Shown: positions 1 to 40,979 of the stretch, in pieces
Layout of the letters: every line of letters begins with the position of its first letter
Position numbering within the stretch: the first letter of the stretch is position 1
Origin: Clostridiaceae bacterium
GTDB lineage: Bacteria > Bacillota > Clostridia > Christensenellales > CAG-138
NCBI GenBank assembly: GCA_039683525.1
Contig: JBDKRF010000323.1
Coordinates: 1-40,979 of the forward strand
Length of the DNA: 40,979 nucleotides
Direction: 5' to 3'
The notes under the pieces: generated by a model
Seen by the model: the letters and a program-made list of their open reading frames with translations, nothing else
What the model was told of the DNA's origin: nothing
Databases searched by the model: none
Translations under genes and position numbers: made by a program

Positions 1-2
1 CG

Positions 3-1652
3 ACCGAGCCTCTGCCTGCGGATTTTCAGATCTATGATTTGATCACAAGCCAACCCGCCAGAATGGAACCCGGATTCACGCTCATGACGGCGTGCTTCAA
101 CCACTCGTATTGCGCCATCATCGACGCAGACGCGCAGGTGCGCGGCTACTTGAGCAACGCTGACATGGCGCACGGCACCTCGATGATCCAGCTGGAAAAC
201 GGCAACATGCTCGCCACGGGCGATGAATACAAGCAGATTCCCTACAACATGACCTCGCTTTGGGAGTTCAACTGGCTGGGCAAGGTCTTTCGCGAGTACG
301 AGGTGCCAAACGCTGTGCATCACGACATCGTGGAGCTTGCCGACGGCAACCTCCTCTGCGTCTCCAACAGCGTCGACATGGTTGCCAAGGGTTCTCGTGA
401 GGACGTCGCCATCCTCCTCGACCGCACGAGCGGCGAAGTGATCCGTCAATATGATTTTTCAAAGATCATCGACGAAACGCGCGATCCCTATCACCACTTT
501 CATCCCAACATTATCCATGTTCCGGTCGTGGACTGGATGCACATGAACGCCGCGATTCCGTATGATGCGGGCAACGCCATCATCGTGTCGTCACCCACGC
601 AGAGCATGGTGATCTGCATCGACAAGGATACCGAGCAGCTTCAGTGGATTCTTGGCCCGCACGAGGGCTATGAAGGCAACAGCGCTTATCTCAAGCAGTA
701 TCTGCTCACACCGGTCGGCGACGGCTTTGAGTGGCAGTGGTGCCAGCATCAGCCGATGCTGTTGACCGACCAGGACCACGACCCGAACACGCTGGATCTC
801 CTCCACTTGGACAACGGGCAAAGCAAGAGTTTTGCGCGGGAAACGGCGGTTGACGCCACGCAGAACTACTCCCGCGCGGTGCAGTATCGCATCGATCCCA
901 AGGCCATGACCGTGCGGCAGATTTGGGAATACGGCAAAGAGCGCGGCGTGGAGTGCTACGCAACCTTCCTTGGCGACGCAAACTTCGAGCCGCTTACCGG
1001 CAACCGGCTGATCACCTTTGGTGGACAGCTGAGTGTCAACGGCGTGCGCACCGACGCCATTGTAGACGGTGTGCTGGGCGAGATCGTGACGCGTTCCCGC
1101 GTGGTAGAGGTCACGAGCACAGGCGAGGTCGTCTTCGAAGTCTCCATAAGAGAAGACCCTTACACCAACTCCGGCGAAACCTATCAGGCAAAGCGCATCA
1201 CGTTTTATTCGCCGAAGAGCTTCAACAGCCTGTTGGGCGAGCGAATTGGCGAGCGCGTCGGCACGTCGTATACGTGCAATGCCGCAAACATGGCACTGCC
1301 CAAGGTATTCGCAGGCAAGTTGCTGGTGCGCTTTGATAAGCTCGTCAACGAAAACGGGCGCATCGTCGCCTCCGGCGCACTAACATACGACGGAAAATCC
1401 TATCTGCTGTCCAGGGCGGTTTTCGTGCTGCAAAGCGAAACGAACAGTTATCTGTTTGATGCGATAAACGCGCTCAACGGCCAATTCTTTGGCAGCATCG
1501 ATACCGCGTCTCTCGCGCCGGGTGTGTACCAGTTCTCCATCGCGGGCGGCGTGGTGGAAGGCAACGACACCACGGCAAAAGCGAAGACGGGGCATGTGCT
1601 GACCGGGTATAAGATCACCGTGCCGGAGCCGGGTAGTACGCAAGCGCCGTAA
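3..1652 (+). CDS. Arylsulfate sulfotransferase (ASST)-family beta-propeller protein, 5'-partial
   Basis: The frame has no stop codon from nt 3, so the gene runs off the window edge. The track ORF at 39 starts at an internal TTG. Family-like motifs are HHDIVELADGN, VDWMHMNA and WQWCQHQP. The C-terminal roughly 130 aa look like an Ig-like tail. Confidence 0.6.
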   Translation, partial: TEPLPADFQIYDLITSQPARMEPGFTLMTACFNHSYCAIIDADAQVRGYLSNADMAHGTSMIQLENGNMLATGDEYKQIPYNMTSLWEFNWLGKVFREYEVPNAVHHDIVELADGNLLCVSNSVDMVAKGSREDVAILLDRTSGEVIRQYDFSKIIDETRDPYHHFHPNIIHVPVVDWMHMNAAIPYDAGNAIIVSSPTQSMVICIDKDTEQLQWILGPHEGYEGNSAYLKQYLLTPVGDGFEWQWCQHQPMLLTDQDHDPNTLDLLHLDNGQSKSFARETAVDATQNYSRAVQYRIDPKAMTVRQIWEYGKERGVECYATFLGDANFEPLTGNRLITFGGQLSVNGVRTDAIVDGVLGEIVTRSRVVEVTSTGEVVFEVSIREDPYTNSGETYQAKRITFYSPKSFNSLLGERIGERVGTSYTCNAANMALPKVFAGKLLVRFDKLVNENGRIVASGALTYDGKSYLLSRAVFVLQSETNSYLFDAINALNGQFFGSIDTASLAPGVYQFSIAGGVVEGNDTTAKAKTGHVLTGYKITVPEPGSTQAP

Positions 1653-1700
1653 CGGCTCTCTTCCCTATTCTGATTTAATCCATGAACGAGGTATTTCAGC

Positions 1701-2243
1701 TTGAAAAAACGATCGGTCCCAACACTCATCGCACTCATGACTGCGCTTCTTTTCCTCTGCGCCGGTTGTGCCACCCAGGCGAAAACGCGCGCCAAAGAGG
1801 CAAAACCGGATCCTTCTCTCGTCTGGCAAATTACGGTGGAAGAAAGCGAAATCACCAGCAGTATCTCCTCAACCAAAGCGTTTGTCGCATACGGCGGAGA
1901 CGTCAATCAGGTCAGCTTCAGCGATCAACCCTCCGATGGAAACGTCTATCTGCTGGTGCTGATGAGCATCGATAAAAACCAACCGGGTAAGGATAAATTT
2001 CTCTGGAGTGATCTCTCCGTAATGGATAAGGACGGCAACGCCTATGCGCGCCTCGAGAACGATACGTTTCTGGAGTTGCATGGACTGCCGCGCATCAAGG
2101 CGACCGATCTCTCCATCGGAAACAACCACGGGTATGTCTGCTTTGAGGTACCCGCGACGGTAGATCCCTCTAAACTGACGCTGACTTACGCCGCGGAAGG
2201 CTCCGCGCAACAGATCAGCCTTTCGCCGAGTGAAAGTAAGTAA
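1701..2243 (+). CDS. Secreted lipoprotein, DUF4352-like beta-sandwich
   Basis: TTG start with GAGG 9 nt upstream. Signal peptide with lipobox LFLCAG-C (MKKRSVPTLIALMTALLFLCAGC). The mature part resembles DUF4352-type Ig-like domains (YLLVLMSIDKN, GYVCFEVP). Confidence 0.6.
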   Translation: MKKRSVPTLIALMTALLFLCAGCATQAKTRAKEAKPDPSLVWQITVEESEITSSISSTKAFVAYGGDVNQVSFSDQPSDGNVYLLVLMSIDKNQPGKDKFLWSDLSVMDKDGNAYARLENDTFLELHGLPRIKATDLSIGNNHGYVCFEVPATVDPSKLTLTYAAEGSAQQISLSPSESK

Positions 2244-2285
2244 AAGGCATCGTAGTAATTTCAGATTTCGAGGCTAAGAAACTTA

Positions 2286-2312
2286 AATGCCACCCTTTGG
2301 GGTGGCATTTTT
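2286..2312 (+). terminator. Rho-independent terminator, possibly bidirectional between convergent genes
   Basis: Perfect 10-bp stem aatgccaccc / gggtggcatt with loop tttg, followed by a T-run. It lies 43 nt after the lipoprotein stop. Confidence 0.85.
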
Positions 2313-2452
2313 CGTTCGCGTGCATTTCTGTCTCTTACGAAAAGCTTATCATAATCCGAAAACACTGGGAATGCATCAAGCCTTTTGAGGAATGTCAAAT
2401 ATAATAGAATCGAAGTAGCTTATCCATTCCAGTTTCTGACGAGCTACACAAA

Positions 2453-3595
2453 CTATTCCGCGCGGATGATGATATATTGTTCTGGCGTGCCGTTTTCGTC
2501 CCGTTCTGTAAGCTCCTCGAAAACAATTAACACCATCGAATCTTTGAGCAAGGAATTCAGGCTTTGCTGGTCGAAATTGGATGACGATGCGATCACGCCT
2601 TGGTCATCCACATAGTCGCCAATGAAAACCCCGCTAATCGTAAGTAATTGTTGTCCGGATTGTTGACACGTATAAATCATGATAGAACCAAATGTCCGGT
2701 TGGAAATCGGCTTTCCGTCTAAGTCAGTCAATTGAATGGTAAAATTATCGCTGTATATTCTTCCTTCTGCAATAAGAGCAGCAAACATAGGCATAGTTGC
2801 TTCCGACTCGCTGCTCGCAGATCTAACCGTAAACGGATTCGAAGTGTACGTCTCATATCCTTCCAAGCGAATCGAATAGACATACTCTCCGGGTACGACA
2901 TCGTCGATTTGCGCACATACTCCGTCGGCATCGGAGATTACTTCCCGGATATCCCCTGTGTCAAGATTCGTCAGTTGCACAGTCGCACCCGCTAGCGGCT
3001 GATCTCCCATCAAGGGTTCCAAAAAATTGATGATAACGCAGTCAGTCACAATGAACAAAAAATTGTTCGCTTCATATATTGATTCGGGGACTGGTCCGTC
3101 TGGCATGTCAATCGAATCGTTCGTCGGGATGATGTTTGCCAGATACTGGCAGTGCGATTCCACCGTCAGGGTGACGTCGCCGCAGACTGTTTGCGTTGGA
3201 GGCGCGCTCAAATTATCTTCCACAATCGGTTTGCCATCTTTGCCAGCGTCATCGGGCGTTTGTGCCGTATCTTGCTGAGTCGCCTGCGCAAGTTCGCCGG
3301 TTGGCGCAGGCGCTCTGCTGATCAGAAACACGATCACTCCAACCGCAACGGCCAAAAACGCGAACAGTACGACCGCGAGAATCTTGAATCCGCCCGCATT
3401 GCGAGGCTTTTCTTCGCTTCCGGTACGGGGGGCGCTTTTTCCGGCTGGCTGTGCATAGCGGTAGTTTGCGCCCGGCTGCGGCTCGGTTTGCGCTTGCTTT
3501 GCTGTGGGTTCCGGTGTCATCCGGAGTGCCCCGCAAAGCATACAGACGCTATTACCTTCCTCATTTAACGTTTCACACTTTTTACAAGACCACAT
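2453..3595 (-). CDS. Zinc-ribbon (RanBP2-type) single-pass membrane protein with a PEGA/CarboxypepD_reg-like ectodomain
   Basis: N-terminus MWSCKKCETLNEEGNSVCMLC fits W-x-C-x2-C-x3-N-x6-C-x2-C exactly. TM is FKILAVVLFAFLAVAVGVIVFLI. The C-terminal module (GDVTLTVESHCQYLANIIPTN, QLTNLDTGD, PGEYVYSIRLEGYETYTS) is paralogous to the C-terminus of 19578..21809. RBS GGAG lies upstream of the ATG. Confidence 0.8.
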   Translation of the reverse strand: MWSCKKCETLNEEGNSVCMLCGALRMTPEPTAKQAQTEPQPGANYRYAQPAGKSAPRTGSEEKPRNAGGFKILAVVLFAFLAVAVGVIVFLISRAPAPTGELAQATQQDTAQTPDDAGKDGKPIVEDNLSAPPTQTVCGDVTLTVESHCQYLANIIPTNDSIDMPDGPVPESIYEANNFLFIVTDCVIINFLEPLMGDQPLAGATVQLTNLDTGDIREVISDADGVCAQIDDVVPGEYVYSIRLEGYETYTSNPFTVRSASSESEATMPMFAALIAEGRIYSDNFTIQLTDLDGKPISNRTFGSIMIYTCQQSGQQLLTISGVFIGDYVDDQGVIASSSNFDQQSLNSLLKDSMVLIVFEELTERDENGTPEQYIIIRAE

Positions 3596-3830
3596 GTTTT
3601 CTCCACATGAATTTGAATTTTCTTATGTTTTCAGTTCTGTTGATAAAGCACTGTTTTAAATGAAGTTGATCCAACGTATCACGTCGCAGCGCATCAAGTG
3701 CCTCTTTGTCGCTGCTTACCATAGCGCGGATGCCGGAACGGATTGGCGGATAAACGATTCCTTGGGATCGAATAACATGAATTATTATTCGCTCCGGTGT
3801 TACGTTGGCCGAATCAAAGATGCCAGTACA

Positions 3831-4457
3831 TTACAATGAACGCGGCGCGTGGAACGCGTTGTTCTGTTTTTGCTCTTGATAACCAATTCTAGCGGAGGGA
3901 CAAAGACTGGTCATAGTTCTCAACAACCGCTGTCCTTCCTCCTCGCTCGCTACGGGAAGCGAGAAAAGTATCTGGTTTTTACAATGCACTTTGATTTCGA
4001 ATTGAACCGAATTTGATTTGGCAACGGTTATGCCATACGCCTTTGTCTTGTGGGTAATATTGTTTTGTTGAATATGCATCCAAACAACGTCGGCAGTTTT
4101 CCAAATATGCGCTGTTATACCCTGTCTATATGCAATAAAGTAGGAATGGAATCGAACATCAATCGCTTGAAAACCCGGTTGTGGCGTAAGTGCATCGATT
4201 GCTGCCAGCACGTTGTCCCGATTGCCGATAGAATCCACTTCTGCAAGAAACGCGTCTATACTCTTCTGACCATTTGCACCTTTCGCAGACAAAGCAGCAA
4301 TCAAAGCCGCTAATCCAAAGAATAAAATCCCCCAGATAATTCCCTGTTCACCAAGCGTGATCGCAAGTATGCCTGGAACCAAAAACAATGCCGCAAACAT
4401 GATACCGCATCCCGCACTAGATTTGGATGCTTTTTTAATTTCTGAGAACCAAGACAT
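3831..4457 (-). CDS. Two-TM membrane protein of unknown function (no zinc ribbon)
   Basis: Two hydrophobic helices (GCGIMFAALFLVPGILAITL and IIWGILFFGLAALIAALSA) followed by a roughly 140-aa soluble domain. Same strand and composition as the island. Confidence 0.55.
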   Translation of the reverse strand: MSWFSEIKKASKSSAGCGIMFAALFLVPGILAITLGEQGIIWGILFFGLAALIAALSAKGANGQKSIDAFLAEVDSIGNRDNVLAAIDALTPQPGFQAIDVRFHSYFIAYRQGITAHIWKTADVVWMHIQQNNITHKTKAYGITVAKSNSVQFEIKVHCKNQILFSLPVASEEEGQRLLRTMTSLCPSARIGYQEQKQNNAFHAPRSL

Positions 4458-4559
4458 AGAACGATCCCCTTATCAATTATTTCATTTCTTCAACGGTAGT
4501 AACAAAATCGATCGGAACAATATTACGTAATGGTCTATCAAGTGCCGCCCTGTCGTGTC

Positions 4560-5594
4560 TCACCCAAGCACCGATGCTGGATCCGATTGACGGATATACG
4601 AGTCCCTTGGATCAAACAACATATAGGATTGTCGTTTGATCTGATCCATCTCGTCAACAAAATCATAATAGCCTTCCGGCAACTCGTCCGTTTCAGAATA
4701 CAATTTAGGAAGTTCCCCATGAATTATTTCAAAGGATTCACCGTTGGGTAAGAAGCTCATCGCTCGATAATAATAATCATACGTCATCGAGAGAAATGGC
4801 ATCCCATAGCAGCAAATGAGAAGGTATGATTCCCCTTCGCTCGTATATATCCCCAACGCACAACCTTTCGGGTCAAAGTACGTCTCGGCGGTATAGATCG
4901 CAACAACGGAGTCATTCTGACAGGTAAAAACGGTTAAATTGATTATTTCCTTGCCATATGTATTGTCGAGGATAAGCATTTCTTCCTCACCATCATGCGT
5001 TAAGTCCGCTAAAAAGACATTATATTTGTTCGTCGCATTCTCATATACAGGGTCCTCTAGCTTGTTGTCCCATCCATAATTCTCCGCAAAATATGCATAA
5101 TAGAGCTCCTTCGCTCTTGATGATTGCTCTGTCCGCGGTTGCTGCTCGGGTGCTTCGGTCGGAAGATTCTGTTCGTTCTGTGGCTCTTGTTCGGTCTGCG
5201 GCTCTTGTGCAGACTGACTTGGTTGATATCCGCCAAGCAATCTCGGCAGCAACAGAACGGCTGCGATACAAACAATAGCGGCGGCAACAATCACCACCAC
5301 ATTGTTGTTTGACTTGGTCGAAGGATGAGACTTTCTGCTTTCCTCTGCGCCCGCGCAATATCGGCATACAGTTAACCCTGGCTCGAGTTGTCTTCCGCAT
5401 CTGCCGCAAAACTTTGGTGCACTCTCATGCCCGAACCTGTTTTGTTCGGTGTAGCCTGGTGCGGTGTAGCTAGGTTTAGTGAAGTTTGATGTTGTGTTGT
5501 TTGGTGTCGAGTGGTTTGGCGCGGCTGCCTTGCACATGCGACATGCCGTACACGTATCTGGGTTTTGACAACCGCAGGTCTTACATTTCCACAT
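4560..5594 (-). CDS. Double zinc-ribbon single-pass membrane protein, variable ectodomain A
   Basis: First ribbon MWKCKTCGCQNPDTCTACRMC is RanBP2-type. Second ribbon is CGRCGRQLEPGLTVCRYC. TM is VVVIVAAAIVCIAAVLLLP, followed by a QEPQ-repeat linker. The ectodomain contains LADLTHDGEEEMLIL. RBS AAAGGAAAG. Confidence 0.8.
   Translation of the reverse strand: MWKCKTCGCQNPDTCTACRMCKAAAPNHSTPNNTTSNFTKPSYTAPGYTEQNRFGHESAPKFCGRCGRQLEPGLTVCRYCAGAEESRKSHPSTKSNNNVVVIVAAAIVCIAAVLLLPRLLGGYQPSQSAQEPQTEQEPQNEQNLPTEAPEQQPRTEQSSRAKELYYAYFAENYGWDNKLEDPVYENATNKYNVFLADLTHDGEEEMLILDNTYGKEIINLTVFTCQNDSVVAIYTAETYFDPKGCALGIYTSEGESYLLICCYGMPFLSMTYDYYYRAMSFLPNGESFEIIHGELPKLYSETDELPEGYYDFVDEMDQIKRQSYMLFDPRDSYIRQSDPASVLG
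5160..5594 (-). repeat. Direct repeat copy 1 (about 435 bp, zinc ribbon-TM-linker cassette)
   Basis: Manual alignment to 6386..6820. I counted 12 mismatches in the 194 nt nearest the ATG and fewer further in, so roughly 94-97% identity. Confidence 0.85.
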
Positions 5595-5779
5595 TTTTTT
5601 TGCTTTCCTTTGTTTGCTTTTTGATTCAGCGTATGCGGCCTTGAGTGCTTTTTAAACCCACATTGACATGCAACATTGTAGCAACGCTTATTTGCTGGCT
5701 AAATGCACTCGCCGTTTTGTTCGGTAACGCTGGCGTAGAAGCAATACTTACATATTGCTTTTACATACATCGTCGCGTA

Positions 5780-6820
5780 TCATCCGTTTGCTCGCGAAAC
5801 AGAACACCACGTTTTTTCTGTAAAACTTCCATCCCCGTTGAGCCAATAGAATCGAAACACATAACCTTTATATTCAAATTCCGCATCGTACTCTCCGTAA
5901 TAATGCGACATACCTTGTTGCTTGAGCGACTCTACCCATGAAAGAAACTCTTCCGGATTGGAAGGATCAAAATCAGGATTTGTCTCAATCATGGATGGGG
6001 TAAGGACTGAGGGTTGATTGATCCATTCGCGATAAAGATTTGCAATACTAATCTCGACTGAATCGCAATCGTCACCGTCTCTGAATGTATCCATATCGTC
6101 CAATTGCCAATGCTCATACTCTACGTAAAAATCTTCGGATGTCCAGGTATACCAGTATTCAGTAGGAACGACAAGTTCGCCAAAATCAAAACGATGATCT
6201 TGAGAATGCTCAAAAATAATCCTGTTTGCTCCATTAACATCGAATAAAACTTGCGAAACTCCACCCAATGTTTGTTCGACTTCGGAAAATGAAAGCCCTA
6301 GAAAGCGAATATTGTCATCTAGGAGGATTGCATCACACAAGGAGGTCAGCGATTTCACCTCTTGTGCTTCTTCTTGCTTAGGAGCCGGAGGATTTTGCTC
6401 AAACTGCGGCTCTTGCACAGTCTGCGGCTCTTGTACAGACTGACTCGGTTGATACCCGCCAAGCAATCTCGGCAGTAACAGAACGGCTGCGATACAAACA
6501 ATAGCGGCTGCAACAATCACCACCACATTGTTGTTTGACTTTGTCGAAGGATGAGACTTTCTACTTTCCTCTGCGCCCGCGCAATATCGGCATACAGTTA
6601 ACCCTGGCTCGAGTTGTCTTCCGCATCTGCCGCAAAACTTTGGTGCACTCTCATGCCCGAACCTGTTTTGCTCGGTGTAGCCTGGTGCGGTGTAGATAGG
6701 TTTAGTGAAGTTTGATGTTGTGTTGTTTGGTGTTGAGTAGTTGGGCGCTGCTGCCTTGCACATGCGACATGCCGCACATGTATCCGGATTTTGACACCCG
6801 CAGGTCTTGCATTTCCACAT
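5780..6820 (-). CDS. Double zinc-ribbon single-pass membrane protein, variable ectodomain B (paralog of 4560..5594)
   Basis: The first roughly 145 aa are nearly identical to 4560..5594 (7 substitutions). The C-terminal roughly 200 aa are unrelated. RBS AAGGGAAA. Confidence 0.8.
   Translation of the reverse strand: MWKCKTCGCQNPDTCAACRMCKAAAPNYSTPNNTTSNFTKPIYTAPGYTEQNRFGHESAPKFCGRCGRQLEPGLTVCRYCAGAEESRKSHPSTKSNNNVVVIVAAAIVCIAAVLLLPRLLGGYQPSQSVQEPQTVQEPQFEQNPPAPKQEEAQEVKSLTSLCDAILLDDNIRFLGLSFSEVEQTLGGVSQVLFDVNGANRIIFEHSQDHRFDFGELVVPTEYWYTWTSEDFYVEYEHWQLDDMDTFRDGDDCDSVEISIANLYREWINQPSVLTPSMIETNPDFDPSNPEEFLSWVESLKQQGMSHYYGEYDAEFEYKGYVFRFYWLNGDGSFTEKTWCSVSRANG
6386..6820 (-). repeat. Direct repeat copy 2 (about 435 bp, zinc ribbon-TM-linker cassette)
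   Basis: Same alignment as copy 1. The copies are offset by 1226 bp in the same orientation. Confidence 0.85.
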
Positions 6821-6866
6821 TTTTCCGTTTCCCTTTGTACGTTCTAAATTGCTCGTTTCTATTACG

Positions 6867-7739
6867 CTAACTCATAATCAGGTTTGTGATCTTGCAGTTG
6901 ACGGTGTTCGAATAAGGATTGTATTGCTTCGGAGGTTGAACCGCTACCTCGGAAAAAGAGATCTCTCTCTCAAAAACTATATCGTATGTGCATTCTGAGT
7001 CGTTTTGTAATGTAATGTCCTGAATATAGACCCAGTCCGTTCCGTTCTCACGAACCCAAACCGACCATTGATCACCGATGATATCGCCGTTCGTTAGAAC
7101 TGACTTGAAAGTAAGTGTAAATCCGTAACAGTTCGTCACCATCGGCGTAACTTGATAAACCGGGCCAACATAGCTCTTCATGGTTCGGTTTCCGGACCAG
7201 CAAAACTCATATCTCTGATCGTTTCCTGTTGTGAGATAATAAGTTATGGTTATGTTCTTTCCATCCGTTCCGATGATCGGTATCGGTTCATTGTATCCCA
7301 GACCTGGATCAACCAATATGTTTCCGGCATTGATTGTGCCATCGGGCGAGCAAGTAACCCCTACATCGTTTGCTGCACATGACCAGGTCATATGATCAGC
7401 GTCATCCCCTGACAGGCCAAAATCGCTAGTGCTACATTGGTAAATTTGTCGGAAGTTCAATGTCAGATAAACCGGCTCAAAGGCTGTGACTGCTTGTGCA
7501 GATACAGTGCTCAGCACTGGGTTACCTCGTGTTTGATTGCTTAATAAGAATACGATAAGGCCAACGATCAGCGCCGCAATCGTGATCGCGATCACTTTAA
7601 AAGAGGCTGAGCACTTCTTCCGATTTGTTCTCTGTTTCTTTTCTTCCAACAACGTCTCAACTTCATACGCTTTTCCGCATACTATACACGCAGATTGTTC
7701 GTCTTCATTAATCGTTTCGCAACAGGTACATTTCCACAT
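6867..7739 (-). CDS. Zinc-ribbon (RanBP2-type) single-pass membrane protein, variable ectodomain C
   Basis: MWKCTCCETINEDEQSACIVC fits the RanBP2 spacing. TM is FKVIAITIAALIVGLIVFLL. The roughly 210-aa ectodomain is beta-rich. RBS AGAGGATGGG. Confidence 0.75.
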   Translation of the reverse strand: MWKCTCCETINEDEQSACIVCGKAYEVETLLEEKKQRTNRKKCSASFKVIAITIAALIVGLIVFLLSNQTRGNPVLSTVSAQAVTAFEPVYLTLNFRQIYQCSTSDFGLSGDDADHMTWSCAANDVGVTCSPDGTINAGNILVDPGLGYNEPIPIIGTDGKNITITYYLTTGNDQRYEFCWSGNRTMKSYVGPVYQVTPMVTNCYGFTLTFKSVLTNGDIIGDQWSVWVRENGTDWVYIQDITLQNDSECTYDIVFEREISFSEVAVQPPKQYNPYSNTVNCKITNLIMS

Positions 7740-7815
7740 TATCCCATCCTCTAATCCGATTCACACATCGAATCATCCTATTCCATATCTTTGCTTCGTC
7801 TTAATGAAAAGAACG

Positions 7816-9009
7816 TTATGGCATTTTCACAAATATGCAACCGACGGTAACATAAGCGTAGAAGCTCAACTCTGTTGCCACTCCATCAACGATTGTGACG
7901 ACGGGCATGCTTAGGCTAGAAAAGAACGATTCGAAGCACTTTTCCGGATGATCGACGAATAAGTAATACTGATCGAGCGCAGAACCAACTGCACCTTCAT
8001 CGTTATATACCGTTAACGTCGCTGGAACACGAAACTGAATGCGCTCTTCCAATAAATGCAGTGCCCAGTAACTTCCCCATCCGCTCGCATCTACCAGCAC
8101 ATAATCCCAACCTTGGTTTCTAAAATAATTCGCATGCGGAAACGCATCCACCTTAAGAATGAGACGCGTGTCCCGCCCGTATTCGATGATTTGATTCTCT
8201 TCATCAAACACATAAGCCTCTCCATTCGGGTCTGGATTGATCGACGCCCCATAATTAAAATTACTATCGTTCAGAACGTAATACCGTTCTGATTTCAGCT
8301 CGCCAATCTTCCCGGTTAGCAAGTCAACATATCCATTGGCAAGTATTGTCTGATACTCACTCTCGGAAAACACAACCTCTTTGTCATGTGTGATATATGC
8401 GTCAACGATGATCTCATTTGCCTGTTGGTCAAGATTTGCGGAAGCAACATAGACGCGCGCATCCGTATATGTAACGTTTGTCTTTGGTTGCTCGCTTTGC
8501 TGTGCGGGCGGAGTCTCTTGATCGGTTCCAGTTTCTTGCTCGTTTTCGACATTCGCAGCAGCCCCATCGTTACCGTCGTTCACGTTAGGGGCATCCGCGA
8601 TAGGAGCATCCGAGTTGTTCTCTTCAACTGGTGTTGACTCAACCTGCAAGGTATCGTTCGCGTGTACAGGCGAAATCATACCTGACACTGCGGCTACCCC
8701 AACTAAAAAAACGACCGCAGCAGCGGAGATTGTTGCGATCTTAACAACAGAACGCACACGATCGAATGAGGTTCCCTTCATTCGGTACGTCGTCGGTTCT
8801 GTAACACCCGGTCTGCAGTAGCGGCAAGTCGTCTCGCCTTCCATCAACGGTTTCCCGCATTTGCCACAATAGCGCTCAACTCGGTCCGTCTTAAAGACAG
8901 GGCGCTCTCTTCTAGGTTCGGCAACGCCTGATGATTTGCTTGCCCTGCACATGCGGCAACTCATAACGGGATCCGGGTTTTGACATCCGCAGGTTTTACA
9001 TTTCCACAT
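7816..9009 (-). CDS. Double zinc-ribbon single-pass membrane protein, variable ectodomain D
   Basis: The track ORF extends to 9045. I prefer the ATG at 9009, which gives MWKCKTCGCQNPDPVMSCRMC, because GAGAGGAA sits 7-8 nt upstream and the start then matches the paralogs. Second ribbon is CGKCGKPLMEGETTCRYC. TM is VVKIATISAAAVVFLVGVAAV. Confidence 0.75.
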   Translation of the reverse strand: MWKCKTCGCQNPDPVMSCRMCRASKSSGVAEPRRERPVFKTDRVERYCGKCGKPLMEGETTCRYCRPGVTEPTTYRMKGTSFDRVRSVVKIATISAAAVVFLVGVAAVSGMISPVHANDTLQVESTPVEENNSDAPIADAPNVNDGNDGAAANVENEQETGTDQETPPAQQSEQPKTNVTYTDARVYVASANLDQQANEIIVDAYITHDKEVVFSESEYQTILANGYVDLLTGKIGELKSERYYVLNDSNFNYGASINPDPNGEAYVFDEENQIIEYGRDTRLILKVDAFPHANYFRNQGWDYVLVDASGWGSYWALHLLEERIQFRVPATLTVYNDEGAVGSALDQYYLFVDHPEKCFESFFSSLSMPVVTIVDGVATELSFYAYVTVGCIFVKMP

Positions 9010-9080
9010 GTTACCATTCCTCTCGATACTCACGTCAATGCTCACCTAGATCGTCTCGCAATCTCAATCGTATTCATTCT

Positions 9081-10850
9081 TTATGATTGATGAACTCGAA
9101 GCGCGCTTAGAAAGCGGCCCATCTGTTCGTTAGAAATCAAATCCAAGCAAATCTGTTGCGGTGCCTCATCACTCTGATCGCGATAGATCTCGCCGTCTCT
9201 GTTCGCAACACTCAGGATCAGTTCCGTATGCATCGGTAATCTGGCTTGCGATGCACTCTGTATAATCACGCAAGTCTTGTATGCACGATTTCCAAACAAA
9301 GGCAACGTCTCCAAATCTGATTTAGTCAGTTCTGCACCTTCAAGTACGAAAAGAACCACAAATCGATTCTTTACTTCCTCTGCATCCTGACCATGTTGAC
9401 CCAACATACGACTGCGTTGTTCAAATACGGATCGGACGGCACTTACTTCATCCCCATTTGTTTCTATAATCTGTTGTACATGCGGCAGTTGAGATATCTT
9501 TGCCCAGTCTGTTGCATTCTTTTCCGCTCCCACGAGAACAAATTCAACTTCTTCCGGACTATGAAACGTCGCAAGCTGAATAATGATGCTTTGTATGACC
9601 GGAGACGTTTCGTTTGGGTCTCCTAGCATGCCAATCATCGACTGCATTTTCAGATCGAGTAGCACTGGCGCCGGAGAGATATAGCGGTGTGCTTCCACAA
9701 GATCGCGCATTCGCGTATGCAGTTCCGCTTCTCTTTCTTCATAAGATATTGGGCTCATCAAGATGCCTAGTTCGAACGCTCGCTCTCCTCTTCCTACTCG
9801 CACGCAAAGAAAATCATCATCCTTCTCCGTACGTTCCCAGATTCTCTCACTGCGAGATTTCATCAAAGCGATGCAACCCTCAATCGAGGGATTTTGTAAA
9901 GTCAACATCTGCAGCTGACGCTCGGCTCGCTGATTCCAAGCGTGCTCTAGCTTCTCCAAGTACTCGATATACTGAAGCTTCTTCCATTCTTGATTTGCAC
10001 GCCATTGTGAGGTTTGTAACAGATACTCAGCTATCCCTCCAGATAGTCCGACCACAAACATTGCGCCGATGAGTGCCGCATAGAACGACAAACTCGAGGC
10101 ATGCGAAAGCAAGATCATCACAAGAAGCGTAGTGATCAAAGATAGCACGATCGACGGCGCGAAAAATACGTACTTCCAGTTCGCTCGAAACAAACCATCA
10201 ACCTTTGGTGGTGGTTCGATCATAATCTCTTCAATCGGGGTATCATTGTAGAATCGATTCGTTCCTCGTTTGTCAAATGGGCGCGGTATTCTCCAAGCGC
10301 GCTTAGCAATCTCATCTTCTTTGATCAAGACAGATTTCTCTTGCTCTGTTGCTCGAAGGGTATTACTGTTCGGTTTCTCCGCGTGGTGAAAGCTTGCGAT
10401 ATGAAACCAAGGCGAGCGCGTGCTGTAATCATTCTCACCAACAGCCGAACTTACACTTGCAGGAGGATTGCTCGATTTTTTGAATAGCATGTCATTGCTC
10501 GTTGCCGAGGACTCGGTATCGCGCAAACTCACACTGCTCGACGCCGGACTTTTCATGCTAATGCCGGGTGCGCTAAACCGAGCTGGATGAAACGCGGTTC
10601 GAGCCTCAACTATATCCAATGTTTCAGAGGAGCGCTCCGCCTTCATTGCGGCACGGGTGTTTTCATTCTCCGCTTTGTTGGTATCATACTGTGCAAACCG
10701 CGCAGGATGAAAGCCATCTCCAGCGCCATGTTTTGCTTCGGTTGGAGGTTGGCCATCCAGAACAATCAGTTGCTTTGTCATCCGCCTGCCGCAGAGGTTG
10801 CAAAACTGCACCCCTGCCGGATTCAGATGCCCGCACTCGAAACAGCGCAT
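9081..10850 (-). CDS. Zinc ribbon + Ser-rich linker + 2 TM + EssC/EccC N-terminal-like (pre-ATPase) domain, with no FtsK ATPase domains
   Basis: N-terminal ribbon is MRCFECGHLNPAGVQFCNLC. FHPARF occurs twice in the linker. The two TMs are YVFFAPSIVLSLITTLLVMILL and FYAALIGAMFVVGLSGGIAEYLL. After them come YIEYLEKLEHAWNQRAERQ, ERIWERTEKDDDFLCVRVGRGE, IIIQLATFHSPEEVEFVLV and WAKISQLPHV. These follow my remembered pattern of the region after the TMs in T7SS EssC/EccC (lWeR..d.dFl.vRvG.g ... hsP.d ... W.W.kWLPH). No Walker A is visible. Confidence 0.6.
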   Translation of the reverse strand: MRCFECGHLNPAGVQFCNLCGRRMTKQLIVLDGQPPTEAKHGAGDGFHPARFAQYDTNKAENENTRAAMKAERSSETLDIVEARTAFHPARFSAPGISMKSPASSSVSLRDTESSATSNDMLFKKSSNPPASVSSAVGENDYSTRSPWFHIASFHHAEKPNSNTLRATEQEKSVLIKEDEIAKRAWRIPRPFDKRGTNRFYNDTPIEEIMIEPPPKVDGLFRANWKYVFFAPSIVLSLITTLLVMILLSHASSLSFYAALIGAMFVVGLSGGIAEYLLQTSQWRANQEWKKLQYIEYLEKLEHAWNQRAERQLQMLTLQNPSIEGCIALMKSRSERIWERTEKDDDFLCVRVGRGERAFELGILMSPISYEEREAELHTRMRDLVEAHRYISPAPVLLDLKMQSMIGMLGDPNETSPVIQSIIIQLATFHSPEEVEFVLVGAEKNATDWAKISQLPHVQQIIETNGDEVSAVRSVFEQRSRMLGQHGQDAEEVKNRFVVLFVLEGAELTKSDLETLPLFGNRAYKTCVIIQSASQARLPMHTELILSVANRDGEIYRDQSDEAPQQICLDLISNEQMGRFLSALRVHQS

Positions 10851-10912
10851 TTCGTGTCCTCAATGAAACACAATCTATTTACATCTTGCGTTCCTTGTAT
10901 GAATCTGGACGA

Positions 10913-11926
10913 TTAATTCAGTACGCGTGGTTTATGCCACACGGAAGAAGCATCCTGCTCATCCTTAGGTTTTGCAGGGACTGGAGGGGGTTCAGGGGGC
11001 GTATGACCACCAGGAATGCGTTTGCCTTGCAGCGTCTCAAAAACCTCTTTCGTTGTCGGACGTTTTGCTGGATCTCGCTCCAGCATGCTCGCAATCAAGT
11101 TCTTCAGATCACCGGGAAGTCTTGTGTCGAGAAAGAGAGTTCGGCCGTCCAGCACGGCTTCATGCGCGTAAGAGTAGTCGCTACTGAAGCGTGGAAGTTC
11201 GCCAGTGTAGTATTGATGGAACAGCAATCCCAAAGCAAAGACATCGACTTTTGTAGTGAGTTTTACGTCTTCGCCCTGATCCGCTAATAATGTTTCAGGT
11301 GCGAGATATACAACATCTCCTTCAACCCTGTCATCCTTTTCTCTTTCTTTCTCCAGATAGCTGCTGTCAAAATCGATCAACTTCGCCGTAAGTGATTTTG
11401 ATTTGCCAGTACCTACAGTGGTTTCCTTGATCAAGACATTGCTCGGTTTCAAGTCGGCGTGCACAACCTCATTAGCGTGAAGGCTTGCCAGGCTGTGCGC
11501 AATCACCTTCATCAGAACGACCTTTACGTCATTATCCCTCGACGCAATCTGCTTCATCTCCAAGTTTGCCGTATCGATCTTTTGCGTCGTAATATAATAC
11601 TTTGTGTCGTTGAAGAAGAATGCATCGATAGTTACGATATTTCCAGTAGCACTCTGATTCACCGCGTAGTAAAGGCGGGTCATCTTCTGATAGAATTTGT
11701 CGCCTTCTTTACGTTTTCGCGCAATGATGTCCGCCGGAATACCGCAACCCTCGCGCGGACATACCGGCGAAAGGAATTGCTTGATAAAATACTCCCGACC
11801 GTCCTTGACAGCAAACGCCCACAGCCCGTTGCCCGAGTTCTTGTTCGTTAACTGCGTAATGAGTTGATAATCCCGAATCTTTTGCAACTCTGGCGTTGCT
11901 CTGCTCACCGTTCTCTTGATACCCAT
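10913..11926 (-). CDS. Hanks-type Ser/Thr protein kinase, cytoplasmic, non-RD
   Basis: Catalytic loop VVHADLKPSNVLI (HxDLKPxN, with Ala where RD kinases have Arg). DFDSS replaces DFG. Also YLAPE, DVFALGLL and ERDPAKRPT, plus a Pro-rich tail. The ATG at 11926 overlaps the PP2C stop by 22 nt. Confidence 0.85.
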   Translation of the reverse strand: MGIKRTVSRATPELQKIRDYQLITQLTNKNSGNGLWAFAVKDGREYFIKQFLSPVCPREGCGIPADIIARKRKEGDKFYQKMTRLYYAVNQSATGNIVTIDAFFFNDTKYYITTQKIDTANLEMKQIASRDNDVKVVLMKVIAHSLASLHANEVVHADLKPSNVLIKETTVGTGKSKSLTAKLIDFDSSYLEKEREKDDRVEGDVVYLAPETLLADQGEDVKLTTKVDVFALGLLFHQYYTGELPRFSSDYSYAHEAVLDGRTLFLDTRLPGDLKNLIASMLERDPAKRPTTKEVFETLQGKRIPGGHTPPEPPPVPAKPKDEQDASSVWHKPRVLN

Positions 11927-12894
11927 CCCATACCTCTTGCTTCTCGATCAAACTTCTTATACTCATTCCAGAGTCGAATCAGTCCGTCGCGATCGTTCTG
12001 AGCTTGCATCCTTGCGATCGGCTCGCTATAGAGTCTGCGGTAGTCGTTCATACGTGGTCGATACGCATCCTTCAACGCCTGAAAAGTTCTGTGTCCAACG
12101 ATAGCCATCTGAAGCGTATAATCGTCTGATGCAACATGACCAATCCTTTCTCTTAGAAGTTGCTCCCATTCCAAGAGGCTCTTTGCTTCCATCAATGTCT
12201 CCAGAAGAATGCCCTCAAAATCCATGGGTGTTTCGTAATAAGCATAGCATCCGTCCGTTACCGTGAGCGCAATCATCGGGGAATCAACAAACGTCTCTCT
12301 GGAATGAATGATAAAATCTTTTTGTTGGTTCACATAGTTCGACAATACACCGTCTGCCGCAAAATCATCATCATCCGAGTTAACTTGTAAATCGTCCTTC
12401 GTCATCTGCCGAAGACCTTTTACCGTGAAGAGATAGCCACGAGAGTCACCCGCCCACAAGAAGACACAACGAATTTTTCCCGATCGATCTTGTTCCAACA
12501 TAAAGCTGGACATCGTAGTCGGCAGCGTACTCGGCAAGCTCCCTTTGATTGCGGAGCGCGGTTGATCAAGGCAACTATATGTATCATCAAATGTGGTTCG
12601 GATCGCCACTTTCATATCGTTTGCCAACGTTTCAGCACTGATCATACCGAACCCGTTTGAATCATATCTATTTTGCGTAAACCAATCCCCCACAGCATGA
12701 GCACAGCTATATGCGGCAATTTTTGCGCCTGTCCAGCCTTCGGCTGAGGGGTACCGTTTTGAACCGGAACCCCCGCAACCATCAAAACTGCATAATATAG
12801 CAGCTATGTCACCTTCAACCCGAAGCGCAGAATCCTCACCCATTCCTACTCGCTTCTCTTCATTGACCCCAATGATGCCGTCCAAATTTGTCAT
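11905..12894 (-). CDS. PP2C-family Ser/Thr phosphatase
   Basis: Motifs GEDSAL, SFDGCGGSGS, LWAGDSRGYLF, LTVTDGCYAY and SDDYTLQMAIV follow the PP2C motif order. No TM. Confidence 0.8.
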   Translation of the reverse strand: MTNLDGIIGVNEEKRVGMGEDSALRVEGDIAAILCSFDGCGGSGSKRYPSAEGWTGAKIAAYSCAHAVGDWFTQNRYDSNGFGMISAETLANDMKVAIRTTFDDTYSCLDQPRSAIKGSLPSTLPTTMSSFMLEQDRSGKIRCVFLWAGDSRGYLFTVKGLRQMTKDDLQVNSDDDDFAADGVLSNYVNQQKDFIIHSRETFVDSPMIALTVTDGCYAYYETPMDFEGILLETLMEAKSLLEWEQLLRERIGHVASDDYTLQMAIVGHRTFQALKDAYRPRMNDYRRLYSEPIARMQAQNDRDGLIRLWNEYKKFDREARGMGWVSRER

Positions 12895-12933
12895 GGATTC
12901 TCCTTCTTCAGAAAGCTTTTGAACTTGTATTAT

Positions 12934-13614
12934 TTAAATGGAGTTCGAGATCGCATCAATGATCTCTGAGTAATCGACTTCCATCAGCCCTTGTCCAGCA
13001 ATTGATGGGAAATGAATCACATTATCCCAATTATCTGAGATCGTATTCCAATATGGCGCGTCAGGCGCAAAGATAACAAGCCGCTTCTCATTGTTATTGA
13101 TATATTCGTCATTCTCCCACCAAAGGGTTAGCTCGCCAAAATCACGCGGTAAGCCGGATGGATAATTCGAGTCACATGCTCCAAATCCCAGCTCATGCGT
13201 TGCGGCATCGGTCCAGACGACGATTACTTGACGGTGTTTCCCGCCTTGAGATCTATCCCAGTCCGAGCGAATTGCATACGCTAGCGCTTCGAGTCCATCT
13301 TCGGGATCATCGCCACCGCCTTTTGCCTCTATCCCAGTCACGATGTTCCGGAAGAGCACTGAATCGTCAGGCAATGTGAAAAAGTCCGTCTGTAGCATTG
13401 CGTCCTCATGATCATACTTGTAATCCCGAAAAGCTATAATGCTGATACGCATCCTTGCAATAGTTTTCTCTTTTTTTGCCATCGCGTTCATGACATCTTG
13501 GTAGAAGTTGAGAGCATTGTTCTTGACCATTTCGATTACATTGTGCATGCTCCGGGTTGCGTCGATGCAGAAAGTCAGATCGACATAGTATTCCTGTTTG
13601 ATATTGCTGGGCAT
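12934..13614 (-). CDS. Cytoplasmic von Willebrand factor A (vWA) domain protein, TerY-like
   Basis: MIDAS-like DLTFCIDATRSM (D-x-T-x-S). Also GGGDDPEDGLEALAYAI and VIVVWTDAATHE. No signal peptide. Confidence 0.8.
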   Translation of the reverse strand: MPSNIKQEYYVDLTFCIDATRSMHNVIEMVKNNALNFYQDVMNAMAKKEKTIARMRISIIAFRDYKYDHEDAMLQTDFFTLPDDSVLFRNIVTGIEAKGGGDDPEDGLEALAYAIRSDWDRSQGGKHRQVIVVWTDAATHELGFGACDSNYPSGLPRDFGELTLWWENDEYINNNEKRLVIFAPDAPYWNTISDNWDNVIHFPSIAGQGLMEVDYSEIIDAISNSI

Positions 13615-13654
13615 AGTTTTTCGTTCCTTTCTTATTTTGCAGTTTTGAGTTTAT

Positions 13655-15253
13655 CTATAGTTTCTTTGGGCGCTTAAAGTAGCTGTTCGCTTCGGGGTCG
13701 GTCGGCGTAGTCGAAGTTGCAGTGGGAGCGCTAATTGTAGATTTCAGTTTTGCTTTCGGTTCTAGAGGCTTATCCGCTGATTCCGTTGAAACTCGACCTG
13801 CTCCGCTTTCCGCTTCGGTGTGCATGGAGGATTTCATCCGTGGCGCAGGCGTCGATGTCGAGCTGCTTTTCTCTTTAGTAGACGCGCCCATGCTGGATTT
13901 CAGCGCCGGCTTTTTAAAGTGCCCATCCGTTACAATCCCGCTGCCCGAACGCTTTTCGTCTTCAGGAGTGTTCATATCGTGGGAGGTTTTCAGCCCACCC
14001 TTAACGAAACCGCCAGAGCCGGATTGGCCATTATCTGCATCGTACGTTCTGTGCCCCGTCTCTGACCCTCGGAAAACGGAGGTGGGCTTCTCTTCTCCAC
14101 ACTTTGCACAGAAATGAGCATCATTTCTTAGTCCGCAACGTGGGCATGTCCATCTACTTTCCGGAGGAGGAGGGGGAAACTCCAGACCATCAATTCTTTC
14201 TCCGCCCGATCCCCGCTTGCCTTTTTTCGCAATCAGAAGGTATATCCCACCTCCGAGGAGCGCAAGCAGCGCGACCCCTCCTGCAATCAGCAATACATTT
14301 GGTCCGCCTGTTGGTGTCTGATTTATGTCTGTTGATGAATCTGGCGGAACAACAGCTTCTTCCGGTGTCGCAGCGGGTTCTTCCACCGGAGCCTGGATCG
14401 GCTCTTCTGGAACTGCTTGCGGCACTTCAGGTGCAGGCGTCGATGTTTGCGGTACAGGCGTTGCCGCTTGGGTACCATCCGATTTTTCGTAAGCAATGCC
14501 TGAGTTGTTCAGAAAATCCATTGCATAATCGATATAAAGTGCAAAATTCGTGTTTTGTGCATCTATTGCTCCGCAAGAAACGATACCTACTACACATCCG
14601 TCCTCCGTGACTAACGGACCTCCTGAGTTTCCAGAGTTAATCGACGTATCAATTTGAATGTATTGATCATTTTCCAACGTACTGGATTCACGAGTCACAG
14701 AGCCTTTCGTTACAGTTATATAGTCAATTGAAGATGCCATTACATCTTCAGATGAGCCAACTTCAGCGGACCACGGAAATCCCATGGCGTATACAGTGTC
14801 TGTGACTGCTACTTTCTCGGCAGATTTCAATGTCAGTGCGCTGCGCGTCGTCGTTGGAGCATTTAGCTTTAGAATAGCCAAATCGACATTGTCGAATATC
14901 TTAACAACTTGACAATTCATCGTTAAGTCAGAGTTGTATATTGTATCTATGACCGCAACACAATAGATACTGGGGTCTTCTTCGTAATAATAATCACTAC
15001 CGTCATACGTATTAGCGGAACCAGCTACATGGGCATTGGTTACGATATATTCTACCGGCTTACCAGCTTCTCCAACAAAGAACCCTGTTCCCCAACCTAT
15101 GATTTCCCCGGTCTCTTTATCTACGACAGCAATCCGAACTACACCGTTCCGCGCATCCTGAACGGGGCTTGAAGCTTGAGCAGTAGCAAGCGGCAGCATG
15201 AGCAGCAGAACCAAAGCCACGAAGATTGCTTGAATTCTTTTCAACTTTTTCAT
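13655..15253 (-). CDS. Type I membrane-anchored trypsin-like (S1) serine protease with a cytoplasmic C-terminal zinc ribbon and Ser/Thr-rich tail
   Basis: Signal peptide MKKLKRIQAIFVALVLLLMLPLATAQA. Catalytic triad contexts are VTNAHVAG, NVDLAILKL and GNSGGPLV. A Pro-rich linker leads to TM LLIAGGVALLALLGGGIYLLIA. The ribbon is WTCPRCGLRNDAHFCAKCG. The roughly 150-aa S/T/K-rich tail ends in SYFKRPKKL. Confidence 0.85.
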   Translation of the reverse strand: MKKLKRIQAIFVALVLLLMLPLATAQASSPVQDARNGVVRIAVVDKETGEIIGWGTGFFVGEAGKPVEYIVTNAHVAGSANTYDGSDYYYEEDPSIYCVAVIDTIYNSDLTMNCQVVKIFDNVDLAILKLNAPTTTRSALTLKSAEKVAVTDTVYAMGFPWSAEVGSSEDVMASSIDYITVTKGSVTRESSTLENDQYIQIDTSINSGNSGGPLVTEDGCVVGIVSCGAIDAQNTNFALYIDYAMDFLNNSGIAYEKSDGTQAATPVPQTSTPAPEVPQAVPEEPIQAPVEEPAATPEEAVVPPDSSTDINQTPTGGPNVLLIAGGVALLALLGGGIYLLIAKKGKRGSGGERIDGLEFPPPPPESRWTCPRCGLRNDAHFCAKCGEEKPTSVFRGSETGHRTYDADNGQSGSGGFVKGGLKTSHDMNTPEDEKRSGSGIVTDGHFKKPALKSSMGASTKEKSSSTSTPAPRMKSSMHTEAESGAGRVSTESADKPLEPKAKLKSTISAPTATSTTPTDPEANSYFKRPKKL

Positions 15254-15285
15254 CCTATACCTCGCATTATTTCTCTTTGGTCAAA

Positions 15286-16269
15286 CTAGAACCCTTTGGG
15301 GCGCTTAAAGTATGAATCTGGAGTCCTAGCAGGTGGGGTTGTCCTCGGGGGTTCCGGCACAACTTCGCGAGAACCACTTGCAGATCCCCCTGTCGGCGTT
15401 TTTGATCGACCACAAATGGTGCAGAAGCTCATTGTGTTACGCGTTCCGCAACCTGTACAAACCCATGTGCCCGGTTCATCAGAGCGCACGGTCGTCCCTG
15501 TTCGAGTGTGCGTGGTGGTTTCCCTACCATAGGTTCTGCTTCTGTCGGCTGCTTCAATCTCGACATAATAGCCCGCAAGAGAGGTCATATAGTAGGGCAT
15601 AACATAGAAAACGCCCAAGATTCCCAGTGTCAGCAGGTTGAGCAGATGCCAGCCGATAAAGCTCAACTCCAGAACAAAGATGTCGAGTTTTCTCCCTTCC
15701 GTCATCTGAATGGATCGTTTTAGCGCCTGCTGTGAAGTCATCTCCGGATGATCCATGAGAATGAATGGAGTCAGGCAATACGAATAGACCTTGATCACGT
15801 TCATCACGGGAATGCAACCCCAAAGCGCACACCAAAGCAACCACCAAAGGGTGCCACCCAGCATGTGAGAGTAATTCTTGAAACCGAGATGCGCATCCTT
15901 CACTTCAATATGTTGCTTCCGGTAAAGTTTTACACCCGCGTACAGCTGACCGCACTGGAGAATCTGCAGATAAAAGATGCAGGCAAAGAAGAAACCGACC
16001 GGCCACGCTAGAGTGAAAATCAAGCCGATGACCAAGCCAACACCTATCTCAATCCCAAGCACGGCGAGCCATAACCGAACGGTCGTTTTGCTTTGCAGCG
16101 AAATTGCGATTTTCGCGTTCTGTTTGATGACGCTGCGCGTCGGAATTGGCGATGCTGAATATGGCAGCGATCCGCTTCCATAAGTGCTGGTAGAAGCAGC
16201 TTCTCTTGCACCGCAATGTGTGCAGAACATGCTGTCATTTCTCGTTCCGCATGACGGACAAGTCCACAT
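15286..16269 (-). CDS. DUF975-like polytopic membrane protein flanked by N- and C-terminal zinc ribbons
   Basis: N-terminal ribbon MWTCPSCGTRNDSMFCTHCG and C-terminal ribbon WVCTGCGTRNTMSFCTICG. The DUF975-like core includes LSFIGWHLLNLLTLGILGVFYVMPYY. The protein ends in SYFKRPKGF. Confidence 0.75.
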   Translation of the reverse strand: MWTCPSCGTRNDSMFCTHCGAREAASTSTYGSGSLPYSASPIPTRSVIKQNAKIAISLQSKTTVRLWLAVLGIEIGVGLVIGLIFTLAWPVGFFFACIFYLQILQCGQLYAGVKLYRKQHIEVKDAHLGFKNYSHMLGGTLWWLLWCALWGCIPVMNVIKVYSYCLTPFILMDHPEMTSQQALKRSIQMTEGRKLDIFVLELSFIGWHLLNLLTLGILGVFYVMPYYMTSLAGYYVEIEAADRSRTYGRETTTHTRTGTTVRSDEPGTWVCTGCGTRNTMSFCTICGRSKTPTGGSASGSREVVPEPPRTTPPARTPDSYFKRPKGF

Positions 16270-16294
16270 ATCATTATCCTCCTGTTTGTTATCT

Positions 16295-17092
16295 TTATCG
16301 CATTGTCGATTTTAAGCGAGACTTGGGCTGCTCTTCCTGTGTGCCTCGGGCGGGTTTTGAACCCTTCTCAACCATCAGGCTATATTCTTCCCGTGCCGGT
16401 ACCACCGGCTGGGTTTCCGGCTTTCTCGGGGTCTCGAAACCGCCCTTTTTAAACAGGACATTTTCCCGCTCAATCAGTTTCTTGACATACATGGTTGCGA
16501 AAAACACGCAGAGCGCATAACAAAGCACAATCAGCAGCGGAACAACGTTATGGTCAGCATTGCCGAAGTAGATGAAGCCGCAATAGATCACAATCGCGAA
16601 CAGGCTCACCCACGATATGGTGACGGGGAGATTTCTCTTGCGACTGTCAAATGAAATCAGAATGAAGATTGCCGGTAGGATCGCAAAAACCAGCAGGACA
16701 AGCGAGCAAACCTGCTCAATCGGGCCAACAATCCCCAATGCCATGTTGTAGACAGTGTAATACGTGTAATAATTGACAAATGGCTGCGCAAAGAGCACAA
16801 ATGCGAGAAAAACGCACAAGATGATGCCCGCTTTGAAGAAATTCGCGGTTTGGGTCAGATCGTCATATTTCTCTTGCAGGACAGCCGCGTCTGTCGAGAT
16901 TTTGATGACATCAGATTTCGTTTTTGCATCGTTCATCGATGTATCCGTATATCGCTTCTTCTCTACAAAAGTCTCTCTCCTGATACAGGTGTCCTCAACC
17001 GGTACAACTATTGCGGGCTTCTCCGCTGCGCAGACAACACAGAAGCGATCCGAATCTTCATTCTTGCTCTCACATGTTTTGCAGTCCCACAT
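16295..17092 (-). CDS. Zinc-ribbon (RanBP2-type) protein with a four-TM membrane domain
   Basis: The track start at 17107 is a TTG. The ATG at 17092 gives MWDCKTCESKNEDSDRFCVVC, with AGGGAG 7 nt upstream. About four hydrophobic helices follow a roughly 70-aa linker. Confidence 0.75.
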   Translation of the reverse strand: MWDCKTCESKNEDSDRFCVVCAAEKPAIVVPVEDTCIRRETFVEKKRYTDTSMNDAKTKSDVIKISTDAAVLQEKYDDLTQTANFFKAGIILCVFLAFVLFAQPFVNYYTYYTVYNMALGIVGPIEQVCSLVLLVFAILPAIFILISFDSRKRNLPVTISWVSLFAIVIYCGFIYFGNADHNVVPLLIVLCYALCVFFATMYVKKLIERENVLFKKGGFETPRKPETQPVVPAREEYSLMVEKGSKPARGTQEEQPKSRLKSTMR

Positions 17093-17138
17093 ATATATCT
17101 CCCTCAATTCATATCAAATCCCGATATATCTTCACTCA

Positions 17139-17852
17139 CTAATTTTTCTCGATCAATTCCCATTGCGCAAACAGCGTTAAGTCGCCAGACAGTTCCATAT
17201 CAAACACCGCATTGGCTGAGTATTGTCCGCCTTTTCCATCCTGGCGCGTGTTCCATCCGAGAAACCGAAACGTCTCCGTGTCCTGGAACAGCGGGAGATG
17301 AACATCTTCCCCCTTCGAAGGAGTGATATCTTTTGGCGTCGGGGGAAATTTTGCGGTATCGGCAGCTTTCGGAAGATTGAGGTCAAAGTGAATAACGGCG
17401 CTGGCAGTTGTTATTGCCGGGGTTGACTCCGCAGAGGTCGTCGGGGTCGATACGGCACTTTTCTGGTCGGTTGCATCAGTCTGAGTAGTCGCCATCAAGC
17501 TTGACAGCTTCTCCAGCTTAGCAATCTCCGCGCGATTCTTCGCGATGCCAATTGCGCAAAACGCCGTACAAAGCAGTGTGAACACCGCAAGAATGACCGC
17601 ATAGCGGAACATCGTGGCTTTCATCTGCTTTTTCGTCGGCAGGTTCCGTACATAATCAGCCAAGCGATCGAACGCATCCCGTAAACTCGTGTCAACCATT
17701 ACAGTTGGGCCTTCCGGCTTGGTCTCCACGCCGCGAATCGGTACGACCGGTGGTCGATAGTTGTATCTTGCGGCAGCGTTTGTGGGCTTACCGCAGTACT
17801 TGCAATATTCGACCATGTGTTCAATCGATTCCCCACAGTTTGGACAAATCAT
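17139..17852 (-). CDS. Zinc-ribbon single-pass membrane protein with a Listeria/Bacteroides-repeat (Flg_new-like) ectodomain
   Basis: MICPNCGESIEHMVEYCKYCG is a generic Cys4 ribbon without the W/N signature. TM is FRYAVILAVFTLLCTAFCAIGIA. The C-terminus FRFLGWNTRQDGKGGQYSANAVFDMELSGDLTLFAQW resembles the InlB B-repeat / Flg_new motif. Confidence 0.75.
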   Translation of the reverse strand: MICPNCGESIEHMVEYCKYCGKPTNAAARYNYRPPVVPIRGVETKPEGPTVMVDTSLRDAFDRLADYVRNLPTKKQMKATMFRYAVILAVFTLLCTAFCAIGIAKNRAEIAKLEKLSSLMATTQTDATDQKSAVSTPTTSAESTPAITTASAVIHFDLNLPKAADTAKFPPTPKDITPSKGEDVHLPLFQDTETFRFLGWNTRQDGKGGQYSANAVFDMELSGDLTLFAQWELIEKN

Positions 17853-18008
17853 GAATCTACCCCCGATTTTTATATTGTTGCTTTTTTATATTTCAGCTAT
17901 GAAAGACGTTTTTTTCTTTGGACAACTATAAGGTAACGTATTTTTCACCGCCCTGCGTTTTTCGTGTTGATACAGCGCAGAAAATGTAACGAAATGCAGC
18001 TTCATTTT

Positions 18009-18713
18009 TCAAGAGCGAGCGCCAATCATATCGGCTAAGAATTTGAAATCATACTCAAAAAGTCCGCCTCTATCATCAAAAAACTTCTCGCGATAAACGT
18101 TGTACCATTCCTCTGATATTCTGTGCCAACTAGATTCATCGGGTGTTACCAATATCATTTTCCAGTATCCATTATCACCAACACTTTTGTTTTGAATTTC
18201 GTCATTCCAACTATTTGCAAGTATATCGAATGAACAAGGAGTCTTAATTGGGCAGGAGTTTTCCATATTGTTGCCTATTGGACTGGTTTTTGACTTTGCC
18301 AATACAATGATTCCTTCTCTGATACGATGTTGAAATTCTAATGAATCTTGTTTGTAATTTTGTAAAATGTTCATTGCACACCATATTGCTTCTAGGCCGC
18401 TACACCGCGGGTCAACATTTCTTCCTCCACCGATATATTCGATCCCTTGCAGAGCTTCCTGAAAATGTGATTCTTCTTCTGGAAAATGAAATGGCCCCCG
18501 AAGTTCGAGCGATTTCTCTCCATCGCACTTGCAATTTCTGAACAATATCAGAAAAAACTTTATATTACTTTCCGCCGTTAAAATATCTCTTTTAAGATCT
18601 TCGACCATAATTCTAGCAGCACTGGTTGCGTAATCAACGAAATCCTGTGAGTATGCTTGCGTTCGAGAAGTAGCCTCAACACAAAAAACCAGATTTAAGT
18701 CAACAGCGCTCAT
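18009..18713 (-). CDS. Second cytoplasmic vWA-like protein with a degenerate MIDAS
   Basis: DLNLVFCVEATSRT aligns with DLTFCIDATRSM of 12934..13614, but has Glu for the first Asp and a shifted Ser. GGGRNVDPRCSGLEAIWCAM corresponds to GGGDDPEDGLEALAYAI. No signal peptide. Confidence 0.65.
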   Translation of the reverse strand: MSAVDLNLVFCVEATSRTQAYSQDFVDYATSAARIMVEDLKRDILTAESNIKFFLILFRNCKCDGEKSLELRGPFHFPEEESHFQEALQGIEYIGGGRNVDPRCSGLEAIWCAMNILQNYKQDSLEFQHRIREGIIVLAKSKTSPIGNNMENSCPIKTPCSFDILANSWNDEIQNKSVGDNGYWKMILVTPDESSWHRISEEWYNVYREKFFDDRGGLFEYDFKFLADMIGARS

Positions 18714-18733
18714 ATCTGCTTATCCATCTCCAT

Positions 18734-19453
18734 TTATCTCCGAATCAACAATCCACTTTCGAAGCGTTTGATCGCTTCCTTCATCTGCGCCGCATACTGT
18801 CGTCCAATCGGAAGTTTAATATTCTGCTCGAGCGTGAATTCATTCGCCTGATATCGCGTTACTTTTCGCAGATTCACATGAATGCTTCTATGGCACTGCA
18901 CAAAGTCGAGTCCGCAAGCAGAATCGACAATCTCTTGCGGTAGTTGATACGTCTCGATGGTGTCATCCTTCGTTACGATATGCGTCTTGCGCTGTACGCG
19001 TTCGAGATACAGCACCTCGCGGCAGGGGACATAGATCTTCTCGCTGTTTGCTGTAACCACAAAAAAAGAATGCTCCATAGCTGCTAAGTTGACCACCGAT
19101 TTTTGAATCGCGGTCACCAAGTGCAGTGGAACATATTCTTTCGGCAGAATGCATGTGTGATTCATCTCATAATATTCAGGGAAAATTCGATTTCTTTCGC
19201 TGATTAATACGATCTGACAAGCTTCATTCTTTTTTGTCATCTCTCTTGCGATAAATACGCCGTTGTGCGTTCCCAGTTCCCGGCTGATGATTGCAATATC
19301 GAACGCCTCGGTGCGCAGAAATACATCGGAAATCATCCACTCCGGGTCCGTATAGGTCGCAACGGTCGCAAACGAAACCTCACGGATCTGCCTGAGGAGT
19401 CTACAAATATATTCGATGTAATCTGCCTGCGTTTCACAAATGGCTATTCGCAT
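18734..19453 (-). CDS. LytTR-family DNA-binding regulator with a pseudo-receiver domain
   Basis: The C-terminus (VPCREVLYLERVQRKTHIVTKDD ... FVQCHRSIHVNLRKV) is LytTR-like. The N-terminus has receiver-like topology. However, the acidic pair reads ICETQ rather than DD, and the expected phospho-acceptor position reads DIAIISREL rather than D..LDI. Confidence 0.7.
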   Translation of the reverse strand: MRIAICETQADYIEYICRLLRQIREVSFATVATYTDPEWMISDVFLRTEAFDIAIISRELGTHNGVFIAREMTKKNEACQIVLISERNRIFPEYYEMNHTCILPKEYVPLHLVTAIQKSVVNLAAMEHSFFVVTANSEKIYVPCREVLYLERVQRKTHIVTKDDTIETYQLPQEIVDSACGLDFVQCHRSIHVNLRKVTRYQANEFTLEQNIKLPIGRQYAAQMKEAIKRFESGLLIRR

Positions 19454-19577
19454 GCAAAAAAGATCCCCCGCCTTGTTCTTGCGAAATCTACAACCAACGA
19501 GTCATATTACTGTAAATCATCTTACCGCTGTTATTTCTTACTTGGTTTTCTTTTGCGATACCAGGTCAACTTGCTCC

Positions 19578-21809
19578 CTAATTTGCACGAATGAGAATGC
19601 ATTGACCAGCTATAGTGCCTTGACTCCAATTGAGGCTGTCGTCAAACGAAATAATCGCGATACTCCCTTTTTTTAACGAGTATAGGTTTGTCGGCGCCCA
19701 CCCATCGGAAGTAATCATTCCGTCCTCGTCAATTCTATCGCCTAGTGTCATCATGCTATAGTTATTTAGTCCCTCCGTACTTTCACAAGCAATGAGTGAA
19801 ATTATATTAAACTTCTTTGACGCAACCGGATTCCCCGCAAGATCCGTGATTTGAATCTGGAATCCATTGCTGAAGACACTACCCTCTTCTATTAAACTGT
19901 AGGAAGCCCAAACGTATTCGTTATCCGCACCCGATACGTAATTCAACTCAAATGTTGGAGAGGTGTATGTAATATATCCGGCTTTTGACACGGTATACCG
20001 ATACTCTCCGGAAGGCAGGTCGGTAAAAGGATCAATCAGCGAATCGGAATTTTGCGTTCTCTCCCATGTTGTCTGCGTATCTAGGTTGGTCAGTTGTATC
20101 AATGCGCCGGGCAGCATCGTTCCCAACCCGATACCATCCTTATTGATCAATCTACAATCGTCGATTGAAACATGCACGGTATTTGCATCATATGTCATTC
20201 CAGCAATGTAAGCATCGCTCTGGTTAATCGTTTCATTTGTAGGAATCAGTTTCGCCAGATAATCTCCGGTTGACTCAACCGTCAGCGTAACATCACCAAT
20301 CTGAATTCCGTTATTATTGTTTTCCTCCACGGTCCTCTCTGATGTATTCATCGCAAGCTTGAAATCCCCACCGGATTCATCCTGAATAAACCGCACATCG
20401 GTGATGCAGATGTTGATATCATCAGATTGTTCCCAAATTCCGATTCGACCGTCCTGATAGAGTGCGGTTGTTTCCCAGCCGCCAAATGCAACTGCGATGA
20501 TGGATTGATTATCCTTGAGTTCATTTACCTTTGCTGGCTTCATGAAAGATGCGAATGCCTCTGTTAATAAGCATCCCGATGTGTAATATCCATATCCATA
20601 TACGCTTCCGTTCTCATCTAGAAGGTATAGACCCGAGATGCCACCATTTTGATAAATAAATGAGCCCAGTTCAGAGTAATCCGTTGGTTGCGAATTATTT
20701 TCGTAGATCGATAAACTCCCTTTCTCATCCAGCCACGCAAAATAGGCGGATCTTTCAACTTGAACCGACTCAAACAGTGACCAGTTTGACGAAGTGGTCG
20801 CGAAGTCTATGGGAGCTGGTGTATTACTGTATTTCTTGGAACCACTCGTAAGGAGATTTGTTCCCCAATAATAGAATTCGCCACTCGTTGCTTGAGCAAC
20901 AACCATGCTATATCCCGGTTCGAAGTCATTGTAGATGCACTGGATTTTTCGAATCGGCGGTAAACCTTCAATTGCCGTTGAAGTTTCAAACTGATTGTCA
21001 TCCGCTCCCAATCCGAAAACGCCATATTTCCCGTTTCCAAAAACCCAGACCTGTCCTTGGGCGTCGAGCGCAAGCAGTCCTAAGTCCATTGAGTCAATGA
21101 TTTCTAGATCAATGATATTCTCCAATCCCGAAATCTTTTGCAACCCGTAATTTAGTGTTTTATTCTCCCAATAAAGCTCCGTCCACCAGACTGAGCCATC
21201 TTTTTTTACAACAAACAACCGCGCCGACCAATCAACGCCTGCCGTGTATATTTCCGCGGCATCCGTTATATCGCTCGGCCGCGCGACATAGTCGTTTTGA
21301 TCCCAAATCCATACGGTACCGGAAGCATCGATCGCAGCGCCCCAACGAAACTCATCAACCACGTCGGCTGTGCCTGAATATATCGAATCAATCACGATTT
21401 GATGATCATCAACGGAGGATGAAACGGGTTGACCGGCATCGTTCATTTGCGGAGCCATCGTTTCCATTGGGATTGCAGGAGGCTCCGTTACTTGCGGTAC
21501 GCCTTGATACGCCGATTGTCTGGAGACGAGCACAACGATTGCGACAACTGCAGCCAACAAGAGAACACACAACACACCAATCAGAATCGCTATGCGGTTC
21601 TTCTTGCGCGGTTCTCTGTCTTTTTGAGAATTGTTCTCGTCCGCATCTTGTCGACTCTGAGAGGATTGTTGATTGTTTGCTGAAAAGCTATTTTTATTTG
21701 AAGTGCGTTGCTGTTCTTCTTTCACCGCTCTCGGTTCGTCGCATAAAGCACAAGTGCTTTGTTCATCCTCATTGAGTGTTTCGCATCTCTTGCAGGTCCA
21801 CATGCACAT
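19578..21809 (-). CDS. Zinc-ribbon (RanBP2-type) single-pass membrane protein with an RCC1-like beta-propeller and a PEGA-like C-terminal module
   Basis: The track ORF reaches 21893. GGGAG lies just upstream of the ATGs at 21809 and 21803, giving M(CM)WTCKRCETLNEDEQSTCALC. TM is IAILIGVLCVLLLAAVVAIVVLV. RCC1-like blades include DASGTVWIWDQ, KKDGSVWW and DAQGQVWVFGNGKYGVFGLG. The C-terminal module is paralogous to 2453..3595. Confidence 0.8.
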   Translation of the reverse strand: MCMWTCKRCETLNEDEQSTCALCDEPRAVKEEQQRTSNKNSFSANNQQSSQSRQDADENNSQKDREPRKKNRIAILIGVLCVLLLAAVVAIVVLVSRQSAYQGVPQVTEPPAIPMETMAPQMNDAGQPVSSSVDDHQIVIDSIYSGTADVVDEFRWGAAIDASGTVWIWDQNDYVARPSDITDAAEIYTAGVDWSARLFVVKKDGSVWWTELYWENKTLNYGLQKISGLENIIDLEIIDSMDLGLLALDAQGQVWVFGNGKYGVFGLGADDNQFETSTAIEGLPPIRKIQCIYNDFEPGYSMVVAQATSGEFYYWGTNLLTSGSKKYSNTPAPIDFATTSSNWSLFESVQVERSAYFAWLDEKGSLSIYENNSQPTDYSELGSFIYQNGGISGLYLLDENGSVYGYGYYTSGCLLTEAFASFMKPAKVNELKDNQSIIAVAFGGWETTALYQDGRIGIWEQSDDINICITDVRFIQDESGGDFKLAMNTSERTVEENNNNGIQIGDVTLTVESTGDYLAKLIPTNETINQSDAYIAGMTYDANTVHVSIDDCRLINKDGIGLGTMLPGALIQLTNLDTQTTWERTQNSDSLIDPFTDLPSGEYRYTVSKAGYITYTSPTFELNYVSGADNEYVWASYSLIEEGSVFSNGFQIQITDLAGNPVASKKFNIISLIACESTEGLNNYSMMTLGDRIDEDGMITSDGWAPTNLYSLKKGSIAIISFDDSLNWSQGTIAGQCILIRAN

Positions 21810-21909
21810 TTTCTCCCAAGAATTCAGATTTTTTGTATATGACTGCTCAATCGTGCTTGAATATCTTTGCCGAAACAGCAATGTATTAAGCACAGATCGT
21901 TTATTCTGG

Positions 21910-21939
21910 ATTGTACGAAATGAATGGAGAACGAGTAAA
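21910..21939 (-). promoter_or_regulatory. Candidate sigma-A promoter for the island
   Basis: On the minus strand, TTTACT-N18-TACAAT lies about 95 nt upstream of the 21809 start. The region is AT-rich, so a chance match is plausible. Confidence 0.25.
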
Positions 21940-22437
21940 GCATCAGCTGTACATCTTAACCGAGTATTAACATAAAATCCTAAGGAACTTGAGATCTATC
22001 GTCTAGCTTTGGAAGCGATGAGAAAATTTGATTAACTTGAGTATACAGGATAACACCACCAGAATAAAGACTAAAATTGTACATATTCTACATTTTTACG
22101 ACATATTTTACCTACAAAAAGTTATGTCAATGTCATTCTGCAAACAATGAACCAAAGCAAGGCGATATAAAACATACAGCTTGTTCCTATGGTATGATGA
22201 TAAACTACGGTGTGCGATGATCGCACGCGAGCTGTCCAAACGACAAACATTTTGTAATAAACAGCATGGGACAATTTTAGATAAGAAGTGTGAACCGTAC
22301 TCCGTATGGTGTTGCACGTGCACAGAAAGGCAAAGCAGTATGACGCGTGCGTTTCGTGGCGTGTAAACGTGCGCAAAAAAAGCGCTGTGCCGCTCCTTTC
22401 TACAGAAGCAACAAGCGCAATTCTTTTTTATGTCTGT

Positions 22438-22866
22438 TCAACCCCTTCGGCAGAGCAATCGAAGCGCCTCGAGATATCCTTCCAACCCGTGGCCTTTGAT
22501 GCTGGCGACGCATGCCGCGCGGATATAGGACACCTTACGAAACTCCTCCCGCGTGTCGGGATCGGAGATGTGCACCTCCACGGTCGGAACACCGACCGCC
22601 TTGACCGCGTCCAGCAGCGCGACGCTCGTGTGCGTATACGCGCCGGGGTTGATCACGATGCCATCCGCCGTGCCGTAGGCCGCCTGAATCGCATCCACCA
22701 GCGCGCCTTCGTGATTACTCTGCACGAAGGAGACCTCGACGCCGAGCTTTTCCGCCTCCGCGCGGATCATCTCCAAAAGGTCGGCATAGGTGCGGCTGCC
22801 GTAGATGCTCGGCTCCCGTAACCCCAATAAATTCAGGTTTGGCCCGTTGATCACCAGTATCTTCAT
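22438..22866 (-). CDS. aroQ: Type II 3-dehydroquinate dehydratase
   Basis: MKILVINGPNLNLLGLREPSIYG ... SNHEGALVD ... INPGAYTHTS ... EVHISD. I use the internal ATG at 22866, which has GGGGGAGAA upstream. The longer track ORF overlaps aroE/aroK. Confidence 0.9.
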   Translation of the reverse strand: MKILVINGPNLNLLGLREPSIYGSRTYADLLEMIRAEAEKLGVEVSFVQSNHEGALVDAIQAAYGTADGIVINPGAYTHTSVALLDAVKAVGVPTVEVHISDPDTREEFRKVSYIRAACVASIKGHGLEGYLEALRLLCRRG

Positions 22867-22888
22867 CCAATTCTCCCCCAGATTCACG

Positions 22889-24130
22889 CTATTTCGCTTG
22901 CTCGCAAAAATCGTGCCAGATTCTCTCCGCTGCATCCTCCGGCGTCGTTTCGTTGGTGATACTCTCGTCGCGAAAGCGCGTATAGAGCGGCGCACGCTCG
23001 CGTTGCATCGCGTTGAGATCTGCGGCTTGCGAAAGCGGCCTGCCCTCGCGCGGCAAAAGTGAAAGATCGCGCTCAATCTGGTAAACCCGCGCGTTCTGCC
23101 TGAGCGCCTGATAGTTCCGCTCGTCCTTGACGACTCCGCCGCCGGTCACGAGGATCAATCCGCTCTCTTTGCCCCACGTTTGCGCCTGCTCGCGCTCCAG
23201 CGCGCGAAACACCGCCTCGCCGGACTCCGCGAAGATCTGCGGAATCGTCTTCCCCGCAGCCACCACGATCTGTTCGTCCAGATCGATCAGCTTTCGTCCG
23301 CTGAGCTGCGCCAGAACTGCACCGATGGTTGACTTACCGCTGCCCGGCATACCGATGAGCACGATATTGAGCGTGCTCTGTCGTAAAAGGTGCAGGATGT
23401 GCTCGTTCTCGCTGTCCGCAATTGCTCGATCAAAGAAGAGCTCCTCGGCAGCCTTTGCCTGCGCAACCAGCATGCTCAAGCCGTCCGCGCAGGGAAGGTT
23501 GAGCTCCTCCGCACGAAAGGCAAGCGCCGTTTTGCGCGGGTTATACACAAGCTCCAGCACGCCTTCACATGCGGGGAAAACAGCGGGGTCTACGGGCAGC
23601 TCCCCCGTGTGCGGATACATGCCGACGGGCGTTGTGTTGATCAAAATTTGCGCGTCTGCGTGGCGGATCAGGTTCTCGTAGTTGTCCTTGCCGCCGCGCG
23701 AGACGACGACGATCTCGCCGGCTCTGCTCGCCTTTGCGACGTATTGCGCGGTCAAGGAAGCGCCGCCGCTGCCAAGGATGACGACCTTTTTGCCGGCAAA
23801 CGAAATGCCTGCGCGCGATGCCATGTAGGTAAGTCCGTAAGAATCCGTGTTGTAGCCGGTGCGTTTGCCGTCCACGCCGCGTACGATCGTGTTGACGCTG
23901 CCGATTTCCCGCGCGGTCTCGTCCAGCGCGTCGCAAAAAGCCATCACGTCGCGCTTGTAGGGAATCGTGACGTTCACACCTCCGATGTCCTCCCGCGCGA
24001 GAAACGCGCCTAGCGCCTCCGGCTCCAACTCGTAGAGCGCATAGTTGTCGTTTCCGAGCGCGCGATGAATCTGCACAGAGTAGCTGTGCTTCAGCGTCCG
24101 CCCGATCAAGCCATAGATGCGCTCTTTCAT
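22889..24130 (-). CDS. aroE/aroK: Bifunctional shikimate dehydrogenase / shikimate kinase fusion
   Basis: The N-terminal roughly 270 aa are AroE-like (GLIGRTLKHSYSVQIH, NVTIPYK, NTDSYG, ILGSGGAS). The C-terminal roughly 150 aa are AroK-like, with the P-loop IVLIGMPGSGKSTIG. Confidence 0.85.
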   Translation of the reverse strand: MKERIYGLIGRTLKHSYSVQIHRALGNDNYALYELEPEALGAFLAREDIGGVNVTIPYKRDVMAFCDALDETAREIGSVNTIVRGVDGKRTGYNTDSYGLTYMASRAGISFAGKKVVILGSGGASLTAQYVAKASRAGEIVVVSRGGKDNYENLIRHADAQILINTTPVGMYPHTGELPVDPAVFPACEGVLELVYNPRKTALAFRAEELNLPCADGLSMLVAQAKAAEELFFDRAIADSENEHILHLLRQSTLNIVLIGMPGSGKSTIGAVLAQLSGRKLIDLDEQIVVAAGKTIPQIFAESGEAVFRALEREQAQTWGKESGLILVTGGGVVKDERNYQALRQNARVYQIERDLSLLPREGRPLSQAADLNAMQRERAPLYTRFRDESITNETTPEDAAERIWHDFCEQAK

Positions 24131-24179
24131 ATTTCAATCACCAAATCACGAAATATCGGTAAATACTCTCACGCAACAA

Positions 24180-25319
24180 TTAAATCACGGAGTAGTTGCC
24201 CAAGAAGGTAAAGCTCTCGCTGATGCGCTCCAGCTCCTCCAGCATGGGCAGCACGCCCTGCTCGCGCACGGATGCATCTAGATCGAAGAAGAAGATGAAC
24301 TCAAAGTTGCGTCCCGTCACGGGGCAGCTTTCGATCTTGCTCGTGTTCACACCATAAGCCGATATCTTCGTGAGGATGCTGTTGAGCGCGCCCGGCTCGT
24401 TTTTGCAGTCCAGAATCAAGCTGATCTTATTCGAGCCTGCGTAGATGATCGGGTTCTTCGCGATGCAGATAAAGCGCGTATAGTTGTTGTCACTGTCCTG
24501 CACGTCGTCTTTGAGAACGCTCAGTCCGTACAAATCGGCGCAGGTGTGTGAGCTGATCGCGGCGGCTTTGGGGTTGATACCCTCGGCGACCATCTTCGCG
24601 GCGACCGCCGTATTGGCGCAGGGAATCACCTTCAACTTGCCGTTGAGGCTGCTTAAGTAGCGGCTGCATTGACCGATGGCCTGCTCATGCGAATAGATCT
24701 CCGTGATGTCGGAGAGCTTCGTGCCGGGCTTCGCCAAAAGTTCATGGCGAATATGCAGCGTCGTGCCGCGCACGATGGAGAAGCGCTTTCTCTGCAGCAG
24801 ATCGTAGACCGTGCGCACGGAGCCGTTCGCGCTGTTTTCGATGGGCAGCACGCCAAACTGGCAAAGCCCGGACTCCACCGCGTCAAACACCGCCTCAAAA
24901 CTCTTGACATACATGATGTTGCCGCGCGGAAGCAATTTGTCGCAGGCTGCCTGCGAGTTCGCGCCCTCTACGCCCTGACACGCGATGGTACCCGTGCGCG
25001 GAAACACCACCTCGGGCGCTGCAAGCGCACCTTCGATGAGCGCACTCACGCGCGACGGCGGCGAGTACAGCTCGGTCTGTCGCACCTTGTTCAGCTCGAT
25101 CAACGTGGTAAAGAACTGATACGCATACGGCTCCAACTCGCCCGCCTCGGCTTGCACGCGCGCGAGGATTTCGCGCTCCCGTGCCTTGTTCAGCACCGGC
25201 AGGTTATGCTCGCGCTTGTAGACCGCAACTTCTTGCGCAAGGCTCATCCGCTCCAAAAACAGCTGGAGCAGTTGGCTGTCCACTTCGTCAATCTGTTCGC
25301 GAATCTCTTCAATTTCCAT
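24180..25319 (-). CDS. pheA: Chorismate mutase / prephenate dehydratase (P-protein) with an ACT domain
   Basis: N-terminal AroQ-class chorismate mutase helix (IREQIDEVDSQLLQLFLERMSLAQEVAVYK). The prephenate dehydratase core includes GVEGANSQ and LPIENSANGSV. The C-terminal ACT-like part includes ESCP. Confidence 0.85.
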   Translation of the reverse strand: MEIEEIREQIDEVDSQLLQLFLERMSLAQEVAVYKREHNLPVLNKAREREILARVQAEAGELEPYAYQFFTTLIELNKVRQTELYSPPSRVSALIEGALAAPEVVFPRTGTIACQGVEGANSQAACDKLLPRGNIMYVKSFEAVFDAVESGLCQFGVLPIENSANGSVRTVYDLLQRKRFSIVRGTTLHIRHELLAKPGTKLSDITEIYSHEQAIGQCSRYLSSLNGKLKVIPCANTAVAAKMVAEGINPKAAAISSHTCADLYGLSVLKDDVQDSDNNYTRFICIAKNPIIYAGSNKISLILDCKNEPGALNSILTKISAYGVNTSKIESCPVTGRNFEFIFFFDLDASVREQGVLPMLEELERISESFTFLGNYSVI

Positions 25320-25380
25320 GTGATTTCCTCTCTATTTCGCAGCATGACAGTCAAAAGCGTCTTGCTGAACGGATTTCAGA

Positions 25381-26472
25381 TTATTTTGTTTCTTCCAGCA
25401 GATAGTCGAGCAAGACCAGCGCCGTGACCGCCTCGATCACCGGCACCGCGCGAAGCGCAACGCAGGGATCATGCCGTCCGTGTACGATCAACTCCGCGTT
25501 CTCCCGCTTGGAGAGGCTGACGGTCTGCTGGATCTTCGCAATCGACGGCGTGGGCTTGATGCCAACGCGCAGCACGATGGGTTGCCCTGTCGTGATTCCG
25601 CCGAGGATTCCGCCCGCGTGGTTGGTGGTCGTCTTGATTTCGCCGTCGTCGTCGATGCGGAATGGATCGTTGTTCTCGCTGCCGCGCATGGCGGAGGCCG
25701 CAAACCCAGCGCCGAATTCCAACCCCTTGACGGCGGGGATGCCGAACAGCGCCGAAGCGAGCCGATTCTCCATACCGTCAAACATCGGGTTGCCAAGTCC
25801 TGCCGGAAAACCGACCGCTGCGCACTCGATCACGCCGCCGACGGAGTCTCCGTCTTTCGAGGCGCGCAGGATCGCCTCCTGCATATCGCAGCCGTTTGCA
25901 TCGCGCAACACAGGAAAGTCCTTTCGCGCGATCTCGTCAAAAATTGTCTGCGTGGGAAGCAGTGGAAACGCTTCGTCCGATATCCCTGCAACCGAGAAGA
26001 GATGCGCGCCGACGAAGATGTTTTTTCGCGCGAGAATCTGCTTGGCGATGCCGCCCGCGATGCACAAGGGAGCGGTCAGCCTGCCGGAAAAATGTCCGCC
26101 GCCGCGCATATCCGCCTCGCCCGCCCACTTGAGATAGGCGGTGTAGTCCGCGTGTCCCGGGCGGGGCTTGTCCATGAGCTCCGCATAGTCGCGGGAGCGC
26201 GCGTCGTGATTTTCTATGATGGCGCAAAGCGGGCTTCCCGTGGTCTTACCGTCCAGCAAACCGGAGAGAAATATCGGTCGGTCGGGCTCATTTCGCGCGG
26301 TAGACAGCGCGCTCTTGCCCGGGCGGCGGCGCTCTAGGAACGCCTCCAGCATATGCAGGTCGATGGCTTCTCCCGCGGGCAGATTCTGCATGGTGACCCC
26401 GATGGCGCGCCCGTGCGACTCGCCAAAGACGCCGATACGAAGGGTGTTTCCGAATTCAGACGACATGCGCAT
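25381..26472 (-). CDS. aroC: Chorismate synthase
   Basis: Motifs FGESHG, RRRPGKSALST, RPGHADY and GGHFSGR. The start overlaps the aroA stop. Confidence 0.9.
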   Translation of the reverse strand: MRMSSEFGNTLRIGVFGESHGRAIGVTMQNLPAGEAIDLHMLEAFLERRRPGKSALSTARNEPDRPIFLSGLLDGKTTGSPLCAIIENHDARSRDYAELMDKPRPGHADYTAYLKWAGEADMRGGGHFSGRLTAPLCIAGGIAKQILARKNIFVGAHLFSVAGISDEAFPLLPTQTIFDEIARKDFPVLRDANGCDMQEAILRASKDGDSVGGVIECAAVGFPAGLGNPMFDGMENRLASALFGIPAVKGLEFGAGFAASAMRGSENNDPFRIDDDGEIKTTTNHAGGILGGITTGQPIVLRVGIKPTPSIAKIQQTVSLSKRENAELIVHGRHDPCVALRAVPVIEAVTALVLLDYLLEETK

Positions 26473-27709
26473 GTCCTCCCAAATGATTGAAGTCTGTGTA
26501 AAACGCGGGGTACGACTTCTTCACCGCGTCCGCGCCGAGGATTGTCACGTCCTGCGCGCAGCGTATCGATGCGATGGCGGCGGACATTGCGATTCTGTGA
26601 TCGCGAACACTATCCACCGTGCCGCCACGCAGTTCCCCGCCTGTAATCACGAGCGCGTCCGGCAGCTCTTCTACCTTACCGCCCAGTGCGCGAAGCATCG
26701 CGGAGACGGAGGCGAGCCGGTCGCTCTCCTTGAGCCTGAGCCGCGCCGCGTTGACGAGCCGCGTTTCGCCGGATGCAGAAGCACCGAGTACGGCGAGGAT
26801 CGGCAGCAGATCCGGCGTTTCACCAACGTCGATCGTGCAACCCGCGAGCTTTTCGGGTGACACCGTCACCGCGTCGTTTGTTGCTTCAACACGTGCGCCG
26901 AATCTGCGCAGCGCGTTCAGAATCGCTTTGTCGCCCTGCGGTGAATCGAGGCTGAGTCCTGTCACGGTGACGGGTTCCCCCAGCGCACCCGCCGCGAGGA
27001 AAAACGCGGCGTTGGACCAGTCTCCGTCCACGCGGAGTTCCCCGGGGGATTGGATCGTTTGCTCGCCGGGTATCGAATAACGCACGTCAGCTGCGTTCAC
27101 CTGCACGCCGAATCGCCTGAGTGCATGCAACGTGATATCCACATACGCCGCGGATTCCAGACGCGTGGTGAGCGAGATTGTGCTGTCCTCCTTGGTCAGC
27201 GGCAACGCAAGGAGTAATCCCGTGAGATATTGCGAGCTAACGTTGCCCGGCAGAGAGAAATCCCCGCCCGTGAGCCGACCTGTTGTGGTAAACGGTAATT
27301 GTCCGGCAGAAAACGCGACGCCGTGTGACTGCATCACGTGCATGAGTTCGCCGATGGGACGCTCCGGCAGCCTGCCTGTTCCCGTAAAGCGCACGCATTC
27401 ACACAACGCGCAGGCGACGGGAAGTAGAAACCGGAAGGTCGAGCCGCTCTCGCCGCAATCCAGCAGCGGGTTTTCGTTTACCCGCTCAATGCCGCGCACG
27501 AGCACGCCATTCGGCAAAATTTCAATCACAGCACCCAGCGCGCGCAGGCAGCCGATCGTGGCGTCGATGTCCTCCGAGCGTTGCTCCATCTTGAGGCGCG
27601 TTTCGCCGCGGCTCAGCGCCGCAAGGATGAGCAGGCGGTGCGCGTCGGACTTGGACGCGATGGCGCAGATCGTTCCGCCGAGTTGCGCGGGAGAAATTCT
27701 CGCGATCAT
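26456..27709 (-). CDS. aroA: 3-phosphoshikimate 1-carboxyvinyltransferase (EPSP synthase)
   Basis: Motifs SKSDAHRLLILAAL, LDCGESGSTFRFL, SSQYLTGLLLALP and DHRIAMS. I prefer the ATG at 27709, which forms an ATGA overlap with the aroB stop. The 440-aa track start would overlap aroB by 73 nt. Confidence 0.9.
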   Translation of the reverse strand: MIARISPAQLGGTICAIASKSDAHRLLILAALSRGETRLKMEQRSEDIDATIGCLRALGAVIEILPNGVLVRGIERVNENPLLDCGESGSTFRFLLPVACALCECVRFTGTGRLPERPIGELMHVMQSHGVAFSAGQLPFTTTGRLTGGDFSLPGNVSSQYLTGLLLALPLTKEDSTISLTTRLESAAYVDITLHALRRFGVQVNAADVRYSIPGEQTIQSPGELRVDGDWSNAAFFLAAGALGEPVTVTGLSLDSPQGDKAILNALRRFGARVEATNDAVTVSPEKLAGCTIDVGETPDLLPILAVLGASASGETRLVNAARLRLKESDRLASVSAMLRALGGKVEELPDALVITGGELRGGTVDSVRDHRIAMSAAIASIRCAQDVTILGADAVKKSYPAFYTDFNHLGGHAHVV

Positions 27710-28776
27710 GCGCGCTCCTCCAGCCCCGCGCGGAACACCTCTAACAGTTGCTCTACAGGCAGATCGACCAGCGCGCAATCGCCGATTTTTTTCGGCACGA
27801 CGAGCGTGATCGTTCCTCCCGCGCGTTTTTTATCCGAGAGCGCGGCCTGCGCCAGCGCTTCGGGTGAAAATGTGGTTGTCACGGGCAGTCCGTTTCGCGC
27901 GAGCGCGGCTTCAATTCTCCGCGCGATCGGCTCTGTTGCCCAGCCGAGCTTTTCCGCCGCGCGCGCAATGATCGCAAGGCCGCTAGCCACCGCATGCCCG
28001 TGCGGAATCGTATAATCACTGCAGCGCTCGATCGCGTGGCCCGCCGTGTGGCCGAGGTTGAGCGTCTTGCGAATGCCAGTCTCGGTCTCGTCCGCCTCTA
28101 CGATCCGTGCCTTGAACGCGACGCACTGCGCCACGATCTCTTCGAGATTCGCACATACATCGCCGGATTCAAAGAGAGAGAACAGAGTTTCATCGTCGAG
28201 AATGCCGGTCTTGATCGCCTCCGCCGCGCCGTTTGCAAACTCATCCGGCGAGAGCGTGGTAAAAGTATCTGTGTCGCACAGCACCAGCGACGGCTGATGG
28301 AACAGCCCCGCGAGATTTTTACCCGCTGCGAGGTCGACCGCGGTCTTTCCGCCGACGGAGGAATCCACCGCCGCAAGCAACGTAGTTGGAATCTGCACAT
28401 AGCGTACCCCGCGCAGGTAGCACCCCGCCGCAAAGCCTGCCATGTCTCCCGTGACCCCGCCGCCAAGCGCAACCACGCAATCCTTGCGTGTCAGGTGCTG
28501 CTCTGCGAAAAATTCCAACATGCCCGCGAGGGTATCCAGGCGCTTGTGCGCTTCTCCCGCGGGAAATACAGTGGAACACGCGTCAAATTCAGCCTCCTTT
28601 AGGCTGCCCAGCAGGTTCGGCAGGTAGAGCGTTGCAACATTGCTGTCGGTGACGACCGCGAGGCGGCAGTCCCCCAGTACGGCGCGGATCAACCGCCCGC
28701 TTTCGCGGAGTAAACCCGCACCAATGATGACATCGTACCCTTCCCGCACGCGAACGGGGATGACGCGCTGATCCAT
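27706..28776 (-). CDS. aroB: 3-dehydroquinate synthase
   Basis: Motifs LGGGVTGDMAGFAA, PTTLLAAVDSSVGGKT and LNLGHTAGHAIE. Confidence 0.9.
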   Translation of the reverse strand: MDQRVIPVRVREGYDVIIGAGLLRESGRLIRAVLGDCRLAVVTDSNVATLYLPNLLGSLKEAEFDACSTVFPAGEAHKRLDTLAGMLEFFAEQHLTRKDCVVALGGGVTGDMAGFAAGCYLRGVRYVQIPTTLLAAVDSSVGGKTAVDLAAGKNLAGLFHQPSLVLCDTDTFTTLSPDEFANGAAEAIKTGILDDETLFSLFESGDVCANLEEIVAQCVAFKARIVEADETETGIRKTLNLGHTAGHAIERCSDYTIPHGHAVASGLAIIARAAEKLGWATEPIARRIEAALARNGLPVTTTFSPEALAQAALSDKKRAGGTITLVVPKKIGDCALVDLPVEQLLEVFRAGLEERA

Positions 28777-28779
28777 GTC

Positions 28780-29616
28780 TTAGTTTCCTCCCGCCGTGGC
28801 CTTTTTCTCGCGCCCGTCTTTGAGGAGCGCCTGTAACTTCTCCGCGTCATGCGTCGAAAGCGCCTCGCGGTATTCGTTGAGATGATCGATCAAGATTTCG
28901 AGCTGTTCGGTGAGATAGTCCGCGTCGTCAAGGAAGAGTTCCGTCCACATCGCCTCGTCGAGGTGCGCCACCCGCGTCATATCCCGAAAGCTGCCCGCGG
29001 AAAACCCACGTCTTATTTGCGCCTCAGGAGACTTAATGTATGCACTCGAGACCAGGTGCGCAAGCTGAGAGGTGTACGCGATGATGCGGTCGTGCTCCTC
29101 CGGCGTGGAGAAGGTTAAGCCCGCAAACCCGATATCGGTGAAGAACGACTTGAGCGTCTCCAGCATGCGCATATCGGTGTTCTGGTCAGGCGTCAGGATC
29201 ATGGAAGCGCCGGTGAATAGCTCCTCGCTGGAGTGCACAAATCCACCGCGCTCCCGCCCCGCCATCGGATGACCACCGATGTAGGCAAAGCCCGCTTCTT
29301 TCGCAATCGGCGCAAGCTTTTCGCAAACATTGCGCTTCACGCCGCAAAGGTCGACGAGGATCGCGGTTTTGCGGATCAGGTGCGCGTTTTCGCTGACCCA
29401 GCGAACGGCAGCCGCCGGGCGGATCGCGACGAGTACGAGATCGCACTGCGGCAGATTTTCCGGCGTGAGCATACCATCGATGGCACCGCTGAGGCGCGAG
29501 AGCGTCATGGTCTCCGCGTCGAGATCGACGCCCCAGACCGTGTGCGCCGTTCGCACTTTGATGCTCTTTGCCATCGAGCCGCCGATGAGGCCGAGGCCGA
29601 CGATGCCGACGTTCAC
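28780..29616 (-). CDS. tyrA: Prephenate dehydrogenase
   Basis: Rossmann N-terminus VGIVGLGLIGGS. Also GGHPMAG and a TyrA-type C-terminal helical domain. A 4-nt overlap with the aroF stop suggests translational coupling. Confidence 0.85.
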   Translation of the reverse strand: MNVGIVGLGLIGGSMAKSIKVRTAHTVWGVDLDAETMTLSRLSGAIDGMLTPENLPQCDLVLVAIRPAAAVRWVSENAHLIRKTAILVDLCGVKRNVCEKLAPIAKEAGFAYIGGHPMAGRERGGFVHSSEELFTGASMILTPDQNTDMRMLETLKSFFTDIGFAGLTFSTPEEHDRIIAYTSQLAHLVSSAYIKSPEAQIRRGFSAGSFRDMTRVAHLDEAMWTELFLDDADYLTEQLEILIDHLNEYREALSTHDAEKLQALLKDGREKKATAGGN

Positions 29617-30632
29617 GCTTTTCCCTCCCCGCTCGTCATAAACGCGTATAGCGCGAGAATTCTGTGGTTGAGCTTGTCAAACGCTTCGGGGTTCAGGGAC
29701 TGCGGGCCGTCGCTCAGCGCATGCGCAGGATCGTTGTGCACCTCGATGAGAAGCCCGTCGCAACCTGTTGCCACGGCGCCCATCGCAAGGGGGGCGACCA
29801 GCGCGTTTTTCCCCGTCGCGTGGCTGGGATCGATGATGACCGGCAGGTGCGTCAGGTGCCGCAGAACCGGGATCGCGGCGAGATCCAGCGTGTTTCTCGT
29901 GTAGGTTTCAAAGGTGCGGATGCCGCGCTCGCAGAGAATGACCTGCTCGTTTCCGCTCGCCATAACGTACTCCGCGCTCATGAGCCATTCCTCATAGGTG
30001 GAATAAAGACCGCGCTTGATCATGACGGGTTTGGGCTGCTTGCCGAGGATTTTGAGCAGGTTGAAGTTCTGCATGTTGCGCGCGCCAACCTGAATTACAT
30101 CCACGTCGTCAAACAACGCCAGCTGGGAGGCATCCATGATCTCACTGACGATGGGCAGCCCCGTCTCCGCGCGGGCGAGCTTCATGAGCTCCAACCCCTC
30201 CGCACCCATGCCCTGAAAGGCATAGGGTGAGGTGCGCGGCTTGAATGCGCCGCCGCGGAGCATGGTAGCTCCACTGGCCTTGACGGCCTTTGCGACGGTG
30301 ATGATCTGATCTTCGCTCTCCACCGAGCAGGGACCCGCCATGATGGTCAGCGTGCCGCCGCCGATTTGGGTATTACCGACTGGAATCACGGTGTCCGCCG
30401 GGTGAAACTTTCTGTTCGCGTTCTTATACGGCTCCTGCACGCGCTTGACGTCTTCTACGATATCAAGAGCGCTGATGAGGTCGATATCCAGCGTGGACGT
30501 GTCTCCGACAAGGCCGAGAATCATCTGGCTCGTGCCGAGGCTGGTGTGAATTTGAATTCCCTTGCCGAGCAGCCAGTTTTTCAGGCTCTCGAGTTGATCC
30601 GGATTCGGGTTTGGTTTGAGTACGACGATCAT
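29613..30632 (-). CDS. aroF: 3-deoxy-7-phosphoheptulonate (DAHP) synthase, type I-beta with an N-terminal ferredoxin-like regulatory domain
   Basis: The N-terminal roughly 70 aa are an MIVVLKP... regulatory domain. The catalytic part includes GPCSVES, LRGGAFKPRTSPY, KRG and DPSH. RBS GGAGGGAG. Confidence 0.85.
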   Translation of the reverse strand: MIVVLKPNPNPDQLESLKNWLLGKGIQIHTSLGTSQMILGLVGDTSTLDIDLISALDIVEDVKRVQEPYKNANRKFHPADTVIPVGNTQIGGGTLTIMAGPCSVESEDQIITVAKAVKASGATMLRGGAFKPRTSPYAFQGMGAEGLELMKLARAETGLPIVSEIMDASQLALFDDVDVIQVGARNMQNFNLLKILGKQPKPVMIKRGLYSTYEEWLMSAEYVMASGNEQVILCERGIRTFETYTRNTLDLAAIPVLRHLTHLPVIIDPSHATGKNALVAPLAMGAVATGCDGLLIEVHNDPAHALSDGPQSLNPEAFDKLNHRILALYAFMTSGEGKA

Positions 30633-30653
30633 AATATTCTCCCTCCGCCAGTT

Positions 30654-30681
30654 AAAAAAACCGCAGCCTGTTTGGCTGCGG
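30654..30681 (-). terminator. Intrinsic terminator inside the aro leader (attenuator)
   Basis: On the minus strand, CCGCAGCC-AAACA-GGCTGCGG (8-bp stem) is followed by TTTTTTT. It ends 22 nt upstream of the aroF ATG. Confidence 0.75.
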
Positions 30682-30715
30682 TGCGATGCGATCGTATGCG
30701 GTGTTTGTTACCCGA

Positions 30716-30853
30716 TCACTTATGCTGCGCCAAACCGAACGAAGCCTTACCGAAGTAATAGCCGGTAAAGCTAAAGTAGCGGTATTCTGCTGCGCAATTG
30801 ATACGGGTCATATAGCGCTCTTTCTGCTCGGCTTGCGCCGGTATTGCGGTCAT
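30716..30853 (-). promoter_or_regulatory. Candidate aromatic-rich leader peptide ORF of the aro operon
   Basis: My codon-by-codon translation gives MTAIPAQAEQKERYMTRINCAAEYRYFSFTGYYFGKASFGLAQHK-stop. Seven of the 11 codons 24-34 are Tyr or Phe. The TGA stop lies 34 nt upstream of the terminator stem. AGGGA lies just before the first ATG, and a second ATG is at 30811. Confidence 0.4.
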
Positions 30854-30956
30854 TTTCCCTTGCGGGGTCCGCCGCGATTGTTGTTAATTTAACATGTTCA
30901 ATCGTAAAAAGCAATAGTATTTGCAAAAAATATATATTATATATCTTCTTGGTCGC

Positions 30957-30983
30957 AAAAAACCGCCCTGTCTTGCAGAGCGG
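30957..30983 (-). terminator. Rho-independent terminator after the 620-aa membrane protein gene
   Basis: On the minus strand, CCGCTCTG-CAAGA-CAGGGCGG (one mismatch) is followed by TTTTTT. It starts 15 nt after the stop at 30998. Confidence 0.55.
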
Positions 30984-30997
30984 CTTTGTGTTCACGT

Positions 30998-32860
30998 TCA
31001 TCCCTTTGGAATGACGGCTTCAGGGAAGGTCTCAGCGACGTTATAAACGCCGGGATCGCCGGGCAGATTCGCGTGCTTGCGCATGTAGACGCGGATTTCC
31101 GGTGTCGCCTCAAATATCACAAACTTGTCGTAGGTCTGAATCTGGTTGATGAACGTATCATCCGCAAAATCGCTCACCGCATCCACCTGGGATGCAAACA
31201 GGAAATAGCGCCCGACATACGGCAACTCGTAGCTGGTTACCTCGTTCTCTTTGTCCGAGGAATAAAACAGATATCGCGTGTCGTTGTCCGGTGCGGCCCA
31301 TTGATCCCCCGTGATGGCGGAGACCCGCGCGGGCAGCGACTTCGGATAATCACCCTTGATGCTGTTCATGCCGTTGAGTTCGGAGAGCAGGATCAACCCG
31401 GCGGCGAGAGAGAATAACACCGTCGCAGCCTGATAGATGTTCTTGCTCGTCAGGCTGTGGAACGCGCGGTAATCCCTGTGTTCCCCCTGCTGAAAATAGA
31501 AGGAATTTTCCACATCCATCGTCAGGCGCATCGAGACCGCGCCGATGAGAAACAGGATCATGCTCGAAGCATACCGATCAAATCCGGCAAGGCGCAGCGC
31601 CTCGTCCGGCGGCATAGAGAAGATGTACATCGCGAGGATGCCGCCATAATAGAGCACAACCGCAAGATCGAGTACCAGCAACGTTTTTAACAGCTTCCAG
31701 TTCTTATGGAACACGAAACGCGCCACCAGATACGTCGCCAGCGCAACGCCGTTGAACGCCACAAATCCCAGCGTTGGCAACTGAGAGAGCGATGTCGCAC
31801 TCACGAGGAAAAGCTGCACGATCTGCTGAATCTGCGCGGAGGTCTTGTCGAGGGTAAACGAGGAGAGCGTCTGAAAATCGTAGCTGAATTTCCCCGCATC
31901 CGAAGGAAACGCAAGCGATGTATGCACATTCCACGCGATCAGCGGCACCAAAGAAAGGCCGATGATGCCCAGCGCGCCCCAGAAGAACGGGCGAAGCTTC
32001 GGGTCCGCATTTTGAAACTGAACCGAACGGTAGAGTAAGAACACATACCCAAGCAGAGCAAAGAAGATGCCCGTGTTTTTCACGATGGTCAAAAGCGCGA
32101 GGACAGGCAGAACTGCAAGACACGCGGTGGAGAATCGCTTTCGCTCACTCAGCAGGATGCCGACGCTTGCAAGAGCAAGCGCGGGCAAAAGAAAATCGAC
32201 CAAAAGGTTGTTGATGCGAATGCTGATGTTAAAGAACGCCATGGTGGAGCAGCCGAGCCCCAGCAGAGCCGCCAGCAGGAAGCGCTTCTGATCGCGAATT
32301 GCGCCGAATACGGCGTAAAAGCTCGCGAAGAGCAGAATCCCCTGTCCCACCAGCATCGCGCCCTCGCTGTTGCCGACGATGCGCGAAATATAGTACAGGA
32401 ACGACGAACTGCCGAGCGGGTAGCTCTTAAAATCGATGATTGCGCTCGCGGCATCCGGAATCCGGTCGGTGACGAGCATGTACTTCACCACGACCGCCCA
32501 ATGGGAGAAGTTATCGTAATGGATGAATTTTGTCGTCAGGAGCGATGCCATGATGACGCCGCAGGCCAGCACAAACGCGAGATTGATCGCGCTCAGCGAC
32601 GTGGTGTTGTAAGCAAGCTTGATCTTCTTGTTCACGATGAGCGCGATGAGCAGCACGATTCCGCCGCCAAAGAGCGCATACGCCGCATAGGAGAGCACGC
32701 CTGCAAGCCCGGCAAAATAGATCACGAGCGCCTGCGCAGAGAAGACGAAAATATAGCTCGCGCGAGATGTGATCTTCCAGTAAGCCCTTGCTACAGCGAC
32801 ATATCCCATCGCGGAGAGCAGGAACGCAATCAGCCGTAATACGGTAAACACCATCGCCAT
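30998..32860 (-). CDS. Polytopic (about 12-14 TM) membrane protein with a C-terminal soluble domain; function unknown, possibly a GT-C-like or polysaccharide-handling partner of the adjacent synthase
   Basis: The first roughly 470 aa are almost continuously hydrophobic helices. The roughly 140-aa C-terminal domain is hydrophilic. It lies immediately downstream of the GT2-PilZ gene on the same strand. I recognised no catalytic motif. Confidence 0.45.
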   Translation of the reverse strand: MAMVFTVLRLIAFLLSAMGYVAVARAYWKITSRASYIFVFSAQALVIYFAGLAGVLSYAAYALFGGGIVLLIALIVNKKIKLAYNTTSLSAINLAFVLACGVIMASLLTTKFIHYDNFSHWAVVVKYMLVTDRIPDAASAIIDFKSYPLGSSSFLYYISRIVGNSEGAMLVGQGILLFASFYAVFGAIRDQKRFLLAALLGLGCSTMAFFNISIRINNLLVDFLLPALALASVGILLSERKRFSTACLAVLPVLALLTIVKNTGIFFALLGYVFLLYRSVQFQNADPKLRPFFWGALGIIGLSLVPLIAWNVHTSLAFPSDAGKFSYDFQTLSSFTLDKTSAQIQQIVQLFLVSATSLSQLPTLGFVAFNGVALATYLVARFVFHKNWKLLKTLLVLDLAVVLYYGGILAMYIFSMPPDEALRLAGFDRYASSMILFLIGAVSMRLTMDVENSFYFQQGEHRDYRAFHSLTSKNIYQAATVLFSLAAGLILLSELNGMNSIKGDYPKSLPARVSAITGDQWAAPDNDTRYLFYSSDKENEVTSYELPYVGRYFLFASQVDAVSDFADDTFINQIQTYDKFVIFEATPEIRVYMRKHANLPGDPGVYNVAETFPEAVIPKG

Positions 32861-33030
32861 TCGGTCAACAACTCCTCTATCCTGTTATCCTCATCCAAGG
32901 TACTGAGTTCCTGAATGGTTGCTTTTCATTTTAACACAGACGTTCGCACTTTGCGAAATCGGCGTTAGAGATGCACCATCCTCCGCAGGATAAATCCGGC
33001 GGAGGACGATGGTTGAGTATGTTTTATGCG

Positions 33031-35340
33031 TTATGCCGCCGTGCGCTTTTTGCCGCGGCGGGGCTTTGCGGTGCCATGATTGTATTCAAAGATCCAATCC
33101 TCCAAGAGCGTTTGAAATGCCTTGCTGGCGGTCAGCTCTTCCCAGTTGACAACGTTGTAGAGCGTCACGCCCGGCGTCGTCATGGGTTTGTTGGAGTTCT
33201 GCAGCACGATCTGAACGCCGGCGCGCGGCACGAGCGTAAGCGTGTCTGCTTTCTCGCTCATTCCCCGCAACAGGGCAAACTTGAAGTTGAAGTCGATCAA
33301 TGTGGCACTGACGCCCTCTTCAAAGCGGACAAACCGCTCCAGTTGAATCCGCGGCAGCGCGCGCATCTCCGAGCGCTGCTTTTCGAGGCGCTGGCTTGCG
33401 TTGTTGACCAGATCGTCAAACGCGGTCACCCAGATGTTCATCGACCTCGGTAGAGAGGGCTGTCTGTCATAGACCAGCTGGAGATACTCCCGCGTGTCCT
33501 GCTCCGTCATGCCCGGCACGAGCTTGACATGATAGAGCCACTGGTTGCCGGTGCTCGTAATATAGACGATATTCCCCTTTACGCTCGCGCTGTAATGTTC
33601 GCTCGTGAGCGTAAACTCCAGCGGTTCGTCGTCCGGCAGGTAGGCCGGGTGCTCCATCGTAAAGAGAAAACCGCCTTCGGAGATATTCTTGGTCTTTGCC
33701 GTAAAGAGCTTGCCCTTGTAGCAGAGGCTGAGCGGAATCTCCGCCTCAAAGCGCTCGCTTGCGCGGTAGGCCTTACGACCCATCATGAAATACACCGCGT
33801 ACAGCAGGTTTGTGATGTTCAAAAGCAACCAGAAAGCGATAAAGCTGCTAAAGAGCAGCGACATGCCGTATTTGCCGCCCAGATAACGGATCAGGCCCGC
33901 AATCGACATGCCCAGCATGATCAACTGCGGAATGATGTATACGAGGTTAGAGCTCTGGGGTTTGCTGGTGCTCTTGTCGGTAACCTTAAACTTGAGCTGC
34001 TTGATGCCAAGGGTCTCGAGCAGAACGGGGATCACCATAAACGGAGCGAGGATGGTGTCGATGATCTGGTTCCAGCGCTGGTTTCTCGTGTCGCTGGAAA
34101 GCGAGCGGACCGCAAGCGTATAGAAGATATACTGCGGACCCCAGATCGCGAGGATCTCCCAGAACGACGTATTGACGACCTGCAGGTCAAACAGTGCAAA
34201 CATGATCGGCGCGAACGTAAACACAAGCCTGCGTCCGAACGACCACCAGTAGGAATATGACAGCATGTAGCTGATGCGCGCGCTGAGCGATAACCCCTTG
34301 TTCGTGACCATCTTTGTGTTGCGCACGGATTGAATCACGCCGCGCGCCCAACGCACACGCTGGGTCACCATGCTCTTGATGCTGGTCGGCGCAAGTCCGC
34401 TTGCAAGCGGTTGGAGCGTGGAATAGGTGGTATATCCCCTCGACTGGATCTTGATGCCGGTTTCAAAGTCCTCGGTGATCGTGTCCGTCGGGAAACCGCC
34501 AATCTCCTCCAGCGCCTGCCGCGAAATGACCGTGTTGCTGCCCGTATAGGCTACGGCGTTGGTGCTGTTACGCATCACGTTGATCTCTCGTGAGAAGAAA
34601 TCCTGCTCGTTGGGGATATTCCGCTCTGCATACAGGTTAAACTGAAACAGGTCGGGGTTATAAAAGCTCTGCGGCGTCTGAATAAAGCCGATCTTATACT
34701 CCGGGTCGACCTCGTCGGAATTGCGCATTCTCCAGGTGCCGTCTTTGTGCAGCATCCGCGGGAGGAAGAAATACGGAACCGTCTTCATCAAGAACTCACG
34801 CCGCGCGATCATATCCGCGTCAAACGTCGCAACCAGCGGTGAGCCGGTCTGGCGCAGGGCGTTGTTCAGGTTTCCGCTCTTTGCTTCTTTATTATTAGCC
34901 AGCGGAAAATAACCGACACCAAACTGCTCCGCAAGCTTTGCCATCGCGGGGCGGTTGCCATCGTCCGCAATGTAGATATGCACCTTGCTCTTGTCGGGAT
35001 AGTCCATATAGGTCAACGCGTTTACGGTTTTATACAGCAGCTCGACCGGCTCGTTGTGCGTCGCGACGATAACGTCAACATCCGGATACCAGCTGCTCGG
35101 TATCTCCGGCAACGTTAGGTCTACTTTATTGGAGCGGTTCTTTCTATAATATAGTTCAAACGTGCCCAGTGCTGACGTAAGTTCGCTAACCAGCAGCATG
35201 ATGCCGAAGATCAGCGCGATGACTCCGTTTTTCAGCGGCAAAGTAAACACCGCGCGCCACACCAGATAAATCACGGATGTGATCGTCGCGAGTAAGAACA
35301 TCGTATTCTGAAATCGTTTATTTTGAAACAGTTTTCCCAT
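33031..35340 (-). CDS. BcsA-like processive family-2 glycosyltransferase with a C-terminal PilZ (c-di-GMP-binding) domain
   Basis: GT2 motifs are VATFDADM (D-x-D), ITEDFETG (TED) and QRVRWARG (QxxRW), and several TMs flank the GT domain. PilZ motifs are RKAYRASERF (RxxxR) and NISEGGF (D/NxSxxG). Confidence 0.8.
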   Translation of the reverse strand: MGKLFQNKRFQNTMFLLATITSVIYLVWRAVFTLPLKNGVIALIFGIMLLVSELTSALGTFELYYRKNRSNKVDLTLPEIPSSWYPDVDVIVATHNEPVELLYKTVNALTYMDYPDKSKVHIYIADDGNRPAMAKLAEQFGVGYFPLANNKEAKSGNLNNALRQTGSPLVATFDADMIARREFLMKTVPYFFLPRMLHKDGTWRMRNSDEVDPEYKIGFIQTPQSFYNPDLFQFNLYAERNIPNEQDFFSREINVMRNSTNAVAYTGSNTVISRQALEEIGGFPTDTITEDFETGIKIQSRGYTTYSTLQPLASGLAPTSIKSMVTQRVRWARGVIQSVRNTKMVTNKGLSLSARISYMLSYSYWWSFGRRLVFTFAPIMFALFDLQVVNTSFWEILAIWGPQYIFYTLAVRSLSSDTRNQRWNQIIDTILAPFMVIPVLLETLGIKQLKFKVTDKSTSKPQSSNLVYIIPQLIMLGMSIAGLIRYLGGKYGMSLLFSSFIAFWLLLNITNLLYAVYFMMGRKAYRASERFEAEIPLSLCYKGKLFTAKTKNISEGGFLFTMEHPAYLPDDEPLEFTLTSEHYSASVKGNIVYITSTGNQWLYHVKLVPGMTEQDTREYLQLVYDRQPSLPRSMNIWVTAFDDLVNNASQRLEKQRSEMRALPRIQLERFVRFEEGVSATLIDFNFKFALLRGMSEKADTLTLVPRAGVQIVLQNSNKPMTTPGVTLYNVVNWEELTASKAFQTLLEDWIFEYNHGTAKPRRGKKRTAA

Positions 35341-35873
35341 TCTTGTTATCCTCCTGTTCCTTTGATGTCCTCCACTTGGCTACAACGTCACATTTTCCGT
35401 CACACGAAACTGCCTGTTTGACAATTGCGATTCGCATTGAATTGCAACTTCATTGTAGATTTTCTGGACAGGCGTGTCAACGTGCCTTTTTATATGGTTG
35501 TATATGCAAACTTCTGCGGTTTGTTTCGCGCATGCGGTTGTGAGCGCATATTTCTTTGGTTGATTGATCAACCGTTTCACAATCATACGCGGCGTTTACC
35601 GCTTCGCTGCGAGATCTTGCAAGCTTACACTTGGTAGCAAACGCAGATCATACGTATGGAATTCATCTTGTTGTTTATCATATCGCATTGTAATGCAGTT
35701 ATCTGTGATATAATTACACGCGTATGCTACTGTATATCGCTGTAATTCTTGCTCCGATAATCTGAGCTGGATTTGTCGGTTTTCGCCCCAATTATCACAC
35801 GCATCTCATGATTTCGTTGACTTTCATGTAATTCAGTATTATCCTTAAGTAGCACCATTCTAGTTTTACACGG

Positions 35874-35903
35874 TTGACTTTTGTTTCATTGTAACATTAT
35901 GAT
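35874..35903 (+). promoter_or_regulatory. Candidate sigma-A promoter for the PAS-HD-GYP gene
   Basis: TTGACT-N18-TATGAT lies about 65 nt upstream of the ATG at 35970. RBS GAGGAGG is at 35957-35963. Confidence 0.35.
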
Positions 35904-35969
35904 CGGTTTCTCTGAAACCGCGTACCTCGTCATGAAACACGTGTATGATCTGTTTCGAGGAGGCTGCCC

Positions 35970-37055
35970 ATGGCACCGAACATATTGATTCCCCCGGATG
36001 CGGCACTGGAAGCGACGATGGACAAACTGTCCGTCCAGATCTGGCAGATGTCCTATTCCTGCACCTATGGCCACGTCAACGCAGCGCACGCGGCGTTTCT
36101 GGGCAAAACACGCGCGCAGATTGAGCAACAGCCAATCGAGAGCGTGCTCCCTGCTTCAGATGCAGCCACGGCCATCATGCAAACCCGCAATACGTTTGAA
36201 GCGCGCCAACCTGTCGAGAGCGAGCAATGGCGCGTGGACGCTGCGGGCAAACGAAGGCTATTGCAAATCTATATGGCGCCGGTGATGGATAACGCAGGCA
36301 AAATACTCTTCTTAAGCTGTTCGGCGCATGATATCACCGAGCAAAAAGAGTCCGCAATCGCATTGCAGCGTTGTCAGGAGTCGATGGAGGAGCAGATATC
36401 CACAAAGGTGAGCGAGGCGGTCGACGACATCTGGGGTACGGTCAGCTCGCTTGTGCATCAGGCGGAGACGCAGGATGACAAAGCCAGCGCGCATCTCAAG
36501 CGCCTCGCGGAATCCTGCCGCGTGGTGGCCAGCGTGCTTTCCTTCAACAGCATCTACAGCCATAGCCTGAACTATGATTTCATCTTCAAGCTGCAGCAGG
36601 CATGCCTCTTTCACGATATCGGCAAGGTCGAAATTCCAGAAAGTATTCTTCTCAAGCCCGGCAAGCTCACACGCGAAGAGTTTGAGGAGATCAAGAAGCA
36701 TACGATCAATGGAGCCGCGGCGCTGGAGCGCGCGTATCCGCGCCTGCCCAAGAGCAGTATCTTCCAGATGGCGATCGATATCGCGCTGTCGCATCACGAG
36801 CGCTGGGACGGAAAAGGATACCCGAGCGGGCTCAAGGGAGACGAAATCCCGCTCTCCGCGCAGATCGTTGCCATCTGCGACGTCTACGACGCGCTGCGCA
36901 GTGAGCGCCCTTATAAGCCCGCGCTGTCTCACGAAGAGAGCATGCTGGAGCTGCGCAAGGAGCGCGGCACGCAGTTTAACCCCGTGTTGTGCGACGCGTT
37001 CTTCCATTGCGCCGAAGAGATTCGTCATATCTTCGACGGAAAAGCGACCGCCTGA
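35970..37055 (+). CDS. PAS-domain HD-GYP c-di-GMP phosphodiesterase
   Basis: The N-terminal roughly 120 aa are PAS-like. The HD-GYP part includes FHDIGKVEIP, KKHT, HHERWDGKGYPSGL and DVYDAL. Confidence 0.8.
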   Translation: MAPNILIPPDAALEATMDKLSVQIWQMSYSCTYGHVNAAHAAFLGKTRAQIEQQPIESVLPASDAATAIMQTRNTFEARQPVESEQWRVDAAGKRRLLQIYMAPVMDNAGKILFLSCSAHDITEQKESAIALQRCQESMEEQISTKVSEAVDDIWGTVSSLVHQAETQDDKASAHLKRLAESCRVVASVLSFNSIYSHSLNYDFIFKLQQACLFHDIGKVEIPESILLKPGKLTREEFEEIKKHTINGAAALERAYPRLPKSSIFQMAIDIALSHHERWDGKGYPSGLKGDEIPLSAQIVAICDVYDALRSERPYKPALSHEESMLELRKERGTQFNPVLCDAFFHCAEEIRHIFDGKATA

Positions 37056-37082
37056 CGCAGACAGACTCGAAAAACAAAAACG

Positions 37083-37111
37083 CAGCCGCCGGACGATCCG
37101 GCGGCTGTTTT
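37083..37111. terminator. Bidirectional rho-independent terminator between convergent genes
   Basis: An 11-bp perfect stem cagccgccgga / tccggcggctg with loop cga. It is flanked by an A-run upstream and TTTT downstream. Confidence 0.85.
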
Positions 37112-37123
37112 CGTGATTACCCT

Positions 37124-37816
37124 CTAGTCTCCAAGAAGCTTGTTCTTCATGACTCCTATCATCTTTCCGTTGAAGAGATCGGTGTAGCGCACATAGAGCG
37201 CAACGCGGTTTTGCTCGTCCAACGCGCGCCAGATTTCGTCCGCAAGCTCCTGCACCGTACCGGAAATCGCGACTTCGCGCGGTTCCCCATCAAACGGAGG
37301 CAGCGGATCGCCGTCACGCTGATAGGTGTGAATCAGGTGCGCTGTCCCTTCCTTCGGGTCATAGCTCCAGTACTTTCGTCTGCAATCCGGAGAATCCTCC
37401 ACCTTTTTTACAATACCGAGCGTATAGCGCCCGGTCGGAAGCAAAAGTCCCGCAATGCGCGGGGTATAGTTTGGCGCATCCGGCTCATAGCAGCGCGTAC
37501 TCATCGCATACTGAAACGAATGCCCGCCGATAAGGCTATCGCAGATCGTCTCCGTTTGGTCGCCGTTGGTCACCACGATGCTGTCCTTGCAGACCCGAAT
37601 CGGCGTGTAGAGGATCAGCTTCGGGTCGGTGACCTTACTTGGATCGTAGGGTACGATCGTGAGTGCATCGTCCTCTTCGCGAAACACGCGGTTTCTGCTG
37701 TTTTCGCTGCGCCCCATGAGAAAATAGGCAATCACCGCCTGGCCGCCAAGACTGCCCATCAGAATACCCCGTCCGGGGTATGCATGTTCGGTTAATACCG
37801 ATGCTATCGAGACCAT
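37124..37816 (-). CDS. purO: PurO-type (archaeal-type) IMP cyclohydrolase family protein
   Basis: YPGRGILMGS..AVIAYFLMGRSENSRNR, IVVTNGDQTETI and YEPDAPNYTPRIAG align with my remembered Methanocaldococcus PurO segments YLGRILAVGR..FVAYRVSSRSFPNR, VVSNGSHTDTI and YEKDELNTPRIAA. Confidence 0.7.
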   Translation of the reverse strand: MVSIASVLTEHAYPGRGILMGSLGGQAVIAYFLMGRSENSRNRVFREEDDALTIVPYDPSKVTDPKLILYTPIRVCKDSIVVTNGDQTETICDSLIGGHSFQYAMSTRCYEPDAPNYTPRIAGLLLPTGRYTLGIVKKVEDSPDCRRKYWSYDPKEGTAHLIHTYQRDGDPLPPFDGEPREVAISGTVQELADEIWRALDEQNRVALYVRYTDLFNGKMIGVMKNKLLGD

Positions 37817-37817
37817 A

Positions 37818-38633
37818 TTAGCCTCCTATCGAAATTGGTTCAAATTCCTTTCCGTTGAATTGCCAAACTTCCGTAAACCCGCAGGCGAGCGCAAGCGCTT
37901 CCGCCTCCGCAAACTGGAAGTTCACGTCCTGTGCGCGGTGCGCGTCCGCGCTGATGGTGATCTTCCCGCAACGGGCGGAAATCTCCCCAAGGAGCGCGCG
38001 GGAAGGATACGGGGTCGTGCGATAGCCGCGCGAAATCGCGCCCGTGTTGATCTCGAAGATCTTATCGTGTGCAATCAGCGCGTCGATGGCGGCAATCGCC
38101 GCCTCGCGAAAGCGCGCAGAATCAGGATCAAAAAAGGCACGCTGCTCGTCAAACTTTGTGAGCAGATCGATATGGCCGACGATATCGACCTCTTCCACCT
38201 TCGAAAGCGCTTCATACTGGCAAAAATAGGCTTCCGCTGCCGCGTCGGCGCTGCCGCCAAAGACGCCGAGATACTGCTGAGTCTCTTCCGGGTTGCTATC
38301 CACGCCATAGAGCATGTTGTTGCGCGGAATATGGTGAATCGAACCGATCACATAATCAAACCCCAGCGCGTGTTCTGCCGAGTATAAGTCCCACTCCGCA
38401 CCGCAATAGATGTCGATTCGCCCGCGATACGCTTCTTTGAGCCGGCGCACCTCTGCGATGTAATCTGGCATACGTCCGGCTGGAATCGTCCAGCATGCTT
38501 CGTATGGCATAGGCGTATGTACGCTGAATCCCAGCGAGGTCAACCCTGCCGCAATCACGGCTAGCGTCATCTCTTCAAGCGTGTTTTGTCCGTCGTCAAA
38601 AGTGCTGTGCGTGTGCAGATTTTGCTTGATCAT
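37818..38633 (-). CDS. hisK: Histidinol-phosphatase, PHP family
   Basis: The metal-binding N-terminus [11 protein letters not shown] is PHP-type. Also IGSIHH, VGHIDL and ISADAH. It sits in his operon context. Confidence 0.8.
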
Positions 38634-39286
38634 TCAACCATTTTCTCCTGCTTAACCTTGCGGTCGATCACGTGGCGGGAGGCCATCTCGCGCCGGATGT
38701 CGTCCATTTCAATGCCGGACTCGATCATGAGTACCATACAATGATACATCAAATCTCCGATTTCATAAACCGTATTGGCTTTGTCGCGGTCTTTTGCCGC
38801 GAGGATGACCTCCGTGGTCTCCTCACCGACCTTCTTGAGAATCTTATCGAGCCCCTTTTCAAACAAATAGGTCGTGTAGGAGCCCTCTTTGGGATTCTGC
38901 TTTCTGCCGCGCAGCATCTCAAACAAATCCTCATACCGGAATCCCGGCATGGCCTCGCCTTCAAAGACCGGCTGAAAAAAGCAGCTCTCAGCTCCCGTGT
39001 GGCACGCGGGCCCGCTCTTTCTCACCTCGACAAGCAGGGTGTCCGCGTCGCAGTCCGCCGTGATGGAGACAATCTGCTGCACGTTTCCGCTCGTCTCACC
39101 CTTGCGCCAAAGCTCCTTGCGTGAGCGCGACCAGAAGCACGTGCGCCCTTCCTCCATCGAAACGCGCAGGCTCTCCGCGTTCATATACGCCATCATGAGC
39201 ACCTGCTTGGTGTCCGTATCGATGATGATCGCGGGGATCAGCCCGTCTGAATTAAACTTCAATTCATCCACATTCAACATGCTCAA
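38630..39286 (-). CDS. hisI: Bifunctional phosphoribosyl-AMP cyclohydrolase / phosphoribosyl-ATP pyrophosphatase
   Basis: The HisI part includes [26 protein letters not shown] and DCDADTLL. The HisE part includes [17 protein letters not shown] and EIGDLMYH. Confidence 0.9.
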
Positions 39287-40044
39287 ACCCTCCGCATCGG
39301 TATGCCCGCCTCATGCAGCGACTGCTTGAGATCGGGTATCTGCACCTCGCCAAAGTGGAAGATCGAGGCGGCAAGCCCCGCGTCCACCTTGGGAAGCGCG
39401 GTAAACAACGTCACAAAATCCTGAATTCCGCCCGCGCCGCCGGACGCGATCACGGGAACGCTGACCAGCTCGCACACGGCCGAGAGCATCGGTAGATCAA
39501 ACCCCTGCTTCACGCCGTCGGTGTCGATGGAGTTTAATACGATCTCGCCCGCGCCGACATCCACGCCGCGCACAATCCAATCCAGCGCATCGAGGCCTGT
39601 GTCCTCTCTGCCGCCCTTGGCAAACACGCGAAACTGCCCGTTAACCCTTTTTACGTCCACCGAGAGCACCACGCACTGATTGCCGTAACGCTTTGCGGCC
39701 TCGTTGATCAACGCGGGATTCTTGATCGCGCCGCTGTTGACGCTGACCTTGTCCGCGCCGCACTTGAGCACGCGGTCGAAGTCGCTCACCGTGTTGATGC
39801 CGCCGCCGACCGTGAGCGGAATGAAGATCGTCTCCGCGACCCGAGTAAGGATATCGGTAAAGAGCGCTCTACCTTCCGCACTCGCGGTGATGTCGTAAAA
39901 CACCAGCTCGTCCGCGCCGTTATCGCTGTAATACTGTCCGAGTTTTACGGGATCAGACACGTCGTTGAGTCCAAGAAAGTTGACGCCTTTGACTACTCTC
40001 CCATCCTTGACGTCAAGGCAGGGGATAATGCGCTTGGTGATCAT
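39283..40044 (-). CDS. hisF: Imidazole glycerol phosphate synthase, cyclase subunit
   Basis: Motifs [47 protein letters not shown] and IASGGAG. Confidence 0.92.
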
Positions 40045-40757
40045 GCGTTTGCCTCCGATATCGCTTCCGCGAGTTTGATGGCTCCCGTATAGTACGCCTT
40101 CCCGATGATGGCTCCGTAAAGATGCAGCTCTTTGAGCGCGCGAACGTCTTCCAGCGAGCTGACCCCGCCGGAGGCGATGAAGCGCATCCTGCTCGTCTCC
40201 ATCAGGTCACGATAGAGCCTGCGGTTTGCGCCTGCCATCGCGCCGTCTCTGGAGATATCCGTGCAGATCACCGTTTTGACTCCGATCTCCTCGAGGCTCT
40301 TACAGTAGTCCAAACCGGATAGACCAGTGGTCTCCGTCCAGCCCTTGACCGCGACCATGCCGTCTCTCAGGTCAACGCCCACCGCGATGGCGGAGCCGTA
40401 CTTCGCGACCATATCGGCGACGAAGTTAATGTTGCTCGCGGCTGCCGTGCCGAGGATCACGCGGTTAACCCCCGCGTCGAGATAGCGAAGCACGGTCTCC
40501 TCGTCCCGGATGCCGCCGCCGAGCTCGACCGCGAGCCCGCTCGTGCGGATGATCTTCGCCGCGATGTCGTAATTCGGCGTTCCGCCGCACCTTGCGCCTT
40601 CCAGATCCACCATATGGAGCCACTCCGCGCCCGCCTCGCGAAACTCCTGTGCGAGCTTCGGCGGGTCTTCGCTGTAGACGGTCATCTTTGCATAGTCACC
40701 CTTGTAGAGGCGCACCGCCTTCTTTTCGTATAGATCGATTGCCGGTAATATGATCAT
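40041..40757 (-). CDS. hisA: ProFAR isomerase
   Basis: Motifs MIILPAIDL..KAVRLYKGDY, LHMVDLEGA, ELGGGIR and IASGGVSSLEDV. Confidence 0.9.
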   Translation of the reverse strand: MIILPAIDLYEKKAVRLYKGDYAKMTVYSEDPPKLAQEFREAGAEWLHMVDLEGARCGGTPNYDIAAKIIRTSGLAVELGGGIRDEETVLRYLDAGVNRVILGTAAASNINFVADMVAKYGSAIAVGVDLRDGMVAVKGWTETTGLSGLDYCKSLEEIGVKTVICTDISRDGAMAGANRRLYRDLMETSRMRFIASGGVSSLEDVRALKELHLYGAIIGKAYYTGAIKLAEAISEANA

Positions 40758-40798
40758 CTATCGTTCATTCCTAACTGTACCCTTGTTTTCATTTTGGT

Positions 40799-40979
40799 TT
40801 ATGTCTGCTCGCAGAACGCGCGGAGGATGCCTAAGCCCACCTTTCCACTCTTCTCCGGGTGGAACTGGCAGCCCATCACGTTTCCGCTCGCAACAGCCGC
40901 GGTTAAGTCCGCGCCATATTCCGCAGTGGCGATGGTTGCTTCTTCGCAGTTTGCCGCATAGTAGCTATGCACGAAGTAG
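40799..40979 (-). CDS. hisH: Imidazole glycerol phosphate synthase, glutaminase subunit, 3' end only (runs off the window)
   Basis: My manual reverse translation ends ...CQFHPEKSGKVGLGILRAFCEQT-stop, with TAA at 40799-40801. QFHPEKS is the conserved HisH C-terminal motif. The ORF is absent from the track because the start lies outside the window. Confidence 0.75.
   Translation of the reverse strand, partial: YFVHSYYAANCEEATIATAEYGADLTAAVASGNVMGCQFHPEKSGKVGLGILRAFCEQT

Follow-up and report, generated by a model that had tools for sequence, protein, structure and literature searches.

A Clostridiaceae gene island in which Cys4-ribbon-tagged membrane proteins accompany a vWA, PP2C phosphatase and Hanks-type kinase triad

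Gene content of the island

The DNA analysed here, referred to as the window, comprises positions 1 to 40,979 of contig JBDKRF010000323.1 from a gut Clostridiaceae bacterium. An ORF scan of the window delineates an island of 17 ORFs spanning 2453 to 21893, all on the minus strand, which bears out the 17 co-directional genes of the original prediction. Most intergenic gaps measure 20-76 nt, five are of 102-235 nt and one gene pair overlaps by 22 nt. The island is AT-richer (GC 0.41-0.50) than its flanks (0.55-0.63), where a shikimate operon and an arylsulfotransferase are encoded. ORF calling and transmembrane (TM) prediction were home-made and crude; the ORFs of g17, g13 and g6 run to 21893, 17107 and 9045, with probable true starts at 21809 or 21803 (M29 or M31, yielding MWTCKRC), 17092 and 9009, respectively. 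Two short motifs, common to partner and kinase tails, mark several products listed below: M1, [KR]-[LI]-[KR]-S-T-M (RLKSTM), and M2, aromatic-basic-Pro-x2-3-[LF] at the very C-terminus.

g17, 19578..21809, minus: ribbon, TM, RCC1-like beta-propeller and C-terminal beta-sandwich module common to g1 (RCC1 1.4e-7, WD40_RLD 3e-16, CarboxypepD_reg 9e-4)
g16, 18734..19453, minus: LytTR DNA-binding regulator with receiver domain (LytTR 5.9e-16, Response_reg 2.9e-4)
g15, 18009..18713, minus: second vWA paralogue with degenerate MIDAS, predicted from similarity to g10
g14, 17139..17852, minus: ribbon, TM and small ectodomain, weak Flg_new (Zn_ribbon_3 1e-4)
g13, 16295..17092, minus: ribbon and four TM helices, cytoplasmic C-terminus RLKSTMR, M1 (Zn_ribbon_RanBP 3e-5)
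g12, 15286..16269, minus: polytopic DUF975 protein (1.5e-25) between ribbons at residues 4-19 and 271-286, C-terminus SYFKRPKGF, M2
g11, 13655..15253, minus: signal peptide, external trypsin-like protease (Trypsin_2 7.8e-23), TM at 315-343, ribbon at 370-385 and long disordered tail
g10, 12934..13614, minus: stand-alone vWA with intact MIDAS, predicted adaptor (VWA_4 3.8e-9)
g9, 11905..12894, minus: divergent PP2C-family Ser/Thr phosphatase with C-terminal two-helix extension (homologues, motifs, fold)
g8, 10913..11926, minus: soluble Hanks-type Ser/Thr kinase (Pkinase 2.6e-29)
g7, 9081..10850, minus: ribbon, ~200-aa disordered tail, TM hairpin and EssC/EccC stalk with degenerate DUF (D0) (TIGR03928, EssC, 1.1e-46, positions 9-407 of 1296)
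g6, 7816..9009, minus: two ribbons, TM and ectodomain without family match (ribbon scan, domain search)
g5, 6867..7739, minus: ribbon, TM and Cys-rich ectodomain without family match (ribbon scan, domain search)
g4, 5780..6820, minus: two ribbons, TM and ectodomain (handle common to g3)
g3, 4560..5594, minus: two ribbons, TM and ectodomain, with the paralogous handle of g4 (ribbon scan, repeat DNA)
g2, 3831..4457, minus: two-TM protein without ribbon, weak DUF6709 match, C-terminus AFHAPRSL, M2-like
g1, 2453..3595, minus: ribbon, TM and CarboxypepD_reg/PEGA-like beta-sandwich module (CarboxypepD_reg 6.3e-10)

Domain searches agree with the PEGA-like, RCC1, trypsin-like, DUF975 and EssC-like modules that had been proposed for the membrane partners; the Flg_new module proposed for g14 was seen as a weak match, but one below threshold (0.0034). 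The C-terminal 240 aa of g17 are 37% identical to g1, marking the two as paralogous modules. A shared handle of 143 N-terminal residues joins g3 and g4 (142/164 identical, then no similarity) and corresponds to a direct DNA repeat (6386-6823 vs 5160-5597); the first ribbon of g6 matches the corresponding DNA of g3 and g4 at 81% identity. The tail of g11 carries three M1 copies followed by a terminal SYFKRPKKL (M2). In g7, domain search and sequence inspection found neither the ATPase domains D1-D3 nor a Walker A motif. Its 11 homologues database-wide are all ~590 aa long, and the three FHPARF-like repeats of its disordered tail are invariant. The AF2 model of g7 is of low confidence (pLDDT 49), with the B. 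subtilis T7b core plus DUF (9qks) and ESX-3/5 EccC as top Foldseek matches.

Ribbons, soluble core and tail motifs

Scanning the 17 island proteins for CxxC-x6-22-CxxC located 15 Cys4 ribbons in 11 of them, exactly as claimed, and the motif was absent from all 21 window genes outside the island (21/21, CxxC scan). When the residues of these 17 sequences were shuffled in 2000 trials, ribbons averaged 0.05 and never exceeded 2. The claim of a selected tag rather than a chance feature is upheld. All window ribbons fall under the Pfam gathering cut-off (E 3e-5 to 0.07). The ribbon consensus, W-x-C-x2-C-x3-N-x6-C-x2-C, is the RanBP2 pattern, with a 10-residue spacer in 111/156, and the spacing is that of the ribbon of archaeal ArnA, seen in a co-crystal with the vWA protein ArnB (PMC12852372).

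Topology was assessed by counting K+R in the 15 residues flanking the membrane anchor. The ribbon side had the higher count in eight of nine scored window proteins (2-7 vs 0-1), a set without g1 and g3 in which g14 was tied (4 vs 4). Across 127 ribbon proteins the averages were 3.74 on the ribbon side and 1.22 on the other, with an excess on the ribbon side in 105 of the 127 (p 4e-18), for N- and C-terminal ribbons alike. By the positive-inside rule this excess places the ribbon on the predicted cytoplasmic side, in agreement with the earlier expectation that it always lies there. With the ribbon masked, these 127 proteins fall into 100 clusters, and their ectodomains include DUF975, LRR, S8, trypsin, PASTA, RCC1, DUF805 and DUF5050; the ribbon tag alone is common to these otherwise unrelated partners. 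The ribbon-TM-ectodomain architecture is also found outside such loci, for example as a weak TcaA N-terminal match.

Domain searches, a fold prediction and paralogy together support the proposed core of two vWA proteins, a PP2C phosphatase, a Hanks kinase and a LytTR regulator. The vWA proteins are bare 226-aa vWA domains. The MIDAS of g10 is intact (D18-x-T20-x-S22, GGG, D136), these residues being invariant in 41 family members, and a MIDAS census found DxTxS in 53/64 vWA family members. The identification of g15 as a second vWA protein, confirmed at the sequence level, comes solely from its paralogy to g10 (27% identity over the full length, E 6e-16); its MIDAS is degenerate, reading ExTxR, and the Asp of WTD is gone. 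A Pfam search gave g9 no match of its own. Its homologues carry PF13672, the conserved DGxGG/GDSR/TDG/DDxT catalytic motifs are invariant, PP2C motifs occur in 54/65 family members and a profile search matched PstP at 2e-4. The AF2 model of g9 (pLDDT 88; Foldseek tPphA/PstP/Stp1 E 1e-12) confirmed a predicted PP2C fold. In g8 the catalytic residues are present, the kinase is non-RD (HADLKPSN) with DFD replacing DFG, and its Pro-rich tail terminates in VWHKPRVLN (M2); family kinases have H[AGS]D in 53/56 and DFD in 52/55. The receiver domain of g16 has Ser56 where the phospho-acceptor Asp is expected (alignment with CheY D57 and AgrA D59), and the island encodes no histidine kinase.

The ribbon tails had been suggested to act as phosphorylation handles, yet the composition of the ribbon-to-membrane linkers does not single them out: these are Pro-rich, with Ser/Thr barely enriched (S+T 14% vs 12%). 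The short tail motifs are better candidates for phosphorylation sites, as far as sequence can indicate. Under definitions refined after the data were seen, M2 occurs in 22/63 family kinases and 16/151 ribbon proteins vs 3/538 distant genes, and M1 in 18/779 near genes vs 0/538 far ones. An unbiased scan of reduced-alphabet k-mers in C-terminal 40-mers ranked [KR][ST][ST]M (13 vs 0), [KR][LIV][KR][ST][ST] (13 vs 0) and aromatic-[KR][KR]P (11 vs 0) highest, at a significance that is no more than borderline once the 337 tests are corrected for. A minority of partners carry M1 and M2, and the strict FHPARF/[FW][HK]x[AP][RK] form is lineage-specific.

Pairing across genomes and variation among strains

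Our survey covered 79 non-redundant loci in which one or more triad genes could be recognised, in most cases through PP2C. Genes encoding a ribbon and a TM anchor account for 26-31% of the genes at the first two positions from a triad gene (48/181 at distance 1, 46/150 at distance 2) and for 1% or less beyond six; they number 4/206 at distances 6-7, with none further out on the same contigs. Comparing distances <=3 with >=5 gives 115/470 vs 11/538 (odds ratio 15.5), and all 11 far genes, at distance 5-7, mark where long arrays end. The coupling is not a local accident, and the co-occurrence above expectation that had been predicted is borne out. Of 118 ribbon genes, 116 are co-directional with PP2C; the pairing holds after related loci are collapsed, in 39/54 PP2C clusters at 70% identity and 30/40 at 50%, and it recurs in four phyla. 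Six loci have ribbon genes inserted between those for kinase and phosphatase. Three family PP2Cs possess C-terminal ribbons with an M2-like tail, and some ten have a membrane anchor. In 21/79 loci no neighbour with a ribbon or motif was found; among these are short contigs, Bacteroidota and high-GC loci with poor gene calls. A triad on a Herpetosiphon plasmid likewise has neither neighbour. A LytTR gene is present in only 7 loci, and this output is therefore not general.

Strains that are 97-99% identical elsewhere differ in allele-swapped patches of 58-72% identity within the PP2C, protease and propeller genes. The g17 ectodomain contains one such patch (21500-20500; 66-72% nucleotide identity), g11 has a hypervariable patch at 15000-14500, g9 is allele-swapped relative to the near-identical strain L001, and g2 is found in L001 and L092 only. 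The cluster occurs in differing genomic contexts; of the related triads, one is plasmid-borne, with a transposase on one side and a resolvase on the other, and that of L005 adjoins a resolvase.

A hub-and-spokes reading and its alternatives

The closest tested analogue, and an experimental precedent for the suggested docking role of the ribbon tails, is the archaeal ArnA/ArnB phospho-switch, in which a RanBP2-type ribbon docks on a vWA protein under the control of a Hanks kinase (PMC12852372). In ArnB the docking site for the ribbon is formed by beta-sandwich and helical-bundle surfaces; the vWA proteins here lack both, and no sequence link connects them to ArnB. Among bacteria the closest kind is the TerY-P triad, to which the core had been assigned. 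The assignment stands for architecture and gene order but not for sequence: no PADLOC TerY-P model matches the g10 vWA or the g9 PP2C even at E<=10, a tblastn search of 72,556 plasmids with the vWA found no TerY, and g8 has neither the ribbon nor the OB fusion that TerY-P kinases typically carry. Ribbons on TerY-P kinases, and EssC-like ATPases with flanking TerY-like vWA genes, have been reported (PMC11090510). In keeping with the original prediction that no characterised system has the present coupling, a literature search found no paper on it.

The system is real, a variant of vWA/PP2C/kinase triads whose mechanism we infer. From established parts, topology, co-occurrence, shared motifs and fusions we extrapolate to binding, phosphorylation and a biological role, and we lean towards a hub-and-spokes, membrane-associated Ser/Thr phospho-signalling assembly. 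The hub would be a soluble trio in fixed order: a MIDAS-intact vWA adaptor, a PP2C and a constitutively competent non-RD Hanks kinase. The spokes would be unrelated membrane proteins, comprising sensors or binders (RCC1 propeller, beta-sandwich, Flg_new-like), a surface protease, polytopic proteins and an ATPase-less EssC-like stalk, each predicted to expose, on a disordered, Pro-rich cytoplasmic tether, at least one Cys4 ribbon of the RanBP2 type, often followed by M1 and M2. The ribbon, the M2 tail or both would dock on the hub, the vWA being the likeliest receptor by analogy with the ArnA ribbon on ArnB; the kinase bears the same M2 tail and would thus be recruited to the same receptor. It would then phosphorylate Ser/Thr in the tails, with M1 as the best candidate site, and the PP2C would reset the phosphorylation state, which would alter how the membrane partners act or assemble and, in this lineage, may also feed the Asp-less LytTR regulator. 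That this pairing is repeated across dozens of bacteria of distant relationship points to a previously undescribed multi-receptor envelope signalling or defence system.

Defence is compatible with this mechanism and differs in purpose: a TerY-P-like phospho-switch would serve anti-phage or inter-microbial conflict, the ribbon-tailed proteins being diversifying envelope sensors or effectors against surface attack. Protection against phage is reported for TerY-P-like triads (Gao et al. 2020, cited in PMC11090510), and the kinase's best PADLOC matches are defence kinases (mad6 2e-31, PD-T4-6 1e-24). The contrast of a conserved core and a non-homologous periphery that evolves fast, the allele swaps between near-identical strains, the varied contexts, the transposase and resolvases near related triads and the low island GC also fit. 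We nevertheless regard a defence role as a rather doubtful possibility. PADLOC gives no match for the vWA or PP2C at E<=10, the island holds no nuclease, toxin or other recognisable effector, its flanks have no known defence genes and viral contigs hold no relatives; moreover, diversification of surface-exposed proteins has many causes in gut bacteria, and a transcription regulator and a protease suit signalling equally.

The match of g7 to the EssC TM-stalk-DUF region, its fold resemblance to T7b/ESX core units, the ribbon standing where EssC has FHA domains and the reported vWA neighbours of EssC-like ATPases could instead suggest a type VII-like secretion or membrane-assembly device, with g7 as central machine, the ribbon as client or targeting tag and the kinase/phosphatase pair replacing FHA-based regulation of EssC. 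This is very improbable: g7 lacks the three ATPase domains and Walker A, the window has no WXG100, EsaA, EssA or EssB, and the EssC-like part is confined to 7 loci, (nearly) all close relatives, whereas the triad-ribbon link is general. Least credible, and largely refuted, is an absence of functional coupling, whereby N-terminal ribbons common on Firmicute membrane proteins piled up by chance. The occurrence of the architecture elsewhere and the sub-threshold Pfam scores would suit such a pile-up, but not the 15-fold enrichment ending within seven genes, the shared direction of transcription, the recurrence across PP2C clusters and four phyla, the ribbon genes between kinase and phosphatase, the tail motifs common to partners and kinase, or the PP2C-ribbon fusions.

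The ribbon island and its core proteins

ORF calling places 17 genes, g1 to g17, between 2453 and 21893, every one of them on the minus strand. Most intergenic gaps in this island measure 20-76 nt, five measure 102-235 nt, and one gene pair overlaps. Promoter and terminator scans of the island (33 vs 29 and 22 vs 19 in shuffled sequence) were uninformative on operon structure, and an Rfam search of the window found nothing. With a GC content of 0.41-0.50, the island is AT-richer than its flanks (0.55-0.63). Five of its genes encode the core proteins.

Core genes of the island
10913-11926 (-): g8, Hanks kinase
11905-12894 (-): g9, PP2C phosphatase
12934-13614 (-): g10, vWA protein
18009-18713 (-): g15, second vWA protein
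18734-19453 (-): g16, LytTR regulator

The original prediction had counted 15 Cys4 zinc ribbons in 11 island proteins, and a scan with the pattern CxxC-x6-22-CxxC reproduces these numbers exactly; residue shuffles of the same proteins yield 0.05 motifs on average and never more than 2 over 2000 trials, and the motif occurs in 0 of the 21 window genes outside the island. Profile searches likewise bear out the predicted CarboxypepD_reg beta-sandwich, RCC1, trypsin-like, DUF975, kinase, vWA and LytTR domains. The Flg_new assignment stands as a match below the Pfam threshold, and the ribbons of the window stand as motifs, every Pfam match to them also falling below threshold. Among the partners (ribbon-bearing membrane proteins near a vWA/PP2C/kinase triad) of the wider locus set, ribbon matches are often significant (Zn_Ribbon_1 in 39, DZR in 23 and Zn_ribbon_RanBP in 16 of 118; best E-value 2e-25). 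Their consensus, (M)W-x-C-x2-C-[GE]-x2-N-x6-(F)C-x2-C-G, is the RanBP2 pattern, and 111 of 156 ribbons have a spacer of 10 residues. An anti-sigma factor (zf-HC2) identity was rejected, given the wrong Cys/His pattern and no general sigma factor linkage.

The ribbon is N-terminal in 100 partners, C-terminal in 24 and present at both ends in three. When the ribbon is masked, BLAST clustering resolves the 127 partners into 100 clusters, whose outer parts include DUF975, LRR/BspA, S8 and S1 proteases, PASTA, RCC1, DUF5050 and DUF805, many others being without a family match. The ribbon had been predicted to lie on the cytoplasmic side of the membrane, and the positive-inside rule agrees for the N- and C-terminal classes alike: K+R is 3.74 on the ribbon side vs 1.22 on the opposite side, the ribbon side being higher in 105 of the 127 proteins (p 4e-18). 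The ribbon is linked to the membrane by a tether of 61 residues (median) that is Pro-rich and hydrophobic-poor, and therefore disordered. Its composition is hardly enriched in Ser/Thr and does not support the suggestion that Ser/Thr-rich linkers act as phosphorylation handles.

The modularity of these proteins is directly visible in the window, in which one cytoplasmic handle is joined to different outer modules. The products of g3 and g4 are near-identical over residues 1-143 (two ribbons, tether and TM segment) and unrelated beyond; the corresponding DNA forms a direct repeat (5160-5597 vs 6386-6823), 92-94% identical in two aligned blocks, to which the DNA of the first ribbon of g6 (8941-9012) is 81% identical. 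Similarly, g1 is the ribbon-TM-beta-sandwich portion of g17 minus its RCC1 propeller.

Since g9 has no Pfam match of its own, its identity as a PP2C was tested separately. Homologues of g9 carry PF13672; the motifs DGxGG, GDSR, TDG and DDxT are invariant, as are D38, G39, D150, D214, D257 and D258; and the family profile retrieves PstP. The AF2 model of g9 (pLDDT 88) superposes on tPphA, PstP and Stp1 with target-normalised TM-scores of 0.69-0.76 (E 1e-12 to 5e-11), so that both the fold and the metal-binding Asp motifs are those of the PP2C (PPM) family. The clade is small and sharply bounded, with 54 clusters in a 90%-identity database: of 1.84 billion representatives searched by profile, 1031 match at E<=1e-30 and no more than 2301 even at E<=1e-3, and the family comprises about 1000 clusters at 50% identity. 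Fusions occur within it. Three members (P0075, P0079 and P0167) bear C-terminal ribbons and end in LWNKPGNSDLD, TFYRPNDLD or LYFAGDDDL, and about ten more are membrane-anchored behind an ectodomain in the order ectodomain-TM-PP2C (P0151, P0169, P0182, P0191, P0193 and P0205 among them).

The g10 protein is a vWA domain only, 226 aa in length, whose MIDAS residues D18, T20, S22 and D136 (pattern DxTxS) are invariant in 41 sequences; g15 is a paralogue, 27% identical, with a degenerate MIDAS. A Pkinase match at 2.6e-29, together with HADLKPSN, DFD and LAPE read from the sequence, makes g8 a Hanks-type Ser/Thr kinase. Nearly all family kinases are of the non-RD type (H[AGS]D in 53 of 56), and DFD replaces DFG in 52 of 55. 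The PP2C family occurs mainly in uncultured Clostridia of the gut and rumen (Christensenellales, Oscillospiraceae, Ruminococcus, Blautia).

The LytTR domain of g16 is clear (5.9e-16). In our own alignment to CheY and AgrA, its receiver lacks the phospho-acceptor Asp of LytTR response regulators, having Ser56 at this position and E7/T8 as the acidic pair; the acceptor is likewise Ser in the comparison loci L001 and L003, Asn in L041 and Asp only in L024. Comparison of the receiver domain with PDB sequences found nothing. No histidine kinase was found in the island, and the Asp-less receiver is therefore possibly under Ser/Thr kinase control. Phosphorylation of this type may thus govern g16, a gene present in only 7 loci.

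Linkage to the triad and shared tail peptides

Linkage was examined in a sample of loci from metagenomes (9) and from GTDB species genomes (80), mostly of Christensenellales, Oscillospiraceae, Ruminococcus and Lachnospiraceae, with some Succinivibrionaceae, Actinomycetes and Microscillaceae. Counts refer to the 79 loci that remained after removal of redundancy and in which our own ORF calls and HMM labels recognised one triad gene or more. Writing Z for a ribbon-TM gene and V, P and K for vWA, PP2C and kinase, the recurring gene string is Z-V-P-K-Z-Z, with the variants V-K-Z-Z-P and, in actinobacteria, P-K-V-x-Z. The share of ribbon-TM genes is 27%, 31%, 15% and 9% at distances of one, two, three and four genes from a triad gene, 2% at distances 6-7 (4/206) and 0% beyond. 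A lack of co-occurrence with the triad had been named beforehand as a finding that would refute the proposed coupling, but over the 79 loci the two do co-occur: ribbon-TM genes make up 115 of 470 genes at distances up to 3 vs 11 of 538 at 5 or more, an odds ratio of 15.5, and all 11 distant cases lie at distances 5-7, at the ends of long arrays. The strand of the PP2C gene is common to 116 of 118 ribbon neighbours. After collapsing by PP2C identity, a ribbon gene lies within three genes in 39 of 54 clusters (at 70%) and 30 of 40 (at 50%). Chance clustering of ribbon genes with the triad is excluded.

Partners and kinases also have short peptides in common. One, M2, is an aromatic-[KRH]-[KR]-P/A-x2-3-[LF] sequence at the extreme C-terminus, often with an Asp before the end, which is found in kinases and partners; the other, M1, is [KR]-[LI]-[KR]-S-T-M, located at the end or 20-30 residues upstream.

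Occurrences of the tail peptides
g2 (two TM segments, no ribbon): AFHAPRSL (M2)
g8 (kinase): VWHKPRVLN (M2)
g11 (trypsin-like protease): YFKRPKKL (M2); three copies of M1
g12 (DUF975): YFKRPKGF (M2)
g13 (four TM segments): RLKSTMR at the C-terminus (M1)
Other loci: FFRPDDFD, PWFRRAGDL, NFHKPSAL (M2)

Both motifs were refined post hoc on data already seen, and with this reservation M2 occurs in 22 of 63 kinases and, among the ribbon proteins close to a triad, in 16 of 151, vs 3 of 538 distant genes, and M1 in 18 of 779 near genes, across 13 loci, vs 0 of 538 far ones. An unbiased reduced-alphabet k-mer scan of C-terminal 40-mers placed [KR][ST][ST]M (13 vs 0), aromatic-[KR][KR]P (11 vs 0) and [KR][LIV][KR][ST][ST] (13 vs 0) at the top, at borderline significance after multiple-test correction. 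A stricter motif, [FW][HK]x[AP][RK], proved lineage-specific, and the looser M2 was used instead. The ends of the three ribbon-bearing PP2Cs are M2-like. Three loci devoid of ribbon genes hold divergently transcribed membrane proteins with long Pro-rich tails ending in RIKSTMG, and M1 may therefore be a more general handle.

Several further observations concern these tails. They recur in partners and kinases of loci L003-L065. A second class of kinase C-terminus (GLVINMKK, NGLSRFMKK and, in actinobacteria, RLRINLDGR) is M1-like without Ser/Thr. In several Ruminococcus-type loci, soluble proteins that carry between two and five ribbons, lack a TM segment and end in M1 plus M2 are encoded directly upstream of the vWA gene; some have a CxxC...CxC second knuckle, and these proteins may represent the tag as a free adaptor.

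Soluble multi-ribbon proteins
L014: 8701-9222
L018: 5500-5892
L026: 8734-9246
L030: 2117-2791
L036: 5328-5966

Relation to known systems and proposed assembly

The original prediction had placed the trio with TerY-P, the triad of a TerY-like vWA protein, a PP2C and a Ser/Thr kinase (Anantharaman, Iyer & Aravind 2012) with defence activity (Gao et al. 2020), both as relayed in PMC11090510. Architecture and gene order stand: three adjacent genes, all predicted active, follow the order vWA, PP2C, kinase in the window and in most of the 79 loci, and, akin to TerY-P, they form a mobile module that recurs with variable partners and includes a zinc ribbon. Sequence membership, kinase fusion and the association with ter or restriction genes do not. 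Neither the vWA protein nor the PP2C is recognisably related in sequence to its TerY-P namesake; the PADLOC TerY-P models gave no match to g9, g10 or g15 at E<=10 and NCBIfam none either, and tblastn of g10 against 72,556 plasmids returned 6 records, 0 of them TerY. More generally, PADLOC and NCBIfam assigned no name to the vWA protein, the PP2C or most ribbon proteins. Whereas the TerY-P kinase carries a fused C-terminal ribbon or OB fold, the ribbons here reside on neighbouring membrane proteins; g8 has 2 Cys and no ribbon, and 0 family kinases in the loci match the ribbon pattern. Furthermore, the kinases here constitute a distinct non-RD/DFD clade. No ter, restriction or CoCoNuT genes were found near the island, between its shikimate operon on one side and the lipoprotein and arylsulfotransferase genes on the other.

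In the GAP1-N2 GTPase-centric systems, an actinobacterial theme links a kinase to a PP2C and a stand-alone vWA protein with a ribbon or TM segment attached, an arrangement taken to regulate assembly in the vicinity of the membrane (Kaur, Burroughs, Iyer & Aravind 2020, PMC7159879). Actinobacterial relatives of g9 show a similar arrangement, P-K-V followed by a ribbon-TM gene. In GAP1-N2 systems, however, the ribbon or TM segment is on the kinase and serves a DO-GTPase/GAP1 core, a GTPase that the island lacks, and there is no array of ribbon-tailed partners. The architecture is that of a TerY-P-type triad, and also like the actinobacterial theme, without the TerY-P sequence relatedness and fusion. 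One feature we could not find described in the literature, the 2012 Ter paper being represented there by its account in PMC11090510: the ribbon has left the kinase and is borne instead by a whole array of membrane proteins that are non-homologous but share tail peptides.

A functional precedent is the ArnA/ArnB switch that represses the archaellum of Sulfolobus acidocaldarius and is itself controlled by Hanks kinases together with a phosphatase; the RanBP2-type ribbon of ArnA (CxxC-x10-CxxC), on a roughly 70-residue disordered tether, docks on the vWA protein ArnB, as seen in a co-crystal (PMC6509490, PMC12852372). The island has both a RanBP2-type Cys4 ribbon on a disordered tether and a vWA partner with an intact MIDAS. 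The differences are several: ArnA is soluble with an FHA domain, whereas the island proteins give 0 FHA matches; a beta-sandwich and helical bundle in ArnB form the ribbon interface and hold the phosphosites, whereas the vWA protein here is a bare domain; the phosphatase is PP2A there and PP2C here; and a single ribbon protein contrasts with an array of membrane proteins. The vWA profile against the PDB gave weak integrin-beta matches and no ArnB or ArnE at E<=1. The analogy is functional and not one of family membership.

Envelope input is also coupled to a Hanks kinase/PP2C pair in the PASTA kinases PrkC/StkP with PrpC/PhpP and in the threonine phosphorylation pathway of the T6SS (PpkA/PppA/Fha1), where disordered juxtamembrane segments are phosphorylated (PMC12636448, PMC12077195). 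There, a single polypeptide combines sensor and kinase, and FHA serves as phospho-reader, whereas in the island sensing is separate from catalysis and one soluble kinase has many membrane partners that are interchangeable. Bacterial Hanks kinases are usually viewed as a single sensor fused to a single kinase.

The observed parts, with their topology and linkage and the motifs and fusions found, are best read as a phospho-signalling assembly of hub-and-spokes type at the membrane. Its hub, made up of a soluble vWA adaptor together with the non-RD kinase and the PP2C, would serve a large number of unrelated membrane proteins. The ribbon, disordered tether and M1/M2 peptides would provide these partners with a common cytoplasmic address. 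By analogy, partners would dock on the vWA protein, possibly through its MIDAS, and their tails would be phosphorylated, leading to an output; this proposal is strengthened because the ArnA ribbon binds the vWA protein ArnB, to our knowledge the only ribbon-vWA interaction solved structurally. A broader reading, which we hold tentatively and with rather less than even confidence, is that of a widespread and previously unrecognised 'split receptor' system: one soluble non-RD kinase/PP2C/vWA hub would serve an interchangeable, rapidly diversifying membrane array, read via the RanBP2-type ribbon, RLKSTM and aromatic-basic-Pro C-terminal peptides, with the receptor-plus-cytosolic-kinase logic of eukaryotic immunity and signalling. 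It would be a bacterial counterpart of ArnA/ArnB and might survey the envelope against phage or competitors. If true, a hub that reads many non-homologous membrane partners via a common small tag would constitute a different wiring principle. It would also provide a role for the 'N-terminal zinc ribbon + TM' architecture, which is very common in membrane proteins of Firmicutes but unexplained, and would connect ArnA/ArnB with TerY-P-type triads, which are poorly understood. In gut and rumen Clostridia such a system may govern surface properties, phage sensitivity or host interaction.

A type VII-like role of the island is suggested by g7, which matches TIGR03928 at 1.1e-46 (model positions 9-407 of 1296) and TIGR03924 at 1.7e-39 and has the TM hairpin, stalk helix and degenerate DUF/D0 of EssC/EccC. 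Foldseek matches of its model (9qks, 8e-9; 6sgz, 3e-7) come from a low-confidence AF2 prediction (pLDDT 49) and serve only as support for the sequence match. The protein ends at residue 589, however, without the three FtsK-like ATPase domains (D1-D3), and has a ribbon and a disordered tail in place of the N-terminal FHA domains; other type VII genes are absent, Pfam searches of the window having found no WXG100, EsaA or EssB family. A type VII-like role is unlikely, because this EssC-like protein lacks the ATPases and is confined to 7 loci. A pseudogene reading was rejected since the length is kept, at about 590 aa, in 11 homologues of 43-96% identity. The tail (residues 25-215, pLDDT <50; window 10200-10780) contains three FHPARF-like repeats, GFHPARF, AFHPARF and WFHIASF, invariant in homologues down to 29% identity.

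Strain variation, mobility and flanking genes

The metagenomic contig L001 has the same flanks as the window and is 95-99% identical in most genes. Three patches fall to 58-72% nucleotide identity, against 97-99% elsewhere: 21500-20500 (the g17 propeller), 15000-14500 (the g11 protease domain) and 13000-12000 (the PP2C). The window PP2C shares only 67% with the L001 allele but 83-85% with those of relatives further removed, which indicates that the patches are allele swaps brought about by recombination. Across relatives, the triad and LytTR genes are the most conserved (83-97%), whereas divergence is faster among the ribbon partners (30-86%); from g17 to g4 the order of the core is kept in differing genomic surroundings. 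Related triads without ribbons are also found on plasmids: that of pHAU01 of Herpetosiphon aurantiacus (L090; Haur_5138-5140) lies between a transposase and a resolvase. A scan of viral contigs for relatives found none.

The system may serve either envelope sensing and surface remodelling or defence and conflict. In favour of the latter are the swapped alleles, a periphery that evolves fast, the mobile contexts and defence-like kinase matches. Against this, the island and its flanks hold no effector or defence neighbourhood, and PADLOC is silent on the vWA protein and the PP2C.

Gene content varies among relatives as well. In L003 and L092-L094, an extra gene of about 185-200 aa, of which the window has none, lies between the g13 and g12 homologues, its L003 copy having an N-terminal membrane anchor and a C-terminal ribbon; g15 is missing or shortened in some relatives. 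Gene content is therefore fluid at the edges of the array. A Calothrix plasmid (L091) carries a related vWA(-PP2C)-kinase module without ribbon partners, and its host, like that of L090, is a filamentous bacterium.

The flanks are of a housekeeping character, with a shikimate/aromatic operon and then a BcsA-like GT2-PilZ gene on one side and the lipoprotein and arylsulfotransferase genes on the other.

Flanking genes
39-1652 (+): arylsulfotransferase (ASST) family protein at the window edge (E 5e-74)
22438-30632 (-): aromatic amino-acid pathway
30998-32860 (-): 620-aa ORF without a Pfam match, adjoining the GT2-PilZ gene
33031-35340 (-): BcsA-like family-2 glycosyltransferase with a PilZ domain

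The aromatic amino-acid pathway is complete and lies directly upstream of the island, on the same strand and in one direction; it comprises DAHP synthase, prephenate dehydrogenase, DHQ synthase, EPSP synthase, chorismate synthase, chorismate mutase-prephenate dehydratase, a fused shikimate dehydrogenase-kinase and type II dehydroquinase. The flanking AroE-AroK protein has its nearest named relatives in Christensenella and Christensenellaceae, at ~72% identity, which places the host among the uncultured Clostridia as a Christensenellales-like member. The GT2-PilZ product would make polysaccharide under c-di-GMP control.

Follow-up and report, generated by a model that had tools for sequence, protein, structure and literature searches.

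The window, by which we mean the whole 40,979-base stretch of DNA analysed here, contains a minus-strand island in which genes for ribbon-bearing membrane proteins surround a soluble trio (J, I and H) and are accompanied by a second vWA-like gene (O). Ribbons are listed as x6 or x4 by the spacer between Asn and the second knuckle, or as plain where they have no Trp, with PF00641 bit scores for the x6 modules:

Protein A, 2453-3595, minus: MW x6 ribbon at 3533..3595, TM 65-83, CarboxypepD_reg ectodomain; 21.6 bits (isolated module).
Protein C, 4560-5594, minus: MW x6 ribbon at 5532..5594, plain ribbon at 5355-5408, TM 94-112; 20.9 bits, best match.
Protein D, 5780-6820, minus: MW x6 ribbon at 6758..6820, plain ribbon at 6581-6634; 17.4 bits, best match.
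Protein E, 6867-7739, minus: MW x6 ribbon at 7677..7739, TM 42-60; 20.8 bits; orthologs compared.
Protein F, 7816-9009, minus: MW x6 ribbon at 8947..9009, plain ribbon at 8815-8868, TM 85-103; 18.4 bits.
Protein G, 9081-10850, minus: N-terminal plain ribbon (MRCFECGHLN...) at 10791..10850, two TM helices; PF13240 20.2 bits.
Protein H, 10913..11926, minus: Ser/Thr protein kinase (Pkinase 102.9 bits) without a ribbon of its own.
Protein I, 11905..12894, minus: PP2C/PPM-family phosphatase with invariant ED, DGxGG, GDSR and DG motifs.
Protein J, 12934..13614, minus: stand-alone vWA protein (VWA_4 36.8 bits) with conserved DxTxS; candidate docking partner.
Protein K, 13655-15253, minus: signal peptide, trypsin-like domain, TM 315-333, then a W x4 ribbon at 14099..14152 in the cytoplasmic tail.
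Protein L, 15286-16269, minus: DUF975 multi-pass membrane protein with an N-terminal MW x4 ribbon at 16213..16269 (best Pfam match DUF7577, 35.7 bits) and a W x4 ribbon at 15412..15465 in the C-terminal cytoplasmic tail.
Protein M, 16295-17092, minus: MW x6 ribbon at 17030..17092, four TM helices; 27.2 bits (isolated module), reaching the cut-off of 27.
Protein N, 17139-17852, minus: N-terminal plain ribbon (MICPNCGESIEH...) at 17793..17852; best matches Zn_ribbon_3/DUF7575.
Protein O, 18009..18713, minus: second vWA-like protein (Med25_VWA, E 0.004) with ExTxR at the DxTxS position.
Protein Q, 19578-21803, minus: MW x6 ribbon at 21741..21803, TM 67-85, RCC1 propeller and CarboxypepD_reg ectodomain; 18.1 bits, best match.

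A six-frame regular-expression search of the window returned exactly seven matches to W-x-C-x2-C-x3-N-x6-C-x2-C, all on the minus strand and each immediately after an ATG (3533-3592, 5532-5591, 6758-6817, 7677-7736, 8947-9006, 17030-17089 and 21741-21800). The first-pass annotation had thus recognized a real signature but counted six such proteins. Its three further Trp ribbons with an x4 spacer are present at 14099-14152, 15412-15465 and 16213-16266 (minus), and because L, with its x4 spacer, also starts Met-Trp, eight proteins begin this way rather than the seven it had proposed. Five CxxC-x10-CxxC ribbons have no Trp (starts 5355, 6581, 8815, 10791 and 17793, minus), and no Trp/Asn (W/N) ribbon was found beyond 3.5-21.8 kb in the full window. 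Across 200 mononucleotide shuffles of the window, which do not preserve dinucleotides, W/N ribbons averaged 0.0 against 10 observed and generic ribbons 0.43 against 16. A Shine-Dalgarno-like purine-rich stretch lies 5' of every Met-Trp ATG and syntenic orthologs start at the identical MW, supporting this start for ORFs F, M and Q, where one further upstream is possible. Predicted topology places all 15 ribbons on the cytoplasmic side, as the sole folded cytoplasmic part of most of these membrane proteins. C, D and F each carry two ribbons in tandem, and C and D are ~98% identical over their N-terminal ~128 residues with unrelated ectodomains. The ribbons would presumably bind zinc, with an ambiguous ligand set in C, D and F (WKCKTCGCQNPDTCTACRMC) owing to their additional cysteines.

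We then compared the ribbons with profiles of known zinc modules. PF00641 was the best Pfam match for all seven isolated x6 modules (17.4-27.2 bits), with PF13240 scoring from none to 20.7 bits on the same modules and finding no match in D or Q; six of the seven nevertheless fall below the 27-bit Pfam cut-off for PF00641, as do all seven in whole-protein scans. For the three x4 ribbons, including the N-terminal one of L, PF00641 aligned over the first knuckle only and generic ribbons fit better (e.g. DUF7577, 35.7 bits), so that the RanBP2 match claimed earlier stands as a best-profile assignment for the x6 modules and does not extend to the x4 set. Pfam scans gave no PF00641 match to the plain ribbons of G or N. 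The preference for the RanBP2 profile was also seen in related loci, where PF00641 matched 36 of 43 W/N modules versus 9 of 43 plain ribbons, and PF13240/DZR matched 42-43 of the 43 plain ribbons.

Residue patterns separate the same two classes. Plain ribbons open with M-[FIY]-C, and in them Gly follows Cys2 and Phe precedes Cys3; in W/N ribbons Trp stands two positions ahead of Cys1, Cys2 is followed by Glu/Asp (acidic in 47/55), Asn lies at +4, and PF13240 scores are lower. Asn is present in 76 of 82 W ribbons, and mean core charge is -1.4 for W/N versus +0.6 for plain ribbons (p 8e-6). In orthologs neither W nor N varies, contrary to the outcome that would have undercut the earlier proposal, and each ortholog keeps to its ribbon class even as other positions change. 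Accordingly, MW..N is kept in protein A orthologs, M1, W2, C4, C7, N11, C18 and C21 are invariant across 11 homologs of M, the tail ribbons of K (also in locus L037) and L are kept, and G and N stay plain. Protein M further has an invariant RLKSTMR C-terminus and an AF2 model with ribbon pLDDT 72-78 and a disordered linker. The W/N ribbons resemble generic bacterial zinc ribbons (PF13240 Zn_Ribbon_1, PF12773 DZR, PF13248) in their CxxC-x10-CxxC spacing and in lying N-terminally ahead of a TM helix; the island's five plain ribbons are members of this generic group, and hhalign joins the two classes at 97.6% probability. Judged by sequence, the W/N ribbons form a distinct Trp/Asn 'RanBP2-like' subclass of putative small cytoplasmic zinc ribbons.

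The signature is identical to that of eukaryotic RanBP2/NZF fingers (PF00641, IPR001876), and profile matches to PDB fingers of RBM10, Nup153, HOIP and TRABID (E 0.007-0.23), as well as RanBP2, are marginal. This resemblance would be accounted for if, at the membrane, the ribbons bound ssRNA in the manner of ZRANB2 or a ubiquitin-like beta-grasp protein in the manner of NZF fingers, a reading we consider very improbable. The ubiquitin-binding residues of NZF are 'TF' and the RNA-binding motif of ZRANB2 is N-[FW]-x-x-R; 0 of 43 modules contain either, and their net acidic cores are unfavourable for RNA binding. No beta-grasp/YukD-like or RNA-related family occurs among the island proteins, and the eukaryotic fingers form arrays in nuclear-pore and ubiquitin-pathway proteins, unlike the bacterial modules, which occur singly at the cytoplasmic ends of membrane proteins. 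Although the signature had been described as mostly eukaryotic, the class is no rarity in prokaryotes: a search of metagenomes for the DNA pattern of the MW ribbon gave at least 120 matches, and the finger of archaeal ArnA is already termed RanBP2-type (PMC6509490, PMC12852372).

The trio consists of vWA, phosphatase and kinase components. J is a bare vWA domain of 226 aa with more than 1800 homologs, and its AF2 model (pLDDT 83.5) has integrin beta I-like domains as best Foldseek matches (2e-8). I has no Pfam match, and its ortholog profile matches tPphA, PstP and Stp1 at 1.4e-5. H is closest to defence-associated kinases, e.g. mad6 and PD-T4-6; no PADLOC defence model matches J or I. Among 80 related genome loci, J is present in 80, I in 75 and H in 77, and 50 contain W/N ribbons, mostly from just one gene each. 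The 66-68 W/N ribbons of these loci (1.15 Mb) are all encoded on the same strand as the trio, no more than 6 kb from the vWA gene, and the ~344 kb further away has none; in 19 of 73 loci the start of the ribbon falls within -60 to +300 nt of the kinase stop codon. In the reverse direction, among the metagenome matches listed, drawn irrespective of context, 8 of 44 genuine-looking MW-ribbon starts adjoin a trio. The W/N class is thus tightly linked to the vWA-phosphatase-kinase trio in many bacteria. In another phylum, Herpetosiphon plasmid pHAU01 carries a minimal version, in which homologs of J, I and H (E 5e-85, 4e-79; kinase homolog 35.7% identity, E 5e-42) are followed by an unannotated 82-aa ORF comprising a W/N ribbon, a TM helix and nothing else.

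This arrangement resembles the TerY-P triad, which PMC11090510, citing Anantharaman et al. 2012, describes as a TerY-like vWA protein, a PP2C and a Ser/Thr kinase with a fused C-terminal zinc ribbon. On that description, both share the three enzymes or domains in the gene order J-I-H, a zinc ribbon tied to the kinase position, and an island or plasmid setting. The window-type ribbon differs in being off the kinase (0 of 77 H-family members carry one), in a separate gene, usually just downstream, joined to a TM helix, and expanded in the window to ten copies with diverse ectodomains.

A less specific role must be weighed against this linkage. The ribbons could be a generic cytoplasmic cap, a fast-folding zinc-stabilized plug that fixes N-in topology and guards the short cytoplasmic end of membrane-anchored exoproteins with no specific partner, the W/N flavour being no more than a structural variation on the usual bacterial zinc ribbon. 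Consistent with this, plain ribbons in the related loci also begin at residues 1-3 (MFCxKCG...) ahead of a TM helix, the two classes are joined by hhalign, and the ArnA finger itself scores higher with PF13240 (34.9 bits) than with PF00641 (25.3 bits). Furthermore, the other 36 of the 44 genuine-looking metagenomic MW-ribbon starts do not adjoin a trio and are fused to unrelated outside domains (PBP-like, LRR_5/DUF285, GH85_C/fn3, YARHG), so that the fold clearly has further uses outside this system. However, a cap leaves unexplained why the W/N class keeps to the trio strand and lies no more than 6 kb from the trio, why class is conserved ortholog by ortholog down to the surface acidic residue after Cys2, why an 82-aa ribbon-TM gene exists with no ectodomain to anchor, and why some ribbons lie in C-terminal tails or at each end of a multi-pass protein. 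We therefore regard it as unlikely.

Alternatively, the ribbons may act as assembly glue, binding each other or the cytoplasmic part of an EssC-like scaffold, G, and so gathering the paralogous membrane proteins into one membrane complex that the trio regulates without touching the ribbons. The ten W and five plain ribbons within one island and the tandem pairs in C, D and F are compatible with this, as is the similarity of G to the membrane-proximal, N-terminal part of the type VII secretion ATPase EssC/EccC (TIGR03928 positions 9-407 of 1296, E 1e-46), in which EssC has FHA domains where G has its ribbon. G-like proteins, however, occur in only 2 of the 80 related loci, the single W/N ribbon gene of most loci argues against obligate ribbon-ribbon arrays, and the minimal Herpetosiphon system, with its single ribbon, lacks G, making such a role quite doubtful.

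Given the tight linkage to the trio, the ribbon is most likely a cytoplasmic docking handle tying varied membrane proteins to a TerY-P-like phospho-switch, a reading to which we assign roughly even confidence. The closest precedent is ArnA of Sulfolobus acidocaldarius, with which the ribbon profile makes its strongest non-repeat PDB match (E 7e-6) and whose N-terminal finger binds the vWA protein ArnB in a crystal structure (PDB 8S05) through a small, weak contact within a switch under kinase and phosphatase control (PMC12852372). ArnA starts MWKCNLCGYENDDDALFCIKCG, with Met-Trp at residues 1-2 and the same W/C/N spacing, is followed by a disordered linker, and has a vWA protein, Ser/Thr kinases and a phosphatase as companions (PMC12852372, PMC6509490). 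It differs in being soluble with an FHA domain, whereas the window proteins are membrane-anchored and have none; its phosphatase is PP2A-type rather than PP2C, and its profile preference is opposite to that of the x6 ribbons. J is not detectably ArnB-like: its profile detected neither ArnB nor ArnE in a PDB search, and ArnB is absent from the best 50 structural neighbours of its model.

Under the docking model, the ribbon would be a fourth, membrane-bound component of the soluble trio encoded mid-island, in which J (vWA), I (PP2C) and H (kinase) would make up the phospho-switch. Each ribbon is connected, via a disordered linker rich in Ser, Thr and Pro, to at least one membrane helix, past which lies an outside domain that varies between proteins (RCC1 propeller, Ig-like, protease, DUF975) or is missing. 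By docking onto a trio component, for which J is the first candidate by analogy with ArnA-ArnB, ribbons may hold the switch close to a wide range of membrane proteins; phosphate groups could then be added to and removed from the juxtamembrane linkers and tails of these proteins. The Met-Trp start would be a by-product, the ribbon simply being the first domain of N-in membrane proteins; the earlier idea that the free N-terminus matters is at odds with W/N modules at positions 3-25, internally and at the C-terminus (K, L and related loci), and with the 17 extra residues ahead of Trp in the crystallized ArnA chain. Among the observations against docking, J lacks the beta-sandwich and helical domain that form the finger's binding site in ArnB, most MW ribbons of the metagenome sample lie away from any trio, W/N ribbons are missing from 9 of the 35 trio loci with complete flanks, plain ribbons are likewise enriched near the trio, and no ribbon-vWA fusion was seen.

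A hint in favour of docking comes from a metagenomic Ser/Thr kinase directly fused to a W/N ribbon, alongside the kinase-ribbon fusions of published TerY-P triads (PMC11090510). A Calothrix plasmid trio has no ribbon and a kinase with its own C-terminal TM helix. Among orthologs, those of F in loci L085 and L086 carry a Peptidase_S8 ectodomain. The second vWA-like protein, O, which reads VEATSR at the IDATRS of J, is absent from L085 and L086 and occurs only in the closest relatives (L081, L083 and L084).

A six-frame regex scan of the whole window returned seven exact matches to W-x-C-x2-C-x3-N-x6-C-x2-C, each directly behind an ATG, in proteins A, C, D, E, F, M and Q, confirming the first-pass annotation's observation that Trp-led ribbons open several proteins here. 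A Shine-Dalgarno-like sequence lies upstream of all MW starts. Three further W...N ribbons carry an x4 spacer, one in the tail of K and one at each end of L, and five ribbons of the plain CxxC-x10-CxxC type, without the Trp, open G and N or come second in C, D and F; the same scan found no further ribbons of these classes elsewhere in the window. The ten ribbons of the RanBP2-like Trp/Asn class (W/N ribbons) compare with 0.0 in mononucleotide shuffles of the window. The proteins belong to a co-oriented minus-strand gene block of 19.5 kb, at about 2.45-21.9 kb of the window, whose G+C is 0.42-0.49 as opposed to 0.54-0.63 across most of the remaining window. The genes of this island that are referred to by position are as follows.

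4560-5594, minus strand: C, MW ribbon protein with two ribbons
5780-6820, minus strand: D, MW ribbon protein with two ribbons
9081-10850, minus strand: G, EssC/EccC-like membrane protein of 589 aa with a plain ribbon
10913-11926, minus strand: H, Ser/Thr kinase
11905-12894, minus strand: I, PP2C-type protein
12934-13614, minus strand: J, vWA protein
13655-15253, minus strand: K, trypsin-like membrane protein
15286-16269, minus strand: L, multi-pass DUF975 protein
16295-17092, minus strand: M, MW ribbon protein
18009-18713, minus strand: O, second vWA-like protein
18734-19453, minus strand: P, LytTR response regulator

By hydropathy, all 15 ribbons are predicted to face the cytoplasm, some N-terminal to a single TM helix, that of the secreted protease K in the tail beyond its second TM helix, and others at both ends of multi-pass proteins. 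C and D have an N-terminal cassette (ribbon, ribbon, TM) that is ~98% identical over the first 128 aa and is followed by unrelated C-terminal ectodomains, which suggests that the outside domains are exchanged cassette-style. A and Q have a 240-aa C-terminal domain in common at 37% identity. The lower G+C and the differing neighbours and far end among related loci are consistent with an island that is mobile or rearranging. Herpetosiphon and Calothrix plasmids carry family members too.

At the centre of the island, J, I and H follow one another in transcription order. J is a stand-alone vWA protein of 226 aa with no other domain (Pfam VWA_4, 36.8 bits) and an invariant MIDAS-like DxTxS motif (D18, T20, S22); its AF2 model (pLDDT 83.5) retrieved integrin beta I-like domains as top Foldseek matches, confirming the vWA fold. 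I had no Pfam match, and its ortholog profile matched bacterial PP2C/PPM phosphatases at 1.4e-5 with invariant ED, DGxGG, GDSR and DG motifs. H scored 102.9 bits on Pkinase and is a Ser/Thr kinase. Among the PADLOC defence models H alone was matched, by generic defence kinases; J, I and the ribbon proteins had no PADLOC or NCBIfam matches.

The RanBP2-type signature is W-x-C-x(2,4)-C-x3-N-x6-C-x2-C, and it is matched by the seven x6 ribbons and not by the three x4-spacer ribbons. In whole-protein Pfam scans PF00641 was the best zinc-ribbon match for most MW proteins at 10.8-21.5 bits, all below its gathering cut-off of 27 bits, and it was absent from the plain ribbons of G and N. When isolated modules of 29-30 residues were scanned, PF00641 was the top family for 7/7 x6 modules, with scores as listed here.

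PF00641 scores (bits) of the isolated x6 ribbon modules
A: 21.6
C: 20.9
D: 17.4
E: 20.8
F: 18.4
M: 27.2 (the only module at the cut-off)
Q: 18.1

The x6 modules of the window scored at most 20.7 bits on PF13240 against a cut-off of 25. For the x4 ribbons PF00641 aligned over the first knuckle only, and DUF7577, Zn_ribbon_3 or DZR provided the better fit. The first-pass assignment to the RanBP2 type is therefore upheld for the x6 ribbons as regards signature and profile preference, but does not extend to the Pfam cut-off, which M alone reaches, or to the x4 ribbons. In related loci (defined below), 36/43 W/N modules matched PF00641 and 26/43 matched PF13240, whereas the plain-ribbon control from the same loci matched PF00641 in 9/43 cases and PF13240/DZR in 42-43/43. 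The two classes nevertheless appear clearly related at the profile level (hhalign probability 97.6%). Against PDB sequences, the W/N profile retrieved 9hcj, described as a 'RanBP2-type zinc finger' with repeated fingers (E 4e-13), and ArnA of Sulfolobus (5a8i, 8s05; E 7e-6, 28.8 bits, full module covered), along with rubredoxin knuckles and L40e, and the fingers of RBM10, Nup153, HOIP and TRABID at E 0.007-0.2. Collectively, the isolated-module scans, the plain control and the PDB profile matches show that the RanBP2-like signature and HMM preference are real, with formal Pfam membership confined to one module. The boundary between PF00641 and PF13240 is itself soft: the ArnA finger, RanBP2-type in the literature, scores higher on generic PF13240 (residues 1-28, 34.9 bits) than on PF00641 (25.3 bits, under the cut-off).

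Eukaryotic fingers of this type suggest ubiquitin or RNA as ligands. NZF fingers contact ubiquitin through a T-F motif after Cys2, and ZRANB2-type fingers contact RNA through N-[FW]-x-x-R. Both motifs were absent from all W/N modules (0/43 each), and the W/N cores are acidic with a mean charge of -1.4. Because the contact motifs are missing and the cores are acidic, we rejected a ubiquitin- or RNA-binding subtype, and ubiquitin-like or RNA ligands seem unlikely.

The Trp and Asn positions proved to be retained in orthologs, as the first-pass annotation would have them. In a comparison of five syntenic loci with a vWA protein at 70-92% identity, each ortholog kept its ribbon class, with MW...N in A, C, D, E, F, L, M and Q and a plain ribbon in G and N, and the remaining ribbon positions varied. 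Only 14 homologs of M could be detected, and M1, W2, C4, C7, N11, C18 and C21 are invariant in the 11 aligned members. In RanBP2-type fingers four cysteines hold one Zn between two beta-hairpin knuckles, against which the Trp packs. In the AF2 model of M, a small beta-rich N-terminal module is connected by a disordered stretch (residues 28-59) to four TM helices, beyond which the tail is again disordered; modeled without zinc, the ribbon itself shows short beta elements at residues 2-3, 10-11, 17 and 24 (pLDDT 72-78), and the mean pLDDT of 59 is moderate overall, with little content beyond disorder and helices. F has 397 aa in the window, but its orthologs in the more distant related loci L085 (14999-17956) and L086 (15772-18645) combine a large ectodomain of the Peptidase_S8 (subtilisin) family with three to four ribbons in tandem.

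Scanning one genome per species with a J-family alignment yielded 80 related loci from gut and rumen Clostridia (Oscillospiraceae, Lachnospiraceae, Ruminococcus, Christensenellaceae and Faecalibacterium), with J present in 80/80, I in 75/80 and H in 77/80. The window's own ribbon proteins are unconserved, each occurring in 1-4 of the 80 loci. As a class, W/N ribbons number 66-68 copies in 48-50 of the 80 loci, all on the strand of the trio and within 6 kb of the vWA gene, and none occurred across about 344 kb of more distant flank. They peak directly past the kinase, starting at -60 to +300 nt of its stop codon in 19/73 loci. None of the J, I or H homologs in the related loci carries a ribbon itself (0/77 for H-family kinases). 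Within their proteins the W/N ribbons occupy residue 2, residues 3-25, internal sites or the C-terminus, and the crystallised ArnA chain has 17 residues ahead of the Trp; a free N-terminus, which the first-pass annotation suggested to matter, was accordingly rejected as a functional requirement.

Linkage was also assessed in reverse, by scanning metagenomes for the MW-ribbon DNA pattern. It occurred in at least 120 stretches, which speaks against the rarity in prokaryotes implied by the first-pass description of the signature as mostly eukaryotic. Among the matches listed, 44 resembled true gene starts, 27 of which had a downstream TM helix and 8 of which adjoined a J-I-H trio; the remaining ribbons among these matches were fused to unrelated domains (AIM24, PBP-like, LRR_5/DUF285, GH85_C/fn3 and YARHG).

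A protein search of plasmids with kinase H as query extended the association beyond Clostridia. On plasmid pHAU01 of Herpetosiphon aurantiacus (Chloroflexota), Haur_5138, Haur_5139 and Haur_5140 are J-, I- and H-family proteins (E 5e-85 and 4e-79; kinase 35.7% identity, E 5e-42), and an ORF of 82 aa that is absent from the annotation (7079-7327 of the extracted locus L207; about 192212-192460 of CP000876.1) overlaps the kinase gene Haur_5140 at its 3' end. This ORF consists only of a W/N ribbon (WICDNCETHNILRNDLCEVC), a short linker and one TM helix, and is missing from the PLSDB gene table of the record, a table that is itself incomplete. On a Calothrix plasmid the kinase behind the J-like vWA gene carries a TM helix of its own at the C-terminus, and no ribbon is present. 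One kinase of metagenomic origin forms a direct fusion with a W/N ribbon. The classical TerY-P kinase-ribbon fusion was found in 0 of 16 plasmid matches. The Herpetosiphon, Calothrix and kinase-ribbon fusion architectures point to the ribbon as a fourth, conserved component of the trio, and to a usual job that involves the membrane.

The trio matches the TerY-P triad, which comprises a vWA protein, a PP2C and a Ser/Thr kinase (PMC11090510), in both composition and gene order, with a stand-alone vWA protein bearing a MIDAS-like motif (J), an adjacent PP2C-family phosphatase (I) and an adjacent Ser/Thr kinase (H). It differs in that the TerY-P kinase bears a fused zinc ribbon (or OB fold) at its C-terminus, whereas here the ribbon is a separate TM-linked gene product, and in that J and I have no match to defence-system models of the components. 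On balance, we class the RanBP2-like ribbon subclass as the separate, membrane-linked ribbon part of a vWA-PP2C-kinase system of TerY-P-like type, expanded in the window to ten copies with swapped ectodomains, as in C and D.

ArnA is the only close relative characterised by experiment, and we found nothing on bacterial RanBP2-type ribbons in the literature beyond it. Its N-terminal finger (MWKCNLCGYENDDDALFCIKCG) is described as RanBP2-type and binds the vWA protein ArnB in crystal structure 8S05; ArnC phosphorylation tightens this complex (PMC12852372, PMC6509490). The window ribbons share such an N-terminal finger; however, the ArnA finger protein has an FHA domain, which Pfam scans found on no island protein, and the finger-binding site of ArnB is formed by its beta-sandwich and C-terminal helical domain, whereas J is vWA only. 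Neither ArnB nor ArnE had a sequence match to J or appeared among the top-50 structural neighbours of the J model, and J as an ArnB ortholog is unsupported by phmmer, PDB profile search and Foldseek, the last returning integrin beta I-like domains instead.

Based on the ArnA analogy and the genomic linkage, we infer that the window ribbons may dock a component of the trio, with J as the first candidate, and such docking would couple varied membrane proteins to a phospho-switch. This analogy is tempered by the weakness of the ArnA-ArnB contact and by J being without the finger-contacting ArnB domains and not detectably ArnB-like, and the docking proposal as a whole by the many MW ribbons that lie away from any trio. 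A far broader reading, which we consider improbable, would make the RanBP2/NZF-type finger an old prokaryotic vWA-docking module, the fourth part of a ribbon-vWA-kinase-phosphatase switch common to bacteria (TerY-P-like, in Clostridia and Chloroflexota) and archaea (ArnA/ArnB), from which the eukaryotic fingers descend, with the module amplified in the window to a ten-member receptor-like array plugging diverse extracellular domains into one cytoplasmic phospho-switch.

Under the more restricted proposal of a membrane-linked fourth component, the 'zinc ribbon + TM' motif, which is anonymous though very common among gut Clostridia, becomes open to test: one ribbon subclass would tether a conserved, mobile vWA–PP2C–kinase switch to the membrane. 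The proposal links a bacterial system to ArnA–ArnB, the only structurally characterised prokaryotic RanBP2-type finger, and raises a possible prokaryotic root for a finger usually regarded as eukaryotic. Small ribbon+TM genes, such as that on Herpetosiphon pHAU01, are overlooked by annotation. If docking holds true, the variable ectodomains would become candidates for sensor or effector roles in an island that abundant gut bacteria use for signalling or defence.

Several other features of the island were recorded. G joins its plain ribbon to the membrane-proximal N-terminal part of EssC/EccC (EssC/EccCa, TIGR03928 positions 9-407 of 1296, E 1e-46), the rest of EssC/EccC being absent; EssC has FHA domains at the position where G has its zinc ribbon. 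The MIDAS-like site of O looks degenerate, since VEATSR replaces the IDATRS of the DxTxS motif in J. O adjoins the response regulator P and is found only in the closest relatives (L081, L083 and L084), being missing in L085 and L086. Shikimate-pathway genes adjoin the island in the window and in L083/L084, adenine deaminase and a permease adjoin it in L085, and its far end is different in L081. The cytoplasmic tails contain short linear motifs as well: K and L both end in YFKRPK[KG][LF], and the C-terminal residues are VWHKPRVLN in H and K-x-R-L-K-S-T-M-R in M, the latter without variation among 11 homologs. The tail of K repeats [LM]K[ST]S[MHI] four times, and G contains three FHPARF/FHIASF repeats. 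These motifs are possible docking or phosphorylation sites.

What the first reader, a model, noticed from the sequence alone, without database searches (positions are those of the whole stretch)
9081..10850. EssC/EccC-like membrane stalk with no ATPase domains and a zinc ribbon where EssC has FHA domains
After two TM helices the protein carries motifs that I recognise as the conserved juxtamembrane region of type VII secretion FtsK-family ATPases. They are YIEYLEKLE, ERIWERTEKDDDFLCVRVGRGE, QLATFHSPEEVEFVLV and WAKISQLPHV.

The protein stops about 115 aa later without any Walker A/B ATPase domain, and no ATPase gene is nearby.

Firmicute EssC has N-terminal FHA domains, which read out phospho-Thr. 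Here that position is occupied by a zinc ribbon and a Ser-rich linker, next to a kinase/phosphatase pair.

This looks like an exapted T7SS scaffold fragment used as a membrane hub.
Basis: partly seen in the sequence, partly recalled or inferred. Interest (0 to 1): 0.65.

Follow-up and report, generated by a model that had tools for sequence, protein, structure and literature searches.

The report
Motor-less type VII secretion channel protein
An uncultured Clostridia bacterium keeps only the membrane-channel half of the type VII secretion ATPase EssC, with a zinc ribbon at the front and no motor domains, inside a kinase/phosphatase/vWA operon. This looks like a secretion-machine part reused for a job that needs no ATP motor.

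Summary
ORF 9081..10850 (-), 589 aa, reads: 4-Cys zinc ribbon, S/T-rich linker, two TM helices, stalk, and the EssC/EccC DUF (D0) domain. Residues 197-588 match EssC model TIGR03928 positions 9-407 of 1296 (E 1e-46). They align to B. subtilis YukB 227-619, and a confident AF2 model (pLDDT 89.6) hits the YukB and EccC stalk+DUF structures.

The protein stops at the D0/D1 boundary. No D1-D3 sequence exists in the window or within ±10 kb of ten related loci. It is not an artefact. Ten full-length homologues down to 43% identity are 588-592 aa, and a second subfamily at 30% identity is about 594 aa. Short forms are monophyletic (100/100), dN/dS is 0.28-0.42, and synteny is conserved.

One correction: the C-terminal 200 aa are a degenerate FtsK-like ATPase fold, as in every EssC.

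The closest full-length relative is a genuine zinc-ribbon EssC. It sits in a T7SSb locus (YukD, WXG100) behind the same DUF975-vWA-PP2C-kinase cassette. All three zinc-ribbon EssC loci examined carry such a triad.

Most likely function, inferred: a phospho-regulated oligomeric membrane platform derived from the T7SSb channel. I rate it a new variant of a known kind.

The parts
10773..10850 (-). N-terminal 4-Cys zinc ribbon (residues 1-26, MRCFECGHLNPAGVQFCNLCG). It occupies the position held by two FHA domains in canonical EssC.
   Evidence: Pfam Zn_Ribbon_1 and DZR hits below the curated cut-off (E 5e-4). C3, C6, C17 and C20 are invariant in 11 homologues. dN/dS is 0.15-0.29.
10296..10772 (-). 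Cytoplasmic, probably disordered linker (residues about 27-185), 20% Ser+Thr. It carries three conserved short motifs: FHPARF (47), FHPARF (87) and FHIASF (149).
   Evidence: Composition and motif positions are. F47, A50, R51, F87, A90, R91, F149, H150 and A152 are invariant in an otherwise poorly conserved stretch. dN/dS is 0.54-0.85. Similar motifs occur in P0015 (FHTARF) and P0016 (FRFASF).
10170..10295 (-). Pre-TM linker (residues 186-227), including WRIPRPF and EEIMIEPPPK. It is equivalent to the YukB FHA-stalk linker 219-240, which contacts the DUF of the neighbouring subunit.
   Evidence: The profile aligns to YukB from residue 227. W186, P189, R190, F192, D203, P205, E208, M210, I211, P214, P215 and K216 are invariant. 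The role of the YukB linker is from PMC12637312.
10023..10175 (-). Two transmembrane helices (about 226-248 and 254-276), the hairpin that forms the channel in T7SS.
   Evidence: Hydropathy. AF2 helices at model positions 45-64 and from 69. The TM and stalk segment has the lowest dN/dS in the protein, 0.10-0.23.
9681..10022 (-). Stalk: a long cytoplasmic helix continuing from TM2 (residues about 277-390), followed by a small beta element. It carries YIEYLEKLE and ERIWERTEKDDDFLCVRVGRGE.
   Evidence: AF2 shows a continuous helix at model positions 69-134 and strands at 164-180, with pLDDT above 90. Foldseek matches the YukB and EccC stalk+DUF.
9084..9680 (-). DUF/D0 domain (residues about 391-589), a degenerate FtsK-like alpha/beta fold. 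The P-loop position reads GMLGDPNETS (407), with no lysine. The Walker B position reads VVLFVLEGAE (498) and is not conserved as D/E.
   Evidence: The D1 P-loop region of P0012 aligns here (tblastn E 2e-5). Pfam FtsK_SpoIIIE gives a weak hit at 417-476. Foldseek hits the EccC5 DUF crystal structure 8rin (E 3.6e-10) and the FtsK motor 6t8g (E 5e-7). The family alignment shows D, N or K at the would-be lysine position.
9081..9083 (-). TAA stop codon at the D0/D1 boundary. A 72-nt spacer follows, then the next gene, a zinc-ribbon membrane protein (ATG at about 9008).
   Evidence: Sequence read. All homologues end within ±3 residues of this point. In full-length EssC the profile end maps to about residue 600-615, before D1.
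10913..11926 (-). Ser/Thr protein kinase (337 aa) with catalytic-loop and activation motifs HADLKPSN, DFD and APE. Its extreme C-terminus is VWHKPRVLN.
   Evidence: Pfam Pkinase, E 2.6e-29. 47% identical to the kinase upstream of the full-length zinc-ribbon EssC in L005. dN/dS is 0.05-0.09.
11905..12894 (-). PP2C-like phosphatase (329 aa) with invariant DGCGG, GDSRG, TDGC and SDD motifs.
   Evidence: Alignment A4. There is only a weak HMM hit (NCBIfam Stp1, E 0.02). The proteins at the equivalent position in L056 and L057 hit Pfam PP2C_2.
12934..13614 (-). vWA (TerY-like) protein of 226 aa. It is the third member of the vWA-PP2C-kinase triad.
   Evidence: Pfam VWA_4, E 3.8e-9. 65% identical to the L005 orthologue.
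13655..16269 (-). Two membrane partners conserved with the triad. One is a trypsin-like protease with TM, zinc ribbon and S/T-rich tail (13655..15253). The other is a zinc ribbon-DUF975-zinc ribbon protein (15286..16269). Both end in YFKRPKxΦ.
   Evidence: Pfam Trypsin_2 (E 8e-23) and DUF975 (E 1.5e-25). Synteny is conserved in L001, L003, L006, L009, L011 and L012.
2453..21893 (-). The whole low-GC gene cluster, all on the - strand, in which the EssC fragment is embedded. At least 10 proteins have an N-terminal zinc ribbon plus a TM helix. It also holds a second vWA, a LytTR response regulator and an RCC1-like surface protein.
   Evidence: ORFs and Pfam hits. Zinc-ribbon and TM census. GC is 45-49% against 56-63% in the adjacent aromatic amino-acid (shikimate pathway) operon and arylsulfotransferase gene. 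An AT-rich 5' region and a terminator-like hairpin at 2310-2285 bound it.

Best explanation
The gene encodes a naturally motor-less derivative of the type VIIb secretion ATPase EssC. Its layout is zinc ribbon, S/T-rich linker with three FHxARF motifs, pre-TM linker, two TM helices, stalk, and the degenerate DUF/D0 domain. It ends at the D0/D1 boundary.

Shown:
- It is homologous to the channel and oligomerisation module of EssC/YukB/EccC.
- The truncation is ancient, monophyletic and maintained under purifying selection.
- The gene is fixed immediately downstream of a vWA-PP2C-Ser/Thr kinase triad.
- The closest full-length relative has the same zinc ribbon and an orthologous cassette. There the cassette precedes a complete T7SSb with YukD and WXG100 genes.

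Inferred:
- An ancestral zinc-ribbon EssC T7SSb under control of the triad lost D1-D3 and its YukD/WXG100 genes.
- The surviving half still oligomerises through its TM, stalk and D0 contacts, as YukB does. It serves as an ATP-independent membrane platform.
- The kinase and PP2C phosphorylate and dephosphorylate the cytoplasmic linker. The zinc ribbon and short motifs dock triad components and the many zinc-ribbon-anchored membrane proteins of the operon.
- It does not act as a secretion motor.
For: Homology and domain limits:
- TIGR03928, E 1e-46, over model positions 9-407.
- Family profile to YukB 227-619, E 3e-27.
- AF2 model with pLDDT 89.6 and pTM 0.83.
- Foldseek top hits are YukB stalk+DUF 9qks (E 3.5e-18), EccC5 and EccC3, then the FtsK motor.

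Not an artefact or a relic:
- Ten full-length homologues are 588-592 aa at 43-96% identity.
- The P0015 subfamily is about 594 aa once its zinc-ribbon start is restored.
- Short forms are monophyletic in 100 of 100 bootstraps.
- dN/dS is 0.28-0.42 overall and 0.10-0.23 in the TM and stalk.
- Many residues in the pre-TM linker and D0 are invariant.
- No D1-D3 sequence occurs in the window or in 10 related loci.

Context:
- The order DUF975, trypsin, vWA, PP2C, kinase, EssC-N is conserved in every short-form locus long enough to show it.
- The same cassette, 42-65% identical, precedes the full-length zinc-ribbon EssC P0016 together with YukD, three WXG100 genes and DUF4176.
- Two further zinc-ribbon EssC loci also have vWA, PP2C and a kinase upstream.

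Mechanistic precedent:
- In YukB the DUF, stalk and TM segments form the central channel and make the YukB-YukB contacts. The FHA-stalk linker binds the neighbouring DUF (PMC12637312).
- The EccC5 DUF is a degenerate, non-hydrolysing ATPase fold that may still hexamerise (10.1101/2024.01.26.577026).
- In other triad loci the gene after the kinase is a different membrane-transport component. It is an FHA plus ABC-ATPase protein whose N-terminal short motifs resemble those of this system. This suggests that position holds the regulated output.
Against: - No experiment or co-structure shows oligomerisation, phosphorylation or binding. All of the functional part is inference.
- In S. aureus an engineered EssC lacking D1-D3 reached the membrane but did not co-purify with EsaA, EssA or EssB. 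D2 was needed for complex assembly (PMC9436818). Assembly without D1-D3 is therefore not a given.
- The protein evolves 3-6 times faster (by dN/dS) than the neighbouring triad genes. It is only 27% identical to the N-terminal part of P0016, whereas the cassette proteins are 42-65% identical.
- Most vWA-PP2C-kinase loci lack any EssC-like gene, so it is an accessory part of the system, not a core part.
- The rest of the genome was not available. A complete T7SS or a separate D1-D3 protein elsewhere cannot be excluded.
Confidence: 0.5

Rival explanations
1. It is a phospho-gated pore. The motor-less EssC channel would be the effector of a TerY-P-like defence or conflict module. On a trigger such as phage attack or envelope damage, the kinase/phosphatase switch would drive oligomerisation or opening of the TM-stalk ring. 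That would permeabilise or depolarise the membrane, or release something passively, without ATP.
For: TerY-P-like triads are reported as stand-alone anti-phage systems and as parts of conflict systems (PMC11090510). The kinase's best PADLOC hits are defence kinases, mad6 and PD-T4-6. The gene sits in the 'output' position directly after the kinase. The TM and stalk segment is the most constrained part of the protein. The cluster is a low-GC island. Part of the operon shows mosaic divergence between near-identical strains.
Against: PADLOC has no match for the vWA, the PP2C or the EssC fragment. No phage genes or other defence genes lie nearby. Most of the operon encodes surface and membrane proteins plus a LytTR regulator, which looks more like envelope signalling. 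There is no evidence that a DUF-stalk-TM ring can open without the motor.
Confidence: 0.15
2. It is a trans-acting partner of a complete T7SSb encoded elsewhere in the genome. The fragment would co-assemble with full-length EssC as a regulatory, gating or decoy subunit. Alternatively it would work with a separately encoded soluble D1-D3 protein, as a split EssC like EccCa/EccCb.
For: EccC is naturally split in ESX-1. That statement rests on my own knowledge and was not checked here. Soluble EssC-like D1-D3 proteins without TM segments exist next to TerY-P triads in CoCoNuT loci, which is the exact complement of this protein (PMC11090510). The oligomerisation surfaces are retained. Only 41 kb of the genome was seen.
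Against: No D1-D3, WXG100, YukD or DUF4176 sequence occurs in the window or within ±10 kb of ten short-form loci. The N-terminal module has diverged strongly from full-length EssC, at 19-27% identity, which argues against mixed rings. In S. aureus, EssC lacking D1-D3 was not dominant-negative when expressed in wild type.
Confidence: 0.15
3. It is a decaying relic: a non-functional remnant of a T7SSb locus that lost its motor and substrates, persisting only by chance.
For: Its dN/dS (0.28-0.42) is clearly higher than that of its neighbours (0.05-0.10). The family is rare, with about a dozen 90% clusters among 5.8 billion proteins, and none in 185,579 GTDB species representatives. Sister triad systems work without it.
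Against: The reading frame is intact with constant length across lineages whose synonymous sites are saturated, and down to 30% identity. dN/dS is well below 1 in every structured segment. About 140 columns are invariant, including the four zinc-ribbon cysteines. Position in the operon is conserved. Short forms are monophyletic, which implies long persistence after a single loss.
Confidence: 0.05
4. It is a sequencing or assembly artefact: a frameshift or mis-join near 9081 hides a downstream ATPase continuation.
For: None found.
Against: The stop is a clean TAA, followed by a spacer, a ribosome-binding site and an unrelated zinc-ribbon gene. The same end point appears in independent assemblies from ENA, Logan and JGI. 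No frame downstream resembles FtsK domains.
Confidence: 0.01

Closest known systems
EssC / YukB, the membrane FtsK-family ATPase of type VIIb secretion in Bacillota (TIGR03928; structure 9qks)
   Same: It shares the pre-TM linker, two TM helices, stalk and DUF/D0 domain. Alignment runs end to end with YukB 227-619 and EssC model positions 9-407. The predicted fold is the same. The host is a Bacillota (Clostridia) organism. The closest full-length relative is a genuine EssC that passes the curated cut-off.
   Different: There are no D1, D2 or D3 ATPase domains. A zinc ribbon replaces the two FHA domains. No YukD, WXG100, EssB, EsaA or DUF4176 genes lie nearby. It scores 159 bits against a curated cut-off of 778.
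EccC DUF domain of mycobacterial ESX systems (structures 7np7, 6sgw and 8rin)
   Same: It is a degenerate ATPase-like fold directly after the stalk and lacks functional Walker motifs. Matches are E 2e-39 to TIGR03924 positions 2-380, and Foldseek E 9e-16 (7np7) and 3.6e-10 (8rin).
   Different: Sequence identity is only 14-20%. ESX partners (EccB, EccD, EccE, MycP) are absent. In EccC the DUF is always followed by D1-D3, or by D1 in EccCa.
Engineered S. aureus EssC lacking D1-D3 (Bobrovskyy et al. 2022, PMC9436818)
   Same: It has the same C-terminal domain content: TM helices plus D0, with no D1-D3.
   Different: The laboratory construct keeps the FHA domains, is secretion-dead and fails to pull down EsaA, EssA or EssB. 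The natural protein has evolved for a long time in this state, carries a zinc ribbon and short motifs, and sits in a different operon.
TerY-P triad (vWA, PP2C, Ser/Thr kinase) and its reported links to FtsK/WXG100 minimal T7SS genes. The primary source, Anantharaman et al. 2012, was not readable here; I rely on PMC11090510 and PMC4978471, which cite it.
   Same: The operon has a vWA-PP2C-kinase triad adjacent to an EssC-family gene. Relatives have the kinase fused to a C-terminal zinc ribbon, as in classical TerY-P. An association of TerY-P triads with EssC-like proteins is already described.
   Different: The described EssC-like partners are soluble D1-D3 proteins with coiled coils and no TM segments, in proteobacterial McrBC/CoCoNuT loci. 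This protein is the converse: TM, stalk and D0 only. PADLOC models do not match this vWA or PP2C.
Zinc-ribbon EssC T7SSb variant (P0016, P0037, P0071 and four other cluster representatives). I found no description of it in the literature searched.
   Same: It has the same N-terminal zinc ribbon and linker motif type (FRFASF). The same upstream cassette is present (DUF975)-vWA-PP2C-kinase. P0016 is the nearest full-length relative by HMM score and by distance.
   Different: Those proteins keep D1-D3 with Walker A motifs, and their loci keep YukD and WXG100 genes.

Membership tests
EssC (T7SSb ATPase, TIGR03928 equivalog) | Whole-protein score above the curated HMM cut-off (778.4 bits) | tested here: not met
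   The score is 159.1 bits and covers only model positions 9-407 of 1296. The full-length relative P0016 scores 1018.7 bits.
EssC (T7SSb ATPase, TIGR03928 equivalog) | Two TM helices followed by a stalk and the DUF/D0 domain | tested here: met
   HMM and profile alignments, hydropathy, the AF2 model and Foldseek hits to 9qks, 7np7 and 6sgw.
EssC (T7SSb ATPase, TIGR03928 equivalog) | Three C-terminal FtsK/SpoIIIE ATPase domains (D1-D3), with Walker A and B motifs in D1 and D2 | tested here: not met
   The protein ends at the D0/D1 boundary. It has no GxxxxGK[ST] motif. No D1-D3 sequence occurs in the window or in related loci.
EssC (T7SSb ATPase, TIGR03928 equivalog) | Two N-terminal FHA domains | tested here: not met
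   Pfam finds a zinc ribbon and no FHA domain. The N-terminal 185 residues are a zinc ribbon plus a low-complexity linker.
EssC (T7SSb ATPase, TIGR03928 equivalog) | Encoded together with WXG100/EsxA, YukD/EsaB, EssB and EsaA | tested here: not met
   There are no Pfam or NCBIfam hits to these families in the cluster. tblastn with the YukD, WXG100 and DUF4176 proteins of L005 is negative. No intergenic gap in the cluster is large enough for a missed WXG100 gene. The rest of the genome was not seen.
FtsK/SpoIIIE-HerA P-loop ATPases | RecA-like alpha/beta fold of the motor domain | tested here: met
   For the D0 part only: Foldseek hits to FtsK motor domains 6t8g and 2ius at E 5e-7 to 4e-6. The D1 region of P0012 aligns to D0 at E 2e-5.
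FtsK/SpoIIIE-HerA P-loop ATPases | Walker A GxxxxGK[ST] and Walker B hhhhD[DE] | tested here: not met
   The P-loop position reads GMLGDPNETS, and the would-be lysine is D, N or K across the family. The Walker B position reads VLEG or VLQG. DUF domains of EccC are likewise degenerate.
TerY-P triad (operon context) | Adjacent genes for a vWA (TerY-like) protein, a PP2C phosphatase and a Ser/Thr kinase | tested here: met
   VWA_4 at E 4e-9 and Pkinase at E 3e-29. The PP2C-like protein has invariant DGCGG, GDSRG, TDGC and SDD motifs. The gene order is conserved in more than 40 loci.
TerY-P triad (operon context) | Match to the published TerY-P defence-system models, and a kinase fused to a zinc ribbon or OB fold | tested here: not met
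   PADLOC gives no hit for the vWA or the PP2C, and the kinase hits mad6 and PD-T4-6 rather than TerY-P. The window kinase has no zinc ribbon, although related loci such as L019, L041 and L045 (and L032 by reading its translation) do.
TerY-P triad (operon context) | Anti-phage or stress-response activity | not testable with these tools
   This needs an experiment.

The most novel reading that the evidence does not exclude
The FHA-less, zinc-ribbon EssC lineage and its motor-less descendant may reveal a phospho-switch that is ancestral to T7SSb. An active Ser/Thr kinase, a PP2C and a vWA protein would control assembly of the EssC channel through its N-terminal region. On this view the FHA/pseudokinase (EssB) pair of canonical T7SSb is the fossil of that switch. 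In the motor-less form, the channel ring would have been repurposed as a kinase-gated, ATP-independent membrane pore or platform. That would be a secretion-system channel working without its motor.
Probability: 0.15. Interest if true: 0.85.

Novelty: new variant of a known kind. Interest (0 to 1): 0.62.

Why it matters
EssC/EccC is the engine and central channel of type VII secretion. Every described member keeps three ATPase domains, and laboratory truncations are dead for secretion. Here a truncation at the D0/D1 boundary has been conserved and kept under selection.

That shows the TM-stalk-DUF module can have a life of its own. It offers a minimal natural construct for studying how the T7SS channel oligomerises and gates without the flexible ATPase arms.

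The full-length zinc-ribbon EssC relatives are always preceded by a vWA-PP2C-kinase triad. This points to an undescribed, phospho-regulated T7SSb subtype. It bears on a long-standing puzzle: why canonical EssC carries phosphothreonine-reading FHA domains and EssB is a dead kinase.

The finding also extends the range of 'outputs' wired to TerY-P-like triads.

Tried and rejected
- Pfam alone nearly missed the homology, giving only a sub-threshold FtsK_SpoIIIE hit (E 0.014). NCBIfam and PDB searches were needed.
- The two word-indexed homologue searches returned only the family itself. The exhaustive HMMER search was needed to find P0015 and the full-length relatives.
- The first AF2 run, with a 9-sequence alignment, was unusable (pLDDT 52). 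It was replaced by an 80-sequence alignment. That alignment is dominated by EssC homologues, so the agreement in fold is not fully independent of the sequence homology.
- The GTDB genome scan with family-specific peptide patterns found only one distant full-length EssC, in a Bacilli MAG (L004). No named species can therefore be given for the family.
- PADLOC gave no TerY-P match.
- PDB sequence searches gave nothing for the PP2C-like protein or for three uncharacterised proteins of the L005 T7SS locus. I therefore could not tell whether the zinc-ribbon EssC systems lack an EssB pseudokinase.
- The NJ tree did not resolve which full-length EssC is sister to the short forms (P0016 in 22 of 100 bootstraps). 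Derivation from a P0016-like ancestor rests on HMM score, distance, the shared zinc ribbon and the shared cassette.
- I considered that the ΦxxPxxΦ tails of the kinase, DUF975 and protease proteins dock onto D0, mimicking the pre-TM linker. I set that aside as the sole explanation, because the same tails occur in triad loci that have no EssC-like gene.
- Anantharaman et al. 2012 (PMC4104200) could not be read. Its content is cited second-hand.
- Read-level verification of the 3' end was not possible.
Full report
**What is there**

The ORF at 9081..10850 on the minus strand encodes 589 aa. It has a good ribosome-binding site before its ATG. It ends in TAA, followed by 72 nt and then an unrelated zinc-ribbon membrane-protein gene.

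They follow two hydrophobic helices at about 226-248 and 254-276. The N-terminus is a four-cysteine zinc ribbon, and those cysteines are invariant. Residues 26-185 are 20% Ser+Thr against 11% for the rest of the protein.

**Is the EssC/EccC resemblance real?**

Yes, and it covers the whole region from the pre-TM linker to the C-terminus.

- NCBIfam TIGR03928 (EssC) matches residues 197-588 to model positions 9-407 of 1296, at E 1.1e-46. TIGR03924 (EccCa) matches at E 1.7e-39.
- phmmer against PDB sequences finds B. subtilis YukB and mycobacterial EccC3 at about 1e-17.
- A profile of the family aligns end to end with YukB 227-619 at E 3e-27.
- An AlphaFold2 model of residues 186-589, built on an 80-sequence alignment, is confident (pLDDT 89.6, pTM 0.83).
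- Its best Foldseek matches in the PDB are the YukB stalk+DUF (9qks, E 3.5e-18), EccC5 (7np7), EccC3 (6sgw) and the EccC5 DUF crystal structure (8rin). FtsK motor domains follow.

The protein is therefore zinc ribbon, linker, then the TM-stalk-DUF (D0) module of a type VII secretion ATPase.

The last 200 residues or so are not just 'stalk'. They are the DUF/D0 domain, a degenerate FtsK-like ATPase fold. The D1 P-loop region of an EccC-like protein aligns to it at E 2e-5. However, the would-be Walker A reads GMLGDPNETS and the would-be Walker B reads VLEG, and neither is conserved in the family. This agrees with what is reported for EccC DUF domains, which are degenerate, probably non-hydrolysing, and may still hexamerise (10.1101/2024.01.26.577026).

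**Is the truncation real?**

Three lines of evidence say it is.

First, the word-indexed search of 5.8 billion proteins found 11 clusters at 43-96% identity. Every full-length member is 588-592 aa.

Second, an exhaustive HMMER search of 1.84 billion cluster representatives found 3,309 relatives.
- Apart from the family itself, the best hit is P0015. It was called at 533 aa, but its true start is 61 codons upstream and encodes MRCVVCGQQNPDDTRVCRQCG. It is therefore also a zinc-ribbon protein of about 594 aa.
- Nearly all other top hits are full-length EssC proteins of about 1280-1560 aa; a minority are shorter, mostly apparent fragments. In these the family profile ends at residue 600-615, before D1.

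Third, tblastn with D1-D3 of two EssC proteins finds nothing in the window or in any of ten short-form loci with up to ±10 kb of flank.

In a neighbour-joining tree of the shared region, the short forms are monophyletic in 100 of 100 bootstraps. This points to one ancient loss.

Nei-Gojobori dN/dS for the gene, by segment:

| Segment | dN/dS |
|---|---|
| Whole gene | 0.28-0.42 |
| TM and stalk | 0.10-0.23 |
| D0 | about 0.3 |
| Zinc ribbon | 0.15-0.29 |
| Linker | 0.54-0.85 |
| Neighbouring kinase, PP2C and vWA genes | 0.05-0.11 |

The gene is under purifying selection but evolves faster than its neighbours. Pseudogene and assembly artefact are both excluded for practical purposes. Read mapping could not be done.

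**Where it came from**

The closest full-length relative is P0016 (1389 aa).
- It begins MICSKCGYDNLSGIRVCEKCG, so it has a zinc ribbon where canonical EssC has FHA domains.
- It has three Walker A motifs.
- It passes the curated EssC cut-off, at 1019 against 778 bits.

Its locus (L005) reads: DUF975, vWA, PP2C-like, kinase, zinc-ribbon EssC, a 265-aa protein, YukD, three WXG100 genes, two uncharacterised genes, then DUF4176. The four upstream genes are orthologous to those upstream of the window gene, at 42%, 65%, 43% and 47% identity.

Two other zinc-ribbon EssC loci, P0037 in L056 and P0071 in L057 (pig gut), also have vWA, PP2C and a kinase immediately upstream, with YukD (L056 only) and WXG100 genes beside them. 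Seven of the roughly 146 best EssC representatives carry an N-terminal zinc ribbon.

The most economical history is this. A T7SSb subtype with a zinc-ribbon EssC was wired to a vWA-PP2C-kinase triad. One lineage of it then lost D1-D3 and the YukD/WXG100 genes. The tree does not resolve the sister group (P0016 in 22 of 100 bootstraps). This step therefore rests on HMM score, distance, the shared zinc ribbon and the shared cassette.

**Context in the window**

The gene lies in a 19-kb, low-GC (45-49%) minus-strand cluster at 2453..21893. The cluster sits between an arylsulfotransferase gene and a 56-63% GC aromatic amino-acid (shikimate pathway) operon. An AT-rich leader precedes it, and a terminator-like hairpin follows it.

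The cluster encodes:
- at least ten proteins with an N-terminal zinc ribbon followed by a TM helix and an extracellular domain (RCC1-like, CarboxypepD_reg-like, Flg_new and others);
- a second vWA protein;
- a LytTR response regulator with no partner histidine kinase;
- a zinc ribbon-DUF975 membrane protein;
- a trypsin-like protease with TM helix, zinc ribbon and tail;
- the vWA, PP2C-like and kinase genes.

The order DUF975, trypsin, vWA, PP2C, kinase, EssC-N is conserved in every short-form locus long enough to show it. Housekeeping proteins of the contig cluster at 90% or more with proteins named 'Clostridia bacterium' MAGs and 'Clostridiales bacterium 43-6'. The host is therefore an uncultured Bacillota organism, the phylum in which T7SSb occurs.

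A metagenome scan with the PP2C-like protein recovered 40 loci. The vWA-PP2C-kinase triad is much more widespread than the EssC fragment, and most loci have no EssC-like gene. One human-gut locus (L032) has the same LytTR, zinc-ribbon TM, DUF975, trypsin, vWA, PP2C and kinase-zinc-ribbon arrangement without it. In two others, the gene after the kinase encodes N-terminal short motifs, two FHA-like domains and an ABC ATPase. The EssC fragment is thus an accessory 'output' plugged in behind the triad. It is not a core part of the triad system.

**How it probably works**

Published work on B. subtilis shows the following (PMC12637312).
- The YukB DUF, stalk and TM segments form the central channel and make the YukB-YukB contacts.
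- The linker just before the TM helices (219-240) binds loops of the neighbouring DUF.
- The FHA domains bind the YukC pseudokinase.

The window protein keeps the channel and oligomerisation part. Its pre-TM linker is the most invariant stretch of the family: W186, P189, R190, F192, D203, P205, E208, M210, I211, P214, P215 and K216. It replaces the FHA domains with a zinc ribbon and a linker that carries three invariant FHxARF-type motifs.

I therefore infer an ATP-independent oligomeric membrane platform. The adjacent kinase and PP2C would phosphorylate and dephosphorylate its cytoplasmic linker. Its zinc ribbon and short motifs would recruit triad components and the zinc-ribbon-anchored membrane proteins.

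A real caveat comes from S. aureus. An engineered EssC lacking D1-D3 reaches the membrane but neither secretes nor co-purifies with EsaA, EssA or EssB, and it is not dominant-negative (PMC9436818). This argues against a role in a canonical T7SS. It also means that assembly without D2 must have been re-evolved.

The rival readings are:
- a kinase-gated pore acting as the effector of a TerY-P-like conflict system;
- a partner of a T7SS or of a soluble D1-D3 protein encoded elsewhere, noting that CoCoNuT loci contain the exact complement: soluble EssC-like D1-D3 proteins next to TerY-P triads (PMC11090510);
- a relic.

**Comparison with what is known, and novelty**

An association of TerY-P triads with FtsK/WXG100 'minimal T7SS' genes has been noted before. 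I have this second-hand from PMC11090510 and PMC4978471, which cite Anantharaman et al. 2012. That association concerns soluble three-domain ATPases in proteobacterial restriction-like loci.

Full-text searches found no description of either a zinc-ribbon EssC or a natural EssC lacking D1-D3.

The protein fails the defining tests for EssC membership: the curated score, D1-D3, the FHA domains and T7SS partner genes. It is nonetheless an unambiguous homologue of the EssC N-terminal module. I classify it as a new variant of a known kind.

**Verdict**

Confidence in identity and natural truncation is very high. Confidence in the proposed function is moderate. Interest is 0.62.

Noticed in passing
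window 10913-10942 (kinase C-terminus), 13655-13690 (protease C-terminus), 15286-15320 (DUF975 C-terminus); also L001, L005, L006, L019-L047: The kinase, the DUF975 protein and the trypsin-like protease all end in a short motif, [FW]-x-x-P-x-x-[FLI]. Examples are VWHKPRVLN, YFKRPKKL and YFKRPKGF. The motif is kept at the kinase C-terminus in most vWA-PP2C-kinase loci, with or without an EssC gene. The EssC fragment's pre-TM WRIPRPF fits the same pattern. It is probably a shared docking peptide, but the receptor is unknown.
   Followed up: partly
L020 2816-4639; L031 7185-9032: In two triad loci the gene after the kinase encodes three N-terminal 'W-x-x-P-N-G-F'-type motifs, two FHA-like domains and an ABC-transporter ATPase. 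This is an EssC-like N-terminal logic placed on a different motor.
   Followed up: partly
window 13655-14200 (protease tail) and 16295-16325; L001, L006: A second short motif, [RK]-[LM]-K-[ST]-[ST]-M, is repeated in the S/T-rich cytoplasmic tail of the protease. It also sits at the extreme C-terminus of the zinc-ribbon multi-TM protein (…SRLKSTMR) and of a small two-TM protein in the related loci L001 and L006. These are possible kinase substrate sites.
   Followed up: no
L005 (P0016), L056 (P0037), L057 (P0071): Full-length EssC proteins with an N-terminal zinc ribbon instead of FHA domains exist. In all three loci examined they are preceded by vWA, PP2C and kinase genes and accompanied by WXG100 genes (YukD in L005 and L056). 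This appears to be an undescribed, triad-coupled T7SSb subtype.
   Followed up: partly
window 9081-16269 versus L009 4608-11770: The operon is a mosaic between two close strains. The EssC fragment is 97% identical (dS 0.04), DUF975 99% and the kinase 95%. The trypsin-like protease is only 61%, the PP2C 67% and the vWA 85% (dS about 1). This suggests recombination or diversifying replacement of the middle of the operon.
   Followed up: partly
window 11905-11943: The PP2C-like gene has lost its usual stop codon: TAA in L011 is GAA here. It reads on for 12 codons (…KKFDREARGMGWVSRER) and overlaps the kinase start by 22 nt. The six orthologues compared all end …KTFYM or …KKFYR.
   Followed up: yes
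window 2453-21893: The cluster is a low-GC island (45-49%, against 56-63% in the adjacent aromatic amino-acid operon). At least ten of its proteins start with a zinc ribbon followed by a TM helix, most of them MWKCxxCG-type. It also has a LytTR response regulator (18734-19453) with no histidine kinase in the cluster, and a second, divergent vWA gene (18009-18713).
   Followed up: partly
L015 62-2152 (P0146); L014 2715-4127 (P0068): Two other apparently complete short EssC-like ORFs end at the D0 boundary with a stop codon. One has FHA domains (696 aa) and the other has neither FHA domains nor a zinc ribbon (470 aa). They sit on short contigs, so independent truncations, split genes and errors could not be told apart.
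   Followed up: partly
window 33031-35340 and 35970-37055: Outside the cluster lie a PilZ-domain family-2 glycosyltransferase (cellulose-synthase-like) and a PAS plus HD-GYP-type (HD_5) protein. Together they suggest c-di-GMP-controlled exopolysaccharide synthesis nearby.
   Followed up: no
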